DNA of 64,000 bases from NCBI GenBank assembly GCA_047495785.1, contig JBLDXI010000036.1, forward strand, positions 806,001 through 870,000, read 5' to 3'. The notes beneath the pieces are model-generated. The model did not search any database, was not told where the DNA came from, and worked only from the letters and a program-made list of their open reading frames with translations. Source of the stretch: Lepidodermella squamata (taxonomy: Eukaryota > Animalia > Gastrotricha). This document shows positions 1 through 64,000 of this stretch, one piece after another (within the stretch, counting starts at the first letter, position 1; each line of letters opens with the position of its first letter). A program made the position numbers and the translations under genes.

Positions 1-566
1 GTATGCACATAATATTCTTAATTTCCGAAAATTCCGATATTTTTTCGATGTAGGAAATAATAACGGACTGTGCTCTCGGAATTGTAAACGCTTTTGTGCC
101 GAAAATCGACTCTAACAAGGTAACGTAGTATATCTTGGAGAACAAATGAAATTTCAATTTATTTTTCCAGGAAATACGGAACACTCTTGCGAAAGCTTTA
201 GCCGCGATGCGATTTTTCAAATTGAAATTCAAACGAAAATGATTCACAGTAAGAAAATGTCGCGAGTCTACTCCACCGGTGTGAATCTTATATTTATTGT
301 ACCGGTGAATATTTTTGTATCGTGTTTACCGTCTTTAAAGACGATGCACTTCCCCGTCATGTTTGCAAATAAATTTGAGCTTGTGAGTCATGAAAAACGC
401 CAGCTGGAATTCAGTTATCATCCGGGGATTTAGTCGTAGGATGGGCGAGATCGGGCCTGGATCGGGGATTCATTGGTATTTCAGCTGTCGATGTTACCCT
501 ATATAACTAACGGACGAAGTGAGGTGTATTCGTACTGCACTTCAATTTTATCTGTTAAAAACTAAC

Positions 567-800
567 ATGAAGCTGATCATTTTTTGGTTTTTCGTCGTAA
601 TATCACTCGCTCTGTGCTGCTTCGGCAAGCCGCTGGAAACCGAGCGAGTTGTTAGCGATTTGGGCGAATGCGAGGAGTTTTGCTTACGTATTGGAATTGT
701 CGATGGCGCGGCGATGCACGGCGTCACCAGCAAACTGCAATCGGGCCATGGGATGCTATGCAATTGCATACCTGCTGCCGATCAAACATCCAGCGAATAA
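567..800 (+). CDS. Small secreted Cys peptide precursor (signal, short pro-segment, CxxxC...CxC)
   Basis: ATG 567: MKLIIFWFFVVISLALCCFG signal, KPLETER, then ECEEFC...LCNC. TATA-like tatataa ~500, AATAAA 849-854. Confidence 0.7.
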   Translation: MKLIIFWFFVVISLALCCFGKPLETERVVSDLGECEEFCLRIGIVDGAAMHGVTSKLQSGHGMLCNCIPAADQTSSE

Positions 801-956
801 CTTTGTGATTTTTCACTAACATAACCTCAGATTCATTTATTGCTATGTAATAAACTTGGATACTTTCTAATCATATTTTTGATATCCTTGCTGTTGAAGA
901 TGTGCGAGTTTTGAGAAGGAAAACTGTTCTGCTCGAACTGAGCTGCATGAATTGAC

Positions 957-1109
957 CGGTGCGCGAAGTAGGATCCTCGAACTAGGATGTATTTTCGGGC
1001 CCCCATTCTATGACCAAAGGGTCCCCCCTGTAGGTTTTTGGGGTTTTTTCACCTTGACCTGCCGAACTGGGGGGTACGTTACCCCTCATTCCCCCGTACT
1101 TGCGCCCTG
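957..1109. mobile_element. Short MITE, hAT-like termini
   Basis: Imperfect TIRs (cggtgcgcgaagta / revcomp cagggcgcaagta); 8-bp flanks gaattgac / gaaaggac match 6/8. Related copies at ~3020-3110, 4186-4345, ~19070-19184, ~30645-30710, ~45950-46025, ~54550-54645. Confidence 0.65.
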
Positions 1110-1336
1110 GAAAGGACCAACATTGCTCTTTGATGGGCATGGAATGGGACGAAAAATGATTACTAATTCTTGAGAAATGATGAAAAAAACCTGAATCAAT
1201 GCTACAGGCGTATATTCCCCCAAGAATAAATTATTTAAGTTGAAAATATTCTGGGATAATCCTCCTTAATCCTTATGTCTGTAGCCTGCATTGCAACCCA
1301 AATTCTTTCCATAATTTTTCCTGATTTACGGAAATT

Positions 1337-1525
1337 ATGAGAATTTTCTGGATTTTACTTACGTTCTGCCTAATTTCGGTCGCTGTGGGATGCTTCCCCC
1401 CTTTCAGAAGACGGCGACCCAGGTCAGAGAAAAGTGGCACTCGGGATGATGGCATCTTTGAAATGTCGAAACAGCCTCCGCAAAAGTCGGATCAAAATGC
1501 TTGGGCCTACTGGGGAGTTCAATGA
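1337..1525 (+). CDS. Small secreted Arg-rich peptide precursor
   Basis: MRIFWILLTFCLISVAVG signal, then CFPPFRRRRPR...NAWAYWGVQ; AATAAA 1618-1623. Confidence 0.6.
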   Translation: MRIFWILLTFCLISVAVGCFPPFRRRRPRSEKSGTRDDGIFEMSKQPPQKSDQNAWAYWGVQ

Positions 1526-2394
1526 AATAATGATTTTAGCCCTGCACTAGACTAGTACAACACAAACTGTGCACACGTAATGAACTAACTATATTATGGA
1601 ACTATAGATTTCTGTAAAATAAATTTGCGTTTCAAACATTTTTCCTGATAAATAAATTTTCTGTCCTATCAACAGTTTCAACTTTAATTAAGATTTAACA
1701 GAATGAAAGAGGCGTGTTTGCACAAAAATGTTGCATTTTTCCGTCCGGTGTCCGATGTTACGGTTTCAAGGTAAACAAGAATTTCGGAAACCAGCTGATA
1801 TAACACACAAGCGCATGGTGCAGAGCTCAATTTCGAAGACATCTCTACGAAATCCGCCAGGGGTTATAATAAAATTGGAAATTATTGATGATACTACATC
1901 CGGAATGAAAGCTTTGACTTGGTAAAACTATAAAACCGTGAATAGGCAGTGGGCTAATACATTTGTGCTCGATCTACGGTAATAACATTACCGCGAGACT
2001 AAGAAAATATAACTCAATCTCTGACTCAGCTATGCGGGATATTTGATATAGTAAGGCGCCGTGATTTGGCAAGAAAAGTTTATACATTCCATAGTAAAAT
2101 GTACGATCATCATTGGCTGTATTAGAAGGTGAGAAATCCTACGATATATCACAGATAAACGGGCATTTCGCGAGATCAAGAGACAGTACACCTATTCTCA
2201 GTACACAACAACAGCGGGCTAACATATTAGATGCGTTGGTTGAAGTCATTTTCATCGAAATCTTGATGAGCAAATGTTTTAATCAACCTGCTAAGGGCTA
2301 CTCAATCAAATTGATTGGCTGCTTCATTGAGTAAACACTATACTTCATCGAAGCCGGGGACACAACACAGACACAAAACAGACACGCCCGAGCT

Positions 2395-3960
2395 ATGATT
2401 TCACGATCGAATTTCTCTACTCAACTGAATGGCGCGTGGATTCTCGCTAAGTTCGATGATCTTGGCTCAACAACACATCGGCCCTACTTCATCGGCTGGT
2501 TTCACGACCTTGACTCGAAATCGCCTATCGATCGTCTAGCCTACGCCTTACCCATAGCTCTCGCCACAATTCTCTCATGCATAGCTGCGATTTACAACAT
2601 TGTCAGCTATTGGAAACGAGGTGTGAAACGCGGGTTCCTTCTATTGACTATCGTTTTCGATCTCAGGTGTTTCGTCTATGCCACGTCTTTTTCAATCGCT
2701 ATGCTGTCGACAGTCAGCGATGGCCAATGGCATTTGGGCAACGAATTTTGCGCATTCACGCTGTGGACCCTTTTCGCGCTAACTCCGTTCGGTGGAGTTG
2801 TCAACTTGGTTATCAGCTATGAGCGATGGCTTTGCGTTTCCTCAAGCAATCCGAACTACGTTATGAGCACTAAAAGAGTAAGACATAGGCAGTGTGAGTT
2901 GGAACATCCGAATCCACTATAATCCCTATTGGCTGGGTTGATTGGTCGATTTTCCAGCTTCTCCAAAATCTTCCGAAGAAATTATAGTCCCAACCCGAGA
3001 TTCTGGCTAGAAACCCCATAGAAACCCCAGGGGAACCCTTTGGTACAACAATTCTAGGTCGGAAATACCAGAGAATCGAGAATAGCCTATAGTTCGAGGA
3101 TCCTAATTCGTAAAATGCCATCAAAGGTCCGACACGTTTCCACTCTCTGCGCGGATTAGGATCTTTGTGCTAGGGCGCCTTTTCAGGCCCGAATTTCACG
3201 ATGAGAGGCCCCGTGGGGTTTCCTTGTGAATTGAGGGTTCCATATCAGAATATACCCCCAATGCTCCATTTTCATCCATTTCCATTCCATTTTTTTCATC
3301 CAGATTTTTCTCATGCTAGCAGCTGCTTTCGTGATGAGCTGTATAACTCCAACAGCTTTGACCTACTATCCGGTGAGGAGCTTCAGCGTGCGAACTCTCA
3401 AGATCCTCTCCCATCCAAACAGCAACCTAACCCGTACGATGGCTATTTGCAGCAATTTCGACTACTCCCTTACTGATTCGATCGATACTTCCCTCGTCAT
3501 GTTTGTCCTAACTCTCACGCTAACTATATGCAACATGACTCTGCTGTGTCGAAATTACTGGAAAATCTATCATTTAGTCCGACGAACCGGCGCAACCTCG
3601 AACGGGTCGTCCTTAAATAGCTCTAGCGAAGCTATGAAAGCTGCCTGGCGATCTAGGGAAGTTTTCATCGCCAACCAATCACTGGCTTCAATTGCTCTCC
3701 TAATGGTGTCTAACATGCCCCTGATTGCGACATACATCTTCATTGTTCTGTTCGACTCGATAGGCCCTTACACAGCTTCATCGCCGCTGATAAAAATCAG
3801 TATTTTGATTGTTTTCCTAGAAATGACGGCGTCAGCTCTGCTGAAAAGCATCCAACCCGGTCTGGTTTTGCGAATCAAGCGCCGATGGAACGAGTACTTC
3901 GAGGTTCGTAATCGCGTCCAGCAGTTGATACCTGCTTTGCATACAGGTTGGCAGCGATAA
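2395..3960 (+). CDS. Rhodopsin-class (class A) GPCR, divergent orphan, 2 exons
   Basis: Exons 2395-2877 and 3304-3960 (gtaaga...catccag, phase 0). W-x-x-G-x-x-x-C before TM3, ISYERW at the DRY position, seven hydrophobic segments across both exons. Confidence 0.8.
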
Positions 3961-4185
3961 ATGACAAATTGAGAAATCAGTTTGTCCATCCTATACACTT
4001 AATCATTGAAAGAGATGAATAAAGTAAAAGTAAATGGCAGGCTTATTGGTGAAATGATGAGCTAACATGGTAAGCCTTTGGTACTGGACTGTCGACCTCA
4101 TCCCTATTCACTTCAAGGGGATATTAGGTATGATCACTTCTCGGATCCCAAAAGCCAGAATCCTGAAGATTAGGACTCGCCTGAT

Positions 4186-4345
4186 CAATGCGCGAAGTAG
4201 GATCCTCGAACTATGGGGTATTTTCGGGCCCCAATCTTATGACTAAAGGGTCCCCTGTGGTTTCTGGAGGTTTTTCCACTTTGGCCTGCCGAATTGGGAG
4301 GAGGGGAAAGGGGGGGGGGGGGGGGGTACATTCCCCCACCCCCTC
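4186..4345. mobile_element. MITE copy (957-1109 family) with expanded poly-G run
   Basis: Shares cgcgaagtaggatcctcgaacta...ttttcgggcccc...aaagggtcccc; G-run 4310-4326. Confidence 0.6.
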
Positions 4346-4538
4346 GATGCTCCTCGGCTGGGATCCAGAAAAAGTAGCAGCTCCAGAATCCTACTTTGCA
4401 GTCGTGAGGATTTCCGGGCTTTCTAGCTTTAATCTTATTTGGAACTCTGAGCAATGGGTTTCAATACTAGAGATAAAAACTGTCCTTCACCTGAGAATCT
4501 ATACTTTATTACTTTATTGCAAATTTCGAAGTTCCGCC

Positions 4539-7004
4539 TCAGCGTAACTGATTAAAAGACTGATGATACGGGCGATGCGATTCACGCAAATTAAAAGAAC
4601 CATGCTCACGCATTGTTTCAACGGACGCCGGCCATTTTCGCGTTACAACCGGGTAGAAAATTGCTAAGAAGGTAACAGCCGAATAAATCAGCTCGCCACA
4701 AGCTATCGCAACGATCTGGCTGTTCCATTCCCTCAAAACAAGGACGATGAGAACAATCGCCGCAAATAGAGTGGCCGTGTTAAAAGTCGCTAGTCGTGTT
4801 GTTAGAAAATCGCGGACGTGCGTCGGCGGCTTTGCAAACGTCCTCAGCTCATACATGTGATAGCAACTGACGGAAATCATGGCAAAGTTTAGCGCGGCAA
4901 AAGCAGCTACCCAATAGATCATGCTATCAGATCCGCACTTATCAGTAGCAATTTCGAAGTAAACATCTCGCTCAGGGTCGAATTGCAAGGCTGAGGCCTC
5001 ACTTATCAACTCGAGGGGTTCAATTAGCAGCCAAATTATCAGCACGGCCGTAGTGAGCAGACAAATCGATAGGCAAAGCGTTGCAGTTTTCGAGAAAACT
5101 TGATTCTGGTTCAGTTTAGCCACCCTTGGCGTCCGTGATCGACCTAGATTGAGCCGCCTGTTGAGCATGCTCAGCTTTGTCGATCTTGACGGGGTTTTCC
5201 ATTTCTTTTTCGACTCGCTGCTGTAGACAGCGACTGTCGATGGCAAAAGGTCAATCCCACTCACCTCAAGCCATCGCGCAGCTGCGTGGTGAAGGAAAGG
5301 GGCGAAGGTGAAAGATCGAGCCAAAAAGACTGAACTGATCAAAGTGAGGCCAATTACAGGTAAAACTACAACCCAGGGGCAGATTTCTTCGCTGGGAGCT
5401 GAAATATGAACTATCGCCGCTATGTTAAGGATGAGACACCCTGCTGCTATGATTACGGCTATTCTAAGGTCGAACTGGATCTGCAAATCAGGATCTCTGA
5501 TAGTATAAGTCTTTCGATAATAGATTCCCATCGAAACTATGATAAACTGAAGAGCGATAGATATTGAAGATAGAACTATGATTGGCAAAGTCACGCTTTG
5601 TCCGAGGTTTCCATCGACAGTTTCGACCTTCGACAAATCTTTCGGTGGCTGGCCGGTGTTCGTTAACCAAATCGGATCTGGGGAATCGGGGCTGAACTTT
5701 TCAATGGCGTAACTCGATACCGTGACATTTCCAGGTCGTGCAAGGTAAATATTCATCAAATTCACGAAACGGCGATCTATCCATTGGGTGACTGATTGAT
5801 TTTCATTGTCGATTTCAAGCCGGGGCGACATAGATAACCTACCCATTCTCAACCCGATAGCCTCAAGTTTCGATGAAGTTTCATTCACGATTCGCTGGAT
5901 GACTTTAGGTTTAGATGAAAAATCACTTAAGGTAAGATTCATCCCGTTCAAAACAGATTCAGATTTGTTGAGAGTTATCGCTGCAGACATCATAGAATCG
6001 TGGCAAAGTAACCTCGCGACGTAATCAACTTGAGATTTTGACTGGTTTCTGAAAGTAACGTCTAGCCGTCTTTCGAATTCCGCCGAATTGTACCCTAAAC
6101 TCGTTTGTCCTGTGAAGACCCCGCCAAAAAGCTTTGTAATCGCTATCCAGTACGTGATTTTAAGTTGTTCTTCAACCTGTTCCTGCGTGCATTCTTTCGG
6201 AAACGAGCTCAACGCGCTGTTTGCAACGAAAAAGCACTGGTAAGGTAGTACGAAGGCGTAGTTCGGAGCTCGAATTCCCGCTCGGTATGCGTCACACAGA
6301 AGATTCCCGCACCACGCCCCCTGCGATAGAACGAAAACAAAAACTCTAGCGTCACTAGCCTTAAGATCCAGGGCAAAATCGAGACCGAAGTTCATCACAG
6401 CGCTGAATTTCACGACCTGAATTCCGTTATTTGTAGATAGGCTAAGCAAAGACCGAGCGACTAGGTAGTCATTCGTTGTAATGGCTGAGGTTACAATTCC
6501 GATTTGGCTCCACTTCCCGATTGTTTTGATGAAATTTATCAGACCGATATTCGTATTTTCCATCGGCATTTGGATTCGATAGATGTTGGAATACAACGAT
6601 CGCTGGGCTATGAAGCCTGGCGCGGTGCAGCCATGCGTGAACATCGTGAGAAAATTCGCTTTCGCCGCTACGGCTACATTACCGCAGCCTGTGCTTGGCC
6701 CGACAACTATCGGAGCGATAGAGGATGAAGTCGAGTTTGAGAGGAAGTTCGCGAAGCTTGCTGCTGATTTTGTAGCTAGATAACCTTCGTCACCAACAGC
6801 CATTGTTAGCTCGTAACTCGGTAGAATATCAGCTCGGGAGTTGACTTCATCTATAACGATTTGCATCGAAGCTTGGCAAACAGCTGATGTGGACGGCTCC
6901 TGGCCTGTTTTCGCTAACAAAGTGAGTATCGAAAGCTGTTTTGGCTTAAGAAGCCCTGAAGCTACGCCAAGCGATACTGTCAAAAGTAATACGCTTAAAT
7001 TCAT
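4539..7004 (-). CDS. Class C GPCR, GABA-B-type architecture (Venus flytrap + 7TM), intronless
   Basis: 821 aa; signal peptide; EVNSRADILPSYEL and IVVGP ANF-receptor motifs; no Cys-rich domain; C-terminal 7TM including LIIWLLIEPL...C. Confidence 0.85.
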   Translation of the reverse strand: MNLSVLLLTVSLGVASGLLKPKQLSILTLLAKTGQEPSTSAVCQASMQIVIDEVNSRADILPSYELTMAVGDEGYLATKSAASFANFLSNSTSSSIAPIVVGPSTGCGNVAVAAKANFLTMFTHGCTAPGFIAQRSLYSNIYRIQMPMENTNIGLINFIKTIGKWSQIGIVTSAITTNDYLVARSLLSLSTNNGIQVVKFSAVMNFGLDFALDLKASDARVFVFVLSQGAWCGNLLCDAYRAGIRAPNYAFVLPYQCFFVANSALSSFPKECTQEQVEEQLKITYWIAITKLFGGVFTGQTSLGYNSAEFERRLDVTFRNQSKSQVDYVARLLCHDSMMSAAITLNKSESVLNGMNLTLSDFSSKPKVIQRIVNETSSKLEAIGLRMGRLSMSPRLEIDNENQSVTQWIDRRFVNLMNIYLARPGNVTVSSYAIEKFSPDSPDPIWLTNTGQPPKDLSKVETVDGNLGQSVTLPIIVLSSISIALQFIIVSMGIYYRKTYTIRDPDLQIQFDLRIAVIIAAGCLILNIAAIVHISAPSEEICPWVVVLPVIGLTLISSVFLARSFTFAPFLHHAAARWLEVSGIDLLPSTVAVYSSESKKKWKTPSRSTKLSMLNRRLNLGRSRTPRVAKLNQNQVFSKTATLCLSICLLTTAVLIIWLLIEPLELISEASALQFDPERDVYFEIATDKCGSDSMIYWVAAFAALNFAMISVSCYHMYELRTFAKPPTHVRDFLTTRLATFNTATLFAAIVLIVLVLREWNSQIVAIACGELIYSAVTFLAIFYPVVTRKWPASVETMREHGSFNLRESHRPYHQSFNQLR

Positions 7005-7221
7005 TTTTAGTAACGAATCTAGAAGTGACTTTCGAATTGAATTTATCTAAAGCTCTAGATGTGAAATTCGATATTTCGTATCGGCTTCCTTCCTCACGCA
7101 GGAAGAACATGATGTTTTCAAGAATTGCACACGTGGTTCAATTCGATTTCCGCAAACGGACCTAAGATAAGAAAACCGTGATCCAAAGTGGATCGAAAAA
7201 TATGTGCTTTTATTCAATGAA

Positions 7222-9589
7222 TCACGCTCCACGCATCAGTCCGATGATAGGCGACTCAAACGCGACAGAAAACACGGTTGATACAATGAAAGTTGATACA
7301 AGTGTACCCAAAAAGCCGTAAATCGCTGTCAAATCAGTAAGATGAATAGGGCGACGAGCTGATTGAATGAAGTACATCAAAACCAAAGGATGAATAAGAT
7401 ACGCAGCATAGGACAGACGAGCGGGTAGTGCCCAGACCCGCCAGTTAAGCATCCAACCTATAATCCCGGCCTTATTCAAGGCACAAGCGATTACAATCCA
7501 GCCTAAAGCTACGCCCCAGGCAGTTCTTGCAAAGGCGTTGAAGATGCAGTCAACCCAAATAGGGTCTATCCTATACCCAAGATACTGCCCATGAGGTCCG
7601 TAGATTCCTGCGCCAATCGTGGTTAAACAGATTGCCCAGCCTAAGATTTGAAGCCACTTACTACGGAAAATTTTGTCTAGGATAGCCCGATGTTTCACGA
7701 GCACGTGGCAAATCATTACCCCTGCGATATAAGGCCCTAATCTCGTGTACGGTTTGACGTAGTAAATCTCATACTGGCGAACATAGTCTTTCGGCTCTTC
7801 GTTGAATTCAATCAAAAGATCTTGGTAGTCATTGGGGGCGACATTGACAGCCGGTAGTCGGTAGATTGCGGTTAAAACTGCTGAGCTAACCATTTGAATG
7901 ACTAAAAGGGTCCAGCTTAACCCCCAGCCGTAAACCGGCCATTTCTTGAAGGCGAAAACGATGAAGGGTAAGATTATGAATAGCTGCATGTCTACGGCTA
8001 GGTACCAAGACCAGCCTACGCAGGGTCTGATGAGGCGGTAGAAATTGTTGATGTACAGAATGTTGGACCACCAGTTTTCTTCACAGGGTCCGTCATTACC
8101 CTGGAAGTAGAACGGGCCGTTGCCTATATAAGCCCAAAGGCCGATATCTATCAAAATCATAGCGACGTAGGGTGGGGTAAGTCTGATGTAGCGGTACAGA
8201 TAAATGATTGGCAACGAGCCAAAAAATTTACAGGTCTCGGCTGAAATTTTGCGACATAGCGACCAGTAACCCAAAAAGCCGGAGAGGAAGAAAAATGAAT
8301 CTACAGAGAAGTAGCCGTTGATTATAAACATATTGGTCCAGTAGTATGAAAGGTAATTGATTTCAGTTAAATTGTCTATATCTGTTATATGGTACAGGTA
8401 CCAATGAGCTAGGATGACCCAGAACAAACTCAAAGATCGTATAGCGTTGATAGAGGAGAAATTTGGCTGGTAGGAAGCCAATTTGGGCAAAGGTTCACGG
8501 TCTTCGGGCGGAATTTTCAGCAGCTTCTCCAGGTTCGTCAAGGGGGAGAAACATATTAGAAGATCGGAAAAATGACTCCTGATAGTAAGCTTCTTGTCAT
8601 CGGGAATCTTTTCGTTTTTTTCCGGCTTCGGCGTGAATCTTCGGATCAGGTCGACGATGAAACCACACAGCAAGAGAAATCCAACCACAGATAAGCAAGT
8701 TCTGTAAAGAAAAAAGACCAAATAACTAACCTTTCTCAAAACTTGTAGAATTACTCAAAATACATTTTAAAAATTGTGAAATTCTAGAATAGTGAAATTC
8801 AAAAAATTTAAGAATTCGAGTAATGTCCTTTTTTAATTAAAATAGAAAATATTGAATTATTGTATAATTTCTTCCATATTTTTCTCGCTAAATCTCTCGT
8901 AACTTACATTGCGACATAGGTTGACGTTCTCAGTGGTATTTCTTGCTTTTGACAGTACGTCAATCCCGCCTCTGGCCCCATGTTCAACGGCTGTAGTACT
9001 GCAGTTAGAATTGCGTTCAAGCTCTCTTCATCGCATCTTGTTGATGCGCACATTCCAATGTAGAGACCCTCTGTCAGCTGCCACATTTGGTCGTTGATGT
9101 ACTCTGGCGCATCGATCCGACCTACAGCGAAATAGCAGTAATTCGGGGCGAGCTCGGTCTTGAAGGGAGGTCGTTGCATTGGTGGAATACTCTGGCATTG
9201 GTCGAAGTCCCCGTACCACCTAAGAGCACCAGAATTCATTCCAGAAGGTTTCTGGCCAGTAGAATCCTTATCTGAAATTTCAGTAATATTGTAGGATTTT
9301 TCAAATCGAACCTCGAAAATTTACAATTTTTCACCACTGGGAACTTGGTCTCATTCGCGGTCAAGACCCATCGGATATCTTGAAAGCATTCGGTTGCTGA
9401 ATCCCGAACCTGCCCATTGTAATTCGATATCAAATCGAACACTGTGTGCCAATCGATGTCAAAAGCGCGGTTATTCCTTTCACTTGAAAGACGGTTCAAG
9501 GCTTGAAAATAGGACGTACTGGGTGATAAATCATCATGCCCACCAGCCAAAATAGCTAACGGGAAAAACGCAAACCTTATCCAGAGCAT
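7222..9589 (-). CDS. NRF-6 / nose-resistant-to-fluoxetine-like O-acyltransferase, 3 exons
   Basis: Exons 9589-9325, 9271-8908, 8701-7222 splice in frame. NRF domain DSTGQKPSG...WYGDFDQC; acyltransferase-3 motifs SVDSFFFLSG, YRYIRLTP, WSWYLAVDMQ, RLSYAAYLIHP. Confidence 0.9.
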
Positions 9590-9851
9590 ATTTGTGATAC
9601 TAAGCGGAATTTTTCCCTAGGTTCTCCATAGTTTCCCGTTTTATCGCTACCCATGAACCCAGAGTAAGTACTAATTAATTGAGATAACGAGAGCAATTAT
9701 AACCGTGGGAAAATGATATTGCGATAAGTTGAGTTCTTAACCTCAATGAGTTGTGAGTCACACTTTTGGGCATGTTTTGAATTCAAATTAGGATTTTAGA
9801 AATGCGAGACTATCGGATCATGAAGTTTTTGGAAGACTTTATTCCGAAACT

Positions 9852-10157
9852 ATGGCCAACAGTTCTGTACTCATTTCTGTATCCCTTCTGCTTCTGATTG
9901 AGCTGGCTCTCGGTTGCTGGCCCGGCTACAACGATTTCGGCATTTCTTGTCCAGAAGGTTGTGAGTACAATGCGAACAAGGACGTTTGCAACTGCCCGGA
10001 TGATGTGAGCCGAATCCTAATGGCCCGGCCTGTATGCAAGCCAAACTGCTCTTGGTCGCCAAGTCTGGGCCGCTGTAAATGCAACGTTGCACCTGGGCGC
10101 TGCCGTCCGCCTTGTTGGTGGAGCGCTACTGAATGGCAATGCATTTGCCAAAGATGA
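9852..10157 (+). CDS. Secreted Cys-rich peptide with three C-x3-C-x-[WY]-x6-C-x-C modules
   Basis: Signal peptide; CPEGCEYNANKDVCNC, CKPNCSWSPSLGRCKC, CRPPCWWSATEWQCIC. Confidence 0.8.
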   Translation: MANSSVLISVSLLLLIELALGCWPGYNDFGISCPEGCEYNANKDVCNCPDDVSRILMARPVCKPNCSWSPSLGRCKCNVAPGRCRPPCWWSATEWQCICQR

Positions 10158-10666
10158 GAAGCCCTGAATATAAATAACCGCTTTTTCATCCTGAAAGTCT
10201 TCATCAAACTAAACTATAGCCTATGAAATATCGGAAACTCCTGCAAACTGAATAAAAAGGCTTTCAGTTCAAATCCAGTTTTGGTGGATTTTGGTATCAA
10301 TCATGATTGAGTTTACTGAGATTTACGCTCAAGTCAGCAAATTTTGAAAAGTCCTCTTGGACGTAGGTATTCCTTGATCCTTGACATTGACACGATTTCT
10401 GAACCGTTGCCATCAGATGACAGAGAAAGGGCGGTCTCTGAGAGATGGCAGATCGATTAAAGTCCTCAATCGCCAAAATTCTAAAAGTTCGCAATGCTAT
10501 AGCGATTCCCGCGTTTTTTCAGCTTTGAATTACTAATCCCTCATTTTTCATTTCTGATTCTAATACTATTATGAGGCATATCATGATGCTAGTCACGCTT
10601 CGTGGTTGATTAAATTTACCATGCTTATACACCCAGACGCCCGTTTTTGTTAAGCTGTGAACACAA

Positions 10667-10984
10667 ATGAATTTCTTGCTTTTCCAACTTTGTTTTGCCG
10701 CTGTGGTCGTCAACGTGGCGATTTGTCAATACGACTACGGCAACAATTTGAATTACAACATCGAGTATGGCGCCGCGCGGTGTGCGAATGGCTGCACGTG
10801 GTTCATTGACACTGGCAAATGCGACTGTTCCGCCTTGCCGCAAACTAGCCGATTTGCGGGCCGACGTCGACCCGTCATTAAGGGGTGGCGGGGCCCTCCT
10901 CCAGGCGGCTGTCGTCCTAAGGGCTGCCTATGGTCGACCGTGAATGCCAGGTGCATGTGCGGAAGATTCATCAGCAGCTACTAG
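10667..10984 (+). CDS. Secreted Cys-rich peptide, two modules, paralog of 9852-10157
   Basis: Signal peptide; CANGCTWFIDTGKCDC, basic linker GRRRP, CRPKGCLWSTVNARCMC; AATAAA at ~10994. Confidence 0.8.
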   Translation: MNFLLFQLCFAAVVVNVAICQYDYGNNLNYNIEYGAARCANGCTWFIDTGKCDCSALPQTSRFAGRRRPVIKGWRGPPPGGCRPKGCLWSTVNARCMCGRFISSY

Positions 10985-11530
10985 ATCTTCGGTAATAAAT
11001 AAAACGGCATCGCTGACCTTCATCTTGATGCGAGGACTGAAATGATCTAAACCGGCAAAGCTGTGTTTAACATTGAACGTTAATATGTTGTCGCAAACCA
11101 CATAAAGCCAGATTTTTCAGCTTGAAAGCCATTCGAGTTTCTACATATTGCCAGTTCCGGTTTCATTTACGCTTTCCATTCGAATTGCGACGAATCCACG
11201 GCGAGACTGGACTAAGCGATATCCCGTTGAAGCCGCGCAAATACTTGAAGGGAATGTGCGAACGCGAATGCCCAGTTGAAAATCCAACACACCCACACAC
11301 AACCATAGGCTCCGTATAGAGGAATTATGAATATTTCTGAAATATTCTTTGCCGCCTCAGGAGATACATGGACTGAAAAGTAATTTTGAATAACGCGAAT
11401 AATTAAGGGCAATAATTACGCAAACGTGGTACTCATACATTTCAGCAGCCGTTTCCAGATTGTCACGTGACATCGCTCTGCATGTGATAGATTGCAGCAA
11501 TCACCTCATCACTTTCCTCTCCGGCCTCAT

Positions 11531-11891
11531 TTAATGATCTGCTGGTCCGCAATATTTCACTTTTACAGCACTTTTGGCCGTCCGCCACCCCCATACGCCT
11601 TTGCCTCCACTTAGTCTGGTGCATTCCTCACTGGCCTCTTCCTCCGGTTGCCATTCTGCTTCGCGACCATGACCTTTGGGGAAGCAAACTGTGCTCGTCT
11701 TGCCTTTGATTGTGATTGTTTTCCACTCGCCAGGCCAGCCCTTTCCATCAAAGCATGCACCACCGCCAGCCACTGCAGCAACTAGATTAGCCTGTTAGAT
11801 AAAACTTGAAATCAATGGAGAATTATCTCTTGCATGCAAATTGTATCTTACGAATTACGAAAGGAGCAATGATTAAAACAAGCTTAGCCGT
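11531..11891 (-). pseudogene. MAKL-family peptide precursor A; start codon is ACG
   Basis: Exons 11891-11859 ((T)AKLVLIIAPF) and 11791-11531 (ANLVAVAGGGACFDGKGWPGEWKTITIKGKTSTVCFPKGHGREAEWQPEEEASEECTRLSGGKGVWGWRTAKSAVKVKYCGPADH*). Family 5'UTR (ctcgaaacat) and 3' hairpin present. Confidence 0.7.
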
Positions 11892-12258
11892 GATGTTTCG
11901 AGAGTTTTCCACGGTGGTGAAATACGAACTGGATCAACGAACTTTGGGGTTTCAGGCTCAAGATTGTATAGCTGAAAGTTCCGAGAGTGGTAAACATGAG
12001 CCCCAGGTCGGGCCTGTCCATGGGTAGCCTTTGAGGGATCGGAGACCACAGCCTAAGAATGACGCAAGAAGTTTGAAAATCCCTGTAACAGAGGCTTCTG
12101 TTTTTACTAAGAAGGTCGCGGAGCTTAAAAAACGATTTCTGATTTATTTCTAGTAATATTGTGACGGTAATAATTACTGGCATTACGATAGGTTATGGTG
12201 TAGTTGAATTCTGCTTTTCCTTAACTTGAATGTTTTTTCGTTGAGATGCCGTGTTCAA

Positions 12259-14244
12259 TCAGCATTCAGCAAGTTCATTGGCCCGAGTTGCACCGCGAGC
12301 CGTTAGCAGTTCGGCAACTTCGGCATGGCCACGGCAAATCGCCAGGTCGAGCTCTGATCTCCCCTCGCCATCAGTCACCTGAGCATTCGCACCGCGCTCC
12401 AACAACAGGCGTACGACCTCGACGCGCCCATTGTAGACCGCCATGGTCAACGCCGTCCAGCCATCCTTAGTCTTAACCTCCATGTTCGCGCCTTTGTCCA
12501 ACAACAGACGAACTAGCTCCAGTTTGTCATTAGCGGCTGCCTTCATCAAAGCCGTCCTGCCGTAGATATCCTGGACGCCAATGTTCGCCGCGCGCTCCAG
12601 TAACAGCTGTGTCGTCTCGGCGTACCCATAGTTGGCTGCCCACAACAACGCTGTCCAGCCTGTGGGATCCGTGGCCTCGATGTTGGCACCACGGTCCAGT
12701 AATAGGCGCACAACCTCGGCATGTTTGGCCGCCATAATCAGCACTGGGTGTCCATTGTACTCTGCCTTGGCTTCGATGCTCGCGTTGCGCTCGACCAGCA
12801 GTCGCGCTACTTCGACATGCCCCTGGTCGGCCGCCAGCATCAACGGCGTCAAGCCGCGGTCTTCCACGGCATCGAACTCCGCCCCGCGATCAGCGAGCAG
12901 CTGAATAATTTCCAGCCGTTGCTCTGGTTCGCGCGTCACACACTGAGTTAAGCGGTGAAGCAGCGTGCCGTTTCTAATCCAGAACGAAGGACAATATTGG
13001 TGTAGCCTGGGATCTCGCCAGTTCGGGTCGAAGTTGCCGTCGGTTGCCGCGTCGATGGCCGCCACAAGTCGCCGCGCCTCAGTCACGTTCAGGGCCTCGC
13101 CAACTGCCGCTGACAACTCCTCATAAAGCAGGCGTACCTGAGTAGATTGAAGAACAAGCAACAAGAAGTGAACGGCGGGGTTTGACGAATAAATGTTTGC
13201 CAACCAAGTTTTGGATCATGAGTTGTCTTTAAAGATGCGCTTAAAATTCAATTATATTGAGCTAAATTGTCAAATTTGTTGGAATTTCAAATTGAAATTT
13301 TCAAATTTTTATAATATAAATTTTCAAAAATCGAAATAATTAAATTTTAAATTTTTAAATTTTCAAAAATCGAAATAATTAAATTTTTAAATTCCAATTT
13401 CCGTAAATTGAGATAATTAAATTTTTTAATTTAAATTTTCAAGATTCGAGAATGTCAACTTTTTAATTTCAATTATTATGCTTACATATATGTCGACTAC
13501 AGCAGTTTGTTTTTCGGCCTTCGCCACTTCCAATGGCGTGAAGCCGTTTTTGAGTTTTGCGCTCTCGAAAGCACCTTTGATTTTTGCGTTCTTGTCAGCA
13601 CCTTTAGAGAGCAAAAAGAGAACGGCGTCGACGTTCCCCCGACCAGACGCATAGAACAATGGCGTGATGCCATCCTTAGCCGTAGCCTCGATGTTCGCCT
13701 TGTGCTCTAGCAACAAGCGTATAACGTCAACGTTTCCGCTGTAGGCCGCCTGATGCAACGCCGTGAAGCCATCTGTATTGGCATCGATGCTCGCATTGCG
13801 CCCCAGCAGCAGCCTCACTGCTTCGACGTGCCCATTCGCGGACGCCGACATCAACGCCGTCCAGCGTGAGTTACCTTCCTTCGCATTAACATCAGCACCA
13901 CGATCAATGTAAAGCCGAGCGATTTCTAGCCGCTGCTCAGCTTGCCGTGACGCTTCAGCACATTGCATCAAGCGGTGAAGTAGCGTGCCGTCTTGTAGGT
14001 AGAATGGATGTTCGCATGTGTTGTGTGAGTATGGATCGATCCAGTTGGCGTCGAACTGGCCGTTTGACGCTGTGTCGATCTCTTCCACAAGTCGCTTCAC
14101 TTCAGTCACGTTCAGAGTCTCCCCACTTGCGGTAGACAATTGCTCATAGAGCTCATGAATCTGTGTAGGGAGAAACAGATAAGTAGGATTCAGTGCGAGA
14201 TCTCGAGTTCTCCAGTTTGCGGGGAAATACCCAATGAAAATCAT
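12259..14244 (-). CDS. Ankyrin-repeat protein(s): two paralogous modules, either one spliced gene or two genes
   Basis: Repeated G-x-T-[PA]-L-x-x-A motifs. Both modules start LYE.LS...LNVTE..RLV..ID.A..G.FD.NW.DP...C...GTLLHRL.QC. A phase-0 donor after 13486 and acceptor before 13137 are compatible; 5' end uncertain. Confidence 0.75.
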
Positions 14245-14419
14245 GGTCCAGGAGATTGAATATTAAAATCGAATTTAAAATTTTGGAAAATTTTCAAATT
14301 TTGAAGTTCTGTGCAATTCAATTTCAGTTTCAGACTCTGTACAATTTAGTGTATCGAAACTTCGAATCGTATCGAAAATTTTCATTTTGATTATATGTCG
14401 ATCAATCGATTGGGAAATG

Positions 14420-15445
14420 CTGGGTAGGGCTTTGGTTTAGGACGACGTTAGGTTTAGGGTTAGAGTTAAGGGGGTCGCTATGTATTGAATCGAAGGTTTC
14501 GAATACGCAGAACTATTTCCCTGGCTAATTCGTAGACATGGAATACATCTTGTCACTCAACCTAGCAGATCTAGTAGGCTATAGCAGTTAGGTTACCGAT
14601 CTACTGCAGTCATATCCGGCCCAGCCTGCTGCACACTTGCAAACATTAGGAGCGTAGCAGAAGCCTCCATTCGAGCAATTCTGCTTGCATGTAGCTGAAG
14701 AGAATTGAAAACGATGAATTTGCATCAAGAAACACACAGGCACTTACGTAGTCTGCTCTGTATCGCATCATCAGTCGATTCGAGCTTTTCCAGCTCTGAT
14801 GTTCAATGAGAATACATTTTTGGACGGAATCCATGAAATAATTACTTTCGGATATTAAATAAAGCAGGTCTTCCAAATCTAAAGAGTGGCATGAAAGTCA
14901 GTGTGTTTTCCGCCGGAAACCGGAATAGCTCACGTTTCGAAATTGATTTATCCGCGGAAAGCAGAATGCCCAGTTCTTGAAAGCAAACCAAAATAAGTCG
15001 TTGTCATTTCGAAAGTGTTTTTTTATAGAAATCTTTGAGTATAGGTTTCAACCTTTCATACATTTGCATACATTTGCAAAACGATGACCAAAGGATAGGC
15101 TTGGCTGTCTAGGTAAGGTTTAGGTTTAGGGTATAGGCGGGGGCGTAACCAGCCGGTTGTTGGTGTTCAATAACTACCAAAATGAAAACTCAAAAACCCC
15201 TCTTCGACCTTGTAACGTGGAGGTAATAATGTTTGCCAAATTGCCAAACCTTTTCTCGCTTCGCTCGGAATCCCCATATTGTCGATATTTCCTACTGAAT
15301 ATCTGCACTCGTCGACCTTGGATTCTCCTGGGAAAAATGAAAGATTCGCTCTCAGATCCATAACAACATTCCCTTGTTACTGGTTACGCCCATAGAGGTC
15401 GGGTTAGGTTTTTGGTAGGGTATGGTTGAGGTTGGGGTTAGGTTT
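14420..15445 (+). repeat. Three patches of degenerate TTAGG/TTAGGG-like repeats
   Basis: gttaggtttagggttagag (~14447-14465), aggtaaggtttaggtttaggg (~15111-15131), gggttaggttt...ggggttagg (~15401-15442). Confidence 0.4.
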
Positions 15446-17573
15446 ATTATGGCTTTCTAGCTGTAGCCTTTCCTTCAACAGAATATTGATGTATATATTA
15501 AGATAAAGCATCCAAAGTGGAAACAGAATAAAGTCAATATTTTTCTGTTTCCAATTTGGAACGCAAGAAACAAGAAATAATCAGAGAAAAATTGTCTGGG
15601 AATTGGGGAATGACATACGCTGTTTAATTGGGACCTCGAGGGAAATGGAGACCGCATCTCCAGCGCAACACATTGCAACGAAAGCAAATGTTAACAGGGA
15701 TGAAGAATGCATTTTTAACCAGCTCCCTAATTGTAGCGATGGAGTAGAGTGAACGATGAAAGTGAAAAACCTAAATCAAAGACACGAAAAGCACTCTAAC
15801 ATATATAACGAATTTTTCTGTATGTGGCAGTTACAAGATTCAGCAGAAGACCGCCCAAAACAAAAATGAAAGCGTTTATTCCGAAGTTTCGGTTATTTGC
15901 TATATAGCCTTAGAAAAAACTAATTTCTGTTAACAAGACCATATACACCCTATATATATATACCCCATCCGCATTTTTTCACCGAAATTTGATCCACCAT
16001 AGGATTCTTTTTTAATTCTAACGCGCACGCAATGCGCAAATATCGGCACGTGGCATCCGCCTTAAATATGAAAAAATGGTAGCCAGCAATGAAGCGCAAC
16101 GTGGTAGCTTCAATTAGGTACACTGCTAATTCACAATCTACAGCTGCCAAAACGACGGCAAGATAATTTATGCCGTTCCAAGTCCGTTGCTGAAACCTGA
16201 TGGAGGCAGCACTTAAATTTGAATTACAAAAATTACACAGAGCCAACTGATGATCCACCTCGTGTTCCAAAATGATCCGTGTTAGGTCCTATTTCATTCC
16301 TAATTCCTATTTTATCCGGTACAATTTTGAACACCTACGTCTACGCAAATTTCTGTGTAAATTCGGCACATGCGATCTTGGTCGGGTTTTTGACGTAATT
16401 CGAGTCTTTTTCGAAATTTGTAAGCGTAAGGAATCGGCAAGGGATACACAAAAAGAAATGATTGTAGCAGCTAGGTACAATTTTTAACACGTAAAATGTG
16501 TACAGGTGTATACCGATAAGTTACTGGCTGTTCAACCTGCAATGAGACGAATTGGGTTACTTGCTGGATGTGATCCACAGATTATTCAAATCTTAGTCTC
16601 TCTCCGATTTTCCACCCTAAATTTACAACAAGCATTCCATGTATATAAGCTCGAGCTACTTGAGATAAGCAATTTTTTCAATCCGAGTGAATATCATTTA
16701 TAGTCAAACATCCACGCTCGCAGTCTGAGGTGGCAATCGGTAGACATTGAAGATCAGCGATTAGAAGACTGAAATTTTCTTCTGGTCTCTCGTCGCGGAT
16801 GCCCTTTGCCCATTTCGCTTTCCATTGTGACAGATCTAACAAACACTGCCTGTCATCTCGACCGAATTGCTGGCAAAGGACGATGACGTAAGTTTTCGCA
16901 ATTTGGCGAATAAATCTAAATCAGGGGCTGGCCAATTCTCAGGGTTTAGCCGGCCAGCTCGCTGGAGAAACAACCGATTTTCATCGAATCGGTCGCTGAT
17001 GGCTGATGCTGAGGGCATCGAGCAAACGATCGACGATGTTGACTTGCGTTTTTCAAAAGCTAGTAAATCGGCTTTGCTGGCGATGCGTAGTGGGATATTT
17101 TTAGAGGACCCGTTTTCAATTAGTTCATCGAAACAGAGCTCCAATACGAAAAGATAAGATGATAAGATAAGAAAAGATCAATGATCAGTGTGCGAAGTAT
17201 TATATCCAGGAGCTCAGGTGTTCTCCAGCATCCAGCCGAATAAACCAAAGGGTCTCTCCTGTGGTTTGTTCAGCCTTCCTCTGGTTAGAGGTTAGAATCT
17301 CGCAGCTGGGGTGTCGCACCGTGTCAATGATATAAGACTCGAATATCATCGCATCTAAGCTTTGTAAAAGTTTACATCGGCCATGGACCGTGTTATTGTG
17401 GGGTTCAGGAAACAAATCAGCTAAATACGTAGCTACATCCTCGTGCAACCAATCTTCAGAGTAGTGAAATGTAGTCTTCCTAATATGGTCATCAATTTCA
17501 AACTGTCAATACGAATCGGCCAGAAACTTAACACTTTAAAATATGAAAGTTTGAAAATAAGAATTAACAAGTA

Positions 17574-17973
17574 CCGTATTTCATCAAATGTTTTCCAAAC
17601 TCGAAAATCAGTGAAAAAAATCAGGCAATTATTCGAGGGGGCTTTTATTTGAGGGAGGCAATTGATAACCTGGAACGTCAGATCGACACCTTAATCAAGC
17701 CCATAAGTTGATATGATCAGCCTCTAAAAGGCTTTTCAGGTTGGACCTCCTAAATCTTTTAAGCAGTAGTGAATCCGCAGTCGGAAAAGCTGTTCCTAGT
17801 CATGTAAGGACACATTATTCTCTTCTTCCTGGCTTCAACCTGTTTTTCCGTCGTATGGCTATTATTCGAGGCGGGCTATTATTAACCTTTGGACCCAATA
17901 TTTAAATGCATTTTTGGGGCTATTATTCGAGGGGGTAATTATTAGAGGTAGGATACTATTCGAAGAAATACTG
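17574..17973. mobile_element. Tc1/mariner (pogo/Tc2-type) MITE
   Basis: TA flanks on both sides; TIRs ccgtatttcatcaaat / revcomp cagtatttcttcgaat; internal ttattcgagg repeats. Confidence 0.65.
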
Positions 17974-17991
17974 TAATCTTCTGATGAGTAC

Positions 17992-18103
17992 CAAGAGATG
18001 AGGAACATGAACCCGTTATGTAGTCCGCGATGAATAGCAAACTTTCATATTTTCAATTCGTGTCATTCATCGCAGACTACATATTCACATTCCTCATCTC
18101 TTG
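17992..18103. repeat. Inverted repeat / hairpin element
   Basis: caagagatgaggaa...tatgtagtccgcgatgaat pairs with attcatcgcagactacata...ttcctcatctcttg. Confidence 0.6.
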
Positions 18104-18389
18104 ATTCTATTTTTTGTCAACTTTGTTGTGCACAGTTTGATCAAGCCCAAACAAATCCATTGTCTTTTTTACAGCTGAGCTTTCCAACTTTTTCTAAAAA
18201 CGGATGAATGGCTCTTAAATATTAAATAAATAAATATTAGCTCCTGCCGGTTTTATTCATTCATTATAGGCAAGCGCCAAATGGGTAAATATTAGCAACC
18301 ATGTGCAGGTGGCTGTATGTGACATCGCCCTGCATGCAACGCAGTAGTCACCTCATCCCTCCATTTTGGCCGATTTTCTCCGATAGAAT

Positions 18390-18735
18390 TCACTTTCCTA
18401 TGGCCTCGCAAATCCTTTCCGTCCGACGTATAGGAAAAATGGAAATTTCGCGCGTTTTCCATTCACCTTTCTGGCCATACGCGTTCGTACATTCCTTGGG
18501 AGGAGCTGGTGTTTCCTGGTGATCGGCAGAATATTGCATGCATTCACCTCGCCTATTACGATAGACGCAATGACGGGCCGCTTCTTCCGGTTGCGATTCA
18601 CCTTCGCCAGCGTAAGCTGCTGCGACAACGAGAGCAGCCTGTTGATAAAGGAATGTGAAATCAGAGGGGAATTAATAAAAGATACTGCATATTCAAACTT
18701 ACGATAAAAGCGATCATTAAAACAAGCTTCGCCAT
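18390..18735 (-). CDS. MAKL-family peptide precursor B
   Basis: Exons 18735-18703, 18638-18390: MAKLVLMIAFI|AALVVAAAYAGEGESQPEEAARHCVYRNRRGECMQYSADHQETPAPPKECTNAYGQKGEWKTREISIFPIRRTERICEAIGK*. Canonical gtaagt...aacag intron. Confidence 0.85.
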
Positions 18736-19296
18736 AATATGCTTAAAGCTTAAAGTATAGTAAAGGAATTCAACTTAATATTGAAGTGTGAAAACAAATG
18801 AATGAAATAAGCTTCGACAGCCGATTCGAAAAGCACTCAGCCAGTAGATAGCCAGCTGCACATACACTTGATAGCCGTGTCGATGATCGACGCGTGACGT
18901 CTCGACTATTGTGCTGTCTAGACTGAACTAACATAATAGGTGGGGAGAAGGAAAAGTTGATGGTGGGGAAGAACGAGCCGACCCTATTATGTCATGTTTC
19001 GGTCGAACCTTTCATCAAATGATCAGATATACGCTGGAAGCTAGAATCACTACCAGCCACTATCTGCTAGCTACCTTCTCCCTATGGAGCCTGTGAAGTG
19101 GAAAGTCCACAAGGGGGCCATTTGGTCCTAAAAAAATTAGGCCCGAAAATTCCCCCTAGTTCGAGGATCCTACTTCGCGCACTGGGACCGATTGAACTGG
19201 TAGGGATCCTCGCCATCCCTCTCCGGGCAAACTACTTACTAATTGTCGTGACTTCATGACTTCATCGTGGGCACTGAATTACTGCTTTTTTGCTCT

Positions 19297-19605
19297 GCCG
19301 ATTTTCTCCGATAGAATTCACTGCTTTATTGCCCTGGATTTCGCAAAAGGTTACTGTGCGAACGTCAGGAAATCCGGTTGTAAAGATTGGCCTTGGCTTA
19401 GCGCTAAGCCAGTTCAATGACAGTTGTCCTTATCCAGGCCGAATGTTGTTACATGTCAATTTTGTCGATATTCCCGTGGATACTGATACTGTTTTATTTT
19501 GCAATTCTTTCCGCACATCCATTACGAGTTGAATTATTTTACTAAAACTACTCGAAACATATCATGTATCATGTCTTGGCGAAGCTTGATTTAATTATCG
19601 CGTTT
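19297..19605. pseudogene. MAKL-family fragments C: 3' coding end on minus (19297-19375), promoter and decayed exon 1 on plus (19385-19605)
   Basis: Minus strand reads GFPDVRTVTFCEIQG; plus strand has tggcttagcgctaagcca and ttggcgaagcttgatttaattatcgc. Confidence 0.65.
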
Positions 19606-20035
19606 CGGGTATTGGACCGTTTTCAGTAGAGTTTTGCCGCGTAAACCTGATCAATTTTTAAGTCTTTTTCAGTCTAGTTGATAGATAATACACTTCAATA
19701 AAATGAATTTCTCAGAATTGGAATTTCCGCCAGGTTGCTTCATTCTCCCTGCCGATCATGCACGGACTGCTTGTGAATATTGGCATTGGCTTAGCGCTAA
19801 GCCAGTTCAAACGAATTTTTTCATTCCCCAGGTCGAACTCCGTCCTAATTACGGGTTTAGTTAACCTGGCTAGATGTCACGTCAATGTTGTCGACATTCC
19901 CGGGGAAAGTATATTCAGCTGGCCATAGCTGGATGAGTGCTATTCGAAAGGCGACCCGAAGCTTATTTCATTCTTTTGTTTTCGCACTTCAATAACAATT
20001 TGAAATATTTTACTAAAACTACTCGAAACATTATC

Positions 20036-20335
20036 ATGGCAAAGCTTGGTTTTATTATCGCTGTTTTTGTAAGTTGAAATATGCTGGATCATTAATTCAT
20101 TCTAAACTAATATCTTCATCAACAGGCTGCGCTCGTAGTGGCAGCAGTTCACGCTGAATCGCAGCCGGAAGAAGCGTAGTAAATGCGTCAAGTGGTCGAG
20201 CTGAGGTATCTGCCTGCAATACTACTCCCCGTCCCTACCGCCACCGCAGCCGGCAACACCAGCTAGTCCCAAGGAATACCGACGAGAAAGGCGAGAAAGA
20301 TGTATTGAAAACGATACAACAAGGATTTCCTGATG
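20036..20335 (+). pseudogene. MAKL-family pseudogene D
   Basis: Exon 1 20036-20068 MAKLGFIIAVF; exon 2 from 20126 AALVVAAVHAESQPEEA*, then shifted frame KCVKWSS*GICLQYYSPSLPPPQP; truncated at ggatttcctgatg. Confidence 0.8.
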
Positions 20336-20822
20336 CATGAAGCTTGTTTTGGAATCACTTCTACTCATCAATAACAAGTGTGAACTTCAAACTGTTAAGG
20401 AATTCGCGGACAGGGGTTGGTCCCCCCGTCGTTACTGCAGCAGCTATTGCCAATATATACACTGCAAAACTGTCTGTAGAACTATTGCTGTATAAGTAAA
20501 GCATTGCTGGCCAATGTAAAAAATTCATACGAAAATCCGATTGAACCCAAATCATGTGTGACAAATTGATGAATTAGAGAAAGCATGAATCATATTATCC
20601 AAAAAACGTGAGGTATTCGCAGGATGTGGCTTCTCATCGCTTTTAAATCTCAAATGAATAGGGGCCATAATTAGATACTACGCCTGCTAAACACTGCAGA
20701 TTTTATTGAATACAGACAACGTGGTAGTTATACACATCAGCAGCAATGTCCAGATTCTCACGTGACATCGCCCTGCTTGCCGTAGCTTGCAGCAGCCATC
20801 TCATCACGCCCTGGTTGTCAGA

Positions 20823-21251
20823 TCATCGTTTCGCAGGCACACACTGACGAAAGCTGAAACCATTTGGGAGTTTGACCGTCTTCCATACGCCTTTACTGCC
20901 ATTTTTTCTCTTGCATTCCTCACGGGCCTCTTCTTCCGGTTGCGATTCTGCTTCGCGTGGCTTGGGAGGCTTGACGCACATTTTATGTTTGCCGCCATAT
21001 TTGTCTGTGTACGTTTTAACTACACCTTTCTCGCCTGCCTTGTTTTTACATTCTCCGCCATCTCCCGGCGCCGGTTGGGATTCAGCTTTGGTAGGTATGG
21101 CTGCTTTGCCGCCTTTGCCCGCTCTTACACCGTAAACTGCTGCGACAACGACAGCAGCCTATTAAGAAAGACATCAGTTGAGAATTATCAGAGATACTGC
21201 ATAGGTATTACAACTTACGATAACAGCGATCATTAAAACAAGCTTCGCCAT
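20823..21251 (-). CDS. MAKL-family peptide precursor E (two-peptide precursor)
   Basis: Exons 21251-21219, 21158-20823: MAKLVLMIAVI|AAVVVAAVYGVRAGKGGKAAIPTKAESQPAPGDGGECKNKAGEKGVVKTYTDKYGGKHKMCVKPPKPREAESQPEEEAREECKRKNGSKGVWKTVKLPNGFSFRQCVPAKR*. Confidence 0.85.
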
Positions 21252-22111
21252 GATATGCTTCAAGTAGGTATAGTAAAGTAATTCAACTTGTTATTTAAGT
21301 GCGAAAACAAAAGAATGAAATAAGCTTCGTTTTCCTGCCCGAACAGCACTCAGCCAGCTGCATATACACTCCCCGGGAATATCGACAAAATTAACGTGAC
21401 GTCAAGACTAGGTAGACTGAACCAACAGATAGGAAGGGGTTCTGGCTGGGGACGTTAGCTGAGTGCCTAGCCAATGTCAATCTACGCAAACGGCTCAGTC
21501 ATGCTCGGGTGAGGAGGATGACGCTGCCAGGAGGATTTTCCAATCCTGAGGAAGTTAATTTCCTTTAAGTGTATTACCTGTCCAATCCGGAGGTTCCTGG
21601 AGGAGCAGTATGTGTTAGGGAGCAAGAATTTCGGTAATAGAAAGTAACGATTCAATCGGTCCAAGTTCAGCCAATTCTGGAATCTCACCGCCCGCTTTGA
21701 TATCCAGTTGATTCAATGTAAAACATGCCTATTTCCCAAGCCTCACCTTTAAACCTATAAACATGTTAACGAATGGCTGGGAAGCCTCTGTGAAGACCCG
21801 GTGTAATATTTTTTTAAAAGGTGGATGAACGTCGGGATCGTATATAATCTCGTGGTGCTTTTGCCCTAAAGATTCGGGCGGAACTTGGTTGGGGTCTACT
21901 GGACCTTTGTTGGTTTCACGAGAAATCCTAGGATACAAATTTGAGAAGAAATTGAGAAGAAATTATACATAAGCTACTGCCAATTTTATTCATATCAGAG
22001 ACAAATAACCATGATAAAAAAATCAGCAGCTAAATGCAAATTGTTGTGTGACGTCGCCCTGCAAGCGCAAACTCGCAGCAGTCACCTCATCCTATGCCGT
22101 TAGCGCTGCAC

Positions 22112-22426
22112 TCAAACTTTCGCCATTGTTGGATAATATCCTGGCTCGACAACTAAGCACCACCGCTTCCCATTGACATCACCCCATTTGCCAGGTCGGC
22201 CGTCCCTCAAACAACCATCTTTTCCCATGCAGATCGTCTTGCCACGGTAAGCCGCCTGCTTACCTTTGCATTCTGTTACTTGGCCTGTTGCTGTAGGCTC
22301 ACTGATGGCTGCTGAAACTGCAACAAGAGCAACCTATAGAGAAAATTTGCGGCAATTATTTAATTAATGGATATATTGACAATTGAAACTAATGATCACT
22401 GCAATGATCAAACCGAGCCTTGCCAT
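22112..22426 (-). pseudogene. MAKL-family precursor F; canonical splice donor mutated
   Basis: MARLGLIIAVI followed by attagt instead of gtaagt; exon 2 22333-22112 is open: VALVAVSAAISEPTATGQVTECKGKQAAYRGKTICMGKDGCLRDGRPGKWGDVNGKRWCLVVEPGYYPTMAKV*. Confidence 0.7.
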
Positions 22427-22659
22427 GAGATGCTTCAAGTTTTAAAGTAAAGAAAAAAATTAACTTGTGAAGTGTGAATGCAAAAGAATGAAATATGCTC
22501 TGATAAGCTTTTTGAAAAGCACTCAGCCAGTAACCAACCAGCTGAACATACACTTGATCGCCGATCGTGACGCGACGTCAAGACTGAAAATAATTGCTAT
22601 TGGCTATTTGCCAAAAATGCTATTGTCTTCGACTAGCAAGGCGGTTATTTAGATATTTA

Positions 22660-25010
22660 GAGATGATGTGAAACGAAAGTCGTGCAGCATTCCGCAGTCC
22701 ATATCGCTGTATATCCCGCACCCAATTTACTGGCCGCTCGCACCTGGTGTCGTTCCCGGCGGGTCCTAACGGCTTATCGAGCACCAATTCCGAAATTTTC
22801 GCACTTGCTAATTTAATATAAACAATTTTCGATTGCGAAAAAAACGCGCGACGTGTGGACTCCAACGAAAACGGCAAGTTGCTTCCAAATTCGCGAATTT
22901 TTCTACGGTGGCACCTTGATGAACTCTTCAAGCGCTTTCACGAAGACAAAGGCCACCCCAAACGTGACGCTTTTTCGAAGAAGTTGAAGGAGCGCTACTT
23001 CTCTGTTCCACAAGGTAATATTTTTAAGGTGCGCAGAAATTTAGAGAAATTTAGTGCCCGTTTATTTTGATCTCATAGACCTCATAATGGATAAAATCAA
23101 GAAGTGTACTGTTTGCGCGCAAGGGCGAGCTTTGTCGAAGAAACCAGCTGGTAAACCGATCGTCGCTACTGGCATTTGGCAACGCTGCGGCATGGATCTA
23201 ATCGATATGACGTCTCATGAAGCTCAAGGCATGAAATGGATTTTCCACCTGAAAGATCACTTTTCCAAGTTCACCTACGCTGAAGCGATGCCAACGAAAG
23301 AGATGCATAATGTCGCCGAAAAGATGTTTCCACCTGTACTCGCCGTGTCGGATTCTTCATCACGACTGCGGAAAGGAATTCACAGGTTCAGCGGTCCGCG
23401 ATGTTCTGCGAGAGCATTTTCCTCAGGTGTTAACTGTGAAGAGCCGACCTCGACACCCCGAGTCAAATGGCTTGATTGAACGGGCGAATGCCACCCTGGA
23501 ACAAGCAATAATGTCAAAAGTGAATGCTGGCGATACCGATTGGCCTAGTTATTTACCTCAGCTTGTTTATGATATCAACAACCGCCACTCTCGAACAATC
23601 AATGATTCGCCGTCGCATCATCCGTGTTCTTTGCTCGGACAATGCTTTGGGAAGGTGAGGAAACAGTCACGGAAACCTTGAAAAACATCCCGCTGGATTG
23701 CGAAGATTGGGTCCCTGATGAATCCGATGAAAGTGTTAAAGATGTGATGATGTCCTTGAATAACCTCGCATTATCTCGAAGCTCGACCGAAATTCAGCAC
23801 GAAACCGATGACGGTAACTTGACTGAAGAAGATACCGCCACGGAGACTGAAGGGGAAACTGGCAACGAGACAGAGTTTGAAACTGGAACGGAAACTGGAA
23901 ATGAAGGCGACGTTGAAACTGAAGGTGAAGCGGAGGGTGATGCTGGTACTGGGGGTGAAACTGACCTTGGCACTGAAAACGATTTCTGCCCGACTGGCGA
24001 GAGCGATTTTGATTATTCGGAGCCGATAAAACAATCACTACAAAATCCCGTCAATGACTGCGTCACTGTTTCGCTCCGTCCGAAGTGTCTGGATGAATCA
24101 AAATGAAGGTTGTCAAATCGGGGAAGACGTTACCAATCTTGAATTCCCTAATGCTGGTTCTGTTGATGACCATATGCCCGGTTACAAGAGTGATTTCCTA
24201 TCTCCGCTGGATGCTGGAATACAATTCCGAGACAGCAGAGGACTTTGGGTGCTTTTTGACGAAGATCGACAAGAAGTGGCCGTTGGTGAATTCGTCGAGT
24301 TGCGAAATGGGATTTTCAAGATAGTAGAAATCGATGGTTCGCGCTGTCAGATTGGCGACTCCCGAGGCGTGCTAGACGGTTGGTTTCTACTCGACGAGGT
24401 ATTTTAATAATAATTGTTGCGGTCGATCCACTCTAATATAATACTATTTTTCAGTTGCATTTTTGCGAAGCCCCGCAGAACTTTCGAGTGCCGCTTGGCA
24501 AGTCAGTTGCTGTAACCACGGCGTTCCAGCATCAAAGCGGATTCGAAAAAAAGCGGCCGAAAAAGGATAATGACGCCGAAACCAAACCAGGCGACGACCT
24601 CAAGAAACCGAGACTAGCGGCAAGAAAAACACTGTGCAAATGTACGAAGGGCTGCGGGAAGGGTCCATGCTTTTGCAAACAAGCAGGGCTCAAGTGCGCA
24701 ACTAAATGCCACCCGGGCGTTGCCTGTATTAATCGCTAATCGCTGTATTAATCGCTTCTTTGACTGATCATTGACACTGTTTCAAAAAATTTCAGTTTCC
24801 AGTTTTCGATTCACCATGCTTTAATTGATAGGTGTACTAATAAAGGATGTTAAATGTTGCGTGTTCATCTAGCGGAAAGCAATTCAATATTTCGATAGTA
24901 TTTGAATAGGCCGCGGAATGCGCGCAATTGCAATATATTCAATATTTAGCGGAACGCGTGATCCGCTAGCGGAACACGCTTTCCGCTAAAACGCGTGTTG
25001 CGCTACGACA
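22660..25010 (+). mobile_element. Ginger2/TDD-like DNA transposon with retroviral-type integrase; frameshifted, left end not found
   Basis: H-x4-H...CTVC zinc finger, MDLIDM, KDHFSKF, HHDCGKEF, HPESNGLIERAN; introns 23015-23078 and 24399-24454; C-terminal CKCTKGC...CFC...CATKCH. Ends ...cgctacgACA at 25010 with subterminal tagcgga/tccgcta inverted repeats. No RT or LTR seen. Confidence 0.7.
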
Positions 25011-25676
25011 TATACACAACTCGAACGCCATCTCATCAGAGAGATTTCATCAGTCATGGACCGTGTTATTGTAGGATTCAGGTCACAAATTAGCTAAATA
25101 CGAAGCTACATCATCATGAGCCCACAATTGCGAGTAATGAAACATAGTCCTCCAACTATGATTAGCAATTTTCAACTGACAATAGGAATCAGCGATGAAC
25201 TTGAAAATCTACCATGTCTACCATGACACACAACCGGTTCTCATTCCTCACCAAATGGTACTTATCGGAGGATTACTTGGTCATTCTGAAAAATTATTGC
25301 TCCTTGGGTTCTCTCCTACTACACCTTTCCTGTCCTAAATCTGAATTTGTCCTGCAATTACATGTTGTTTTCCTTAAAATTGTCAAGCTGCCCTCTCTTG
25401 GGCGTATGAGCTTCAAAATAAATAAATAAATAAATTTAAATTTCTTTTTCCGATCTGACAAAGTCAAATAAAACGTGCGATAGCCATCAGCCCGAGAGAC
25501 TTCGTACGCACTGCGAGTTAAACAAAGGAATGTATTCCAGCAGGTTTTATTAATTCATTATAGACAAGCGCAAAATGGGTACATATCAGCTATGCAGATG
25601 GTTGTGTGACATCGCCCTGCTTGCAACGCAGCAGTCACCTCATCCCTCCATTTTGGCCGATTTTCTCCGACAGAAA

Positions 25677-26030
25677 TTACGGCTTTTTGGCCTGGATTTC
25701 GCAATACGTTACTGTGCGAACATCAGGAAATCCTTGTTGGACCGTTTTCAATACACCTTTCTCGCCTTTCTCGTTCGTACATGCCGTGGGAGCCGCTGGT
25801 GCTGCCGGTTGCGGTGGCGGTGGTGGTGGCAAGTTGAACTGCCATTGCTCGCACAAACCCGATCTCGTCCGCTTGATGCATACGGGTTGTTGACGGGCCG
25901 CTTCTTCCGCTTCGGCATTGACTGCTGCAACAGCGAGAGCAGCCTGTTGATGAAGAAATTAGTGAAAGATAAATTGATGATACAGCGTAGGGCAACTTAC
26001 AACAGCGATAATTAAACCAAGCTTCGCCAT
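25677..26030 (-). CDS. MAKL-family peptide precursor G (same protein as H and I; upstream promoter truncated)
   Basis: Exons 26030-26001, 25943-25677. Confidence 0.8.
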
Positions 26031-27518
26031 GAGATATTGTGCTTCGAGTAGTTTTAGCAAGATAATTCAACTTGTTATTGAAGTGTGAAAACGATAGAAT
26101 GAAATAAGCTTCGTTACGCTTTTCGAAAAGCACTCGTCGAGTTGCGAAATGGGATTTTCAAGATAGTAGAAATCGATGGTTCGCGCTGTCAGATTGGCGA
26201 CTCCCGAGGCGTGCTAGACGGTTGGTTTCTACTCGACGAGGTATTTTAATAATAATTGTTGCGGTCGATCCACTCTAATATAATACTATTTTTCAGTTGC
26301 ATTTTTGCGAAGCCCCGCAGAACTTTCGAGTGCCGCTTGGCAAGTCAGTTGCTGTAACCACGGCGTTCCAGCATCAAAGCGGATTCGAAAAAAAGCGGCC
26401 GAAAAAGGATAATGACGCCGAAACCAAACCAGGCGACGACCTCAAGAAACCGAGACTAGCGGCAAGAAAAACACTGTGCAAATGTACGAAGGGCTGCGGG
26501 AAGGGTCCATGCTTTTGCAAACAAGCAGGGCTCAAGTGCGCAACTAAATGCCACCCGGGCGTTGCCTGTATTAATCGCTAATCGCTGTATTAATCGCTTC
26601 TTTGACTGATCATTGACACTGTTTCAAAAAATTTCAGTTTCCAGTTTTCGATTCACCATGCTTTAATTGATAGGTGTACTAATAAAGGATGTTAAATGTT
26701 GCGTGTTCATCTAGCGGAAAGCAATTCAATATTTCGATAGTATTTGAATAGGCCGCGGAATGCGCGCAATTGCAATATATTCAATATTTAGCGGAACGCG
26801 TGATCCGCTAGCGGAACACGCTTTCCGCTAAAACGCGTGTTGCGCTACGACATATACACAACTCGAACGCCATCTCATCAGAGAGATTTCATCAGTCATG
26901 GACCGTGTTATTGTAGGATTCAGGTCACAAATTAGCTAAATACGAAGCTACATCATCATGAGCCCACAATTGCGAGTAATGAAACATAGTCCTCCAACTA
27001 TGATTAGCAATTTTCAACTGACAATAGGAATCAGCGATGAACTTGAAAATCTACCATGTCTACCATGACACACAACCGGTTCTCATTCCTCACCAAATGG
27101 TACTTATCGGAGGATTACTTGGTCATTCTGAAAAATTATTGCTCCTTGGGTTCTCTCCTACTACACCTTTCCTGTCCTAAATCTGAATTTGTCCTGCAAT
27201 TACATGTTGTTTTCCTTAAAATTGTCAAGCTGCCCTCTCTTGGGCGTATGAGCTTCAAAATAAATAAATAAATAAATTTAAATTTCTTTTTCCGATCTGA
27301 CAAAGTCAAATAAAACGTGCGATAGCCATCAGCCCGAGAGACTTCGTACGCACTGCGAGTTAAACAAAGGAATGTATTCCAGCAGGTTTTATTAATTCAT
27401 TATAGACAAGCGCAAAATGGGTACATATCAGCTATGCAGATGGTTGTGTGACATCGCCCTGCTTGCAACGCAGCAGTCACCTCATCCCTCCATTTTGGCC
27501 GATTTTCTCCGACAGAAA

Positions 27519-27872
27519 TTACGGCTTTTTGGCCTGGATTTCGCAATACGTTACTGTGCGAACATCAGGAAATCCTTGTTGGACCGTTTTCAATACACCT
27601 TTCTCGCCTTTCTCGTTCGTACATGCCGTGGGAGCCGCTGGTGCTGCCGGTTGCGGTGGCGGTGGTGGTGGCAAGTTGAACTGCCATTGCTCGCACAAAC
27701 CCGATCTCGTCCGCTTGATGCATACGGGTTGTTGACGGGCCGCTTCTTCCGCTTCGGCATTGACTGCTGCAACAGCGAGAGCAGCCTGTTGATGAAGAAA
27801 TTAGTGAAAGATAAATTGATGATACAGCGTAGGGCAACTTACAACAGCGATAATTAAACCAAGCTTCGCCAT
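27519..27872 (-). CDS. MAKL-family peptide precursor H
   Basis: Exons 27872-27843, 27785-27519: MAKLGLIIAV|AALAVAAVNAEAEEAARQQPVCIKRTRSGLCEQWQFNLPPPPPPQPAAPAAPTACTNEKGEKGVLKTVQQGFPDVRTVTYCEIQAKKP*. Confidence 0.85.
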
Positions 27873-29012
27873 GAGATATTGTGCTTCGAGTAGTTTTAGC
27901 AAGATAATTCAACTTGTTATTGAAGTGTGAAAACGATAGAATGAAATAAGCTTCGTTACGCTTTTCGAAAAGCACTCAGCCAGTAGATGGCCAGCTGCAA
28001 ATACACTCACCGGGAATATTTGACGTGTCATCTAGTTGAGGTTAACCAAAACAAAAGTAGGGCGGCGTTCGGCCTTGGTAAGGACAACATTCGTCTGAAC
28101 TGGCTTAGCGCTAAACCAATGCCAATCTACATTAACGGTCCGTGCATGCTCGTCTGTGAGAATGAAGCTAATTGGCGGAAATTACATTTCTGAGAAATTG
28201 ATTTCATTGAAGTGCATTAGTATGTGCCGACTTCCTTTTTCATATTTTCAAAAAATTACAGAAAAACATTGACAACTCGGATCAACATAAATCTTTCACC
28301 ATGAAATGCTGCGGGTTCAGGGGCCAAAGTAGGGTGCATACAAGAGGTATGCCCCTACGGAAAATCGAACTCGGGAAAATCGAGAACATCCATATTTTCA
28401 TGCCGGATGATTTTAGTCACATTTCTTGTTGTCGGATTAAATAAGACATTGGTCGGATGGAAAAAAGTCACACCCGTAAAATCGACGATGTCATTGATTC
28501 AATCAAACTTTCACCTTCTGCTGGGAGCTAAATCGAAGGGGCAAAACGCAAGTTATTTAGTTCGAAATGAAGGGGAACCTCATAATAATTCGTGGTCTCG
28601 CGGAAATCTCTAGCTGTAGCCGGTGAATCTTCAACTCTACAGGCCATATAACCTGATTCAATAAACCAAAGAATAATCGTAACATTGACTTCAATTAATA
28701 AAATTTTCGCTTTTTCTGAACATTTTACCGCCAACTTGATTTGTGAATCTTGTGTCCAAGTTCCAACCTAGATCCTAATAGAAGATGCATCTAGCATTAA
28801 GGGTAGCAAAGCCAGCAATCGACAAATAATAAAATGATGTACACCAAGGTCGAATAGCAACAATTTTCACTTTTCGATTGCGATTTTCAAATTTCACCGA
28901 CTCCTAGAAATTATTTAGATCATACACTGTAATTTCTCAGTATTATAAATTCCCGCTCGCAACGTCATCCTACGCACCCGAGCATGCACGGACCCCTAGT
29001 GTAGATTGGCAT

Positions 29013-29030
29013 TGGCTTAGCGCTAAGCCA
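29013..29030. promoter_or_regulatory. 18-bp perfect palindrome upstream of MAKL genes
   Basis: TGGCTTAGCGCTAAGCCA at 29013, 19394, 19787 and with one mismatch at 28101; ~230-255 bp upstream of the ATG in D, H and I, next to CCAAT/ATTGG boxes. Confidence 0.55.
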
Positions 29031-29267
29031 GTTCAAACGAATGTTTTAATTTCTCATTCCGAACGACGTCCTACTTGTTGTTTTGGTTAACCTCATCTAG
29101 ATGACACGTCAATGTTGACGATATTCACGTGGAGTGTATTTGCAGCTGGCCATCTACTGGCTGAGTGCTTTTCGAAAAGCGTAACGAAGCTTATTTCATT
29201 CTATCGTTTTCACACTTCAATAACAAGTTGAATTATCTTGCTAAAACTACTCGAAGCACAATATCTC

Positions 29268-29621
29268 ATGGCGAAGCTTGGTTTAATTATCGCTGTTGTA
29301 AGTTGCCCTACGCTGTATCATCAATTTATCTTTCACTAATTTCTTCATCAACAGGCTGCTCTCGCTGTTGCAGCAGTCAATGCCGAAGCGGAAGAAGCGG
29401 CCCGTCAACAACCCGTATGCATCAAGCGGACGAGATCAGGTTTGTGCGAGCAATGGCAGTTCAACTTGCCACCACCACCGCCACCGCAACCGGCAGCACC
29501 AGCGGCTCCCACGGCATGTACGAACGAGAAAGGCGAGAAAGGTGTATTGAAAACGGTCCAACAAGGATTTCCTGATGTTCGCACAGTAACGTATTGCGAA
29601 ATCCAGGCCAAAAAGCCGTAA
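29268..29621 (+). CDS. MAKL-family peptide precursor I (inverted duplicate of H)
   Basis: Exons 29268-29297, 29355-29621; same protein as H; AATAAA 29739-29744. Confidence 0.85.
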
Positions 29622-29653
29622 TTTCTGTCGGAGAAAATCGGCCAAAATGGAGG

Positions 29654-29692
29654 GATGAGGTGACTGCTGCGTTGCAAGCAGGGCGATGTCAC
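29654..29692 (+). promoter_or_regulatory. Conserved 3'UTR stem-loop of MAKL genes
   Basis: gatgagGTGACtgCTGC-loop-GCAGggcgatGTCAC; homologs on minus at 11467-11510, 18319-18357, 20762-20805, 22048-22091, 25606-25644, 27448-27486. Confidence 0.55.
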
Positions 29693-30707
29693 ACAACCAT
29701 CTGCATAGCTGATATTTACCCATTTTGCGCTTATCTGTAATAAATTGATAAAACCTGCTGGAATAGATTCCTTTCTTAATTCAGAGCGCACGAAGCCTCT
29801 GTAGATGATGGCTATCGCGCGTCCTAGTTCATTTGCTTAGATCGGAAATTGAAAAACCAACGGCCAAGAGTCAGCCGGAATAAACTAGTAATCCTCGCTG
29901 ATAACAACCAGGAGATGAGGTATTTAGTAAATAAACTGACCATCATTATTGTCAGTTGGGAGTGGGGAGTAAAATGACAGTGGCTTTTGATCTTGACTAT
30001 GGAAAATGCAAGGATCCTTTCGAGAGACTCTCAAGCTTCTGTAATTACTTTTTGCGATGCTTATGTCGCATAAAAAATAAGTTTGGCCTGAAGTATGAAT
30101 GAAACTATATGCAGAAGGGAGATTCTGTTGAGACTGAGAGAACTCATTTCGAACCATAAACGCTGGAATCAGAAGCATCAGGAGCGTATAGCATAGGCCT
30201 CCATTCAAACAATTCTGCTTGCAGGCAGCTGAAGATTATTGCAAACGATGATTTTGCATCGAGAAACACGCAGACACTTATATGGTCTGCCATGTATCGC
30301 ATCAGCCGTGGTTCGATATTCTCTCTTATGTTTTTCAATGATAATTCAATCATTTTCAAAGGGAACCGGAAAATAATTGCAGAAATTGAATGAAGCAACA
30401 ATCAATGAAATTGTTTACTTTCCCTAAATTATAACTGGAAAGCCAGGACTATTTAAAATTTATTGATCTAAATAAAATCTGTTTTTCTGATTTCACAGAT
30501 CAAAATGTCGAAAAAATATCCATTAGTAGAAGAACCAAATGTTTCATCGAGGCAAAAGAAAACATGACCATTAATTATAAATTTGGAATCGAAAAATGAC
30601 CTGATTTTTTTTTACTTTTCCAACCACTCGATTATCACAGCTTGTGGGGACCCTTGGTTGGTCGGGATTATGATAAACTATGGCTTTGCGAACTGGGGGG
30701 TACGATA

Positions 30708-31613
30708 CCCGCTGGATTGCGAAGATTGGGTCCCTGATGAATCCGATGAAAGTGTTAAAGATGTGATGATGTCCTTGAATAACCTCGCATTATCTCGAAG
30801 CTCGACCGAAATTCAGCACGAAACCGATGACGGTAACTTGACTGAAGAAGATACCGCCACGGAGACTGAAGGGGAAACTGGCAACGAGACAGAGTTTGAA
30901 ACTGGAACGGAAACTGGAAATGAAGGCGACGTTGAAACTGAAGGTGAAGCGGAGGGTGATGCTGGTACTGGGGGTGAAACTGACCTTGGCACTGAAAACG
31001 ATTTCTGCCCGACTGGCGAGAGCGATTTTGATTATTCGGAGCCGATAAAACAATCACTACAAAATCCCGTCAATGACTGCGTCACTGTTTCGCTCCGTCC
31101 GAAGTGTCTGGATGAATCAAAATGAAGGTTGTCAAATCGGGGAAGACGTTACCAATCTTGAATTCCCTAATGCTGGTTCTGTTGATGACCATATGCCCGG
31201 TTACAAGAGTGATTTCCTATCTCCGCTGGATGCTGGAATACAATTCCGAGACAGCAGAGGACTTTGGGTGCTTTTTGACGAAGATCGACAAGAAGTGGCC
31301 GTTGGTGAATTCGTCGAGTTGCGAAATGGGATTTTCAAGATAGTAGAAATCGATGGTTCGCGCTGTCAGATTGGCGACTCCCGAGGCGTGCTAGACGGTT
31401 GGTTTCTACTCGACGAGGTATTTTAATAATAATTGTTGCGGTCGATCCACTCTAATATAATACTATTTTTCAGTTGCATTTTTGCGAAGCCCCGCAGAAC
31501 TTTCGAGTGCCGCTTGGCAAGTCAGTTGCTGTAACCACGGCGTTCCAGCATCAAAGCGGATTCGAAAAAAAGCGGCCGAAAAAGGATAATGACGCCGAAA
31601 CCAAACCAGGCGA
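30708..31613 (+). mobile_element. Internal fragment copied from the Ginger-like element (23689-24594)
   Basis: Same sequence at +7019 offset; left junction abuts a MITE fragment. Confidence 0.85.
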
Positions 31614-32307
31614 TTCAACCTTTTTCAGTTCACAAGCGTAAAATTAATTGTACAGAATGCAATAGAAATCTTAATCTGTATTTACATGCGTAGTTGAAGC
31701 GTGGGCTTGTTTTCAATTCACAGTTTCATTTTACAGCAGGCTTTGCATAAGCATCGTAGAATCGATCGATGCGCTATAGGCGGAGTAATTACAGCGGCTT
31801 GAGAGGCTCTCGAAAGTTCCTTGCATTTCCAAGAGTGTCTTCAGCTCAAGATCAAAAGCCAGTGTCATTTTACTCCAAACTAACTCCTAACTGACCAAAA
31901 GGATGGTCAGCTTATTTACCAAAGAGCTATATGCATTAAGGAACGGCATAGTGAATTATCTCCCCTCTCATCTCGAGTCCTCAGGTTCGATCAAATAACA
32001 CGGTCGTGTTTTTAATAAAACTAACAGCTGTTCACGCAATAACCGCAAAAATATGCGCCATTTCGGTATGACTATACCGCGTTGTAATACTATGCTTACG
32101 AATTGATCCTTTTATTTACGATACCAGTGGCGTAGTTTTTATGAGACTCACGGCGTTCCTATCAAACTTAGCGGAGCTTACTCATATTCTCCCCCTTTTC
32201 CCTAATTCTCGCAGTGCTTTAAATATTTAATAATCTTTATTAATTTGGATTTATCCTTGAATTTAGTACTTGATTTTAGCAACTAATGTCTTTCATGAAT
32301 TAGAAAA

Positions 32308-35300
32308 ATGGCCATCCGAATATTTTCGTCTCGAGTACCGGGCAATAGCAGCGTGAGTTTGACAGCCAATTTTCTGAAAATTTACCTTATCATGTTTTGT
32401 ATTCAGATTAGACATCAGCAGCGGCATTTATTTGACATTCTTCAGACGAAGAAAATCGCCTACGATGAGATCGATATCACAGATCCGTGGAATGAAGAAT
32501 GGAAGCTGTTCATGCTGGAAAACTGCCCTCCTGACCCGGGACGAAACCGCCCGATCCCGCCTCAAATTTTCTCCGGAGATGCTTACTGCGGGGTAATTTT
32601 AAATTGGTGACATTTTTCAAGCATAATTTACCTTTTCCCCCCGTACCAACGATTTCTAAGTAACTTCACGTAATTTATGTTTTTGAAGTAGGCTGTGAAC
32701 AAATTTGTGACAAATTAATTTTCGTTTTTTTTAATTATTGACTTGATTCGATTTTTTTAATTTTTGGTACGAAAAGTGTCTGACGTTTCCTGATTTACAT
32801 GCTGAATTTTTTTTTAATTTTTTTTCTGCCTTTTTGGTACTTGGTACCCCTCAAAACAATTAGGTGCATGAACTGAGTAAGACAAGTCATAACACTTTCT
32901 TAGCGGACATTTCGATAGTGTTAATCGATTTTTCAGTCGCTTGTTTTGTTCAGGAGGATTAATTTTGTCTATTTTTTCCAGAATTATGAAGACTTTGCGA
33001 TAGCTCTGGAAAATGAGCAGTTGTGGACCTTCCTTCGCTTACATGCCCCAATCGACGATGAGATGGCACGATGGAAGGTATGAAGCGAATCCAGCTGCTA
33101 TCAGTCTTTTCATATCATCTTATGTTTCTTTAGGCTTCCTGGAGGCATCGGAATGTCCCTTTGAAAAAGCCCGTGCCTGCACTGCAACCCTTAAAATCTG
33201 AAAATACTGAAAGTCAAAGCAAGCCATTGGCCGTAAAATCGTTCAATGAACAGGAAAACCCTGATGGCTTCAAGAAGGCTGCAACTAAAAGCTCTCCAGT
33301 TAAACAAATGGTTCAGTCACTGGAGAGTCAGCTGCCAAAAGACCCTGAGAAAATGCCTTATATCGACGATGTGATCTCGAAACAGAAATGTTTGCCTGTC
33401 GAGGTGAAAACTATCAGCATCTCACAGGCGATTCAACCTTCATTCCGTGATTCAGAGGACGCAGCTCCGGACCCTAAATCCAGGACAGAAGTAGAAATAA
33501 CAGAGCCATCTCTTAACCTCGAGAATCGTCCATACCAGAAGGGAGAACTTGTTTTGGAAACATCAAAGCCTGAATCAGAGGAAATCATCCCTAATCCTGA
33601 GAATGAGCTAGAATTGCCTGTTTCCTCACCTCAGCCTCCCTTAGCGCCCATCGAGGACCTCTCAGTCGATGAAATGTGTGCTTCGCCGCCTCCTGATTCA
33701 AAGGAACATCATGAAGAATTCACTTTTAAACATCGGGAGAAGGCGGAATTTTCCGCGCTGTCGCCCACTCCCCCTATTGCCACATTAGATGATCTGGCTT
33801 TGGGCATGCCTCCGGAGCCCGTTGAGGATGTTACTGCGGCTTCGGTCGAAGATCAAGAAGTTATCGATGATGAGTTGGAAAGATTGCAGTTAGAGGATAA
33901 GGTAGAGATGGAGAATCTGCCGAAGGAAGATGGCTCTGATGCAGCTCAAATCAAAGATCAAGTGGAACTCATTGGAGAACAAGAATCTGGCGCCCAGGTT
34001 ATTGATTCGCAGATTCAAGGCGAATTGGTTGAATCCACTGAAGAAAAACTTGTGGGAATGAGACCACAGTCGCTTGATGCGCGCCAAATCGAACCGGAAG
34101 ATCAGGAAGAAGAGCAATTTTTCGAAGTCGCTGAAGAGAGGAGACAGGTTATTGACGCAGCTGAGCCGGGAGCTGACTTCATTACAGAAGGGATCTCTGA
34201 CGTTCCTAATCTAGAGACTAGAGCAATCATAACGCAAGAGGAATCGGCAAAAGCGGAGGCGAAACCTTCAGAGACAATTCTTCCCGTGGAGGTTCAATCC
34301 TTGGAAGAATCGGATGCATTTCATGAATCCCAAGAGACGATTCCAACTTCAGACGAAGCAATGAAGTTTGCCTCTGCAGTGCTAGAATCTAAAAGACCAG
34401 AGATGCTTGGCCAAGATGAAGGTGCCGATACTCCACTGAAAGTTGAGACTGCAGTTCCAACCCAAGCGTCGAATATTACCCTTGCAGAGCAGCCTAGTAA
34501 CACAGCCGTTGATGAAGGAATGCCAGAATCCATTCAAAAAGTTGACGAATCACTTGAAAGTCCTGCTGGAGGCGAGGAAGACATCGTAGTGGTTGTGGAA
34601 GAAGTCAAGGGAGACCGTCTTTCAAAGGTTGAAACTACTAAACTTGGGGACATAGCTACATCGGCAATGGATTCTGATGGAACAGCTAATCATCGTGAGG
34701 ATCAAATTCAGCCTGGATTACAGGCTTTGGAAGTGGACTTGAACCAAACTTCTTCTGTGAATGAGGAAATCGCTGCTGAAGCGTTTTCCGAACAACCATT
34801 ATCGGAGATCCTTGAGCAAAATCTAGACGTTTCTTCAGAACAATCTCGAGAAATTGAGGGAGCTTTAGAAGGGCCCGAAAATCTTGATATCGATCCCTCA
34901 GAAATCAGAAAGGATGACATACCTCAGACGGATTTGAATTCGACTACCAACATGGTTTCAGTAACGGAGGATCAAACGATGCCTAGTGACATCAAGGCTG
35001 AAGAAGATCTTGACATATCAGCTTCATCTGTTGAATTGGAGGACGATAAATCTCAGCAACTGAAGCCAACTCAGCCTCACCAGCTAGAAACCCTGATTAG
35101 CGAGAATGAATCTAAGGACAAGGAACAGCCTTTTAGCCAAGACAAATCAATCGCCCTTGAAGCTGCCGAGAACTCAGTTCAATTTGATGCACAAGCCAGT
35201 GCTGAGTCGATTGGAGAAATCATTCCACTACTGGTGACTGACCTTCGTAAAGCCGATAATACTCAATCAGCTCTGGATGATGAAGATTTGACCAGAGTCG

Positions 35301-38300
35301 AAAAATCCTCCTCAGAAAAACCTGAAAGCATTGCGAGTGAAGAGTCATTTCACAGTGTTACAGGCGAGAAAGCTGAGGAGGGGCAGCTGGAGGAAATTGA
35401 TAAGATTCCCCAGCCTGCTTATCAAAATTTCGAATACGACAATGGTCCAATGGCATCAAAGGAAGAGTTGCAACCAGATCAGGGATTTCAAAGTCTTAAA
35501 GATTCTGTGGAACAAGCTGAAGAATTAGCAACATCTACGCCCCTTTTGTCTCCTTCAATTGAGGAAGAAAAATCAATAACGGAATTAGCTGATCAATCAG
35601 CCAAGGAAGTTGGAAACGAAAGCGCTACGGCCAAAGTAGCCGATGAGATATTGGCAGAAAGTGACAGTCAACCTGACCCTGTAATTCAGACTAATACCTC
35701 TGAAGCGCTGGCTTTAGATCAACACCTTAGCAGTGCTATCCCGGCGGAGGTTGAGCGGTCAGGCGGAGGAAGTACAGCTGTATCTGACGCGATTCCTATC
35801 GAGAACTCTGAGGAAAGATCGGCCGGAGAGGAAGTCGTCGCGGAGCAGTTCATGGCCAAGCTGGAAACGGCTAGCTCAATCACGAGCCCAATGAGTGATG
35901 TCTCTGCTACCTCCATGACCGACTCAAAATATGAAAAATCTCAAGCTGACCCTGAGGCTGGGGAGACAAAGGGCCTGAATCCGGAGAATGTTGCCAATGT
36001 TCAGGACGAATCCGAAGCTAAAAAAGGTCCAGAATACGGTCTCAAAGCTGCATTTGAGTCCTCAGTTGAAGATGGAGCTGTAGAAACTTCACCGGAGCAA
36101 GATTCAGATAAAACTGTCACCCCTGGGATTACCCCGAGTGCATCCGAAGATCATACAGAAGGTACCGGTGAAGTGCTGAATCCCGAGGCAATTGAAGACG
36201 AGATTGAAGCGAGGTCAAGCGATGTTATTCCAAACACGGAAGTCGCTGTCGAAACGGCAATGAAAAGCGACGATTCCTTGGATAACTTGGACCAAGTGAT
36301 GAAGGATGAGGAGGTCATCCCAGAATCGGCCATTGTCGAGTCTTTATCCGACCCTAAGTCAATCACAGAACCTAATGAAAAAAGCCAACTCAATCCTGAT
36401 TCAGCAGTGATGCAACCCGAGAGCTTGGTTTCAACTACAAGCGGAAAGGTTTCTATGTTAATCCTCGAGAATGCGGAAGAATCAATTAAGGAACCCTTGC
36501 AAGACGATTCAGAGCTCGTCGATTCCTTGACCCAAGAAACAGCCACGGAATTAGATAGGAAAGTGGAAAAAGCCCCGGAGATCTGTGCAGCTGTGATTGA
36601 TACTCCTGAAGATATAACAGCGGCACAGGATGAACATTTACCTGAAAAGACCTTAGTTAGAGGTGATGAGCCTTTTGATGAGCCCATATCGGCTGAATCA
36701 ACGGAGCTCAAAGTCGAATCTTTCGTTGGAATTCCAGCGAAAGATGAAGGTCGACTCGAAAACGAGTTGGGTTCAACACTCGAAGCTGGCGAAACGGATA
36801 CAGATCTTCCAGAGCTGGATAACCAGGTTGGAAATGCTGAGGAGACTATTCAACCTGATCTCAACGCTAGTCAAAGTGGAGACAAGTTTATGCTGGATTC
36901 GGAAATCCCCAAGCTAGCAGCCGAGGAACCAATGATAGAAGCCAGCAAAAGTCAAGTGGGCGAGACCGAAGGGCTATCATCTCAAGCTGAAGCTTTGGAG
37001 GCTTCTGAATCTAGTGAGAAATGTGAGGATTCTGGGCTTATTGCATCAAATGAGGAAACCTCCGGACTAATCGCGGAAGAATCTGGCCTTTCGCAAGTTG
37101 AACCTCAATTTGAAGAAAAAGACTCAAGAAAAGTTGCCGCTGATGATCAGCATGATCAGCCGGAGAAACAATTCAAAGATCAAACTGAAACAGGCGTGGA
37201 GGCGACGGAATTCGACCTAAACCGTGATTCTTTCTCGGAGCATATCACAGCTGAGATAACTTCCGATCAGTCAGTGTCGGAGGAAATCCATGTAGAGAGG
37301 CACGATCCTTTCCCAGAGCGGACTGAGACAATTGTTGGAGTTCATGAAGGGCCTGACAACGTGGATAGCGATCTTTCAGAAGTTGACTTGGTTGAAGCAC
37401 CTCAGACAAATTTGAATCCCACGGCTACCACCCTCCAAGAAGCCCATGAAGATGAGATTGTTGCTGAAGATTCCAACACTGTTAAAGATAAGATCGAAGA
37501 GCAAGATCTACCGGCTTCTTCTTCTGCTGTTGAGGAAATCGGCATTTCAAGTCTGTCTTCTGAGAAATCTCAAACTGAAGCTTCAGAGGCTCCGATTTCT
37601 CCTACTGGCCGAAGCTCCGTCGAAGAGGCAGTTGGTATCCCGATCAAAACAGAAGTGATCTCTGATGAGCTAACGGACGAGTCTGAGCTGCTTGATATCG
37701 CCGAACTATCCAAGAAAATTCCTAGCTCTGGAACGTCTAGTGAACAATGGAAAGATGACCATGAATCAGCTTCATCTGCGGAAAATCCCACTGAGCTAAC
37801 TGAAACGGGTAAAATATTTGTTTTATTATAATAAACCAAAGTAATATATATATTTTCTCTCAGATGTTGTCACTGAGTCGACCGTGGCCAATTCTGCCGA
37901 AGAAAATAGGGATCAAGTGGGAAAGCAAGAGCTTATTGATGAGACGCCACCTGTTGTTGAAGCACATGCAAGTTTGACAGAGGATACGCTTGAAGAGCAA
38001 ACGGCCCAGTTGAGCTTAGATCAAGAAAAAGAGGCTGATATAGCTGAACAGCTAGTAAGCGAGATTCCCTCTGATCAATCCGGCCTTGCTATTGCCGAGG
38101 AGCTAAATAAGATCGAACAACCGCACGAAATGTCGTTTGAAGATGAACCGGGGACTGATTCAAAGGGTGACGCCACTCGTGGTGTTGATACTAAAATGGA
38201 AGAAGATCTTGATCTATCTCTGGAAGAAAAGATGGTCGAACGCCCCGGGCCAGTCGATAAGACCTCTTCTTTCGACAAGATGGAAGAAATCACCGGTCGC

Positions 38301-41300
38301 ACTGAAGTTTCAGCTGAAATGGAACTAGCTGATAGTCATCAAGCTGCTATAGATGCTGCAACTGAAGACACGACTTCTGCAACTCAGCTTAAAGAAGCGG
38401 ATGTCTCAGATGAAGCAATCATCCAAGAAACATCCGGTACATCTGATATAGTTCATAAAGTAGACGAGGCCGCGCAATCGTTGCTTGAAATCTCATCAAC
38501 AGCTGATGAGCCAACGGCCGTCACTTCTCCTAGCGAAGGTCCAAGCCAAGGCGAATCTGCAGAAATAATTCAAACCGATGTGATTCCAACCACGCAAGCT
38601 GATCCTACTTCTGCAGTAGCAGAGATTCTCGTGGAAAATAAGTTTGACGATGATGTTACCTCGAATCTCACAGATGCTAGCGAAAACGAACCGGTGGGAA
38701 ATGCTCGAGCAACCAATCAAGCTGAAGCTGGAAAAGCGGAGGAGGATACCTCAAAAGGATCGGTTGATGATAGGCTCGAAGAGCAAACAGCAAAGTTGGA
38801 CTTCGCTCACGAGGAAGATCTTGAGAAGACCGAACAGCCGGTAGCTGAGCTTTCTTCTCATCAAGCTCCATCTCAAGAGAAGACTGATAACAACAAAGAT
38901 CCTGTCGTTCCGACTTTGCCCGAGGAAGCTGCAGTTGATGCTGAGCTGTCTGTTCCAGTCGATTTTGCTTCGAAGGGCGGTAGCAATCTTGATGAAGATA
39001 CTAAAATTGAGGAAAATGTTGATTTACCTCTCGAAGAAATGCTGGTTGAACGCCCGGGGCCGGTCGAAGAAACCTCTTCTCACGGCAAGATGGATGAAGT
39101 TACTGGTCAAATCGAAGTTGCAGCTCAAGATGAGTCAGCGGATAGCTATCAAGCAACCTTGGATGCTACAACTGGAACCTTGGTGGAAGAAGCTGCTGCC
39201 TCAGATGAAGCAATTATCCAAGAACTATCAGATTCTCCTGTAGCTGAGGACGAAATTGCTGCTGTAGAAGATGAGACGGCGCAACCATCAACAGCTGAAA
39301 AACCTATTGGAGAACCAGGCCAAGGTGAATCTGCGGAAATAATTCAAACGGAATTTCACGACATTCGAACCACGCAAGAGGCTCCTGCTTCTACAATTAT
39401 GGAAATTCCAGCGGGGAATGAATTTGCAGATGATGTTCCCCCGAATCCCACAGATGCCTGCGTAAACGAGCCGGTGGTAGAACCTCAATTAACGAGCCTG
39501 GTCGAAGCTCGAGAAGTGGAGGATGTTCTGGGCACTGAAGCTATCCGACCTCCAGAATTCTATCAAGAGATGAATAGTTCTGAGCCCAAAGATTCCTCAA
39601 TTGCCGAATTTCCCGATCTCAGCGGAAATGTAATTCCTTCAGATTCTCAAGCAAAAATCAGCATTCAGTCAGAAAATGTAGAAGAAATCTCAATCACGGA
39701 TGACCAACTGCCTGTAGATGACACGCAGCCGGTGATTGAAGAGCCAACCATCATTCAGTCTCAAGCAGTTCCTCTGGGGAATGACGATTGCACCCTGCCT
39801 CCTCGTTCAGTTGAAGTTGAAGACACAGTAGATATTCCAGAACAACAGTCGAGCCACGAGGATTCCCCCTTGGAGCTTGCAACAATCGATTCGGGAGAAA
39901 TTGCAGAGCCCAAGAAGTCATCGGATGAGTCAGAAATTACCGGTCAAGAATCGTTCCCCGACAATTCCGGGAAAGAACTGGACAGTGAATCAACAATCCG
40001 TGATTCTGATTCTGTTGAGAAGGTAGATCTACAAGCTAAACAGGGAATCTTGCCTCTCCTGCAAACATCATCTGATCTGGATGTTGGCGGATCGACAAAT
40101 AAATCCGACGCACTCGATGCTGTGTTGTCTGAAATTACGACAAAAGAAGAAGCAAAAGCGGCGCCTGGAGAAGAATCGGAGACACTCGATGCCCCAGCGA
40201 AATCGGAGGAGAATTTAAAAATCGAAGAAATGAAACCTGATGAGATGGGGGTAAAGGCTACAGACCTAGCCTCAGATGATAATGCCCAGAAATTTGAGGC
40301 TGAAATCGGAGAGCTGAAGGTGGCGACTCAGGATCATCTCGACGAAACACTCTCATCACCGAGTCGGGCAGAAATCAAAGCTGAAATCGCCGAGACTTAT
40401 TCCGCCCTGATGGAAGAGAAGATGATGGAGGCTCCTCTTGAGAAAGGCGATGAAGTCGATGTCTCGAGTCTCGAACGACAAATACCGGCCGATTATTCAA
40501 TCAATGAGCCTCAAAGAACTCCAAATGCTGCTCAAGACTCAGCCGAAATAATTCAAGAAGAACTGCCTATTGATGAGCCATTTGACTCTGCGGATATCCC
40601 GAATCCTGGCGGAGCTCCAGTAGAATTCTTCGATGATGAAGATGATCTACCTCAAGCTAGGGCGAGCTTCAGTGATGATTTCTTTGATCAACCTGATGGC
40701 AATCTTCAGCCGAACCCTGAGCAATGGCAAGAGCCGGACGGTTCATCCACAACTGAGTTGGTTTCAATGCAAGCGTTATCGCCTTCAACAGACGGACCTC
40801 TGGAGGGAGATGAAGATGGCGTCCCAGAGTCGGCCGGCGAGGATGATTATTCACGGGCTTCGGTAAGGGTCTTCGAGAGATCAGAGACGTCTTCTCCTGA
40901 AAAACTCGATGAAGCGGATCCCATACAAGAAAAAGTCGTTACATCAGCCGAGGCTGGGGAAGAGATCAATCCTCCACCCCCCGATCACAGTGAGGTTCAA
41001 AAGGGATTCGAGGATAATACTGCCCCGGAAAAGGAGGATTCCCCTAGAAATCTCAAGACCTATTCGACGGTTTTGAAACAGGCCAGTGGAATCCCGCGTC
41101 CAACTTCCCCGATCTCCCAGCCTATCCCGATCAGCCCACCAATGCAATCAAGGCTGGCGAGTAACATTCCAAGGCCAGCTTCAAGGCCGATGTCTCCAGA
41201 ATTAGGTCAAAAGGTTCCTCCTATTCAAACTGAACCTCAATCTCCTTCTGATTTTCGAGAGAAGGAGGTTGAGCGAACCTCGGAGATGCTGGTCGAAAAA

Positions 41301-41504
41301 AGCCAGTCGAAAGTCCAGCTCGACGTACCTGGTCTGAAGGTTGATGATCCTGAAAAGAAAAGCCTCGCTAGCTCGAACGAGAGCGTGAATTCAGCCGATG
41401 CCTACTTCAGTGCTGCGGAGGAAGATGACTCGTCGAAGCCGTCAAGCAAGCCAAGTCTAATTCCTGTATTGAAACCTGATACTAAGGACAGTGATAAAAA
41501 ATGA
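32308..41504 (+). CDS. SH3BGR: SH3BGR-family protein with giant acidic disordered extension (~2880 aa, 5 exons)
   Basis: Exons 32308-32352, 32407-32592, 32982-33077, 33134-37808, 37864-41504 splice in frame (8643 nt). N-terminal MAIRIFSS...QQRHLFDILQTKKIAYDEIDI...IPPQIFSGDAYCGNYEDF...LWTFLRL matches the SH3BGR thioredoxin-like domain. AATAAA ~41653. Confidence 0.8.
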
Positions 41505-42046
41505 TTAACCTTGTATATATCTGCTTCAATTATTCATTAGTCTAGCTTTTGAACTGGGAAAAACATACATTGTGATTTCAGGTAGCGTTTAGTTATCCTG
41601 CTTTGTAGAATAGATTTTCATCTCGTTTTATTTGCTCAGATAGGTTTATTGGAATAAAACTTAATTATGCAGTTTTGTTGTTGACAACAGTGTCTAAATC
41701 TACACAGGAATTATAGTAATCGCTATAGGAAGAAACCGTTCAAAGCAAGAAGAATATTGGATACTCGAACTCAACGTCAACGAGAGGGGCAGAAGCAAAA
41801 GACTTTTTAACTTGTCACCCGTCTACTTGAAACTGAAATTCCCTCTAGTTTTCATCTCCTTTTACTGCATGCTTCTCAGTTGACTTACTTACGTGACAAA
41901 CGTTCGCTCGCCGCTTTCGTGCGCCTTAGCTTCAAATCGATAGAGAAGAAAAAACAATTTAACGCATGGCAGCTGTTCAACACGTGGCAAATGCTCGCAT
42001 AAAGTGTTTGACGCTAATTAATTTTTATTTTTCTTAATTTCCATTA

Positions 42047-42689
42047 ATGAAATTTCCAACTATTCTGGGGGTCTTCCTGACGTTATTTTGCTCTAATGAA
42101 GGAAGTAATTTTGAATAAAATTTCAAGTTTGAACACGACTTTATCCATAAAATGACTTTCAGGTTTACCTAATTTTTACAGCCGAGTTGGTTATTACTGT
42201 GATGCCTTTTGGAAATACATTCCCTCCGTCAAAACAGCCGAACAATGCGGCGAGTTTTGCACTAATTCAAGTTCGCAATGCATGGGCATCGAATATCACC
42301 CGGTAAAACAAGCTTGCGAACTTCACAAGGCGTGCTCATTCAAAAATTTCTACATTCATGGATGGATAACTTGGAAAAAGGATGAATGTAAGAAAAATTG
42401 CGTTTCATTTCTATCTAATGTGCTATTTTGGTGTTGTTCTTCTGGAACAGCTTTTCAAGCCATGGCGAAATTTAGCAAGATCGATAGTTCGTGCAGAAAT
42501 ATTTATATCGCATCTCAAGAGGAAAATCTGGGCAAATGCGCCTCGAAATGCATGAGCCAACGGCCTTGTCGCGGCTTCAATTACGATGCTGCGAAAAAGA
42601 ACTGCCATTTCAGTAGAAATTGTTTAGCCGGATCCCGAACTACCTTACACGCCTTAACAAGCAATAGCTATATTAAACTTGTTAAATAG
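42047..42689 (+). CDS. Secreted protein with two PAN/apple domains, 3 exons
   Basis: Exons 42047-42104, 42163-42387, 42451-42689; signal MKFPTILGVFLTLFC; AEQCGEFC...CMGIEY...CEL and KCASKC...CRGFNY...CHF. Confidence 0.75.
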
Positions 42690-43359
42690 TTTTCAAATGT
42701 TTCATTAATTTTAATGCAAATAAACGGCAAATTAAAATTCAATTCTAATTCATAATTCATTGTAATAATCGTTTCAGCAGTGATGTTCTTCCATTTTTAA
42801 TGAGAACATTCTTTGGTAAATTCCAACTCGTACAGTTTGGCCCTGGTCAAAAATGCTGGCCATCGGGAAAACTCTAAAAAACTCTAAAGTTAATGCGGGG
42901 AAACTTGATTGCCATTTTCAAAGGAATTCGTGCAAGGTGCAATTTCAATCAACGCCTTTTTTCTCAAAGCAGTCCTCCTAGAAAAATAGACCAAGATTGC
43001 GGGTCGCAATGTAGCAATCATTTCTGATACCTTCAAATAGTTGGCATACAGCACGGGCTCAATTTGTTATCGTTTGTCATTTGTTTATAGATTTGTGATG
43101 GGGTCGCCCTGATTTCGTTTTGATGGGGATGGTGCTCAATCCTGTCTATAGTCATTTGAAGCGCAGTGCGCAGGATCTAACCGATCTGGATCTAGGTGGC
43201 TTGGCGCTCAGCCAGGCTTCAGATGACATATTATTAAACTTAGAAATGGCATTCAGCAGTGTATGGAACAGTGTGTGAACGAAGTTGTTAACATGTTTGT
43301 TGAAGGTTGTTTCAATCTTATAATCGATCAAAAGGCTGGGAGACGAATATCCAACGTCC

Positions 43360-43510
43360 AGCGAACTATGAAGGTCGAGTGGAAACCGAGATGGGTTCAA
43401 CACTCGAATCTGGCAAAGCTATGTTACTTACATCTCACAGAGCTTGATACCAAGGTTGGAAATGCGAAATGCCGAGGATCCGCTTGATATCCCCGCTAGT
43501 CAACATGTCG
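43360..43510 (+). pseudogene. Degenerate copy of part of SH3BGR exon 4 (~36735-36900)
   Basis: tccagcgaactatgaaggtcgagtggaaaccgagatgggttcaacactcgaa vs tccagcgaaagatgaaggtcgactcgaaaacgagttgggttcaacactcgaa. Confidence 0.65.
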
Positions 43511-43996
43511 ACACTCACGGTGGATAATTCGAAGTTGGCGAAGATTGATAAACATTTATTTGTCTCATTTTAAACTTGATCCGTTGAAGAACCGAAATCG
43601 GCGAGTTTAAAATTGTGAATTTTCTCGGGCGAAAATGAATTCAGTTTGGCATTCCGGATCGTTAAGCTAGTTTCTGATTTTGCTTACATGAAAAAGCGAA
43701 GAAAACCTGAGAACTACACAGAAATACGGGACATTTCTGAATTTACAATGTTAATGTACGAAAACATTTTTTGTCCGGGTCTAAAAGTCTTATCTGAAAC
43801 TGCTATCAGTGCTTGAAAGTGCTATTTTAGAAGTAAGGTTTTGTTACGGTCGCATGATGGAGTTTCGCACGCCTTGGGTACTATTTATTAATTAGCGAGA
43901 ATTATCGAGAAGCATATTCGAGATAAAAGGTAAAATACTTCGAATGATATTTCATTCCATTTAACTTTTCCCAGCATTTTTCCTAGATAATTGATT

Positions 43997-44338
43997 ATGT
44001 CACGTTTAACCCTTGTCGCATTCGTTTTCACCGCACTTATTGCTGGTTCATGTAAGAAGTCCCATCTAGAAACGCCAGTACTTATTTATCCGTCATGAAT
44101 TTCAGTTGCTTTCCAGTGCTATGTCGGTACAAGTCAAGGTTCAAAGAAAGAGTTCTTCAAGGCCGACAATTGTGAGATGTGCACGAAGCGAATCGATCAA
44201 TATCTCGATATCATGACTGTCACGAAATCCTGCGTCAACAAAAAGCCGGAGGGCGTCGAGATGAAATGCACAACCACGACAACTGGTAGAAATACTACAA
44301 AATATTGCAACTGCGACTCTGAGCTGTGCAACTGGTAA
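43997..44338 (+). CDS. Secreted Ly6/uPAR (three-finger) protein, 2 exons, no GPI tail
   Basis: Exons 43997-44051, 44106-44338: MSRLTLVAFVFTALIAGSFAFQCYVGTSQGSKKEFFKADNCEMCTKRIDQYLDIMTVTKSCVNKKPEGVEMKCTTTTTGRNTTKYCNCDSELCNW*; 8 Cys, xCY start and CxxxxCN end. Confidence 0.8.
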
Positions 44339-44877
44339 CATAGAACATGTTGAGACTGTTGAGATTTAATTTGATTCACAAATGATTGATCTACTAAGAT
44401 GTTGCATTCAGCTCGACTTATTTCTTATAGCAGACCATTAGCCCGAATCTAGCCGAACCTTACTCGAGAGGTCCAGGCAAAAAAACCGAAAAACACCACA
44501 GATCAGATGAACTCGGGGCTGAAAATATACCTAATCGTACCCCACGATTCTTCCGGCAGTTTTCCGAGTTCACTCTAGCATTGTAATAAAGAACGAGGTG
44601 GCGCGCAGCGTCGGTTCGATAAAGTATTAGCACCAAGGCTACTTCCACCAAAGTTGCAATCAACTTTCGTTATCACCTATAGAGGGGAAATATATAGGAG
44701 AACTCATTAGAGACGTCACCTCCCAAAACCTTCATCGTCAAAGGACGTGAGATACAAACTATCTGGCAAATTAAATTGAAAAGCAGCAGCTAAACCGATT
44801 TTTCTGACTTAATGACACGGAACGGGGCAAGATTATTCCTTGACAGCAAAAATAAGGACATTTTATTAAGAGGAGTT

Positions 44878-45890
44878 ATGCAAATTCAAACATTTTTTCC
44901 CATCACTGGTTTCTCAGGAATTTCGGCGATTTTCTACAATGAAACTTCCACTTCCGAATCAGTGGAAAACATGAGCTATCCCATGCCTAAATACGTAATT
45001 GGGCCAACAATGCCTCGAATCGCTAAGTCCTTACCATGTTAGCGTCAGTAAACTATGGAGGCGAATTCCCGATAGGCCCACTTTGATTTCAATCAATTTC
45101 AGTGCAGTGATGTTGCTGCCATCTCGAAATTCATGTACGAAATCAACAACAATGACGGTGCTTACAATAGACTTCCTTTCTTAATCGTTTCCCAATGTGT
45201 AACTTTAATTAATCAGTTAATCAGTTAATCAGTTAATCACTTCGGCCCTAACCATATATATTACAATTTCGTTGGGGCTAGCTCAGAAGTTAGCTCAGAA
45301 GAATTTATTCAATCTGGCTAACATTACTTCGTTGCTCAGATCACTCCAGGGCAATGATCGTCACTTTTAACTGATGATCGAGGCCGTTTCAGCGAGGTAT
45401 TCACCTTAGGAATTCCACCGGAGCAAGTCTACATTGCACTGCTCGACCTCATGTCAGCTTTTCATTGGCATAAATTCGCGATTTTATCAGAAATAAACTC
45501 CCATTTCAACGAAATCGATAGATTCATCCCGGTGTTGCTGGCCAAGCGTGAAATGAACCTGATTTGGCTTGGGAAGGTCACTTACAAATCGGCTGATACC
45601 GATGAAATGCTGGCCGCGTTTCAAGAAACGGCTCGCTATGACCTATGACCCGAGAATCGTGCTGATACACAGCGATTCCCCTGTTTCTATAGGTTGTTGG
45701 CTCTAATGTCTCACGGTTCGGATTTGCCGCGCCTAATCGAGTTCTTATTCAAACTTCATGTAGCTACTTCGACCCTCTTACAGCTGAAATTCCTGAATAT
45801 GTCCGAAGCTGGCGCTCTGTCGAAATGTTGATCGACGTTGCGAGAAGTTCGTCTACTTCGGCGATGGAATTATTAAGGATATGAAGGGAG
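44878..45890 (+). pseudogene. Decayed Venus-flytrap/ANF-receptor-domain gene
   Basis: Fragments VIGP, FQCSDVAAISKF, VYIALLDLMSAFHWHKFAILSE with stops and frameshifts; (TTAATCAG)n at ~45209-45238. Confidence 0.5.
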
Positions 45891-46360
45891 ATGAGGTACT
45901 AGATTCGGGTGGATTGAGCAGGTCGGAATTGTTCGAAAAACTATCGAAAAAAGTGGGGGATGCAGACCGCAATTTTGCCTTCAACATTTGGCCCGAAAAT
46001 ACCCCCTAGTTCGAGGATCCTACTTTTATCGTTGCTATAACAGAAGGCGCAGTAATCATTCAAGGGCAAGCATGCCAATCTGAGAACAATGCATCGGGTT
46101 ATTACGAATGGGTCTGCGGCTTTCTATGCTTGGTGCCTTTTTCTACGTCTATCCTTGGTGCATTTTTGCGCTTACTCTTGTTTATCGCTTTCATCATCTC
46201 TCTAATGTTTTTCGCCATTCAATGCCATATTTGGAGAAAGAATCGCCGATTAAACAATCGAGTATTTACCCAGGTGACGAAGGAATGAAAGGGTCTTATC
46301 GCAGTGGGAAGCCAACTATTATCCTTTCATTTCTTCATCTTTAATTTTCATTTTCACTTC

Positions 46361-46611
46361 ATGGCAAAACTGGCTGTACTTCTTGTCGCTGCTCTGGTAA
46401 GACTTGGCTAACTTTTCTTTTCAGACGCACCTGAATGGCGTAATTTTCTCTACAGGTAGCTAGTTTTCTAGTGATGGGCGCCGCTAGCTTCAGTGCTAGC
46501 GATGCTGCAGCTTGGATTGGCAAGGAATGCGTCAGATACAGTGGCAGGTCGGGTGTGTTTCGATACAACTACAGTATCAATAAGCTTGAGTGCGTCGCTA
46601 GAAGCGGATGA
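46361..46611 (+). CDS. MAKL-family peptide precursor J (divergent, single module)
   Basis: Exons 46361-46396, 46456-46611: MAKLAVLLVAAL|VASFLVMGAASFSASDAAAWIGKECVRYSGRSGVFRYNYSINKLECVARSG*; AATAAA ~46722. Confidence 0.8.
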
Positions 46612-46836
46612 GTGTACATCGGATTTAACGTTTCATTAGACGGATGCGATGAGAGGAATTCAGTTACAATCCGTAAAATCAGCATCACTGTATTCTATTG
46701 TCTCCATGCTGTAGATCACTCAATAAAAAAGAATTATTCGCTTGAATTCCAGCGCCATCCAAAATGTTGTTAGCTGGCCCTTTTTGCGTCGGTCGCTTTC
46801 CCAGCCTTGCGACCTGCGAAGGGTACAAATACAAGT

Positions 46837-49800
46837 GAGCAGCGTCGATATCGATGGTTTTGCGCTAAAACAGGCCAATAGGCTGCATTGAGATATACGC
46901 CCATAAAAACTGTGCGGAGTATATGCGAGTATATGGTTATACACAGGGCTAATAGCATTTTGGTGCATGCGCAAGAGAATGCACTCAGACGAGAGCGATC
47001 GATTCTTCCGCAGTAACATGGTATATTTGCGTATTTTGTTCTCTTGTTTTTTTCACTTTTATCATCATTCTTTCTTAGATCTCCCGCATCATTTTTGCTG
47101 AAAGTAGGACATTGAAAGCATGCGCTTTAAATTACCCACGATTTTAGTAATTCTGACCTGATCTGTTCATGGAACGGAGTAGGAATGTTTTCCATAGTTG
47201 TCCATTCTAAATCGCAGTAGAATTTTCTTCTAGAATGATTAGAATCTCCGATAGATTGATGGAGGCTTCTTATCAGATTCTTAAGGAGTTTAGTGAAATC
47301 TGAGCTTACCGCAAAGTTAAACTCCTGTTTTGAGATTATAGCAAAAATAGAGTAGAAAGGTTGTTTTGGCTGAGATTCCGAAAGTGGCTGCTGGATACTC
47401 TGTTAGGAAAATATTCCATTATTTCGTTGTTGTGGCGTTTATCAAGCTGATAATGTGGTTTGGGCCCCTGGATAATTTGAAACTATCGCCCTTTTCCTCA
47501 AACAACCACCTACAAAACACAACACAACTTCTGATCAAAGATAGAAAGCCAAGTTCGTCGGTTTGGGGCTCAAACTCCGCCTAGAACTTGACAGCTAGTT
47601 AGACGGAAACTGTGGACTTATCGATCGTTCGTGAATCCTACAATCTACTTACGGTCGAAGGTCGAAGCCTTACGAACAATCCAAACAGTCTCTTAATTAG
47701 GTGTAACCAGAAGTACTCTTTATTGCCTTTTAAAATTTAGCATTTGGTATCAGGCGCATGCCATCTTCACAATGCTTAGGAGCCGACTATTCCCATGATT
47801 GCTTTGGCCGCTGAGTAGCCACATCTTTAATCTTTACCATATATTACCGGTGAATGGCGGCCCATACCAGAAGGGAGGAGTTACTTGGCGGTGTTACCCT
47901 TCCTGTCAACCCTTCCTGTCAGCTTGATAAACGCCGCATTCAATGCATAGATGATTGATATTGCGGTTATTGGGATTGAACCCGGTGCTTTTGAGATGCC
48001 TAGGCCGCTCGATCACATGCTACTCACGTGCCAGGGTCAGCTTTTATACGACTGGGATAACCCCATTCCAAGTTTAAACTGCTGCAGTTAAAACTAACGT
48101 GATTCATTGGAATTTAAGGTTTATGTTTTGGCTTATAAATACCTTTCACAGCAATATACAAAGTGAACCTATCGCTTTGTTATGATATTTAAAACTCCCG
48201 ATTACTGGCCACTTTAACTACTTAACTTAGTTGGGCCATCCTTCATCGGTAGCTGTAAATCTGAGGTAATACAGCCTTAGATCAAGAAAAGAACTTCTCA
48301 GATTGGCAATTCGGCTTTCGACAACTCCCCTGTTTTCTATCCTTGAAATTCTAATTTATAACGCTTGTATCACATTTAGGACTAAAGCATTCAACGTTTC
48401 ATTATTAACAACGATTTGAGCTGATGACTGATAACGACAATTGGGTGAAACAGTTTCCTCCGAGGATAGTGGATTCTAGACACCGCCCATCCAAACAAGC
48501 GATGGAAAGAAAACTCAAGCGCAACTCTGGGAAACCCTACCGTCAGTCAGATAAAGGGGTTAGCGCTAAGTTTAATTCCGGTCGTAAGCCTGTTTACTTC
48601 AAGTGTGGTTGCTGGCGTAAATGCTCCTTGAAATTCAATGAAAATTCAGTCAAACAATGCTTTAACACTTACTGGTCCCGAGCATCTATCGACGCTAGAC
48701 GAGCATTCATCAACCGTTACGTCAGTTATAAACAGAAACGAGAGAATGGTCCTCGAAGATTTGATTATTACTTACCAGGCAACTACTTGGCAACCCCTTC
48801 GCCTTCACAATCTAGGGACTCAATCGAAGTATGCAGGTCTTTCTTTCTGAAGGCGCTCGATGAAACTCGCGCTTTTATAAACACAACTGTTGAGAAAAAA
48901 GTCGAAGACGGCTTCTACATCATACCAGATCAACGTGGTCGCCATAAGCCGCCAAATACCACCAGCGATAATGCTTACAAATTTGTTTATCAGCACATCA
49001 CTTCTTTCGAGCGATTAGACAGTCATTATGCGAGAAGTCAAGCTAGCAAGCAATATCTCGGGTCCGCGCTCAATCTGAGGGAAATGCATCGAATGTACTG
49101 TATAGCACACCAAAACTGGACTCTGCGTACTGATGCGAAACCCGTCAAATACGCTACTTACCGATCCATATTCAAGAGATCTTTTCCCAATCTCGCTTTC
49201 AGTCATCCCAAGAAGGACACCTGCAAGAAATGCACACGATTTGCGACTTTGCCGGATGAACTGTTCACCCATGAAGTGATCGTCGAGAAACGGAACCACG
49301 AATCCAACAGAGACGCTGCAAGAGATGCCAAGAATGCTGACAAAATTCTAGCAAAACAGTCGAAAGGATTGATCTTGTGCATCCAGTTTGATATGCAGTC
49401 AATCCTCGAAAGCCCTTGCTGCTCGATAATGTACAAAAAAAAGTTCCACACCTCAAACCTGACTTTCTACGATACTTCATTAAAAGATGTCTACTGTTTC
49501 ATGTGGGATCAAACAGAAGGGGGTCGTGGGACGGATGAAGTTGGTTCATGTCTCTATAAATTCATCACTGAAATGATTCCTGGAGAAGTTGAGCAGTTGA
49601 TTTTATGGAGCGACAGCACTGGAAGCCAAAACAAATCTCAGTACATTGTCAACGCTTTATTCGCGGCCTTGTCCAATTGCAAAGGTAATCTCAAAGTCAT
49701 CGATCACAAGTTTTTCGAGCCGGGCCACTCGCAAATGGAATGTGATTCCGTGCATGCCACTATTGAAAGGGAAGCTAAGAAACGAGTCAACATCAGCTAT

Positions 49801-50689
49801 TCAAAGGAATGGAGAGAAATCGTGGCCGCGTCGCGGAAGGCTCCGATTGATGCTGATCTGAGACTTGAAGTGTACGGCGAGGAAACACCAAACCGCTTGA
49901 AAGTGAAACCATACAGCATAACTGAAATGCAATTTTCAAGCTTCTTCAGCTTTGACAAGTCACCAAAGTTCGCTCAGTATTTGCAAGACGAACAGAAAAA
50001 TGATGTTAAATGGTCGGAGCCATGTTGGTTCAGATACGAGAAAGACTACCCTAATTATCTCCAAACCAAGAAAACTTTTGACTTGGCTTTTCATACTTTC
50101 GTCGCCAAGCGCTACAACAAAGACGTCATTTTGTTTCCTTTCCAACTTGTTCAAAAATACGAAAAGCGATTGCCGATCGAATCCAGTCTTAAGAAGGATC
50201 TCATCGAAATGGTCAACAAAGGCACCATTCCAGAAGCTTATCGCTCAGTCATAATGGCTTACGAAGAAGACGCAGACAAACCTACTGCCTGCAGCATTGA
50301 CGCTAACTCTCCGCCGTGACATTAGGCCCTCGAAACTTGAAAGGATATGACTAATTGAAAGCGTTTCAGAATTATTAAAACAAGCTTATTGTTGAGAGTT
50401 TAAACTGTGTTTTACTCGAGCTGTCTAAGAACGATTCAGTCCATGAGTTTCTGAAACGTTTCCGCCATGATTATCTCGGAATTCCCAGCGCAGATACCTC
50501 AGAATGACCGCAATATCGAAGATATTTGTCGGTCATTATTTGTCCAGTACATATATTTTTTTCACACAGAATACAGTGGGCTATATCTTACTATATGTGT
50601 ACGTAGTACTATTTATAGTGCGTAGTACTCTGGATAGGAATTTTTTTCGTTGGCTCCTTATAGCGCAAAATCATCGATATCGCTGCCTC
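46837..50689 (+). mobile_element. Sola1-like DNA transposon, full length
   Basis: TIRs gagcagcgtcgatatcgatggttttgcgcta / revcomp gaggcagcgatatcgatgattttgcgcta; 4-bp flanks aagt / aggt; contains the transposase. Confidence 0.7.
48424..50319 (+). CDS. DDD/E transposase, Sola1-like, intact 631 aa
   Basis: Motifs FDMQ, WDQTEGGRGTDEVGSCL, WSDSTGSQNKS, GHSQMECDSVHATIE; upstream PKKDTCKKC. Superfamily assignment is from recalled motifs. Confidence 0.8.
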   Translation: MTDNDNWVKQFPPRIVDSRHRPSKQAMERKLKRNSGKPYRQSDKGVSAKFNSGRKPVYFKCGCWRKCSLKFNENSVKQCFNTYWSRASIDARRAFINRYVSYKQKRENGPRRFDYYLPGNYLATPSPSQSRDSIEVCRSFFLKALDETRAFINTTVEKKVEDGFYIIPDQRGRHKPPNTTSDNAYKFVYQHITSFERLDSHYARSQASKQYLGSALNLREMHRMYCIAHQNWTLRTDAKPVKYATYRSIFKRSFPNLAFSHPKKDTCKKCTRFATLPDELFTHEVIVEKRNHESNRDAARDAKNADKILAKQSKGLILCIQFDMQSILESPCCSIMYKKKFHTSNLTFYDTSLKDVYCFMWDQTEGGRGTDEVGSCLYKFITEMIPGEVEQLILWSDSTGSQNKSQYIVNALFAALSNCKGNLKVIDHKFFEPGHSQMECDSVHATIEREAKKRVNISYSKEWREIVAASRKAPIDADLRLEVYGEETPNRLKVKPYSITEMQFSSFFSFDKSPKFAQYLQDEQKNDVKWSEPCWFRYEKDYPNYLQTKKTFDLAFHTFVAKRYNKDVILFPFQLVQKYEKRLPIESSLKKDLIEMVNKGTIPEAYRSVIMAYEEDADKPTACSIDANSPP

Positions 50690-51323
50690 AGGTTGAAACA
50701 AAATCGGCTGGGGACCGGAAAACACCTCAGCTAGATACTAGATACTGCACATCGCACACAGGACCGGCGCAGCGGGGTTCGTCTGTTAAAGGACCTGAGA
50801 CCTGATTAACGCATAAGCTTGGAGAGCTGCAGCTTCCGATACAAATCCGTCTGCCTAAATCCTAAATGCTCGTTTTGGCCAAACCATCAGCCAAACTTAT
50901 CGGTGAAGAGATTCAACAATAATTCCGCGGCATTTGGGCGCTATTTTTCATCTGACTCATTTCTGGGAAATTTAGCCATCATTTTAGCGGCAATTTTCGG
51001 CGACTGTTGGGCAAAAGATTGCCAAAAACATTTGGCCGAAACAGATTCGCGGTTAGTTGAATAAATTGCATCTAATAATCTGAAAATCAACACTCTTCAT
51101 TCTTTAGGTAAAACCGGCTTATTTTTCGCTTACTGTCTTCATTTACCAAACCATTCTGGAATAAGATCCAACAAATTCATATCATAAGGTGTAAAGTGTC
51201 AAATCTTTGGCTCTTCCTCTTCATTCACGTAAAGAAACATAATCAACTTGAAACTGAGGTAAACAAGCCAAAATTCGAGTTTTTACGCCAACAGTTTCTT
51301 TTTCAATAAAAGCGCGCACTGTA

Positions 51324-53583
51324 TCATTGCAGATATTGGCTTCCGGGCTGTAAAGCAGTGCGTGATGATGCTTCAACGCGAAAATCTGAATGGCGCTTTC
51401 GAAGTATCAAGCTGTGAGATGCCGAAATAACAATCAGAAATACAGATAAAATGGTATCATATTGAAAACTAGGCGCCATAATGTAACCAATGGCAGCAGA
51501 TGCGCAAAACAAAGTTGCTGTAATCCCCATCAAAGAATTACCCATTTTGATAACTGGCTGCTGCCTAAAATTACGCATCATGGCTTGTAGTTTCAGCGCA
51601 AACATCAAGCCAATTAGAATCAGGGCAAAGTTCAGTGCGACAAGAGAGCCAACCCAGGCCGATGCTTGCTTAGATTGGCACAACTTCCACTGCCGTATTG
51701 TGTAAGCATCGGCAACTTCATCATAGAAAGCGTATGAATCCGAAACTAAATCAGCAGATACCGGGTCCACAACTAACCAAGCCAAGACGATTGCGAGATT
51801 TATAACTGTATAGATGACCGTGAATGAAGCCTGGCGAACTTTTCCGATTTCAACGTCAATTATAAGATATTTTTCAGACTGAACTGTTTGAAAAGAGGCA
51901 AATGAATTCATTTGAGGCTCCCGCCCACGCCTAATGTTGTTGTGAGGTCGTAGAACAGCGTAGTAATTTGCAATCAAAATAACTATGCCAATTATGAACG
52001 AGGAAACTCCGCAAGTGATAACAACAATCGCGAAGCTACAAACTGCATCTGAGCGTAAATTGAATGGCGTAGAAATCAGCGGAACGGACAGAGAGAGACA
52101 GAAATAGCTGATGAGTGAAATTGCATTCCTCGCCACATCTTTTCTTCTCTGTTTAGCCATGAAAACAGCTTGTAAAGAGAATAATGTGATCGCAGCAACC
52201 GTCAGAATGGCGTAAACGGATAATGGCTCTCCTGTAATCACATGAACCACAGCAGGCGAGTCACGAGGTATCAAAGACGCGTCGACGGGTTGAACTGGTT
52301 TGAATAGAAGAATATTCGGCTCCTTAAAATTCGTTGAATTTGTTAGCACAGTTCCGATGTATCGAACAATTAGGCCGTTGCCCTGTTGCCACGTCATAAC
52401 AGCTTGAGGCTCGTAGTCCCACTCCGCGCGGTTCGAGTAATGGAAAATTGCTGAATCTCAAGCTTTCGTAACGAATCGAACGAATCGTTTGGTTCGCAAC
52501 TTTCATGACGAGCCCCGGATGCTTCTGGTAATCCTTCAGGCTCATGTTGAGCGTCGATAACTTTTTCTCAGTTTCATTCAATGCGACAATAGCTTGAAGA
52601 GCTGCATCGTAGCAGGCAGTGCGAAGGGTGTCGCCCGATCTGGATAGATTTTGCCCTCTTTCCGTCAAGATTCTCTCGAACCCTGTTTGAGTGTTGCCCA
52701 ATGCGTCGATTCGGGATGAAGAAACCGGCGCAGCATCGATAGAGCCAACGACAATCACTGATTTTAACTGCTCAATGTAATTCTCCCTGGAGCAACCGCT
52801 AGGATAGCTCTGACCAGGCGATGGTTCTAAAAAAGCAGCCGATTGGATTAAGAACGTAAATCGTCGCCCTGTTATCCCGTTTTTGAACGCTTCACATAGA
52901 AACAGTTGCGAAACTCCCGGCTCTGAAGTTTCCAACGTGAAGATTCTGACGTCGTGATTTTTGAAAATATGCATAAATTCATCATTAAGATCAAGAAATG
53001 CCTCGAAAGGTTGGACCTTAATCCCGTTAGCCGCTGCAATTTCATGGAAAAATATGCCAGTTTGAACGGAAAACACGTTGCTCAAGTCCACGATAACTGC
53101 CAACTTTTTCCATGGTGTGAATTGCTTGATGAAATGAAGACGAGTAACCAGGCCCAGCTCTATCGGGCCTCGAACTCTGTACATGTTAGGGTAAAGATCG
53201 CGTCTGGCTGTCTGGCTTGGAGCAGTGCAAGACGCGCCTACCATCACCATATTCGTATGATTCGCAATCGGCCCCCAAGCTTTGCAACCAGGCGTAACGA
53301 TTGGGCCAACACTTATTGGAGATTTGTACGCTGGCATGTTTTGATCAATGAATTTTACGCCCTCTGCTGCGGCGTTGGCGGTGTAAACTTGCTCGTCGGT
53401 GTGCAAGAATTTGACTTGGTAGCCGGGGAGTAAGTTACGCTCGTTGACGATTTCTCCAACCAAATTGACAGCGAAACGGCATCTGTCAAAAAAGGAGGGC
53501 AACTGGGCGAGAATCACCAGTTCGCTCTGGTTCTGAGTATTGGCGCGATGTATCAACGTAAAAAACAACAGCAGTTTATCCAT
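51324..53583 (-). pseudogene. Second GABA-B-type class C GPCR with a single +1 frameshift
   Basis: ORFs 53583-52324 (signal, VNERNLLPGY, SVGP) and 52397-51324 (7TM). Removing one base of the A4 run at 52444-52447 joins them. Confidence 0.8.
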
Positions 53584-54099
53584 GTTATCAAAAGAAAAAC
53601 TGCCAACTGAATCAATGGTAAATGAGACTATTTACGCCGTAACAAGACTCGTTGAATCTATGCTTTTTGCATAAGCAAGAAATTTGGATTTCGTTGAAAC
53701 TTGTTCCTCGGCCGAAGGGTGATGTTTTGCTCATCCACGCTCATCAATTAGGAAGCACGTAGGGTGTGTCAGCAATTAGCCATAGATGTCAGTGAGCGCT
53801 TGTTCAGAACGTTGGCTTAACGTTAATTAACCCTCTCAAATCGTTTCGCCAACGTAACCCACGGATGCACACACAATCGTATGTGGGTGGGTGTTTATAT
53901 ATCCCTTCCCTGTTGGAAATCCTTTCGCCTAACGCCTAACGCTAGATGCAGGGATCAAATATCGACCTAAATCTTGCGCTTAGATAGCTATAACATTCAT
54001 CAATATTTTTGCCTATAGTGAACCTCAGAAATTCAAAATTTTAGGAATAATTTTTTACTTTCGAGCTACCATAATGCTTGCTACATATAATTCGTAATG

Positions 54100-54410
54100 A
54101 CCTGATATATCCTGCTGCCTGTAAAGATAAATGTGGTATTCATGAGCATTTAACATAAAAAACAATCCTAACCCTTTAAAGTCTTTAAAACCCTTTGAAA
54201 CAATAGCTGAGGCGAGCTTTGCCATGAAGTGAGAATAATTAATGCCAATGAAATTATATAAAAGAGATGAACGAATGAACAATGGACGATGGATGGTAAA
54301 GTTGTTGTAAAAGCTCGCCAAAAACATCTGGGTAAACACTCGACTGGTAAATCGATGATTCATGCGTGCAGAGTTTAATACCAACCGAGTACATAGATAA
54401 CATATGCGGG
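54100..54410 (-). pseudogene. Decayed MAKL-family copy K (promoter plus MAKLASAIV)
   Basis: 54205-54410 aligns with 55188-55375 (cattaattattctcacttcatggcaaagctcgc); coding similarity is lost soon after exon 1. Confidence 0.6.
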
Positions 54411-54885
54411 GTGTCTTTTTGCAGCGGCAATGAAAACTATACTGCTGAAAATATAAAACTTGAAAACAGAGAAATCGATACGTTTGTTGTTTGCATTCAA
54501 TCCGTTTTTTTCATGGCCTTTATTAACGTATTACTCCTGGAAACAGTCAACGAAGTATGGGGGTTTTTGTGACCAAAGGGTCCCCCTGTTTTCGTGTTTT
54601 CCACCTTGGCCCTACAACTGGGGGCTCGATACCCCTCGATACCCTTTCTTTGCACATTCAATAAAATTAAGACGTATAACTGAAGGTTTAGACTTTATAC
54701 TCATTGTTAATATTGAGTCTCGAGGATTGATAATAAGCCAATATTGATATTAAGCGACTTTTATTTTATACATCTGATGAAAACAGCTCTTCTCGTTAGA
54801 GATTCTTCAATTTCTCCCTTCCACAGTATGACCTCAACAGCTTGCATTTCTCGCGCCTCACTTCTTTTTTTCTTAGCCCTTCTCC

Positions 54886-55208
54886 CTAGCGCCTCGGCAT
54901 CCTACCACTGCTGCGCTGCGCCTCCATCAGGTTAGCTTCTGCCTCACGCCTCGGCCTCCGACCAGAAATGCTGCGCTGCGCCTCCATCAGGTTAGCTTCT
55001 GCCTCACGCCTCGGCCTCCGACCAGAAATGCTGCGCTGCGCCTCCATCAGGTTAGCTTCTGCCTCACGCCTCGGTCTCCGACCAGAAATTCCGTCACACG
55101 CAACGACGGCAACAACTGCCTATAACAGAAAATTGCTCTCTAAATCAGATTTTAAGAAAAGCTCCAGACCCATACCATAAAAGCAAGAGCTGATGCGAGC
55201 TTTGCCAT
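54886..55208 (-). CDS. MAKL-family multi-copy peptide precursor L
   Basis: Exons 55208-55176, 55119-54886: MAKLASALAFM|AVVAVVACDGISGRRPRR(EAEANLMEAQRSISGRRPRR)x2 EAEANLMEAQRSSGRMPRR*. Confidence 0.8.
54910..55089 (-). repeat. 3 x 60-bp coding tandem repeat
   Basis: Near-identical units (lines 54961 and 55021 differ at one base); encodes the spacer+peptide unit of precursor L. Confidence 0.9.
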
Positions 55209-57401
55209 GAAGTGAGAATAATTAATGAAAGTGAAAATGAACAATGAACAAATGAGCTGTGGACAATTGATGAGTCGTTTTAAATGCTCGCCCGAAACAT
55301 CTGGGTAAACACTTGACTGGTAGATGGATGATTCATGCGAGATTGAATAGCAACCGCGTGGATAATATAATATGCTTAGGAATGCCAAAACAAATTTGAG
55401 TTAGCTGAGTGCGTTGTCAACTGTCGCAGCTGAACGTTTGGACTTTGGACTTAAAGCGTAAGCCAAAGGACAATGAAATTTTCTCTTTGTGCTTCACCAA
55501 TTTCAGACATTTCCCGCAGGTTAAGGGTTCTTTCAACCTTCCTTCGGAGGGAGTCCCGGAGCTGGGGTGCCGTGACAACCCCGCACACCTATATTTCGCA
55601 CCCTGATTCACGTTTTTAAGCTTTCGAAGAACTATAGAAATTAATATATGAAATTGTGTTGGTGCATGATGAGAAGCAATGAGAAATTATGGTTCCAGGG
55701 ACCTAACATGTTTCCCACAGTGCGGCAATTGAAGAATACGACCAGCTCAGAAAAAGTTTCGCGCTCAAAAAACCATAAAGTCAGAAACACATAGACTGTG
55801 GAAGGAAAAAGCTTCCGAGCTTTTCGAAATACCCGGACGTGGAGAAACCTCAGCATGGAGATTCATTCTGGGTAATTATATCACCACAGTATCGTGATGA
55901 GTATATGATTCGATATCATGAGGAGGCCATCGGGTTCAACTTCGAATTAAACCACGAAGCTAGCGGATGCTACAATTAAAAATTTTCGACCGTTGTTCCT
56001 AACCACAACTCCAAGGTTCGAGAAACCTGTGAGATTAGTGAAGAAATCAACCCGCGGATTTTATTTATTCCATAGTATCCTCCCTCATATCACCGCAGTA
56101 TTTTCACATTTTACAGTCACAGTAGAATCCAAGCCTATCGACGTTTTCGTACCAGGTTGTATAGTTTTCAGTCTAATTGACGCTGGCGAACAGCGTTACG
56201 ACAACAATAGAATTGTATGGTTTTAAGGAAAATTGAATATGTATGAAGCGGATGGTTTACCGAAAAACTCCCTTCACCACCTGGTCAAACACTCAACTTG
56301 GAAATCGATGGTTTTTTCTTGTGTCATTAAACGACAAGCTTGTCAACATTTTTCCAAAAACTCATGACCGAAGTGCTCTCAGCCAAGGCTCAGTGCGAAA
56401 ATGCGTAGACCATATGCATGGGAAATGTCTTTTCGCAATGCATGGAAGTGCCAAGTGCAATTCGACAAAGGTTAACCATAGTTGCTACTGTGTCTGTGGC
56501 TTCTGCTTTATTTCATCAAAGGATCAAGGCTATTTTACCCTATTCAGATTTCGAATTATTTTTCCCTGATTAGGCTTGAAAGTGATTTACTTTTAACACT
56601 ACTGATCGGAGCGAATATAGGCCTTAACTAACGATACTAAGGACAAGGTCATCGTAACCAGGACAATTTTTGGCACTTGTTATGGATAAATCGAGGTAAA
56701 TCGAGGATCCGGGCAGAATTTATGTGTGTCAAGTGCTGAACTTCTAGGCGAAAAACACTAGCTGCATGCGCAGGGTGGCAATAAGAATAGCTGCAAATCT
56801 GTTCTTCCGGTTAGTAGGGATCCTGGATCCTGGACAATATAAATCATCTGCTGAACCCTCAAGCGCATGAACGCTGAATCGGAAATAAGCTGTACCGGGT
56901 GTAGAATTTTCTCTATTCGGCGATAAAAAATATTGCCGAAATAAAAATTATTGTCTTCTGACTACGCCAATCTGTTATGCGTTGGCCATGATGAAATCGG
57001 GCGTCGTTCCATACCAAATGTTGGATGCAATTTCATGCGCTGATTTCTTTCAACATTGCTTATCGCTTTGAAATTTGAAATTATCTTACCCTGATTTTAT
57101 AACACAAAATAAAGCCCTGTTTAATTACTAACAGCCAAGACAGGTAATTTAGTCAAGAATAACGGACGATCATTATTATTTCGACATGAGACTAGCGATA
57201 TCGCCAAGATTTGCCAGGTCAAATTCCCATTTCATATGCGTTGTTGAATTGATACTTATTCAATTTATGTGTTGTTGTTTTGAAGTTAAACTCCGGCACG
57301 AGCCACAAGAGCCAGGTCGGAACGCGTGCTTCCTGCAAATTTTCAAATCTAACCAGACGTTAGTCATTAATCGTTCATTTTTATTTATGAATGAAACAGC
57401 A

Positions 57402-59960
57402 ATGAGAAGCTTTATGTTAACAGTTTTACTCATTTTGCCCGCATTTGTTAGCCTGGCATCAGGTCAAGTCTTCAAGCGATGCTTCCAGGTGACCAACAAC
57501 GCGTTCACAACGTGCCGCGATAACAACCCTACCTGCGATCCTATCACCGAGTATCAGGTATTTTTCGACATTTATTATAATTTATTAGGTCTTAATTTTA
57601 GCGGAAAAACATTTTACGAATTTCAATGGGCCCAGGCTTCCGATTTTTCGCCACTAGACCACGCTCAGTGGCAAGCACATCAAATCATCCCTTATTAAAA
57701 CCGCTGCGAAAAGGGGTAGGGTAGTTTATCGGCGTACACTTTTAAGACCTAGTGAAGACGATCAGGTTTTTTGTTACTTTTTCCGTTCTCTTCCCTGAAT
57801 CCCATGATTCTCATTCTAATCAAAGCCAATTTCCAATTGCCAATAATGTACAATGATTTGATATCTGTCTAGAATGAAGTTAAACGGAGACCTAAAACTA
57901 AAATGTCTTCCATTTGGAAAAAAACAGCGAATCGCCGAAAAATCGGCTCGCTTCCCTCGCATTCTAATCCAATTTAATAATTTTTTGTTTTCGTATTTTT
58001 AGCAATCAAAAATTTACAGTAAGTACTCCCCTAACGCAGCGTCAAAGACTTGAGGCTTTTTAAGGTCTGGGAAAGGACGTCTGTGTTTTACGTAACTCGA
58101 TAACGGTGCATGATACAAATATATGGTTTTCAGATTTGGAATCAGTGAAAAAAGTTACACTGGAAACCAATCAGAGAATAATTGTCCTTAATCGATATCT
58201 TGGGTCAGGTTTATACGGGTTAATCGTGCTCTAAATAACTTGGCGAATTTTGCTACTTCGAAGAGCTAAGCGAGAAAATATCTAACAATTGCAAAATCAA
58301 ATTCACGTACCCATTTTTTAGATTTTTTTCTCAGTGGCAGACACTTTCAGGTCGGAGGACTGAATGGGCGTAGAAATACAAGGCATTTATCAATTATTTA
58401 TCAATAATAAATTGTTCATTCATAGTGGGGTCCCTTGTTCCGAGATCTGGCAACGTGTCGATCGGGGGTAAGATACGTGAAATTCGGGCCTTGCTCCTCC
58501 TTCATTAAATTCAAAACATAGAATGCTAAAATGTGCTACAAATATGGCGCCCTAACAACACGGTGCAATCCAGGCCTTGGCAACTGCAAATTGACAGGCG
58601 AGCCAGTTACCGATAGAGAAATTGAGGTAAATTTCCGGTCTTCGCTCAATTTCTATTCCTATGTTTACTATTTTTCAATTCCAGCTTAATTGGTACAGGG
58701 CCAACTTATTAAAAGACAGCTTGGCCGCTTGCAATAATGCGAGATCGAAATTCGAGGTAAAAAAGTTTTTCGCCGATTACTTAGCCTTTTTGTGAATTTG
58801 TGATCTTAGAACCAACCTTTCAAGCGATGCACGGACAACGGAGTGGTGAAAACTTGTGTTCCAGCCAACTACACCTGTCCGGAGAACTGGGTTCGATATA
58901 ATTATTAGCTGTTTAGATCTTACTAACGTTTTCTTTTCATTAGCTCGCTTCAACCGGTCGGCCCTATGCTAATCTCGGCCTCTGCATCTCTGGAACTTCA
59001 CGTGATTTTTTTTCATCTTCCCTTTCACATTGAATCTACCTGTCTCCATAATAGTTCGAGTTCCAGACAGCGAGAAGCCGCACGTTAGGTGCTTCAGCTC
59101 ATCGAACGGGAGCTTCATCGATTGCCGCCTCGAGACAACTGGCTGCCAGGCTGGGGTTGAAACTCGGGAATTTTCCTCTGTTTCGTTCGGCAATAGGGAA
59201 AACTGTCTGAAAGGGGTTCATTTCTTATTCAAATTTCGGCTTCTTCAGCTACTTTTTTCCCACACTAGAGAGCTGTCCAATGTGATACAAGCAAGGGCAA
59301 GCAGTGCTATGGAGTTTATCCGAGTGGAACCCGGGTTTGCAAATCATGTCGACCTGAATTAGTATATTTGCAACAAGTTCGTGATTCTAGATCAAAGTCT
59401 ACGGCAACGCGACGACGTTCAAAGAAAATCACGACGCCTGCAAGCTCGGAGCTACTGTCAACACAAACAATCCGGTATTTGTCATTTTTAAACTATTGGG
59501 CTTTCGGACACGAAAACTGAAGTAAATGTAGAGAGATGAACCATGAACCATTTGATCACGTTCCTTTCAAACATTCCTTGGGCTACCAACTGGCCTAAAT
59601 CTATTATAATTTCTTCTCCGATTGGGCTGGTTCACGCTATTGTTTTCTGTGTTTAGCACAAGCTCTGCACTTATGACCTGATCATGGCAGCTAAATGTGT
59701 TCCAGTAGCTAACGACTGCCCTGCAAACTGGGTAAGTTTCAAAGGTGAAAAATGCGTTTCTTCGGAGTAAATTTTCATCCAGACCACCAATTCAACGTTC
59801 GATTCTGCCGAGCTGTGTGATAAGCGTGAGTCGGTATTACTTTTACTCCAATTCTGAAACTCCACATGTTTTATTAAGAGACCCCTTACGGGCTACCCAT
59901 TGAAACGGTGTACCTACCTCTCATGGACGATGCGAATGACATTAGTGGAAATGGCGTCAA
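57402..59960 (+). CDS. Multi-exon secreted Cys-rich repeat protein (model incomplete, possibly partly disabled)
   Basis: Signal MRSFMLTVLLILPAFVSLASG; short GT-AG exons giving related units FKRCFQVTNNAFTTCRDNNPTC, MCYKYGALTTRCNPGLGNC, FKRCTDNGVVKTCVPANYTCPENW, VRCFSSSNGSFIDCRLETTGC, KCVPVANDCPANW. Confidence 0.5.
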
Positions 59961-60347
59961 TGGAAATGTCACTGGATCATCTTCAATAGACTCTCAGTTT
60001 TATCTACACGGTTAGGGACCGTGCCGAAATAGGCGCATTTTCGGCAGTCGGCGGCAGCAAGTAGCAGCGGATAACAGGCAGCAACAGGCGCGAGTAGTAG
60101 CTCGCATACGACCATAGCGCGCGGCGGCGCGGGGCAGACCCGCGCGCGCGCGTAACCGCCCAGCAGGGTGTGCTCGCAAAACAATGGGACAGTTATGCGT
60201 TCGCGTCGCCTAGTCGTTTCTTAGCATTATTAGAACATGAGCTGATTATTTTAACGTAGCAAGACGAAAAAAGTTAATTTCATTGAATTTTATTGGTAAA
60301 AAACGACCTCATGAACCAACACGAGTTCAATAACAATAATAATAAAA

Positions 60348-62395
60348 TTACAGACTACTGATGTTTGCAGACAAGACAAATCGATTCAGTGGTGTCGATG
60401 TCATCGGTGGCGGCGCCGGCAAGTTGATAGCATGACTAGGATGAAATGGGCGAGCAATTTGAGCCACCGGCCGCTGGCATGATAACGACGTTGGGGTGGA
60501 CACAGAAGGAGTGACAAGCTGCGCGGGACGTTCATCGACCAAAGCAGACGGGGTGACGAGAGTCACAGGAATTTCGGCGGCCGCCGCCTTTTTCGCCGCT
60601 TGCGCTTCGCCTCGCCGGACTTTGGCCAGCGCCGACTCAACAAATGAAGTAGCACAAAGCGATGATGAATCGTCGGCGCAATAACGCATCGACAAACGGG
60701 TGAGTGCTTCCATCGAAGCGTCGCAGGTCAGCAGTTGTTGCGCGTCCGCCATGCTAAGAAATAGATGAAGAAAAAATTATTAAAAATTTCACTTTTGTTA
60801 AAAAAATTTCATTATTTTTCATAATTCTAAAAAAAATAAAGCAAAAAATACATACTTGTTGTCGACTAATTTTGTCAGGACTTCGAACGCGAAGCTGGTT
60901 GCTTCTTTCTTCCTATCGCCGGCGATCAGTGACAGTTCGACCCGAGACAAGCGCGTGGCACCCAGGGCCACTCTTTCGTTGTTAACCGACAAGGACCGCA
61001 GCGTGTCGTCGTCGAGTTGACGTGCGGCGGGCGCGCCGGCCTTGGCCTGCTTACCGGCGGCGGCTTTTACGCGCAGCATCAGCAGCTTCTTGAGTCGAGC
61101 GCGGACGTGCGGCACGACTTTGTCGAGTTGACTGCGCTGCATAACGTCTTGTGTCACGGTGACGCGAAGACTTTTGAGTTCCGGCAGTTGCAAGAAATTT
61201 TTCAACGAGCTGAAAAATAATAAAAAAAAATTAAAATCGGAACAATTATTTTTGTTTGAATATTTTAAATATCTGGTTATTTAGGAGAGAAAACTCACTC
61301 TTTTTTGCTGGCAGCCAATCGACGGCATATTTCGTAGAACAATTCGGAAGGCGATTGCTTCAGCCCTTTCTCCAAATCATCGATGCTCGATGCTGTGAAA
61401 AAAAAATAATATGAATAAAAAATATAAAACCAAAAATCAAAATAAATTAGAAAAATCCGGAATTTTCCTAGGAATGCTAGATGAAAACAATTCTCACCGG
61501 AGATGAAATAGCCGTCGAGCTGAATGTTTGCTGAGCCAGGGAAGTGAGGAAGAACGGGTGCCGGTTGGGCGCGGCGTTCAGTGAGGCGCTCGGCAGTCAG
61601 CTGCGCTTCCGGCTCGACTTCGTCCTCCCAGTCGTAAACAAATGAACCACCGCCGCGCATTGTTGGTAGCGACGTGGCCGCGCCACTTGAGGCGGTGAAA
61701 ATGCGAGGCTGAGTACTGGCAGAAGACGGCGCTGGGCGAGTCGAAAGACGGCGAGGCGAAGGCGAACTGCTCCTGGCCGCACTTGATGACGACGATGACG
61801 ACGACGACGATGATGACGATGATGACGATGATGATGATGCGGCTGACGAGGACGACGACGACCGCGAGAGAGACGACCGAGAGCGGCGAGACTTGAAATT
61901 TGACGACGGCGAGGCATCGTCAGGTCGAGCGCGCTTCCGACCACGTCCAACCGCCGCCAGTGCCTGACCATCAGAGCTAGTGGTGGCATTGAGAACAGTC
62001 TACAAAAAAATAAAATAAACAATATATGTTATTTTTTTTAATTTAATTAAAAAATTTGGAAAAATAAAAAAACAATAAAACCTTGTGCTAACCTGAGGAA
62101 ATGTACCGCGAAGTTGCAAGAATTCAACAGGAGGCCCGGTTTCGCGATCGTCGATTTTCAGGCCATCGGGCAGATCGAGGTAGAAGTTATTCGCCCAGAA
62201 CAAATCGCGGTCGACAAAGCCGAAGCAGTACTTCTCGCCGCGCTCAATTTTCGCGTGAAATTGAACGGCCGTCGGCTGTGGCTCGACGAGACCGCAGTAA
62301 AAGTAGGTTCGCGGCCCTGGCCGTTTATCGCGAACGCAATCGGCAAAACCAACTGCAGAGAGCGTTTTCGTAGATGGGATAAAAGTTCGTGGCAT
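60348..62395 (-). CDS. 5-exon ~552-aa gene: novel N-terminal domain, Ser-rich linker with NLS, possible BEN-like C-terminal domain
   Basis: Exons 62395-62093, 61999-61498, 61392-61299, 61209-60856, 60753-60348 all splice in frame (1659 nt); RGRKRAR; KEATSFAFEVLTKLV helix. Confidence 0.7.
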
Positions 62396-62630
62396 TTTAC
62401 GACTCGAAAGACGAATTTGACTTCAAACTAAAATTTTCTCTGTTTTAAACACCCTGACTTCAAAGCGCGGCCGCCGAACACAGGCACACACCCGCCGTGT
62501 CGAGGATGCAGGTGTGGAACGTTGCGGTTGGGAGCCGATTTCAGAACCGCACCTGTCATTAGCGCACCTGTTGACGGGTCGCTATTTTCGAGGATCCGCA
62601 GTTAAAAAATTAGAATTCTAAAATTCTAAA

Positions 62631-64000
62631 ATGCCGAGAAAACGCCATCTTTTTGAAGATATTCTCGATTCGCCGCGACACTGCTCGAAAATTGAGCGGT
62701 TGTACGACAATATTCTCGACTCGCCGAAGCCCGCCTCTCGTCCGTCCCTGTTCGCCAATATTCTCGACTCGCCGAAGCCCGCCTCTCGTCCGTCCCTGTT
62801 CGCCAATATTCTCGACTCGCCGAAGCCCGCCGGCGACACGGCCCTGTTCGCCAATATTCTCGACTCACCGAAACCCGCCTCTCGTCCGTCCCTGTTCGCC
62901 AATATTCTCGACTCGTCCAATGGCGAATTTGAAAACTCGCCTTTTCATGGCATTCTAGCAGAGCCGTCGTTTGTTATGTCGCCCTTGTATGAAGATATTC
63001 TAGATAAATACGACTGTGAGGTAATTTATTCAATTCATTTTTTATTGAATTTCTCAGATTCATTTAAAAAATTTCTATGATTTGATTAATTTTTAAAAAT
63101 TATAAAAATGTAATTTAATTTTTTTTAATTTATTTATATTTTAAATTATAATAAATTATATTTTAAATTTATTTAAATTTATTTAAATTTTTGATTAATT
63201 TTCAATTTTTCAATTTAATTTTTTTAGTCATTACACTTCTACCTTTCCGACGACCTATCGCTCGATCCTGTTGAAGTAAACAAGTCGAAATCATTGAAGG
63301 CTGGCCGCCGAGCGATTGAAATTGACCAGCCCGGCATTATCGATTGCATTCTGAATCTTGTTGAGCGCAAGCACGCCATGGTCGCCGCGAATAAGCGTCA
63401 CGGTGATGATGCTGCAGCTGGTGTTACGCTCGATGAATGCGTTGAAGAGTGTCAGCTGAACGGTTTTAAGTGCAGCCGCTCTTCCGTTTATCGACTGTTT
63501 CCGGCTTCTAACAAGAAACACAAGAATTCTGCGAAGACGCATCGCGCTGTCATTGGTTTGAAGTTACGGCCCAAGCGCTGCGATCTGCGAAAAGGCGATG
63601 AAAAACTCGATCATCATCGGAATGCGCGCATGACGTACCTCGACGAGTTGATGCTGCAGTTTCCTGATGACTTCACCTTTTTTAGCTGCGATAACAAAAA
63701 CTCGATCGTCGTTGGTGACACGTGCGTGACCAAGTTGTGCCAAAACAAGTACTACTACTTCGAAGGTGAACAGCCGAATTTGCCCGACCACAACTTTCCG
63801 GCTGATAAACACCTGAAAATTGTCCCCGCCGGCTACGAAAGACGCGAGCAGCCGTACGTGAGCGATTCTGGCCGCGTCAAGTGGCGCAACGCGGAGGTCG
63901 TCGTCGTAAACCGGTGCCGGCTTTTCAACGAGTGCGGCATAGCTGATCACGTGAGTGACCTCGCCACTCATGCCCTGAAAAATTCGCCCCGCGGAGGCGC
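62631..64000 (+). CDS. Zator-like (TP36-related) transposase, 5' part
   Basis: Exon 62631-63020 and exon from 63228, open to window end: SRSSVYRLFP...AKTH, FFSCDNKNSIVVG, LPDHNFP...KIVPAGY. Confidence 0.75.
62709..62915 (+). repeat. ~4.3 x 48-bp coding repeat (NILDSPKPASRPSLFA)
   Basis: aatattctcgactcgccgaagcccgcctctcgtccgtccctgttcgcc units in transposase exon 1. Confidence 0.9.

Follow-up and report, generated by a model that had tools for sequence, protein, structure and literature searches.

A cluster of two-exon MAKL loci predicted to encode secreted, disulfide-closed mini-proteins

Identification of the MAKL loci

Analysis of a 64,000-nucleotide window, that is, the whole stretch of DNA under study, revealed a family of small two-exon loci, here called MAKL, which are very probably genuine secreted-peptide genes and whose sequences are best read as a new lineage-restricted secreted-peptide family. 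Eight loci (B, E, F, G, H, I, J, and L) were found to be intact, while A, C, D, and K were not, and because G, H, and I encode one protein, the eight intact genes correspond to six distinct products. A previous sequence-only reading of this DNA had proposed 12 two-exon loci; all 12 are present at the positions it gave, which represent stop codons on the minus strand and ATGs on the plus strand, and its count thus stands for loci but not for intact genes or distinct products.

The exon-1 pattern ATGGCNAARCTNG, with up to one mismatch, was matched 14 times against 2.44 expected, and none of 100 shuffles reached 14 matches. Twelve of these matches lie at the loci listed below. The other two were attributed to chance: one is at 5704, and one, at 35852, sits within a large unrelated ORF. 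Both strands of the window were also scanned for two-exon secreted cysteine peptides (ATG, donor, intron of 40-99 nt, hydrophobic N-terminus, and even cysteine count), and only MAKL genes were returned. Families of this kind escape standard ORF tracks, since the genes are tiny and their signal peptide is interrupted by an intron. The ORFs displayed here had been described as mostly antisense or in the wrong frame, which is correct: ORFs of that sort with 110 aa or more run across B, E, G, H, and I, and none lies over A or F, indicating that they are not conserved.

Locus A, 11531..11891 (-): two-exon member with two tandem Cys-loop modules
Locus B, 18390..18735 (-): intact, 93-aa precursor
Locus C, remnant 1, 19297..19375 (-): fragment of exon-2 3' end and 3'UTR, 89% identity to G/H/I
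Locus C, remnant 2, 19505..19607 (+): fragment of promoter/5'UTR and exon 1, canonical start codon missing
Locus D, 20036..20335 (+): pseudogene retaining exon 1, intron, and promoter block
Locus E, 20823..21251 (-): intact, 122-aa precursor
Locus F, 22112..22426 (-): 82 aa with 4 Cys, both flanks common with the core family
Locus G, 25677..26030 (-): intact, 98-aa precursor, copy 1 of a tandem duplication
Locus H, 27519..27872 (-): copy 2 of the duplication, identical to G, promoter block complete
Locus I, 29268..29621 (+): inverted copy of G/H with an identical protein product
Locus J, 46361..46611 (+): intact, 63-aa precursor with a single two-cysteine loop
Locus K, 54041..54225 (-): degenerate copy, exon-1/upstream part common with L
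Locus L, 54886..55208 (-): intact, 88-aa precursor of a different product type

The state of the individual loci was assessed from their reading frames and signals. In locus A, no stop interrupts exon 2 (11531-11791), but the canonical start codon is gone, the promoter block shared by other members is absent and no AATAAA occurs within 300 nt, and the locus is probably defunct. Locus C consists of two separate remnants on opposite strands, and exon 2 of D carries about three frame-shifting indels and three premature stops when compared to G. Locus F is missing the canonical donor at the usual position of the family, while an in-phase GT is found two codons upstream, and F is probably intact provided that this alternative donor is used. 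G and H lie within a tandem duplication of 1,844-bp copies that are 100% identical, and the duplication junction interrupts the G promoter 105 nt upstream of the ATG. The transcribed block of the inverted copy I (~590 nt) differs from that of H by 1 base, whereas the flanks differ by 10-20%. K showed 79% identity to L across exon 1 and the sequence upstream of it (to 54407), and neither a consensus donor nor an L-like exon 2 was found.

Gene architecture and shared non-coding elements

A phase-0 intron inside the signal peptide, followed by a single coding exon 2, was present in every intact gene, in agreement with the sequence-only reading; exon 1 comprises 9-12 codons. The intron measures 56-66 nt in intact genes and 67 nt in A; donors are GTAAGT, GTAAGA, or GTATGG, with F as the exception, the branch site is CTRAY-like, and the AG|G acceptor proved invariant in a 7-way alignment. 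The exon-2 frame that continues the signal peptide stays free of stops over 51-111 codons in six diverged paralogues. An AATAAA lies 111-133 nt 3' of the stop codon in all eight intact genes, and together with the conserved splice sites it lends indirect support to expression and splicing of the genes as predicted. The transcription unit thus laid out comprises ~0.6 kb, with a TATA-like box, a CRE-like half-site, a 5'UTR of ~100 nt, exon 1, intron, exon 2, and AATAAA.

Members of the core cluster (11.5-29.7 kb) have in common a promoter/5'UTR block and a 3'UTR motif of 39-44 nt, which were matched, respectively, 7 times against 0.00 expected and 7 times against 0.21 expected. In the promoter block, the TATA-like box sits at about -116 to -132, while the half-site, ACGTCA/TGACGT, is found at -150 to -165. 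For L and K, the only ties to the other loci are their first four codons, the position of the intron and the length of the 3'UTR.

Promoter/5'UTR block (H as example), 27873..28007 (-): equivalents upstream of B, D, E, F, and I
Conserved 3'UTR motif (G as example), 25606..25644 (-): variable loop between two invariant arms
3'UTR motif, minus-strand copies, 11467-11510, 18319-18357, 20762-20805, 22048-22091, and 27448-27486 (-)
3'UTR motif, plus-strand copy, 29654-29692 (+)

Predicted precursors and the two-cysteine module

Exon 1 and the first codons of exon 2 together encode a predicted signal peptide composed of Met-Ala-Lys, a strongly hydrophobic stretch and small residues. Using a hand-written rule (positive n-region, hydrophobic core, and small residues at -3/-1) rather than SignalP, the best 12-residue window of the core had a mean Kyte-Doolittle value of 2.5-3.4 in seven models, and (-3,-1) cleavage candidates were placed by the same rule at residues 16-30 in all seven. 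The predicted secreted products are 37-101 residues long. Cysteine counts are even in A, B, E, F, and G, with four each, and in J, with two.

A common cationic module of 24-28 residues, bounded by two invariant cysteines, was recognized in A, B, E, and G/H/I, the core precursors beyond the signal peptide consisting of acidic segments that alternate with one or two cationic modules. Leave-out HMM searches with the module recovered these members at E-values of 8e-11 for A, 2e-9 for E, 1.4e-5 for B, and 5e-4 for G, while no sequence beyond the family scored among the 2,303 ORFs in the window. The columns Cys, Gly, Gly, and Cys are invariant, followed in conservation by Trp, Lys, and Thr, each present in 5 of 8 sequences. 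J keeps this Cys/Gly/Gly/Cys spacing, its homology alone being non-significant (leave-out E=0.35), and the mature part of F showed no significant similarity to the core module by leave-out HMM. The AlphaFold2 model of the module (mean pLDDT 85.4) has strands at residues 4-6, 12-19, and 25-31, and predicts a three-stranded antiparallel beta-sheet. B and G/H/I contain in addition a 10-residue arginine-rich cysteine loop, which in G is predicted to form a beta-hairpin (pLDDT ~90). The B precursor is laid out as signal peptide, acidic segment, 10-residue Cys loop, linker and Cys-loop beta module, and that of E as two tandem Cys-loop modules with an acidic spacer between them, giving a secreted part with a net charge of ~+12.

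The mature products had been described as very divergent, mostly cationic Gly/Lys/Cys peptides. The loops are indeed all cationic (net charge +1 to +7) and Gly and Lys are plentiful in A, E, and F, but these are not free-form peptides: they are built from the two-cysteine module, predicted to be a beta-sheet, and acidic spacers. A linker rich in proline (15% Pro) is also present in G/H/I. Taken as a whole, the secreted portions of B, G, and A come out almost neutral (net 0 to +2), at odds with typical strongly cationic antimicrobial peptides. In the core family (A-J), acidic residues precede the modules and no dibasic or amidation site was found around them; as no dibasic site separates acidic segment and module, the "propiece" may stay attached.

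The sequences of L and of its remnant K suggest another product type, made of repeated units with amidation-type sites. In L, the signal peptide is followed by three 20-residue units, encoded by 60-nt repeats of 98-100% identity; every unit closes with Gly and basic residues (clustered arginines) that form putative amidation-type and dibasic sites. Its only cysteine lies within the signal region, and its units are anionic to neutral after trimming of the basic sites.

Search for relatives

No homologues were detected in Pfam, PDB sequences or folds, protein sets of 5.8 billion and 1.84 billion sequences, or metagenome DNA. The Pfam scan, carried to E values up to 10, returned no toxin or conotoxin family and no frog signal/propeptide family; the best hit of the PDB profile search (E=0.25) was to unrelated proteins, and Foldseek against PDB gave a best E of 1.1, with none at or below 0.001 and no toxin fold among the matches. 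The view that this is not a described family was upheld by all of these searches, the two very large protein sets included, and by scans of DNA for the pattern. The family may still be a described one from an unannotated lineage. In the absence of homologues, transfer of a function is impossible.

Divergence and evolution of the family

The combination of a conserved signal cassette, a fast-diverging mature part and frequent pseudogenes, on which the sequence-only reading was built, is supported by the sequence. Identity was 80% in exon 1, 63-67% in intron, UTRs, and flanks, and 50% in the mature part, where a further 29% of columns are gaps. The term "hypervariable" fits the mature region in that it is the most diverged part, although a conserved module can still be recognized in A, B, E, and G/H/I. 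Comparison of B with G gave a dN/dS of ~1.0 for the pro and mature parts and ~0.5 for the signal, other pairs being saturated and the paralogues too few for site models. Synonymous divergence, too, is far greater in the mature part than in the signal, and thus conversion of the flanks, rather than positive selection, may account for part of the contrast. The pattern would be consistent with birth-and-death evolution through tandem and inverted duplication, module duplication and decay into pseudogenes, in which the 5' cassette and the UTRs would be held alike by gene conversion or constraint, while the mature part would undergo fast change and indels.

Candidate function and alternative explanations

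As a whole, the loci are best explained, with somewhat better than even confidence, as a lineage-restricted set of secreted, disulfide-closed mini-proteins of defence type under birth-and-death evolution. The products would enter the secretory pathway and leave it as disulfide-closed mini-proteins, the acidic segments neutralizing the cationic modules before release, and after removal of the signal peptide they would act extracellularly, most likely as host-defence effectors of antimicrobial or anti-fouling type. The defence role itself, to which analogy points, is put forward tentatively, at a little under even chances. Frog and mussel families with a matching layout are peptides of defence type (PMC13128954; PMC4558851). 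The venom, antimicrobial or gland-secretion role proposed by the sequence-only reading had been drawn by analogy alone. The mussel MgCRP-I family exhibited no antimicrobial, antifungal, insecticidal or cytotoxic activity, and as it displays the same evolutionary pattern, this pattern is not diagnostic of function (PMC4558851).

The other readings were weighed against the same data. That the loci are fragments of a non-coding dispersed repeat or transposon with accidental open frames is highly improbable: the copies do have non-coding flanks in common, occur in both orientations and in some cases are open in other frames and on the antisense strand, but the phase-0 signal-peptide frame is the one kept open in six diverged paralogues, antisense ORFs are not conserved, the Cys/Gly columns are invariant with even cysteine counts, leave-out HMM scores are significant, and the splice and branch sites are retained, as is the poly(A) signal at its fixed distance. 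No terminal repeats were found around the units, which, together with the conserved frame and module, argues against the transposon that the sequence-only reading had named as one possible refutation. Precursors of signalling peptides (neuropeptide- or hormone-like), acting as secreted ligands and not as effectors, are an unlikely reading, although the leading one among these alternatives. It fits L best, where cuts at basic sites would release three copies of a short peptide with a glycine-derived amide: Gly and basic residues after repeated units are the canonical layout for prohormone convertase and amidation, and L has three such near-identical units, although it is likewise without detectable relatives. 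On the same account, the loops of the core family, with one disulfide each, would be cyclic hormone-like peptides, and the presence of several GPCR genes within the window lends slight weight to it, but the core modules lack dibasic and amidation sites, signalling peptides are usually conserved and not the fastest-evolving part of a gene, and clusters of many copies that include pseudogenes and recent, identical duplicates are found more typically in families of defence or effector genes.

Two further roles are considered more improbable still, both to the same degree. Venom or toxin-like peptides, produced against prey or predators in a specialised gland or cell type and diversified by an arms race, would account for the conserved signal, the diverging cysteine-framed mature part, the tandem duplication and the pseudogenes, all as in toxin superfamilies; the modules, however, have a single disulfide each, while most animal toxin scaffolds have at least three, and neither Pfam (E up to 10) nor PDB folds yielded a toxin match. 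Structural or matrix secretory proteins (mucus, tube, house, cuticle, or adhesive), in which charge-patterned modules and proline-rich linkers mediate assembly, would agree with the alternation of acidic and basic segments, the linker of G/H/I and the abundance of Gly and Lys in A, E, and F, but the products are very small, long low-complexity repeats are absent except in L, and fast divergence of a folded module would be unusual there.

A bolder version of the defence-type reading is rather unlikely, a shade more so than the signalling one. According to it, the two-cysteine module would be a new host-defence fold of a poorly sampled animal lineage, the non-mature unit would be kept uniform by conversion and a regulatory hairpin in the 3'UTR, and L would be a neuropeptide-like precursor derived from the same signal-exon cassette; if true, a defence-peptide gene and a signalling-peptide gene would be visibly of one origin. 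If expressed, the MAKL genes would constitute a so far unannotated secreted mini-protein family, with a new small fold, in an animal lineage without a close annotated relative. Several stages of family evolution can be seen together in the cluster, namely duplicates that are identical, an inverted copy that was converted, a duplicated module, pseudogenes, and a divergent product type, and it offers a compact natural case for the study of how a secretory "cassette" is reused. No general concept is changed, since families like MAKL are common in invertebrates.

Comparison with known systems

Defensin-type and other known cysteine-stabilised antimicrobial peptides showed no sequence or fold similarity to the MAKL products among solved members (PDB). 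Closer in kind are the single-disulfide beta-hairpin defence peptides of invertebrates, which the arginine-rich loop of B and G/H/I, a predicted hairpin, resembles, as do the main modules in being predicted cationic beta structures; unlike them, the MAKL modules sit inside longer acidic or proline-rich precursors, and no match to PDB sequences or folds was found. Conotoxin superfamilies, the comparison made by the sequence-only reading, also join a conserved signal to a rapidly diverging, cysteine-framed mature region, but differ in cysteine frameworks, gene structure, and organism, and no conotoxin Pfam family was matched. Multi-copy amidated precursors, of neuropeptide type or the multi-peptide antimicrobial precursors of insects, resemble L only, through its tandem identical units with Gly and basic residues; no homologue was found and, in contrast, the L units are anionic to neutral once trimmed.

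The MgCRP-I and myticalin families of Mytilus are likewise lineage-restricted and multigenic, with pseudogenes and very recent duplicates; their pre-pro region is conserved while the mature peptide is hypervariable, multi-module precursors are encoded in a single exon, and an exon boundary lies within the signal peptide (PMC4558851; PMC5577615). MgCRP-I differs in that it has four exons, with an intron of phase 1 within the signal, and carries a six-cysteine array and a dibasic site, whereas the MAKL genes have two exons and an intron of phase 0, and each module has two cysteines. No sequence similarity between MAKL and these Mytilus families was found. The precursors of frog skin antimicrobial peptides (ranid/hylid) are also encoded by clustered small genes with pseudogenes, and share the near-uniform signal peptide set against very different mature peptides, as well as the acidic segment after the signal (PMC13128954). 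There is no sequence similarity between the two (no match in Pfam, including the frog signal/propeptide family), and in the frog precursors Lys-Arg is followed by a mostly linear helical peptide, whereas the MAKL family has no dibasic site and a predicted disulfide-closed beta-sheet, and carries its intron within the hydrophobic core of the signal peptide.

Gene structure and inventory of the MAKL loci

The MAKL loci are very probably real genes encoding secreted, disulfide-closed peptides. The exon-1 pattern, which begins Met-Ala-Lys/Arg-Leu, was found 14 times in the window against 2.44 expected, and none of 100 shuffles reached 14; the match at 35852 falls within a large, unrelated ORF and was discarded as a chance hit. 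Each coordinate listed in the sequence-only reading for its twelve loci (A to L) falls on the stop codon where the gene is on the minus strand and on the ATG where it is on the plus strand. In the interpretable copies, exon 1 comprises 9-12 codons, and a phase-0 intron separates it from exon 2, the only other coding exon. Intron length is 56-66 nt among the intact genes, and A has an intron of 67 nt. In a seven-way DNA alignment, the donor and the AG/G acceptor are conserved, as is a CTRAY-like branch site; the exons were joined as predicted to test the splice models. All eight intact genes, the outlying J and L among them, have an AATAAA signal 111-133 nt 3' of the stop, while none follows the stop of A. 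A blind two-exon scan of both strands of the window (ATG, donor, intron of 40-99 nt, hydrophobic N-terminus, even number of Cys) returned the MAKL genes as its sole output. The ORF track is indeed misleading at these loci, as had been suspected, its long ORFs being antisense or out of frame and not conserved among paralogues. A non-coding repeat in place of genes is essentially excluded.

Although all twelve loci were present, only eight are intact (B, E, F, G, H, I, J and L), and these specify six distinct products, since G, H and I encode the same 98-residue precursor. The intactness of F requires an in-phase donor two codons 5' of the usual one. The decayed copies anticipated for the family were also found. 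A retains an open exon 2 with two modules and is devoid of a canonical start codon, the shared promoter block and a poly(A) signal; D has, relative to G, three premature stops and about three indels that shift the frame; C consists of two unrelated remnants on opposite strands; and K retains just the exon-1/upstream part that it has in common with L.

Predicted products

A signal peptide of textbook form is predicted from exon 1 and the first ten or so codons of exon 2. In A, B, E and G/H/I, it is followed by acidic stretches and a module of 24-28 residues bounded by two Cys, present as two tandem copies in A and in E; B and G/H/I carry an additional arginine-rich Cys loop of 10 residues and a proline-rich linker. 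Alignment of eight module sequences showed four invariant columns (Cys, Gly, Gly, Cys), the next best being valine, tryptophan, lysine and threonine, each in 5 of the 8 sequences. Leave-out HMMs run against 2,303 ORFs recovered the held-out gene for A (8e-11), E (2e-9), B (1.4e-5) and G (5e-4). Neither J (E=0.35) nor F was significant in this analysis, and both were rejected as module homologues; J retains the Cys/Gly spacing of the family, and F has both flanks in common with the core genes. The AlphaFold2 model of the module is a three-stranded antiparallel sheet with the Cys on the outer strands (mean pLDDT 85), and the small Cys loop of G was modelled as a hairpin (pLDDT about 90). All loops are cationic (net charge +1 to +7), while the net charge of the secreted part ranges from 0 (B) to +12 (E).

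The product of L is built differently, its signal peptide being followed by three 20-residue units (98-100% identical), each with a C-terminal Gly and clustered arginines. The unit showed no significant similarity to the acidic spacers in A and E, and homology between the two was rejected (shuffle p 0.19-0.34).

Shared non-coding elements

Seven core genes (cluster at 11.5-29.7 kb) share a 3'UTR motif of 39-44 nt, in which two invariant arms flank a variable loop. It had seven matches in the window against 0.21 expected, and its conservation exceeds that of the coding sequence. The motif could form a hairpin; no covarying pair was detected, and Rfam gave no match in the window. In six core genes (B, D, E, F, H and I), a CRE-like ACGTCA/TGACGT half-site lies 150-165 nt and a TATA-like box 116-132 nt 5' of the ATG. 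The full TGACGTCA palindrome occurs once in the window (21397), upstream of E, and of the window's 30 CRE-like half-sites, 7 are upstream of family members, the C remnant counted.

Shared non-coding elements of the core genes
11467-11510, minus: 3'UTR motif
18319-18357, minus: 3'UTR motif
20762-20805, minus: 3'UTR motif
22048-22091, minus: 3'UTR motif
25606-25644, minus: 3'UTR motif
27448-27486, minus: 3'UTR motif
29654-29692, plus: 3'UTR motif
21367-21404: example of the shared promoter elements, upstream of E

Duplication and divergence within the family

G and H lie within a 1,844-bp tandem duplication of 100% identity, and I is an inverted copy. The promoter of G is interrupted by the duplication junction, 105 nt 5' of the ATG. 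The blocks of 100% identity around these three genes are segmental duplications of very recent date, or else an artefact of the assembly. ORFs 23606-24103 and 30568-31122, which are located in the duplicated blocks, had no Pfam match.

Identical block pairs around G, H and I (100% identity)
23689-24594 and 30708-31613: 906 nt
24292-26135 and 26134-27977: 1,844 nt
26134-26436 and 31311-31613: 303 nt

Among the core paralogues, identity was 80% in exon 1, 63-67% in the 5' block, intron and 3'UTR, and 50% in the mature part, where 29% of the columns are gaps. The proposed contrast between a conserved signal and a hypervariable mature peptide thus holds in so far as the mature part is the most diverged, but not for the four module columns that are invariant. 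The dN/dS of B and G was about 1.0 in the pro and mature part and about 0.5 in the signal, the other pairs being saturated; synonymous divergence is itself much greater in the mature part, and therefore the contrast is not assignable to positive selection alone. The flanks of the core genes were likely also shaped by gene conversion, which is supported by the comparison of H and I, with one base difference over the transcribed block of about 590 nt and 10-20% divergence immediately outside it.

Searches for relatives

The sequence-only reading did not recognise the family as a described one, and this was borne out in every collection searched. Seven exon-2 products had no Pfam match at E up to 10, and family product E had none in a word-indexed set of 5.8 billion proteins. 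No relative was found in the PDB, either by sequence profile or by fold (Foldseek), nor in metagenome contigs by DNA pattern (exon 1 plus donor) or 3'UTR motif, nor in prokaryotic genome contigs by DNA pattern; a literature text search for family peptide strings found no occurrence. An HMM profile of six exon-2 products returned a single match among 1.84 billion representatives, the predicted protein P0121 (E=1.5e-4), which was rejected as a relative, as it is a translated 28-nt satellite in a microsatellite-rich contig. This satellite (13.9 copies, contig positions 3085-3474), from which the gene caller made a repetitive "protein", weakly imitates the Cys-Gly-Gly pattern of the family and illustrates the chance origin of such profile matches. 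Protein databases under-sample families of this type, because gene prediction rarely picks up tiny genes whose signal peptide is split. The family is very probably undescribed, lineage-restricted and evolving by birth and death.

Genomic setting

The window has a G+C content of 43-44% and intron-poor, animal-type genes, and no rRNA, tRNA or Rfam features were found in it.

Other features of the window
2335-2919: weak rhodopsin-type 7TM ORF
4539-7004, minus: divergent, almost intronless class C receptor, closest to GABA-B receptor subunit 1
12259-14262, minus: ankyrin-repeat gene(s) with 99-nt periodicity, directly adjoining locus A
33134-41501, plus: very acidic low-complexity protein, two consecutive ORFs (1,565 and 1,219 codons)
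48424-50319, plus: intronless 631-codon ORF with a Lys-, Arg- and Cys-rich N-terminus
51324-53583, minus: second divergent, almost intronless class C receptor, closest to GABA-B receptor subunit 1
62695-62968: tandem array of five 48-nt units within overlapping ORFs on both strands

The receptor at 51324-53583 is split into two overlapping ORFs, implying a short intron or a frameshift. A homology search with the GABA-B-like receptor yielded no match at 1e-10. The acidic ORFs had no Pfam match, and their region shows a strong A-over-T skew and an internal repeat (38187-38697 and 38997-39477). The 631-codon ORF, which had no match in Pfam or PDB, might conceivably be a mobile-element derivative. 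The array units share 62-100% identity with the reference copy (82-nt comparisons), and a PAN-domain ORF is also present in the window.

None of ten long window ORFs was matched in a collection of 15 billion proteins. The NRF-6-like acyltransferase showed 30-34% identity to mollusc, brachiopod, echinoderm and rotifer proteins, and its best matches (39-45%) were on equally intron-poor ENA metagenome contigs (ERZ27332993, ERZ27333047, ERZ23486764 and ERZ23486787); the scan of prokaryotic genomes yielded bacterial acyltransferases only. Together, the unmatched ORFs and the distant acyltransferase relatives indicate a compact-genome animal without a close annotated relative. The ENA contigs, which suggest that environmental samples contain a small-genome animal lineage not yet sampled, have a G+C of 38-40%, few introns and animal genes for MADD, CoaE, a sugar transporter and a cNMP-binding protein. 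No MAKL-like gene was found on them.

Possible function and comparison with known systems

The sequence-only reading is partly supported: it is upheld as to secreted-peptide genes of an undescribed family, whereas the venom, antimicrobial or gland-secretion function is a suggestion by analogy. Host defence is our best guess for the role of the peptides, and a tentative one. Multi-copy peptides that are cut out by convertases and amidated are laid out as tandem units ending in Gly and basic residues, and L has a layout of this type. A signalling role, which would concern L especially, is less likely than host defence, and a role as toxins or in a matrix is less likely still.

The kind of system is familiar. 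Frog skin peptide genes encode a signal, an acidic spacer and a variable mature peptide, and they are clustered, with pseudogenes among the loci (PMC13128954). In mussels, the MgCRP-I and myticalin genes combine a conserved pre-pro region with a hypervariable, Cys-framed mature part, and they include multi-module one-exon precursors, recent duplicates, pseudogenes and a signal peptide interrupted by an exon boundary (PMC4558851; PMC5577615). No antimicrobial or toxic activity was seen for the MgCRP-I peptides (PMC4558851) despite the similar pattern, and thus the pattern alone is not proof of function. The MAKL family is alike in kind to the frog skin peptide genes in its layout, clustering and pseudogenes (PMC13128954), and is closer in kind to MgCRP-I and myticalin.

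Follow-up and report, generated by a model that had tools for sequence, protein, structure and literature searches.

A tandem cluster of small two-exon genes encoding putative secreted Cys-loop peptides of a candidate defence type

The window analysed here, a stretch of 64,000 nucleotides from Lepidodermella squamata, contains a tandem family of ten copies (A to J) of a small two-exon gene distributed over 35 kb, whose products are built around loops bounded by two Cys residues. The loop matches no known family in Pfam, PDB, Foldseek and HMMER searches. With moderate confidence, the Cys-loop genes are regarded as encoding a previously undescribed family of secreted peptides of the defence type, with putative function, disulfide bonding, processing and expression. 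The loop would be the structural core of these lineage-restricted, tandemly duplicated small secreted peptides, and the products would act extracellularly against non-self targets that vary, in an antimicrobial or another defensive role. Such a family would serve as an innate-defence marker for a branch of the animals that is barely covered by public protein collections.

Gene architecture and the Cys-bounded loop

The gene unit measures approximately 650 bp (Table 1). Exon 1 is 27-36 nt long (9-12 codons) and begins MAKL..., and the intron (57-67 nt, phase 0) has consistent splice sites across copies. Exon 1 and the first approximately 10 codons of exon 2 are read together as a single hydrophobic signal peptide split by the intron. 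Past the signal part, exon 2 specifies a spacer, either acidic or rich in Pro, and then one or two loops bounded by Cys, the majority of which are cationic. Seven copies (B, E, F, G, H, I and J) look intact, and all seven have a poly(A) signal 111-133 nt past the stop codon; the other three (A, C and D) look decayed. Gene A, probably decayed, retains an intact exon 2 reading frame but has ACG at the start-codon position, no in-frame ATG upstream and no poly(A) signal within 300 nt of the stop. In gene D, in-frame stops interrupt exon 2 past the signal part, and the module HMM detects a trace of the module (11 bits) in another frame and without the first Cys. Gene F is missing the usual GTAAGT donor, for which a GTGATC in phase 0 is the inferred substitute; its flanks are 62-64% identical to those of B, E and G, versus a baseline of 51.6%. 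The flanks of gene B are likewise conserved with E and G. Genes G and H form a 1842-bp tandem duplication with 100% identity, and gene I is an inverted repeat of them that is 98% identical. Gene J has the same two-exon architecture and is the most divergent member, its DNA identity to B-G being at background (leave-one-out score of 9.8 bits).

Table 1. Coordinates of the Cys-loop genes, their modules and related features in the window
Feature	Position	Strand	Description
Gene A	11531..11891	-	exon-1-like 11859-11891, intron 11792-11858, exon 2 11531-11791; two modules
Module A1	11684..11755	-	24 aa, net charge +2
Module A2	11549..11623	-	25 aa, net charge +6
Gene B	18390..18735	-	exon 1 18703-18735, intron 64 nt, exon 2 18390-18638; short C-x8-C loop and one module; ATG, GTAAGT donor, CAG acceptor, phase 0; poly(A) signal at +133
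Module B	18408..18491	-	28 aa, net charge +3
Copy C	19265..19429	-	fragment, just the final part of a G-type module; weak HMM trace
Fragment near copy C	19452..19601	+	similar to the 5' flank of the family
Gene D	20036..20340	+	pseudogene, G type; exon 1 and intron intact
Gene E	20823..21251	-	exon 1 21219-21251, intron 21159-21218 (60 nt), exon 2 20823-21158; two modules with an acidic linker between them; poly(A) signal at +116; TATA-like element at -46; TGACGTCAC at -153
Module E1	20976..21050	-	25 aa, net charge +5
Module E2	20841..20915	-	25 aa, net charge +7
Gene F	22112..22426	-	exon 1 probably 22400-22426, exon 2 22112-22333; C-x12-C loop and shortest module; poly(A) signal at +122
Module F	22157..22213	-	19 aa, C-x3-G variant, net charge +3; leave-one-out HMM score 3.8 bits
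Gene G	25677..26030	-	exon 1 26001-26030, intron 57 nt, exon 2 25677-25943 (C-x8-C loop, Pro-rich spacer, single module); module 25701-25781
Gene H	27519..27872	-	identical to G; module 27543-27623
Gene I	29268..29621	+	inverted copy of G/H; module 29517-29597
Gene J	46361..46611	+	exon 1 46361-46396, intron 59 nt, exon 2 46456-46611; one module 46528-46593; poly(A) signal at +111
Gene K	54886..55208	-	signal-exon and intron architecture as in the Cys-loop genes

A six-frame regex scan of the window found ten C...G..G...C loops with eight distinct sequences, the modules of G, H and I being identical, compared with a mean of 0.67 matches and a maximum of three in 30 shuffled windows. These are the ten loops that an earlier, sequence-only reading had listed, each where it had placed it and with no extra one. 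That reading had held only the Cys pair, two Gly and one hydrophobic position to be fixed and the loop length to range from 17 to 26 residues; the alignment is indeed invariant only at C, G, G and C, plus the W/V/L/F position, and 17-26 residues separate the two Cys. Its placement of the loops in the mature peptide agrees with the gene anatomy, as every loop sits 3' of the split signal peptide and the spacer. A module HMM run on the six-frame translation of the window yielded no further copy, leaving only weak traces in the decayed D and C. The ten copies are paralogues and not independent events.

The modules (19-28 aa) have net charges of +1 to +7 and pI values of 8.0-10.6 and adjoin acidic spacers; module G carries a net charge of just +1. 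A second, shorter Cys pair (C-x8-C or C-x12-C) lies upstream of the module in genes B, G and F and looks like a truncated first module. Thus, most mature regions contain four Cys rather than two.

Elsewhere, the window also holds an NRF6 homologue, class C receptor genes and ankyrin genes; NRF6 is 30-34% identical to proteins of molluscs, brachiopods and spiders, about equally far from each, and 39-47% identical to its nearest relatives on ENA metagenome contigs. Exact-match searches with three proteins of the window returned nothing, and Rfam and tRNA scans of the window were empty.

The neighbouring gene K and J are 59.8% identical over the exon 1/intron region (190 nt; -60 to +130 around the ATG), versus 51.6 +/- 1.9% in the shuffled control. 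The mature part of K consists of three tandem 20-aa repeats without a Cys loop, joined by RR-EAEA junctions. Among the Cys-loop genes, R-EAE sites separate the two modules in A and in E, and flanking dibasic sites are absent from most modules. Given this scarcity, peptides of approximately 25 residues are not evidently released, and proteins of 30-100 residues may be produced instead. Until the precursor is processed, for which the R-EAE sites are candidate positions, the acidic spacers may offset the positive charge of the loops.

These junctions bear on the possibility that the products are endogenous signals (hormone-, neuropeptide- or pheromone-like peptides), with precursors cut to ligands that carry a disulfide loop and bind receptors of the animal itself. 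Besides the R-EAE junctions of A and E, this would suit the C-termini of B (Gly-Lys) and J (Gly), which resemble those often seen in amidated peptides, and gene K, where the same signal cassette precedes a classic multi-copy precursor layout. A signalling role is nevertheless unlikely: receptor-tied ligands are normally conserved, whereas the loop faces of these paralogues have diverged to the level of random sequence; the number of copies is unstable and some are pseudogenes; and most modules lack flanking cleavage sites.

Predicted structure of the loop

AlphaFold2 models, built from shallow alignments of six to eight paralogues, cover two of the eight distinct loops, E1 and E2 of gene E. 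The two share one topology, beta1 / G-x2-G loop / beta2 / turn / beta3, with pLDDT values of 85-89. Module E2 by itself is modelled in three strands with a pLDDT of 86.9; in the model of the whole exon 2 of E, both modules adopt this topology, with a disordered linker between them, and the strands comprise exon 2 residues 36-38, 44-51 and 57-62 in E1 and 81-83, 89-96 and 102-108 in E2, and the Cys are placed in beta1 and beta3. Compared with a two-stranded hairpin, the models add a short third strand bearing the first Cys. The small beta-sheet or hairpin scaffold proposed from the sequence gains support from these predictions, in that both folded modules, two of the eight distinct loops, converge on a three-stranded sheet; nor is there a Pfam domain that matches the family.

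Each loop is accordingly pictured as a predicted three-stranded antiparallel mini-sheet. Strand 1 would bear the first Cys, with G-x2-G making a tight connection to strand 2, which would begin at the conserved W/V/L/F residue; a Gly/Pro/Asn turn would follow, and then strand 3 with the second Cys. The latter would bond back to strand 1, stapling the sheet.

It is improbable that the tandem mini-sheets are unreleased binding modules of small secreted proteins with a structural or binding role (components of matrix, adhesives or biominerals, or lectin-like proteins), because the products are very small, extreme sequence turnover and several decayed copies are unusual for structural components, and there is no within-gene repeat expansion; the few processing sites, the two-module form of A and E with its flexible linker, the Lys/Gly-rich loops and a weak resemblance to pairs of fibronectin type I modules in Foldseek, short of significance, would fit such proteins.

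Scaffold conservation amid sequence turnover

When genes B, E, F and G are compared, identity amounts to 64-70% in the 5' flank, in exon 1 with the intron and in the 3' flank, whereas the pro-plus-mature coding DNA is 50% identical, which equals the shuffled baseline. The cluster is a compact example of birth-and-death evolution in which the coding part is more diverged than its own intron and flanks. The codons of the invariant residues vary synonymously (TGC/TGT for Cys; GGC/GGA/GGT for Gly), and the other loop columns have a mean pairwise identity of 18.5%; together, these two observations indicate conservation at the protein level. Estimates of dN/dS, which cover 10-33 codons per comparison and have saturated synonymous sites, are approximately 0.8-1.0 in the modules versus 0.25-0.44 in the signal region and the linker. 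The scaffold residues alone are held constant; substitutions at the exposed positions accumulate at the neutral rate or faster.

The same comparison weighs on whether the loops are non-functional, that is, chance reading frames riding in a DNA repeat. Repetition extends over the entire 650-bp unit, its non-coding flanks are better conserved than its coding part, three copies are broken, and no relative was found in the databases searched, all as such an element would have it. However, seven copies retain the reading frame, splice sites, signal peptide and poly(A) signal, and the four scaffold residues are kept invariant through synonymous changes amid randomised DNA, which is not expected of a neutral repeat and makes this explanation very improbable.

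The cluster evolves in the manner of defence-peptide families. It combines conserved signal and non-coding parts with a variable mature part on a fixed Cys framework, in a tandem array that includes recent duplicates as well as pseudogenes, which are the features of conserved-signal/hypervariable-mature families. Signs of birth and death are pseudogene D, fragment C, the start-less A and the 98-100% identical triplication of G, H and I.

A bolder reading, advanced tentatively, is that the single-disulfide, three-stranded G-x2-G mini-fold is hitherto undescribed and founds a new class of animal host-defence peptides, with one signal-exon/intron cassette reused for the Cys-loop genes and K. If this were true, the cluster would be a compact natural system in which new peptides arise, in a branch of the animals that has been little sampled. 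It would add a further beta-hairpin-type family with a distinct three-strand scaffold, in one- and two-module forms, and its eight natural variants would provide a template set for peptide engineering.

Searches for relatives and comparison with known systems

Searches of Pfam with the six distinct exon 2 products (E <= 10) gave no family match, the best E value being 0.03, to unrelated DUFs and below the cut-offs. They revealed no BRICHOS domain, and the precursors are too short to contain one. Sequence searches of the PDB with the module profile and exon 2 of E returned nothing relevant, and Foldseek searches against the PDB returned nothing significant (the lowest E being 1.5 with the module model and 0.27 with that of the whole exon 2); the non-significant matches were to fibronectin type I and fibrinogen alpha-C. 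An HMMER search with the exon 2 profile found no match among 1.84 billion representative proteins, a search that relatives as divergent as the in-cluster paralogues would escape. Since paralogues omitted in leave-one-out runs score only 4-35 bits, this result is not proof of absence. Word-index protein searches with exon 2 of E and the exon 2 alignment, and scans of JGI metagenomes with the linker peptide pattern and the exon 1 DNA pattern, produced nothing, and a literature string search with motif hexapeptides produced unrelated matches only. Bowman-Birk-like and thanatin-like readings of the loops were dropped for want of a motif match.

Least probable of all is that the genes are diverged members of a described family (arenicin/BRICHOS peptides, anti-LPS factor, barrettides or fibronectin type I), given that there is no Pfam or PDB sequence match and no Foldseek match below E = 0.27, that BRICHOS is absent and that the barrettides differ in Cys pattern and acidic character, whatever the general likeness to single-disulfide cationic hairpins and the MA.K-hydrophobic signal, leader and Cys core that barrettide precursors likewise have (PMC8713285).

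The new-family reading can be set against several known systems. The sequence-only reading had found the loops reminiscent of arenicin without claiming homology, and the likeness stands as analogy only. Arenicin/BRICHOS-type peptides are also cationic, with one near-terminal disulfide closing a beta-structured ring (in the cluster, an inferred disulfide), and their precursors likewise have a signal peptide and an acidic pro-region. Those precursors, however, are at least approximately 200 residues long, with a BRICHOS domain and a single C-terminal peptide, whereas the cluster precursors have approximately 65-120 residues, no BRICHOS and one or two loops. The cluster loops further differ in their G-x2-G-x-W motif and predicted third strand, and no sequence similarity was found.

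In a 2026 review, disulfide-cyclised beta-hairpin antimicrobial peptides fall into only 27 sequence families; the class is of 11-25 aa, is cationic, has a single strand pair and is usually Arg-rich (PMC13001179). Thanatin, lactoferricin B, ranacyclins and bactenecin resemble the cluster loops in being approximately 20-28 residues long and positively charged, with a Gly/Pro/Asn turn and Cys in the strands. The cluster loops, in contrast, are Lys-rich, have three predicted strands and in some cases exceed the 11-25 residue range, although the mature peptides may end elsewhere.

Barrettides, from the sponge Geodia barretti, have a four-Cys ladder (I-IV, II-III) in an acidic core of 31 residues (C-x-C ... 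C-x4-C) and are antifouling, not antimicrobial (PMC8713285). They are also encoded in an animal genome, by a small species-restricted family with introns, and combine an MA.K-hydrophobic signal and a leader with a disulfide-stabilised beta-hairpin core (PMC8713285). The cluster differs from them in Cys spacing and charge, and there is no common motif.

Cone-snail toxins, frog dermaseptins and mussel myticins have a conserved signal, conserved non-coding parts and a fast-evolving mature region on a fixed Cys framework, and are arranged in tandem clusters with pseudogenes. The likeness to the Cys-loop genes lies in evolutionary mode only, the sequences and folds being unrelated. As in those families, one signal cassette is common to unrelated mature peptides, here those of the Cys-loop genes and of gene K.

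Gene anatomy and predicted fold

Every Cys-bounded loop of the cluster, as read directly from the DNA, sits in exon 2 of a small gene with two exons. Exon 1 consists of ATG and 8 to 11 codons, encoding MAKL or MARL and then hydrophobic residues, and is closed by a GTAAGT-type donor; the intron is 57 to 67 nt long and in phase 0. Exon 2 starts with about ten further hydrophobic codons (for example, AAVVVAAV), so that the hydrophobic stretches of the two exons read as a single signal peptide. Next come an acidic or Pro-rich spacer and the loops: genes A and E have two full loops each with a conserved acidic linker between them, in B, G and F a short C-x8-C or C-x12-C loop takes the place of the first module, and J has a single loop only. 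Conservation among the copies also extends over about 170 nt of 5' flank and 150 nt of 3' flank, and B, E, F, G, H, I and J all have AATAAA or ATTAAA 111 to 133 nt downstream of the stop codon. In the promoter region that the copies share, E, B and D carry a conserved TGACGTCAC-like element, resembling a CRE/bZIP-type site, about 150 to 166 nt before the ATG. A TAAATAA/TCAATAA element is also found about 46 to 51 nt upstream of the ATG in D, E, G, H and I.

A six-frame regular-expression scan of the window recovered exactly the ten loops listed by the sequence-only reading, where it had placed them, versus a mean of 0.67 matches in shuffled windows. The ten loops amount to eight distinct sequences, G, H and I being identical. 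As that reading had proposed, the alignment is invariant only at C, G, G and C, plus one W/V/L/F position, and 17 to 26 residues separate the Cys of each loop. Net charge ranges from +1 to +7 and pI from 8.0 to 10.6.

AlphaFold2 was run on E2, the second module of gene E, with an eight-module alignment, and on the whole of exon 2 of E. For module E2 the mean pLDDT is 86.9 and the strands span residues 3-5, 11-18 and 24-30; in the whole-exon model the first module, E1, and E2 (39% sequence identity) share this three-strand pattern at pLDDT 85-89, and the N-terminal spacer and linker are disordered. In these two folded loops, out of eight, strand 1 is predicted to hold the first Cys and strand 3 the second, the link between strands 1 and 2 contains G-x2-G, and strand 2 begins at the conserved hydrophobic residue. 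The beta-sheet part of the earlier proposal is thus supported by a predicted fold on which two of the eight distinct loops converge; a disulfide between the two Cys is what we infer.

Features of the window
Feature	Position	Strand	Description
NRF6-type (nose-resistant-to-fluoxetine-type) acyltransferase	7222-9589	minus	three adjacent reading frames split by tiny introns
A	11531-11891	minus	loop gene
A linker	11624-11665	minus	acidic
Two adjacent ankyrin-repeat genes	12259-14244	minus	distinctive non-ankyrin N-terminal region of ~90 residues common to both
B	18390-18735	minus	loop gene
B promoter element	18895-18905		TGACGTCAC-like
C	19265-19429	minus	fragment
D promoter element	19870-19880		TGACGTCAC-like
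D	20036-20340	plus	pseudogene
E	20823-21251	minus	loop gene
E linker	20916-20957	minus	acidic
E promoter element	21400-21410		TGACGTCAC-like
F	22112-22426	minus	loop gene
G	25677-26030	minus	loop gene
H	27519-27872	minus	loop gene
I	29268-29621	plus	loop gene
Co-duplicated frames	23054-24739, 26134-26581, 30583-31641		
SH3BGR-domain exon and two acidic frames	32308-41504	plus	frames of 1556 and 1206 codons after the exon, uninterrupted and extremely acidic
J	46361-46611	plus	loop gene
631-codon frame	48424-50319	plus	intact
Second MAKLASA... start	about 53900-54225	minus	5' leader as in K
K	54886-55208	minus	same 33-nt exon 1, 57-nt phase-0 intron, exon 2 opening AVVAVVA

Divergence and duplication of the copies

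Between B, E, F and G, identity is 64 to 70% in the flanks on either side (5' and 3'), in exon 1 with the intron and in the signal part of exon 2; the pro-plus-mature coding region, at 50.1% versus 48.7% in shuffled sequence, is no better than chance. Different synonymous codons encode the four invariant residues, and the other module columns average 18.5% identity. Rough Nei-Gojobori estimates, based on few codons and indicative only, give dN/dS of about 0.8 to 1.0 in the modules and lower values of 0.25 for the signal part and 0.44 for the E/A linker (the small loop, misaligned between B and G, was left out of that comparison). Taken together, these data bear the signature of purifying selection holding a scaffold conserved at the protein level while its surfaces change fast, in a cluster with birth-and-death evolution. 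In equally rough estimates, the E/A linker has a dS of 0.14 beside 0.90 in the adjoining module, which suggests mosaic evolution or gene conversion.

Seven copies look intact. Gene A has ACG at the start-codon position of the others and lacks both an in-frame ATG further upstream and a poly(A) signal, its exon 2 frame still being open; D has in-frame stops plus a change of frame, and C is a fragment. F lacks the usual donor and appears to splice from an alternative phase-0 donor.

A 1842-bp tandem duplication (100% identity) accounts for G and H; I is a copy in inverted orientation, 98% identical. The recent segmental duplications carrying them also copy further reading frames (acidic, 160-180 aa; Cys-rich, 94 aa; and integrase-like by eye, without a Pfam match), which are 100% identical between copies.

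Gene K and other genes of the window

In K, a neighbour of the cluster, the mature part lacks a Cys loop and is made of three tandem 20-residue repeats separated by RR-EAEA-type junctions, the layout of a multi-copy peptide precursor. From 60 nt upstream to 130 nt past the ATG, the 190 nt around exon 1 and the intron are 59.8% identical between K and J, versus 51.6 +/- 1.9 in shuffles, a hint of one secretory cassette being used for different mature peptides. At the second MAKLASA... start there is no canonical splice donor, and any exon 2 would be short; thus, it is probably a remnant.

The window is eukaryotic, animal-like and non-human, and gene-dense with very short introns. Among its other products are two class C receptors (ANF_receptor + 7tm_3), and EGF and PAN domains are encoded as well. 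Exact look-ups of three window proteins gave no record, and the source genome is therefore absent from the protein collection. The acyltransferase shares 30 to 34% identity with proteins of molluscs, brachiopods, spiders and echinoderms and 39 to 47% with proteins of ENA metagenome contigs; its nearest relative, on one such contig, has the same split (NRF-domain frame, then acyltransferase frame) in a tandemly duplicated gene. The two extremely acidic frames have no Pfam match. The 631-codon frame, possibly transposase-like, matches nothing in Pfam, and the protein collection contains no exact record of it.

Relatives, proposed function and known systems

Sequence and profile searches were run with exon 2. 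At E <= 10 the exon 2 products have no Pfam match beyond a few that all fall below their curated cut-offs, in keeping with a module outside known Pfam domains. PDB sequence searches gave no match and Foldseek nothing below E = 0.27; a word-index protein search, a profile search run exhaustively over 1.84 billion representative proteins and two metagenome scans returned nothing. In a leave-one-out control, a cluster paralogue scores only 4 to 35 bits against the profile of the remaining members, and an estimated 41 bits or so are needed for E <= 0.001 in the 1.84-billion-protein library; the searches therefore rule out close relatives within the collection but say little about distant ones. One rival reading makes the family a hidden member of a known one.

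The best-supported reading is that the loop genes encode secreted peptides or mini-proteins with variable, mostly cationic surfaces aimed at non-self targets. Other rival readings assign the genes instead to endogenous signalling peptides or to small structural or binding proteins, or take the cluster for a dead repeat. The sequence itself shows the gene family, its secretory layout and a scaffold conserved at the protein level; the fold is a prediction. In the processing and non-self-directed function that we infer, a stapled mini-sheet would display the variable surfaces to its targets, the activity would be antimicrobial or other defence, and the acidic spacers would be neutralising pro-pieces.

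In mode of evolution, the loop family is like the cone-snail, frog and mussel peptide superfamilies. It has neither a BRICHOS domain nor similarity to arenicin/BRICHOS peptides and thus cannot be filed under them. Nor can it be placed with the barrettides, which have another Cys pattern and another charge (PMC8713285). Its loops appear to be like the peptides of the single-disulfide beta-hairpin antimicrobial class in size, charge and the make-up of the turn (PMC13001179).
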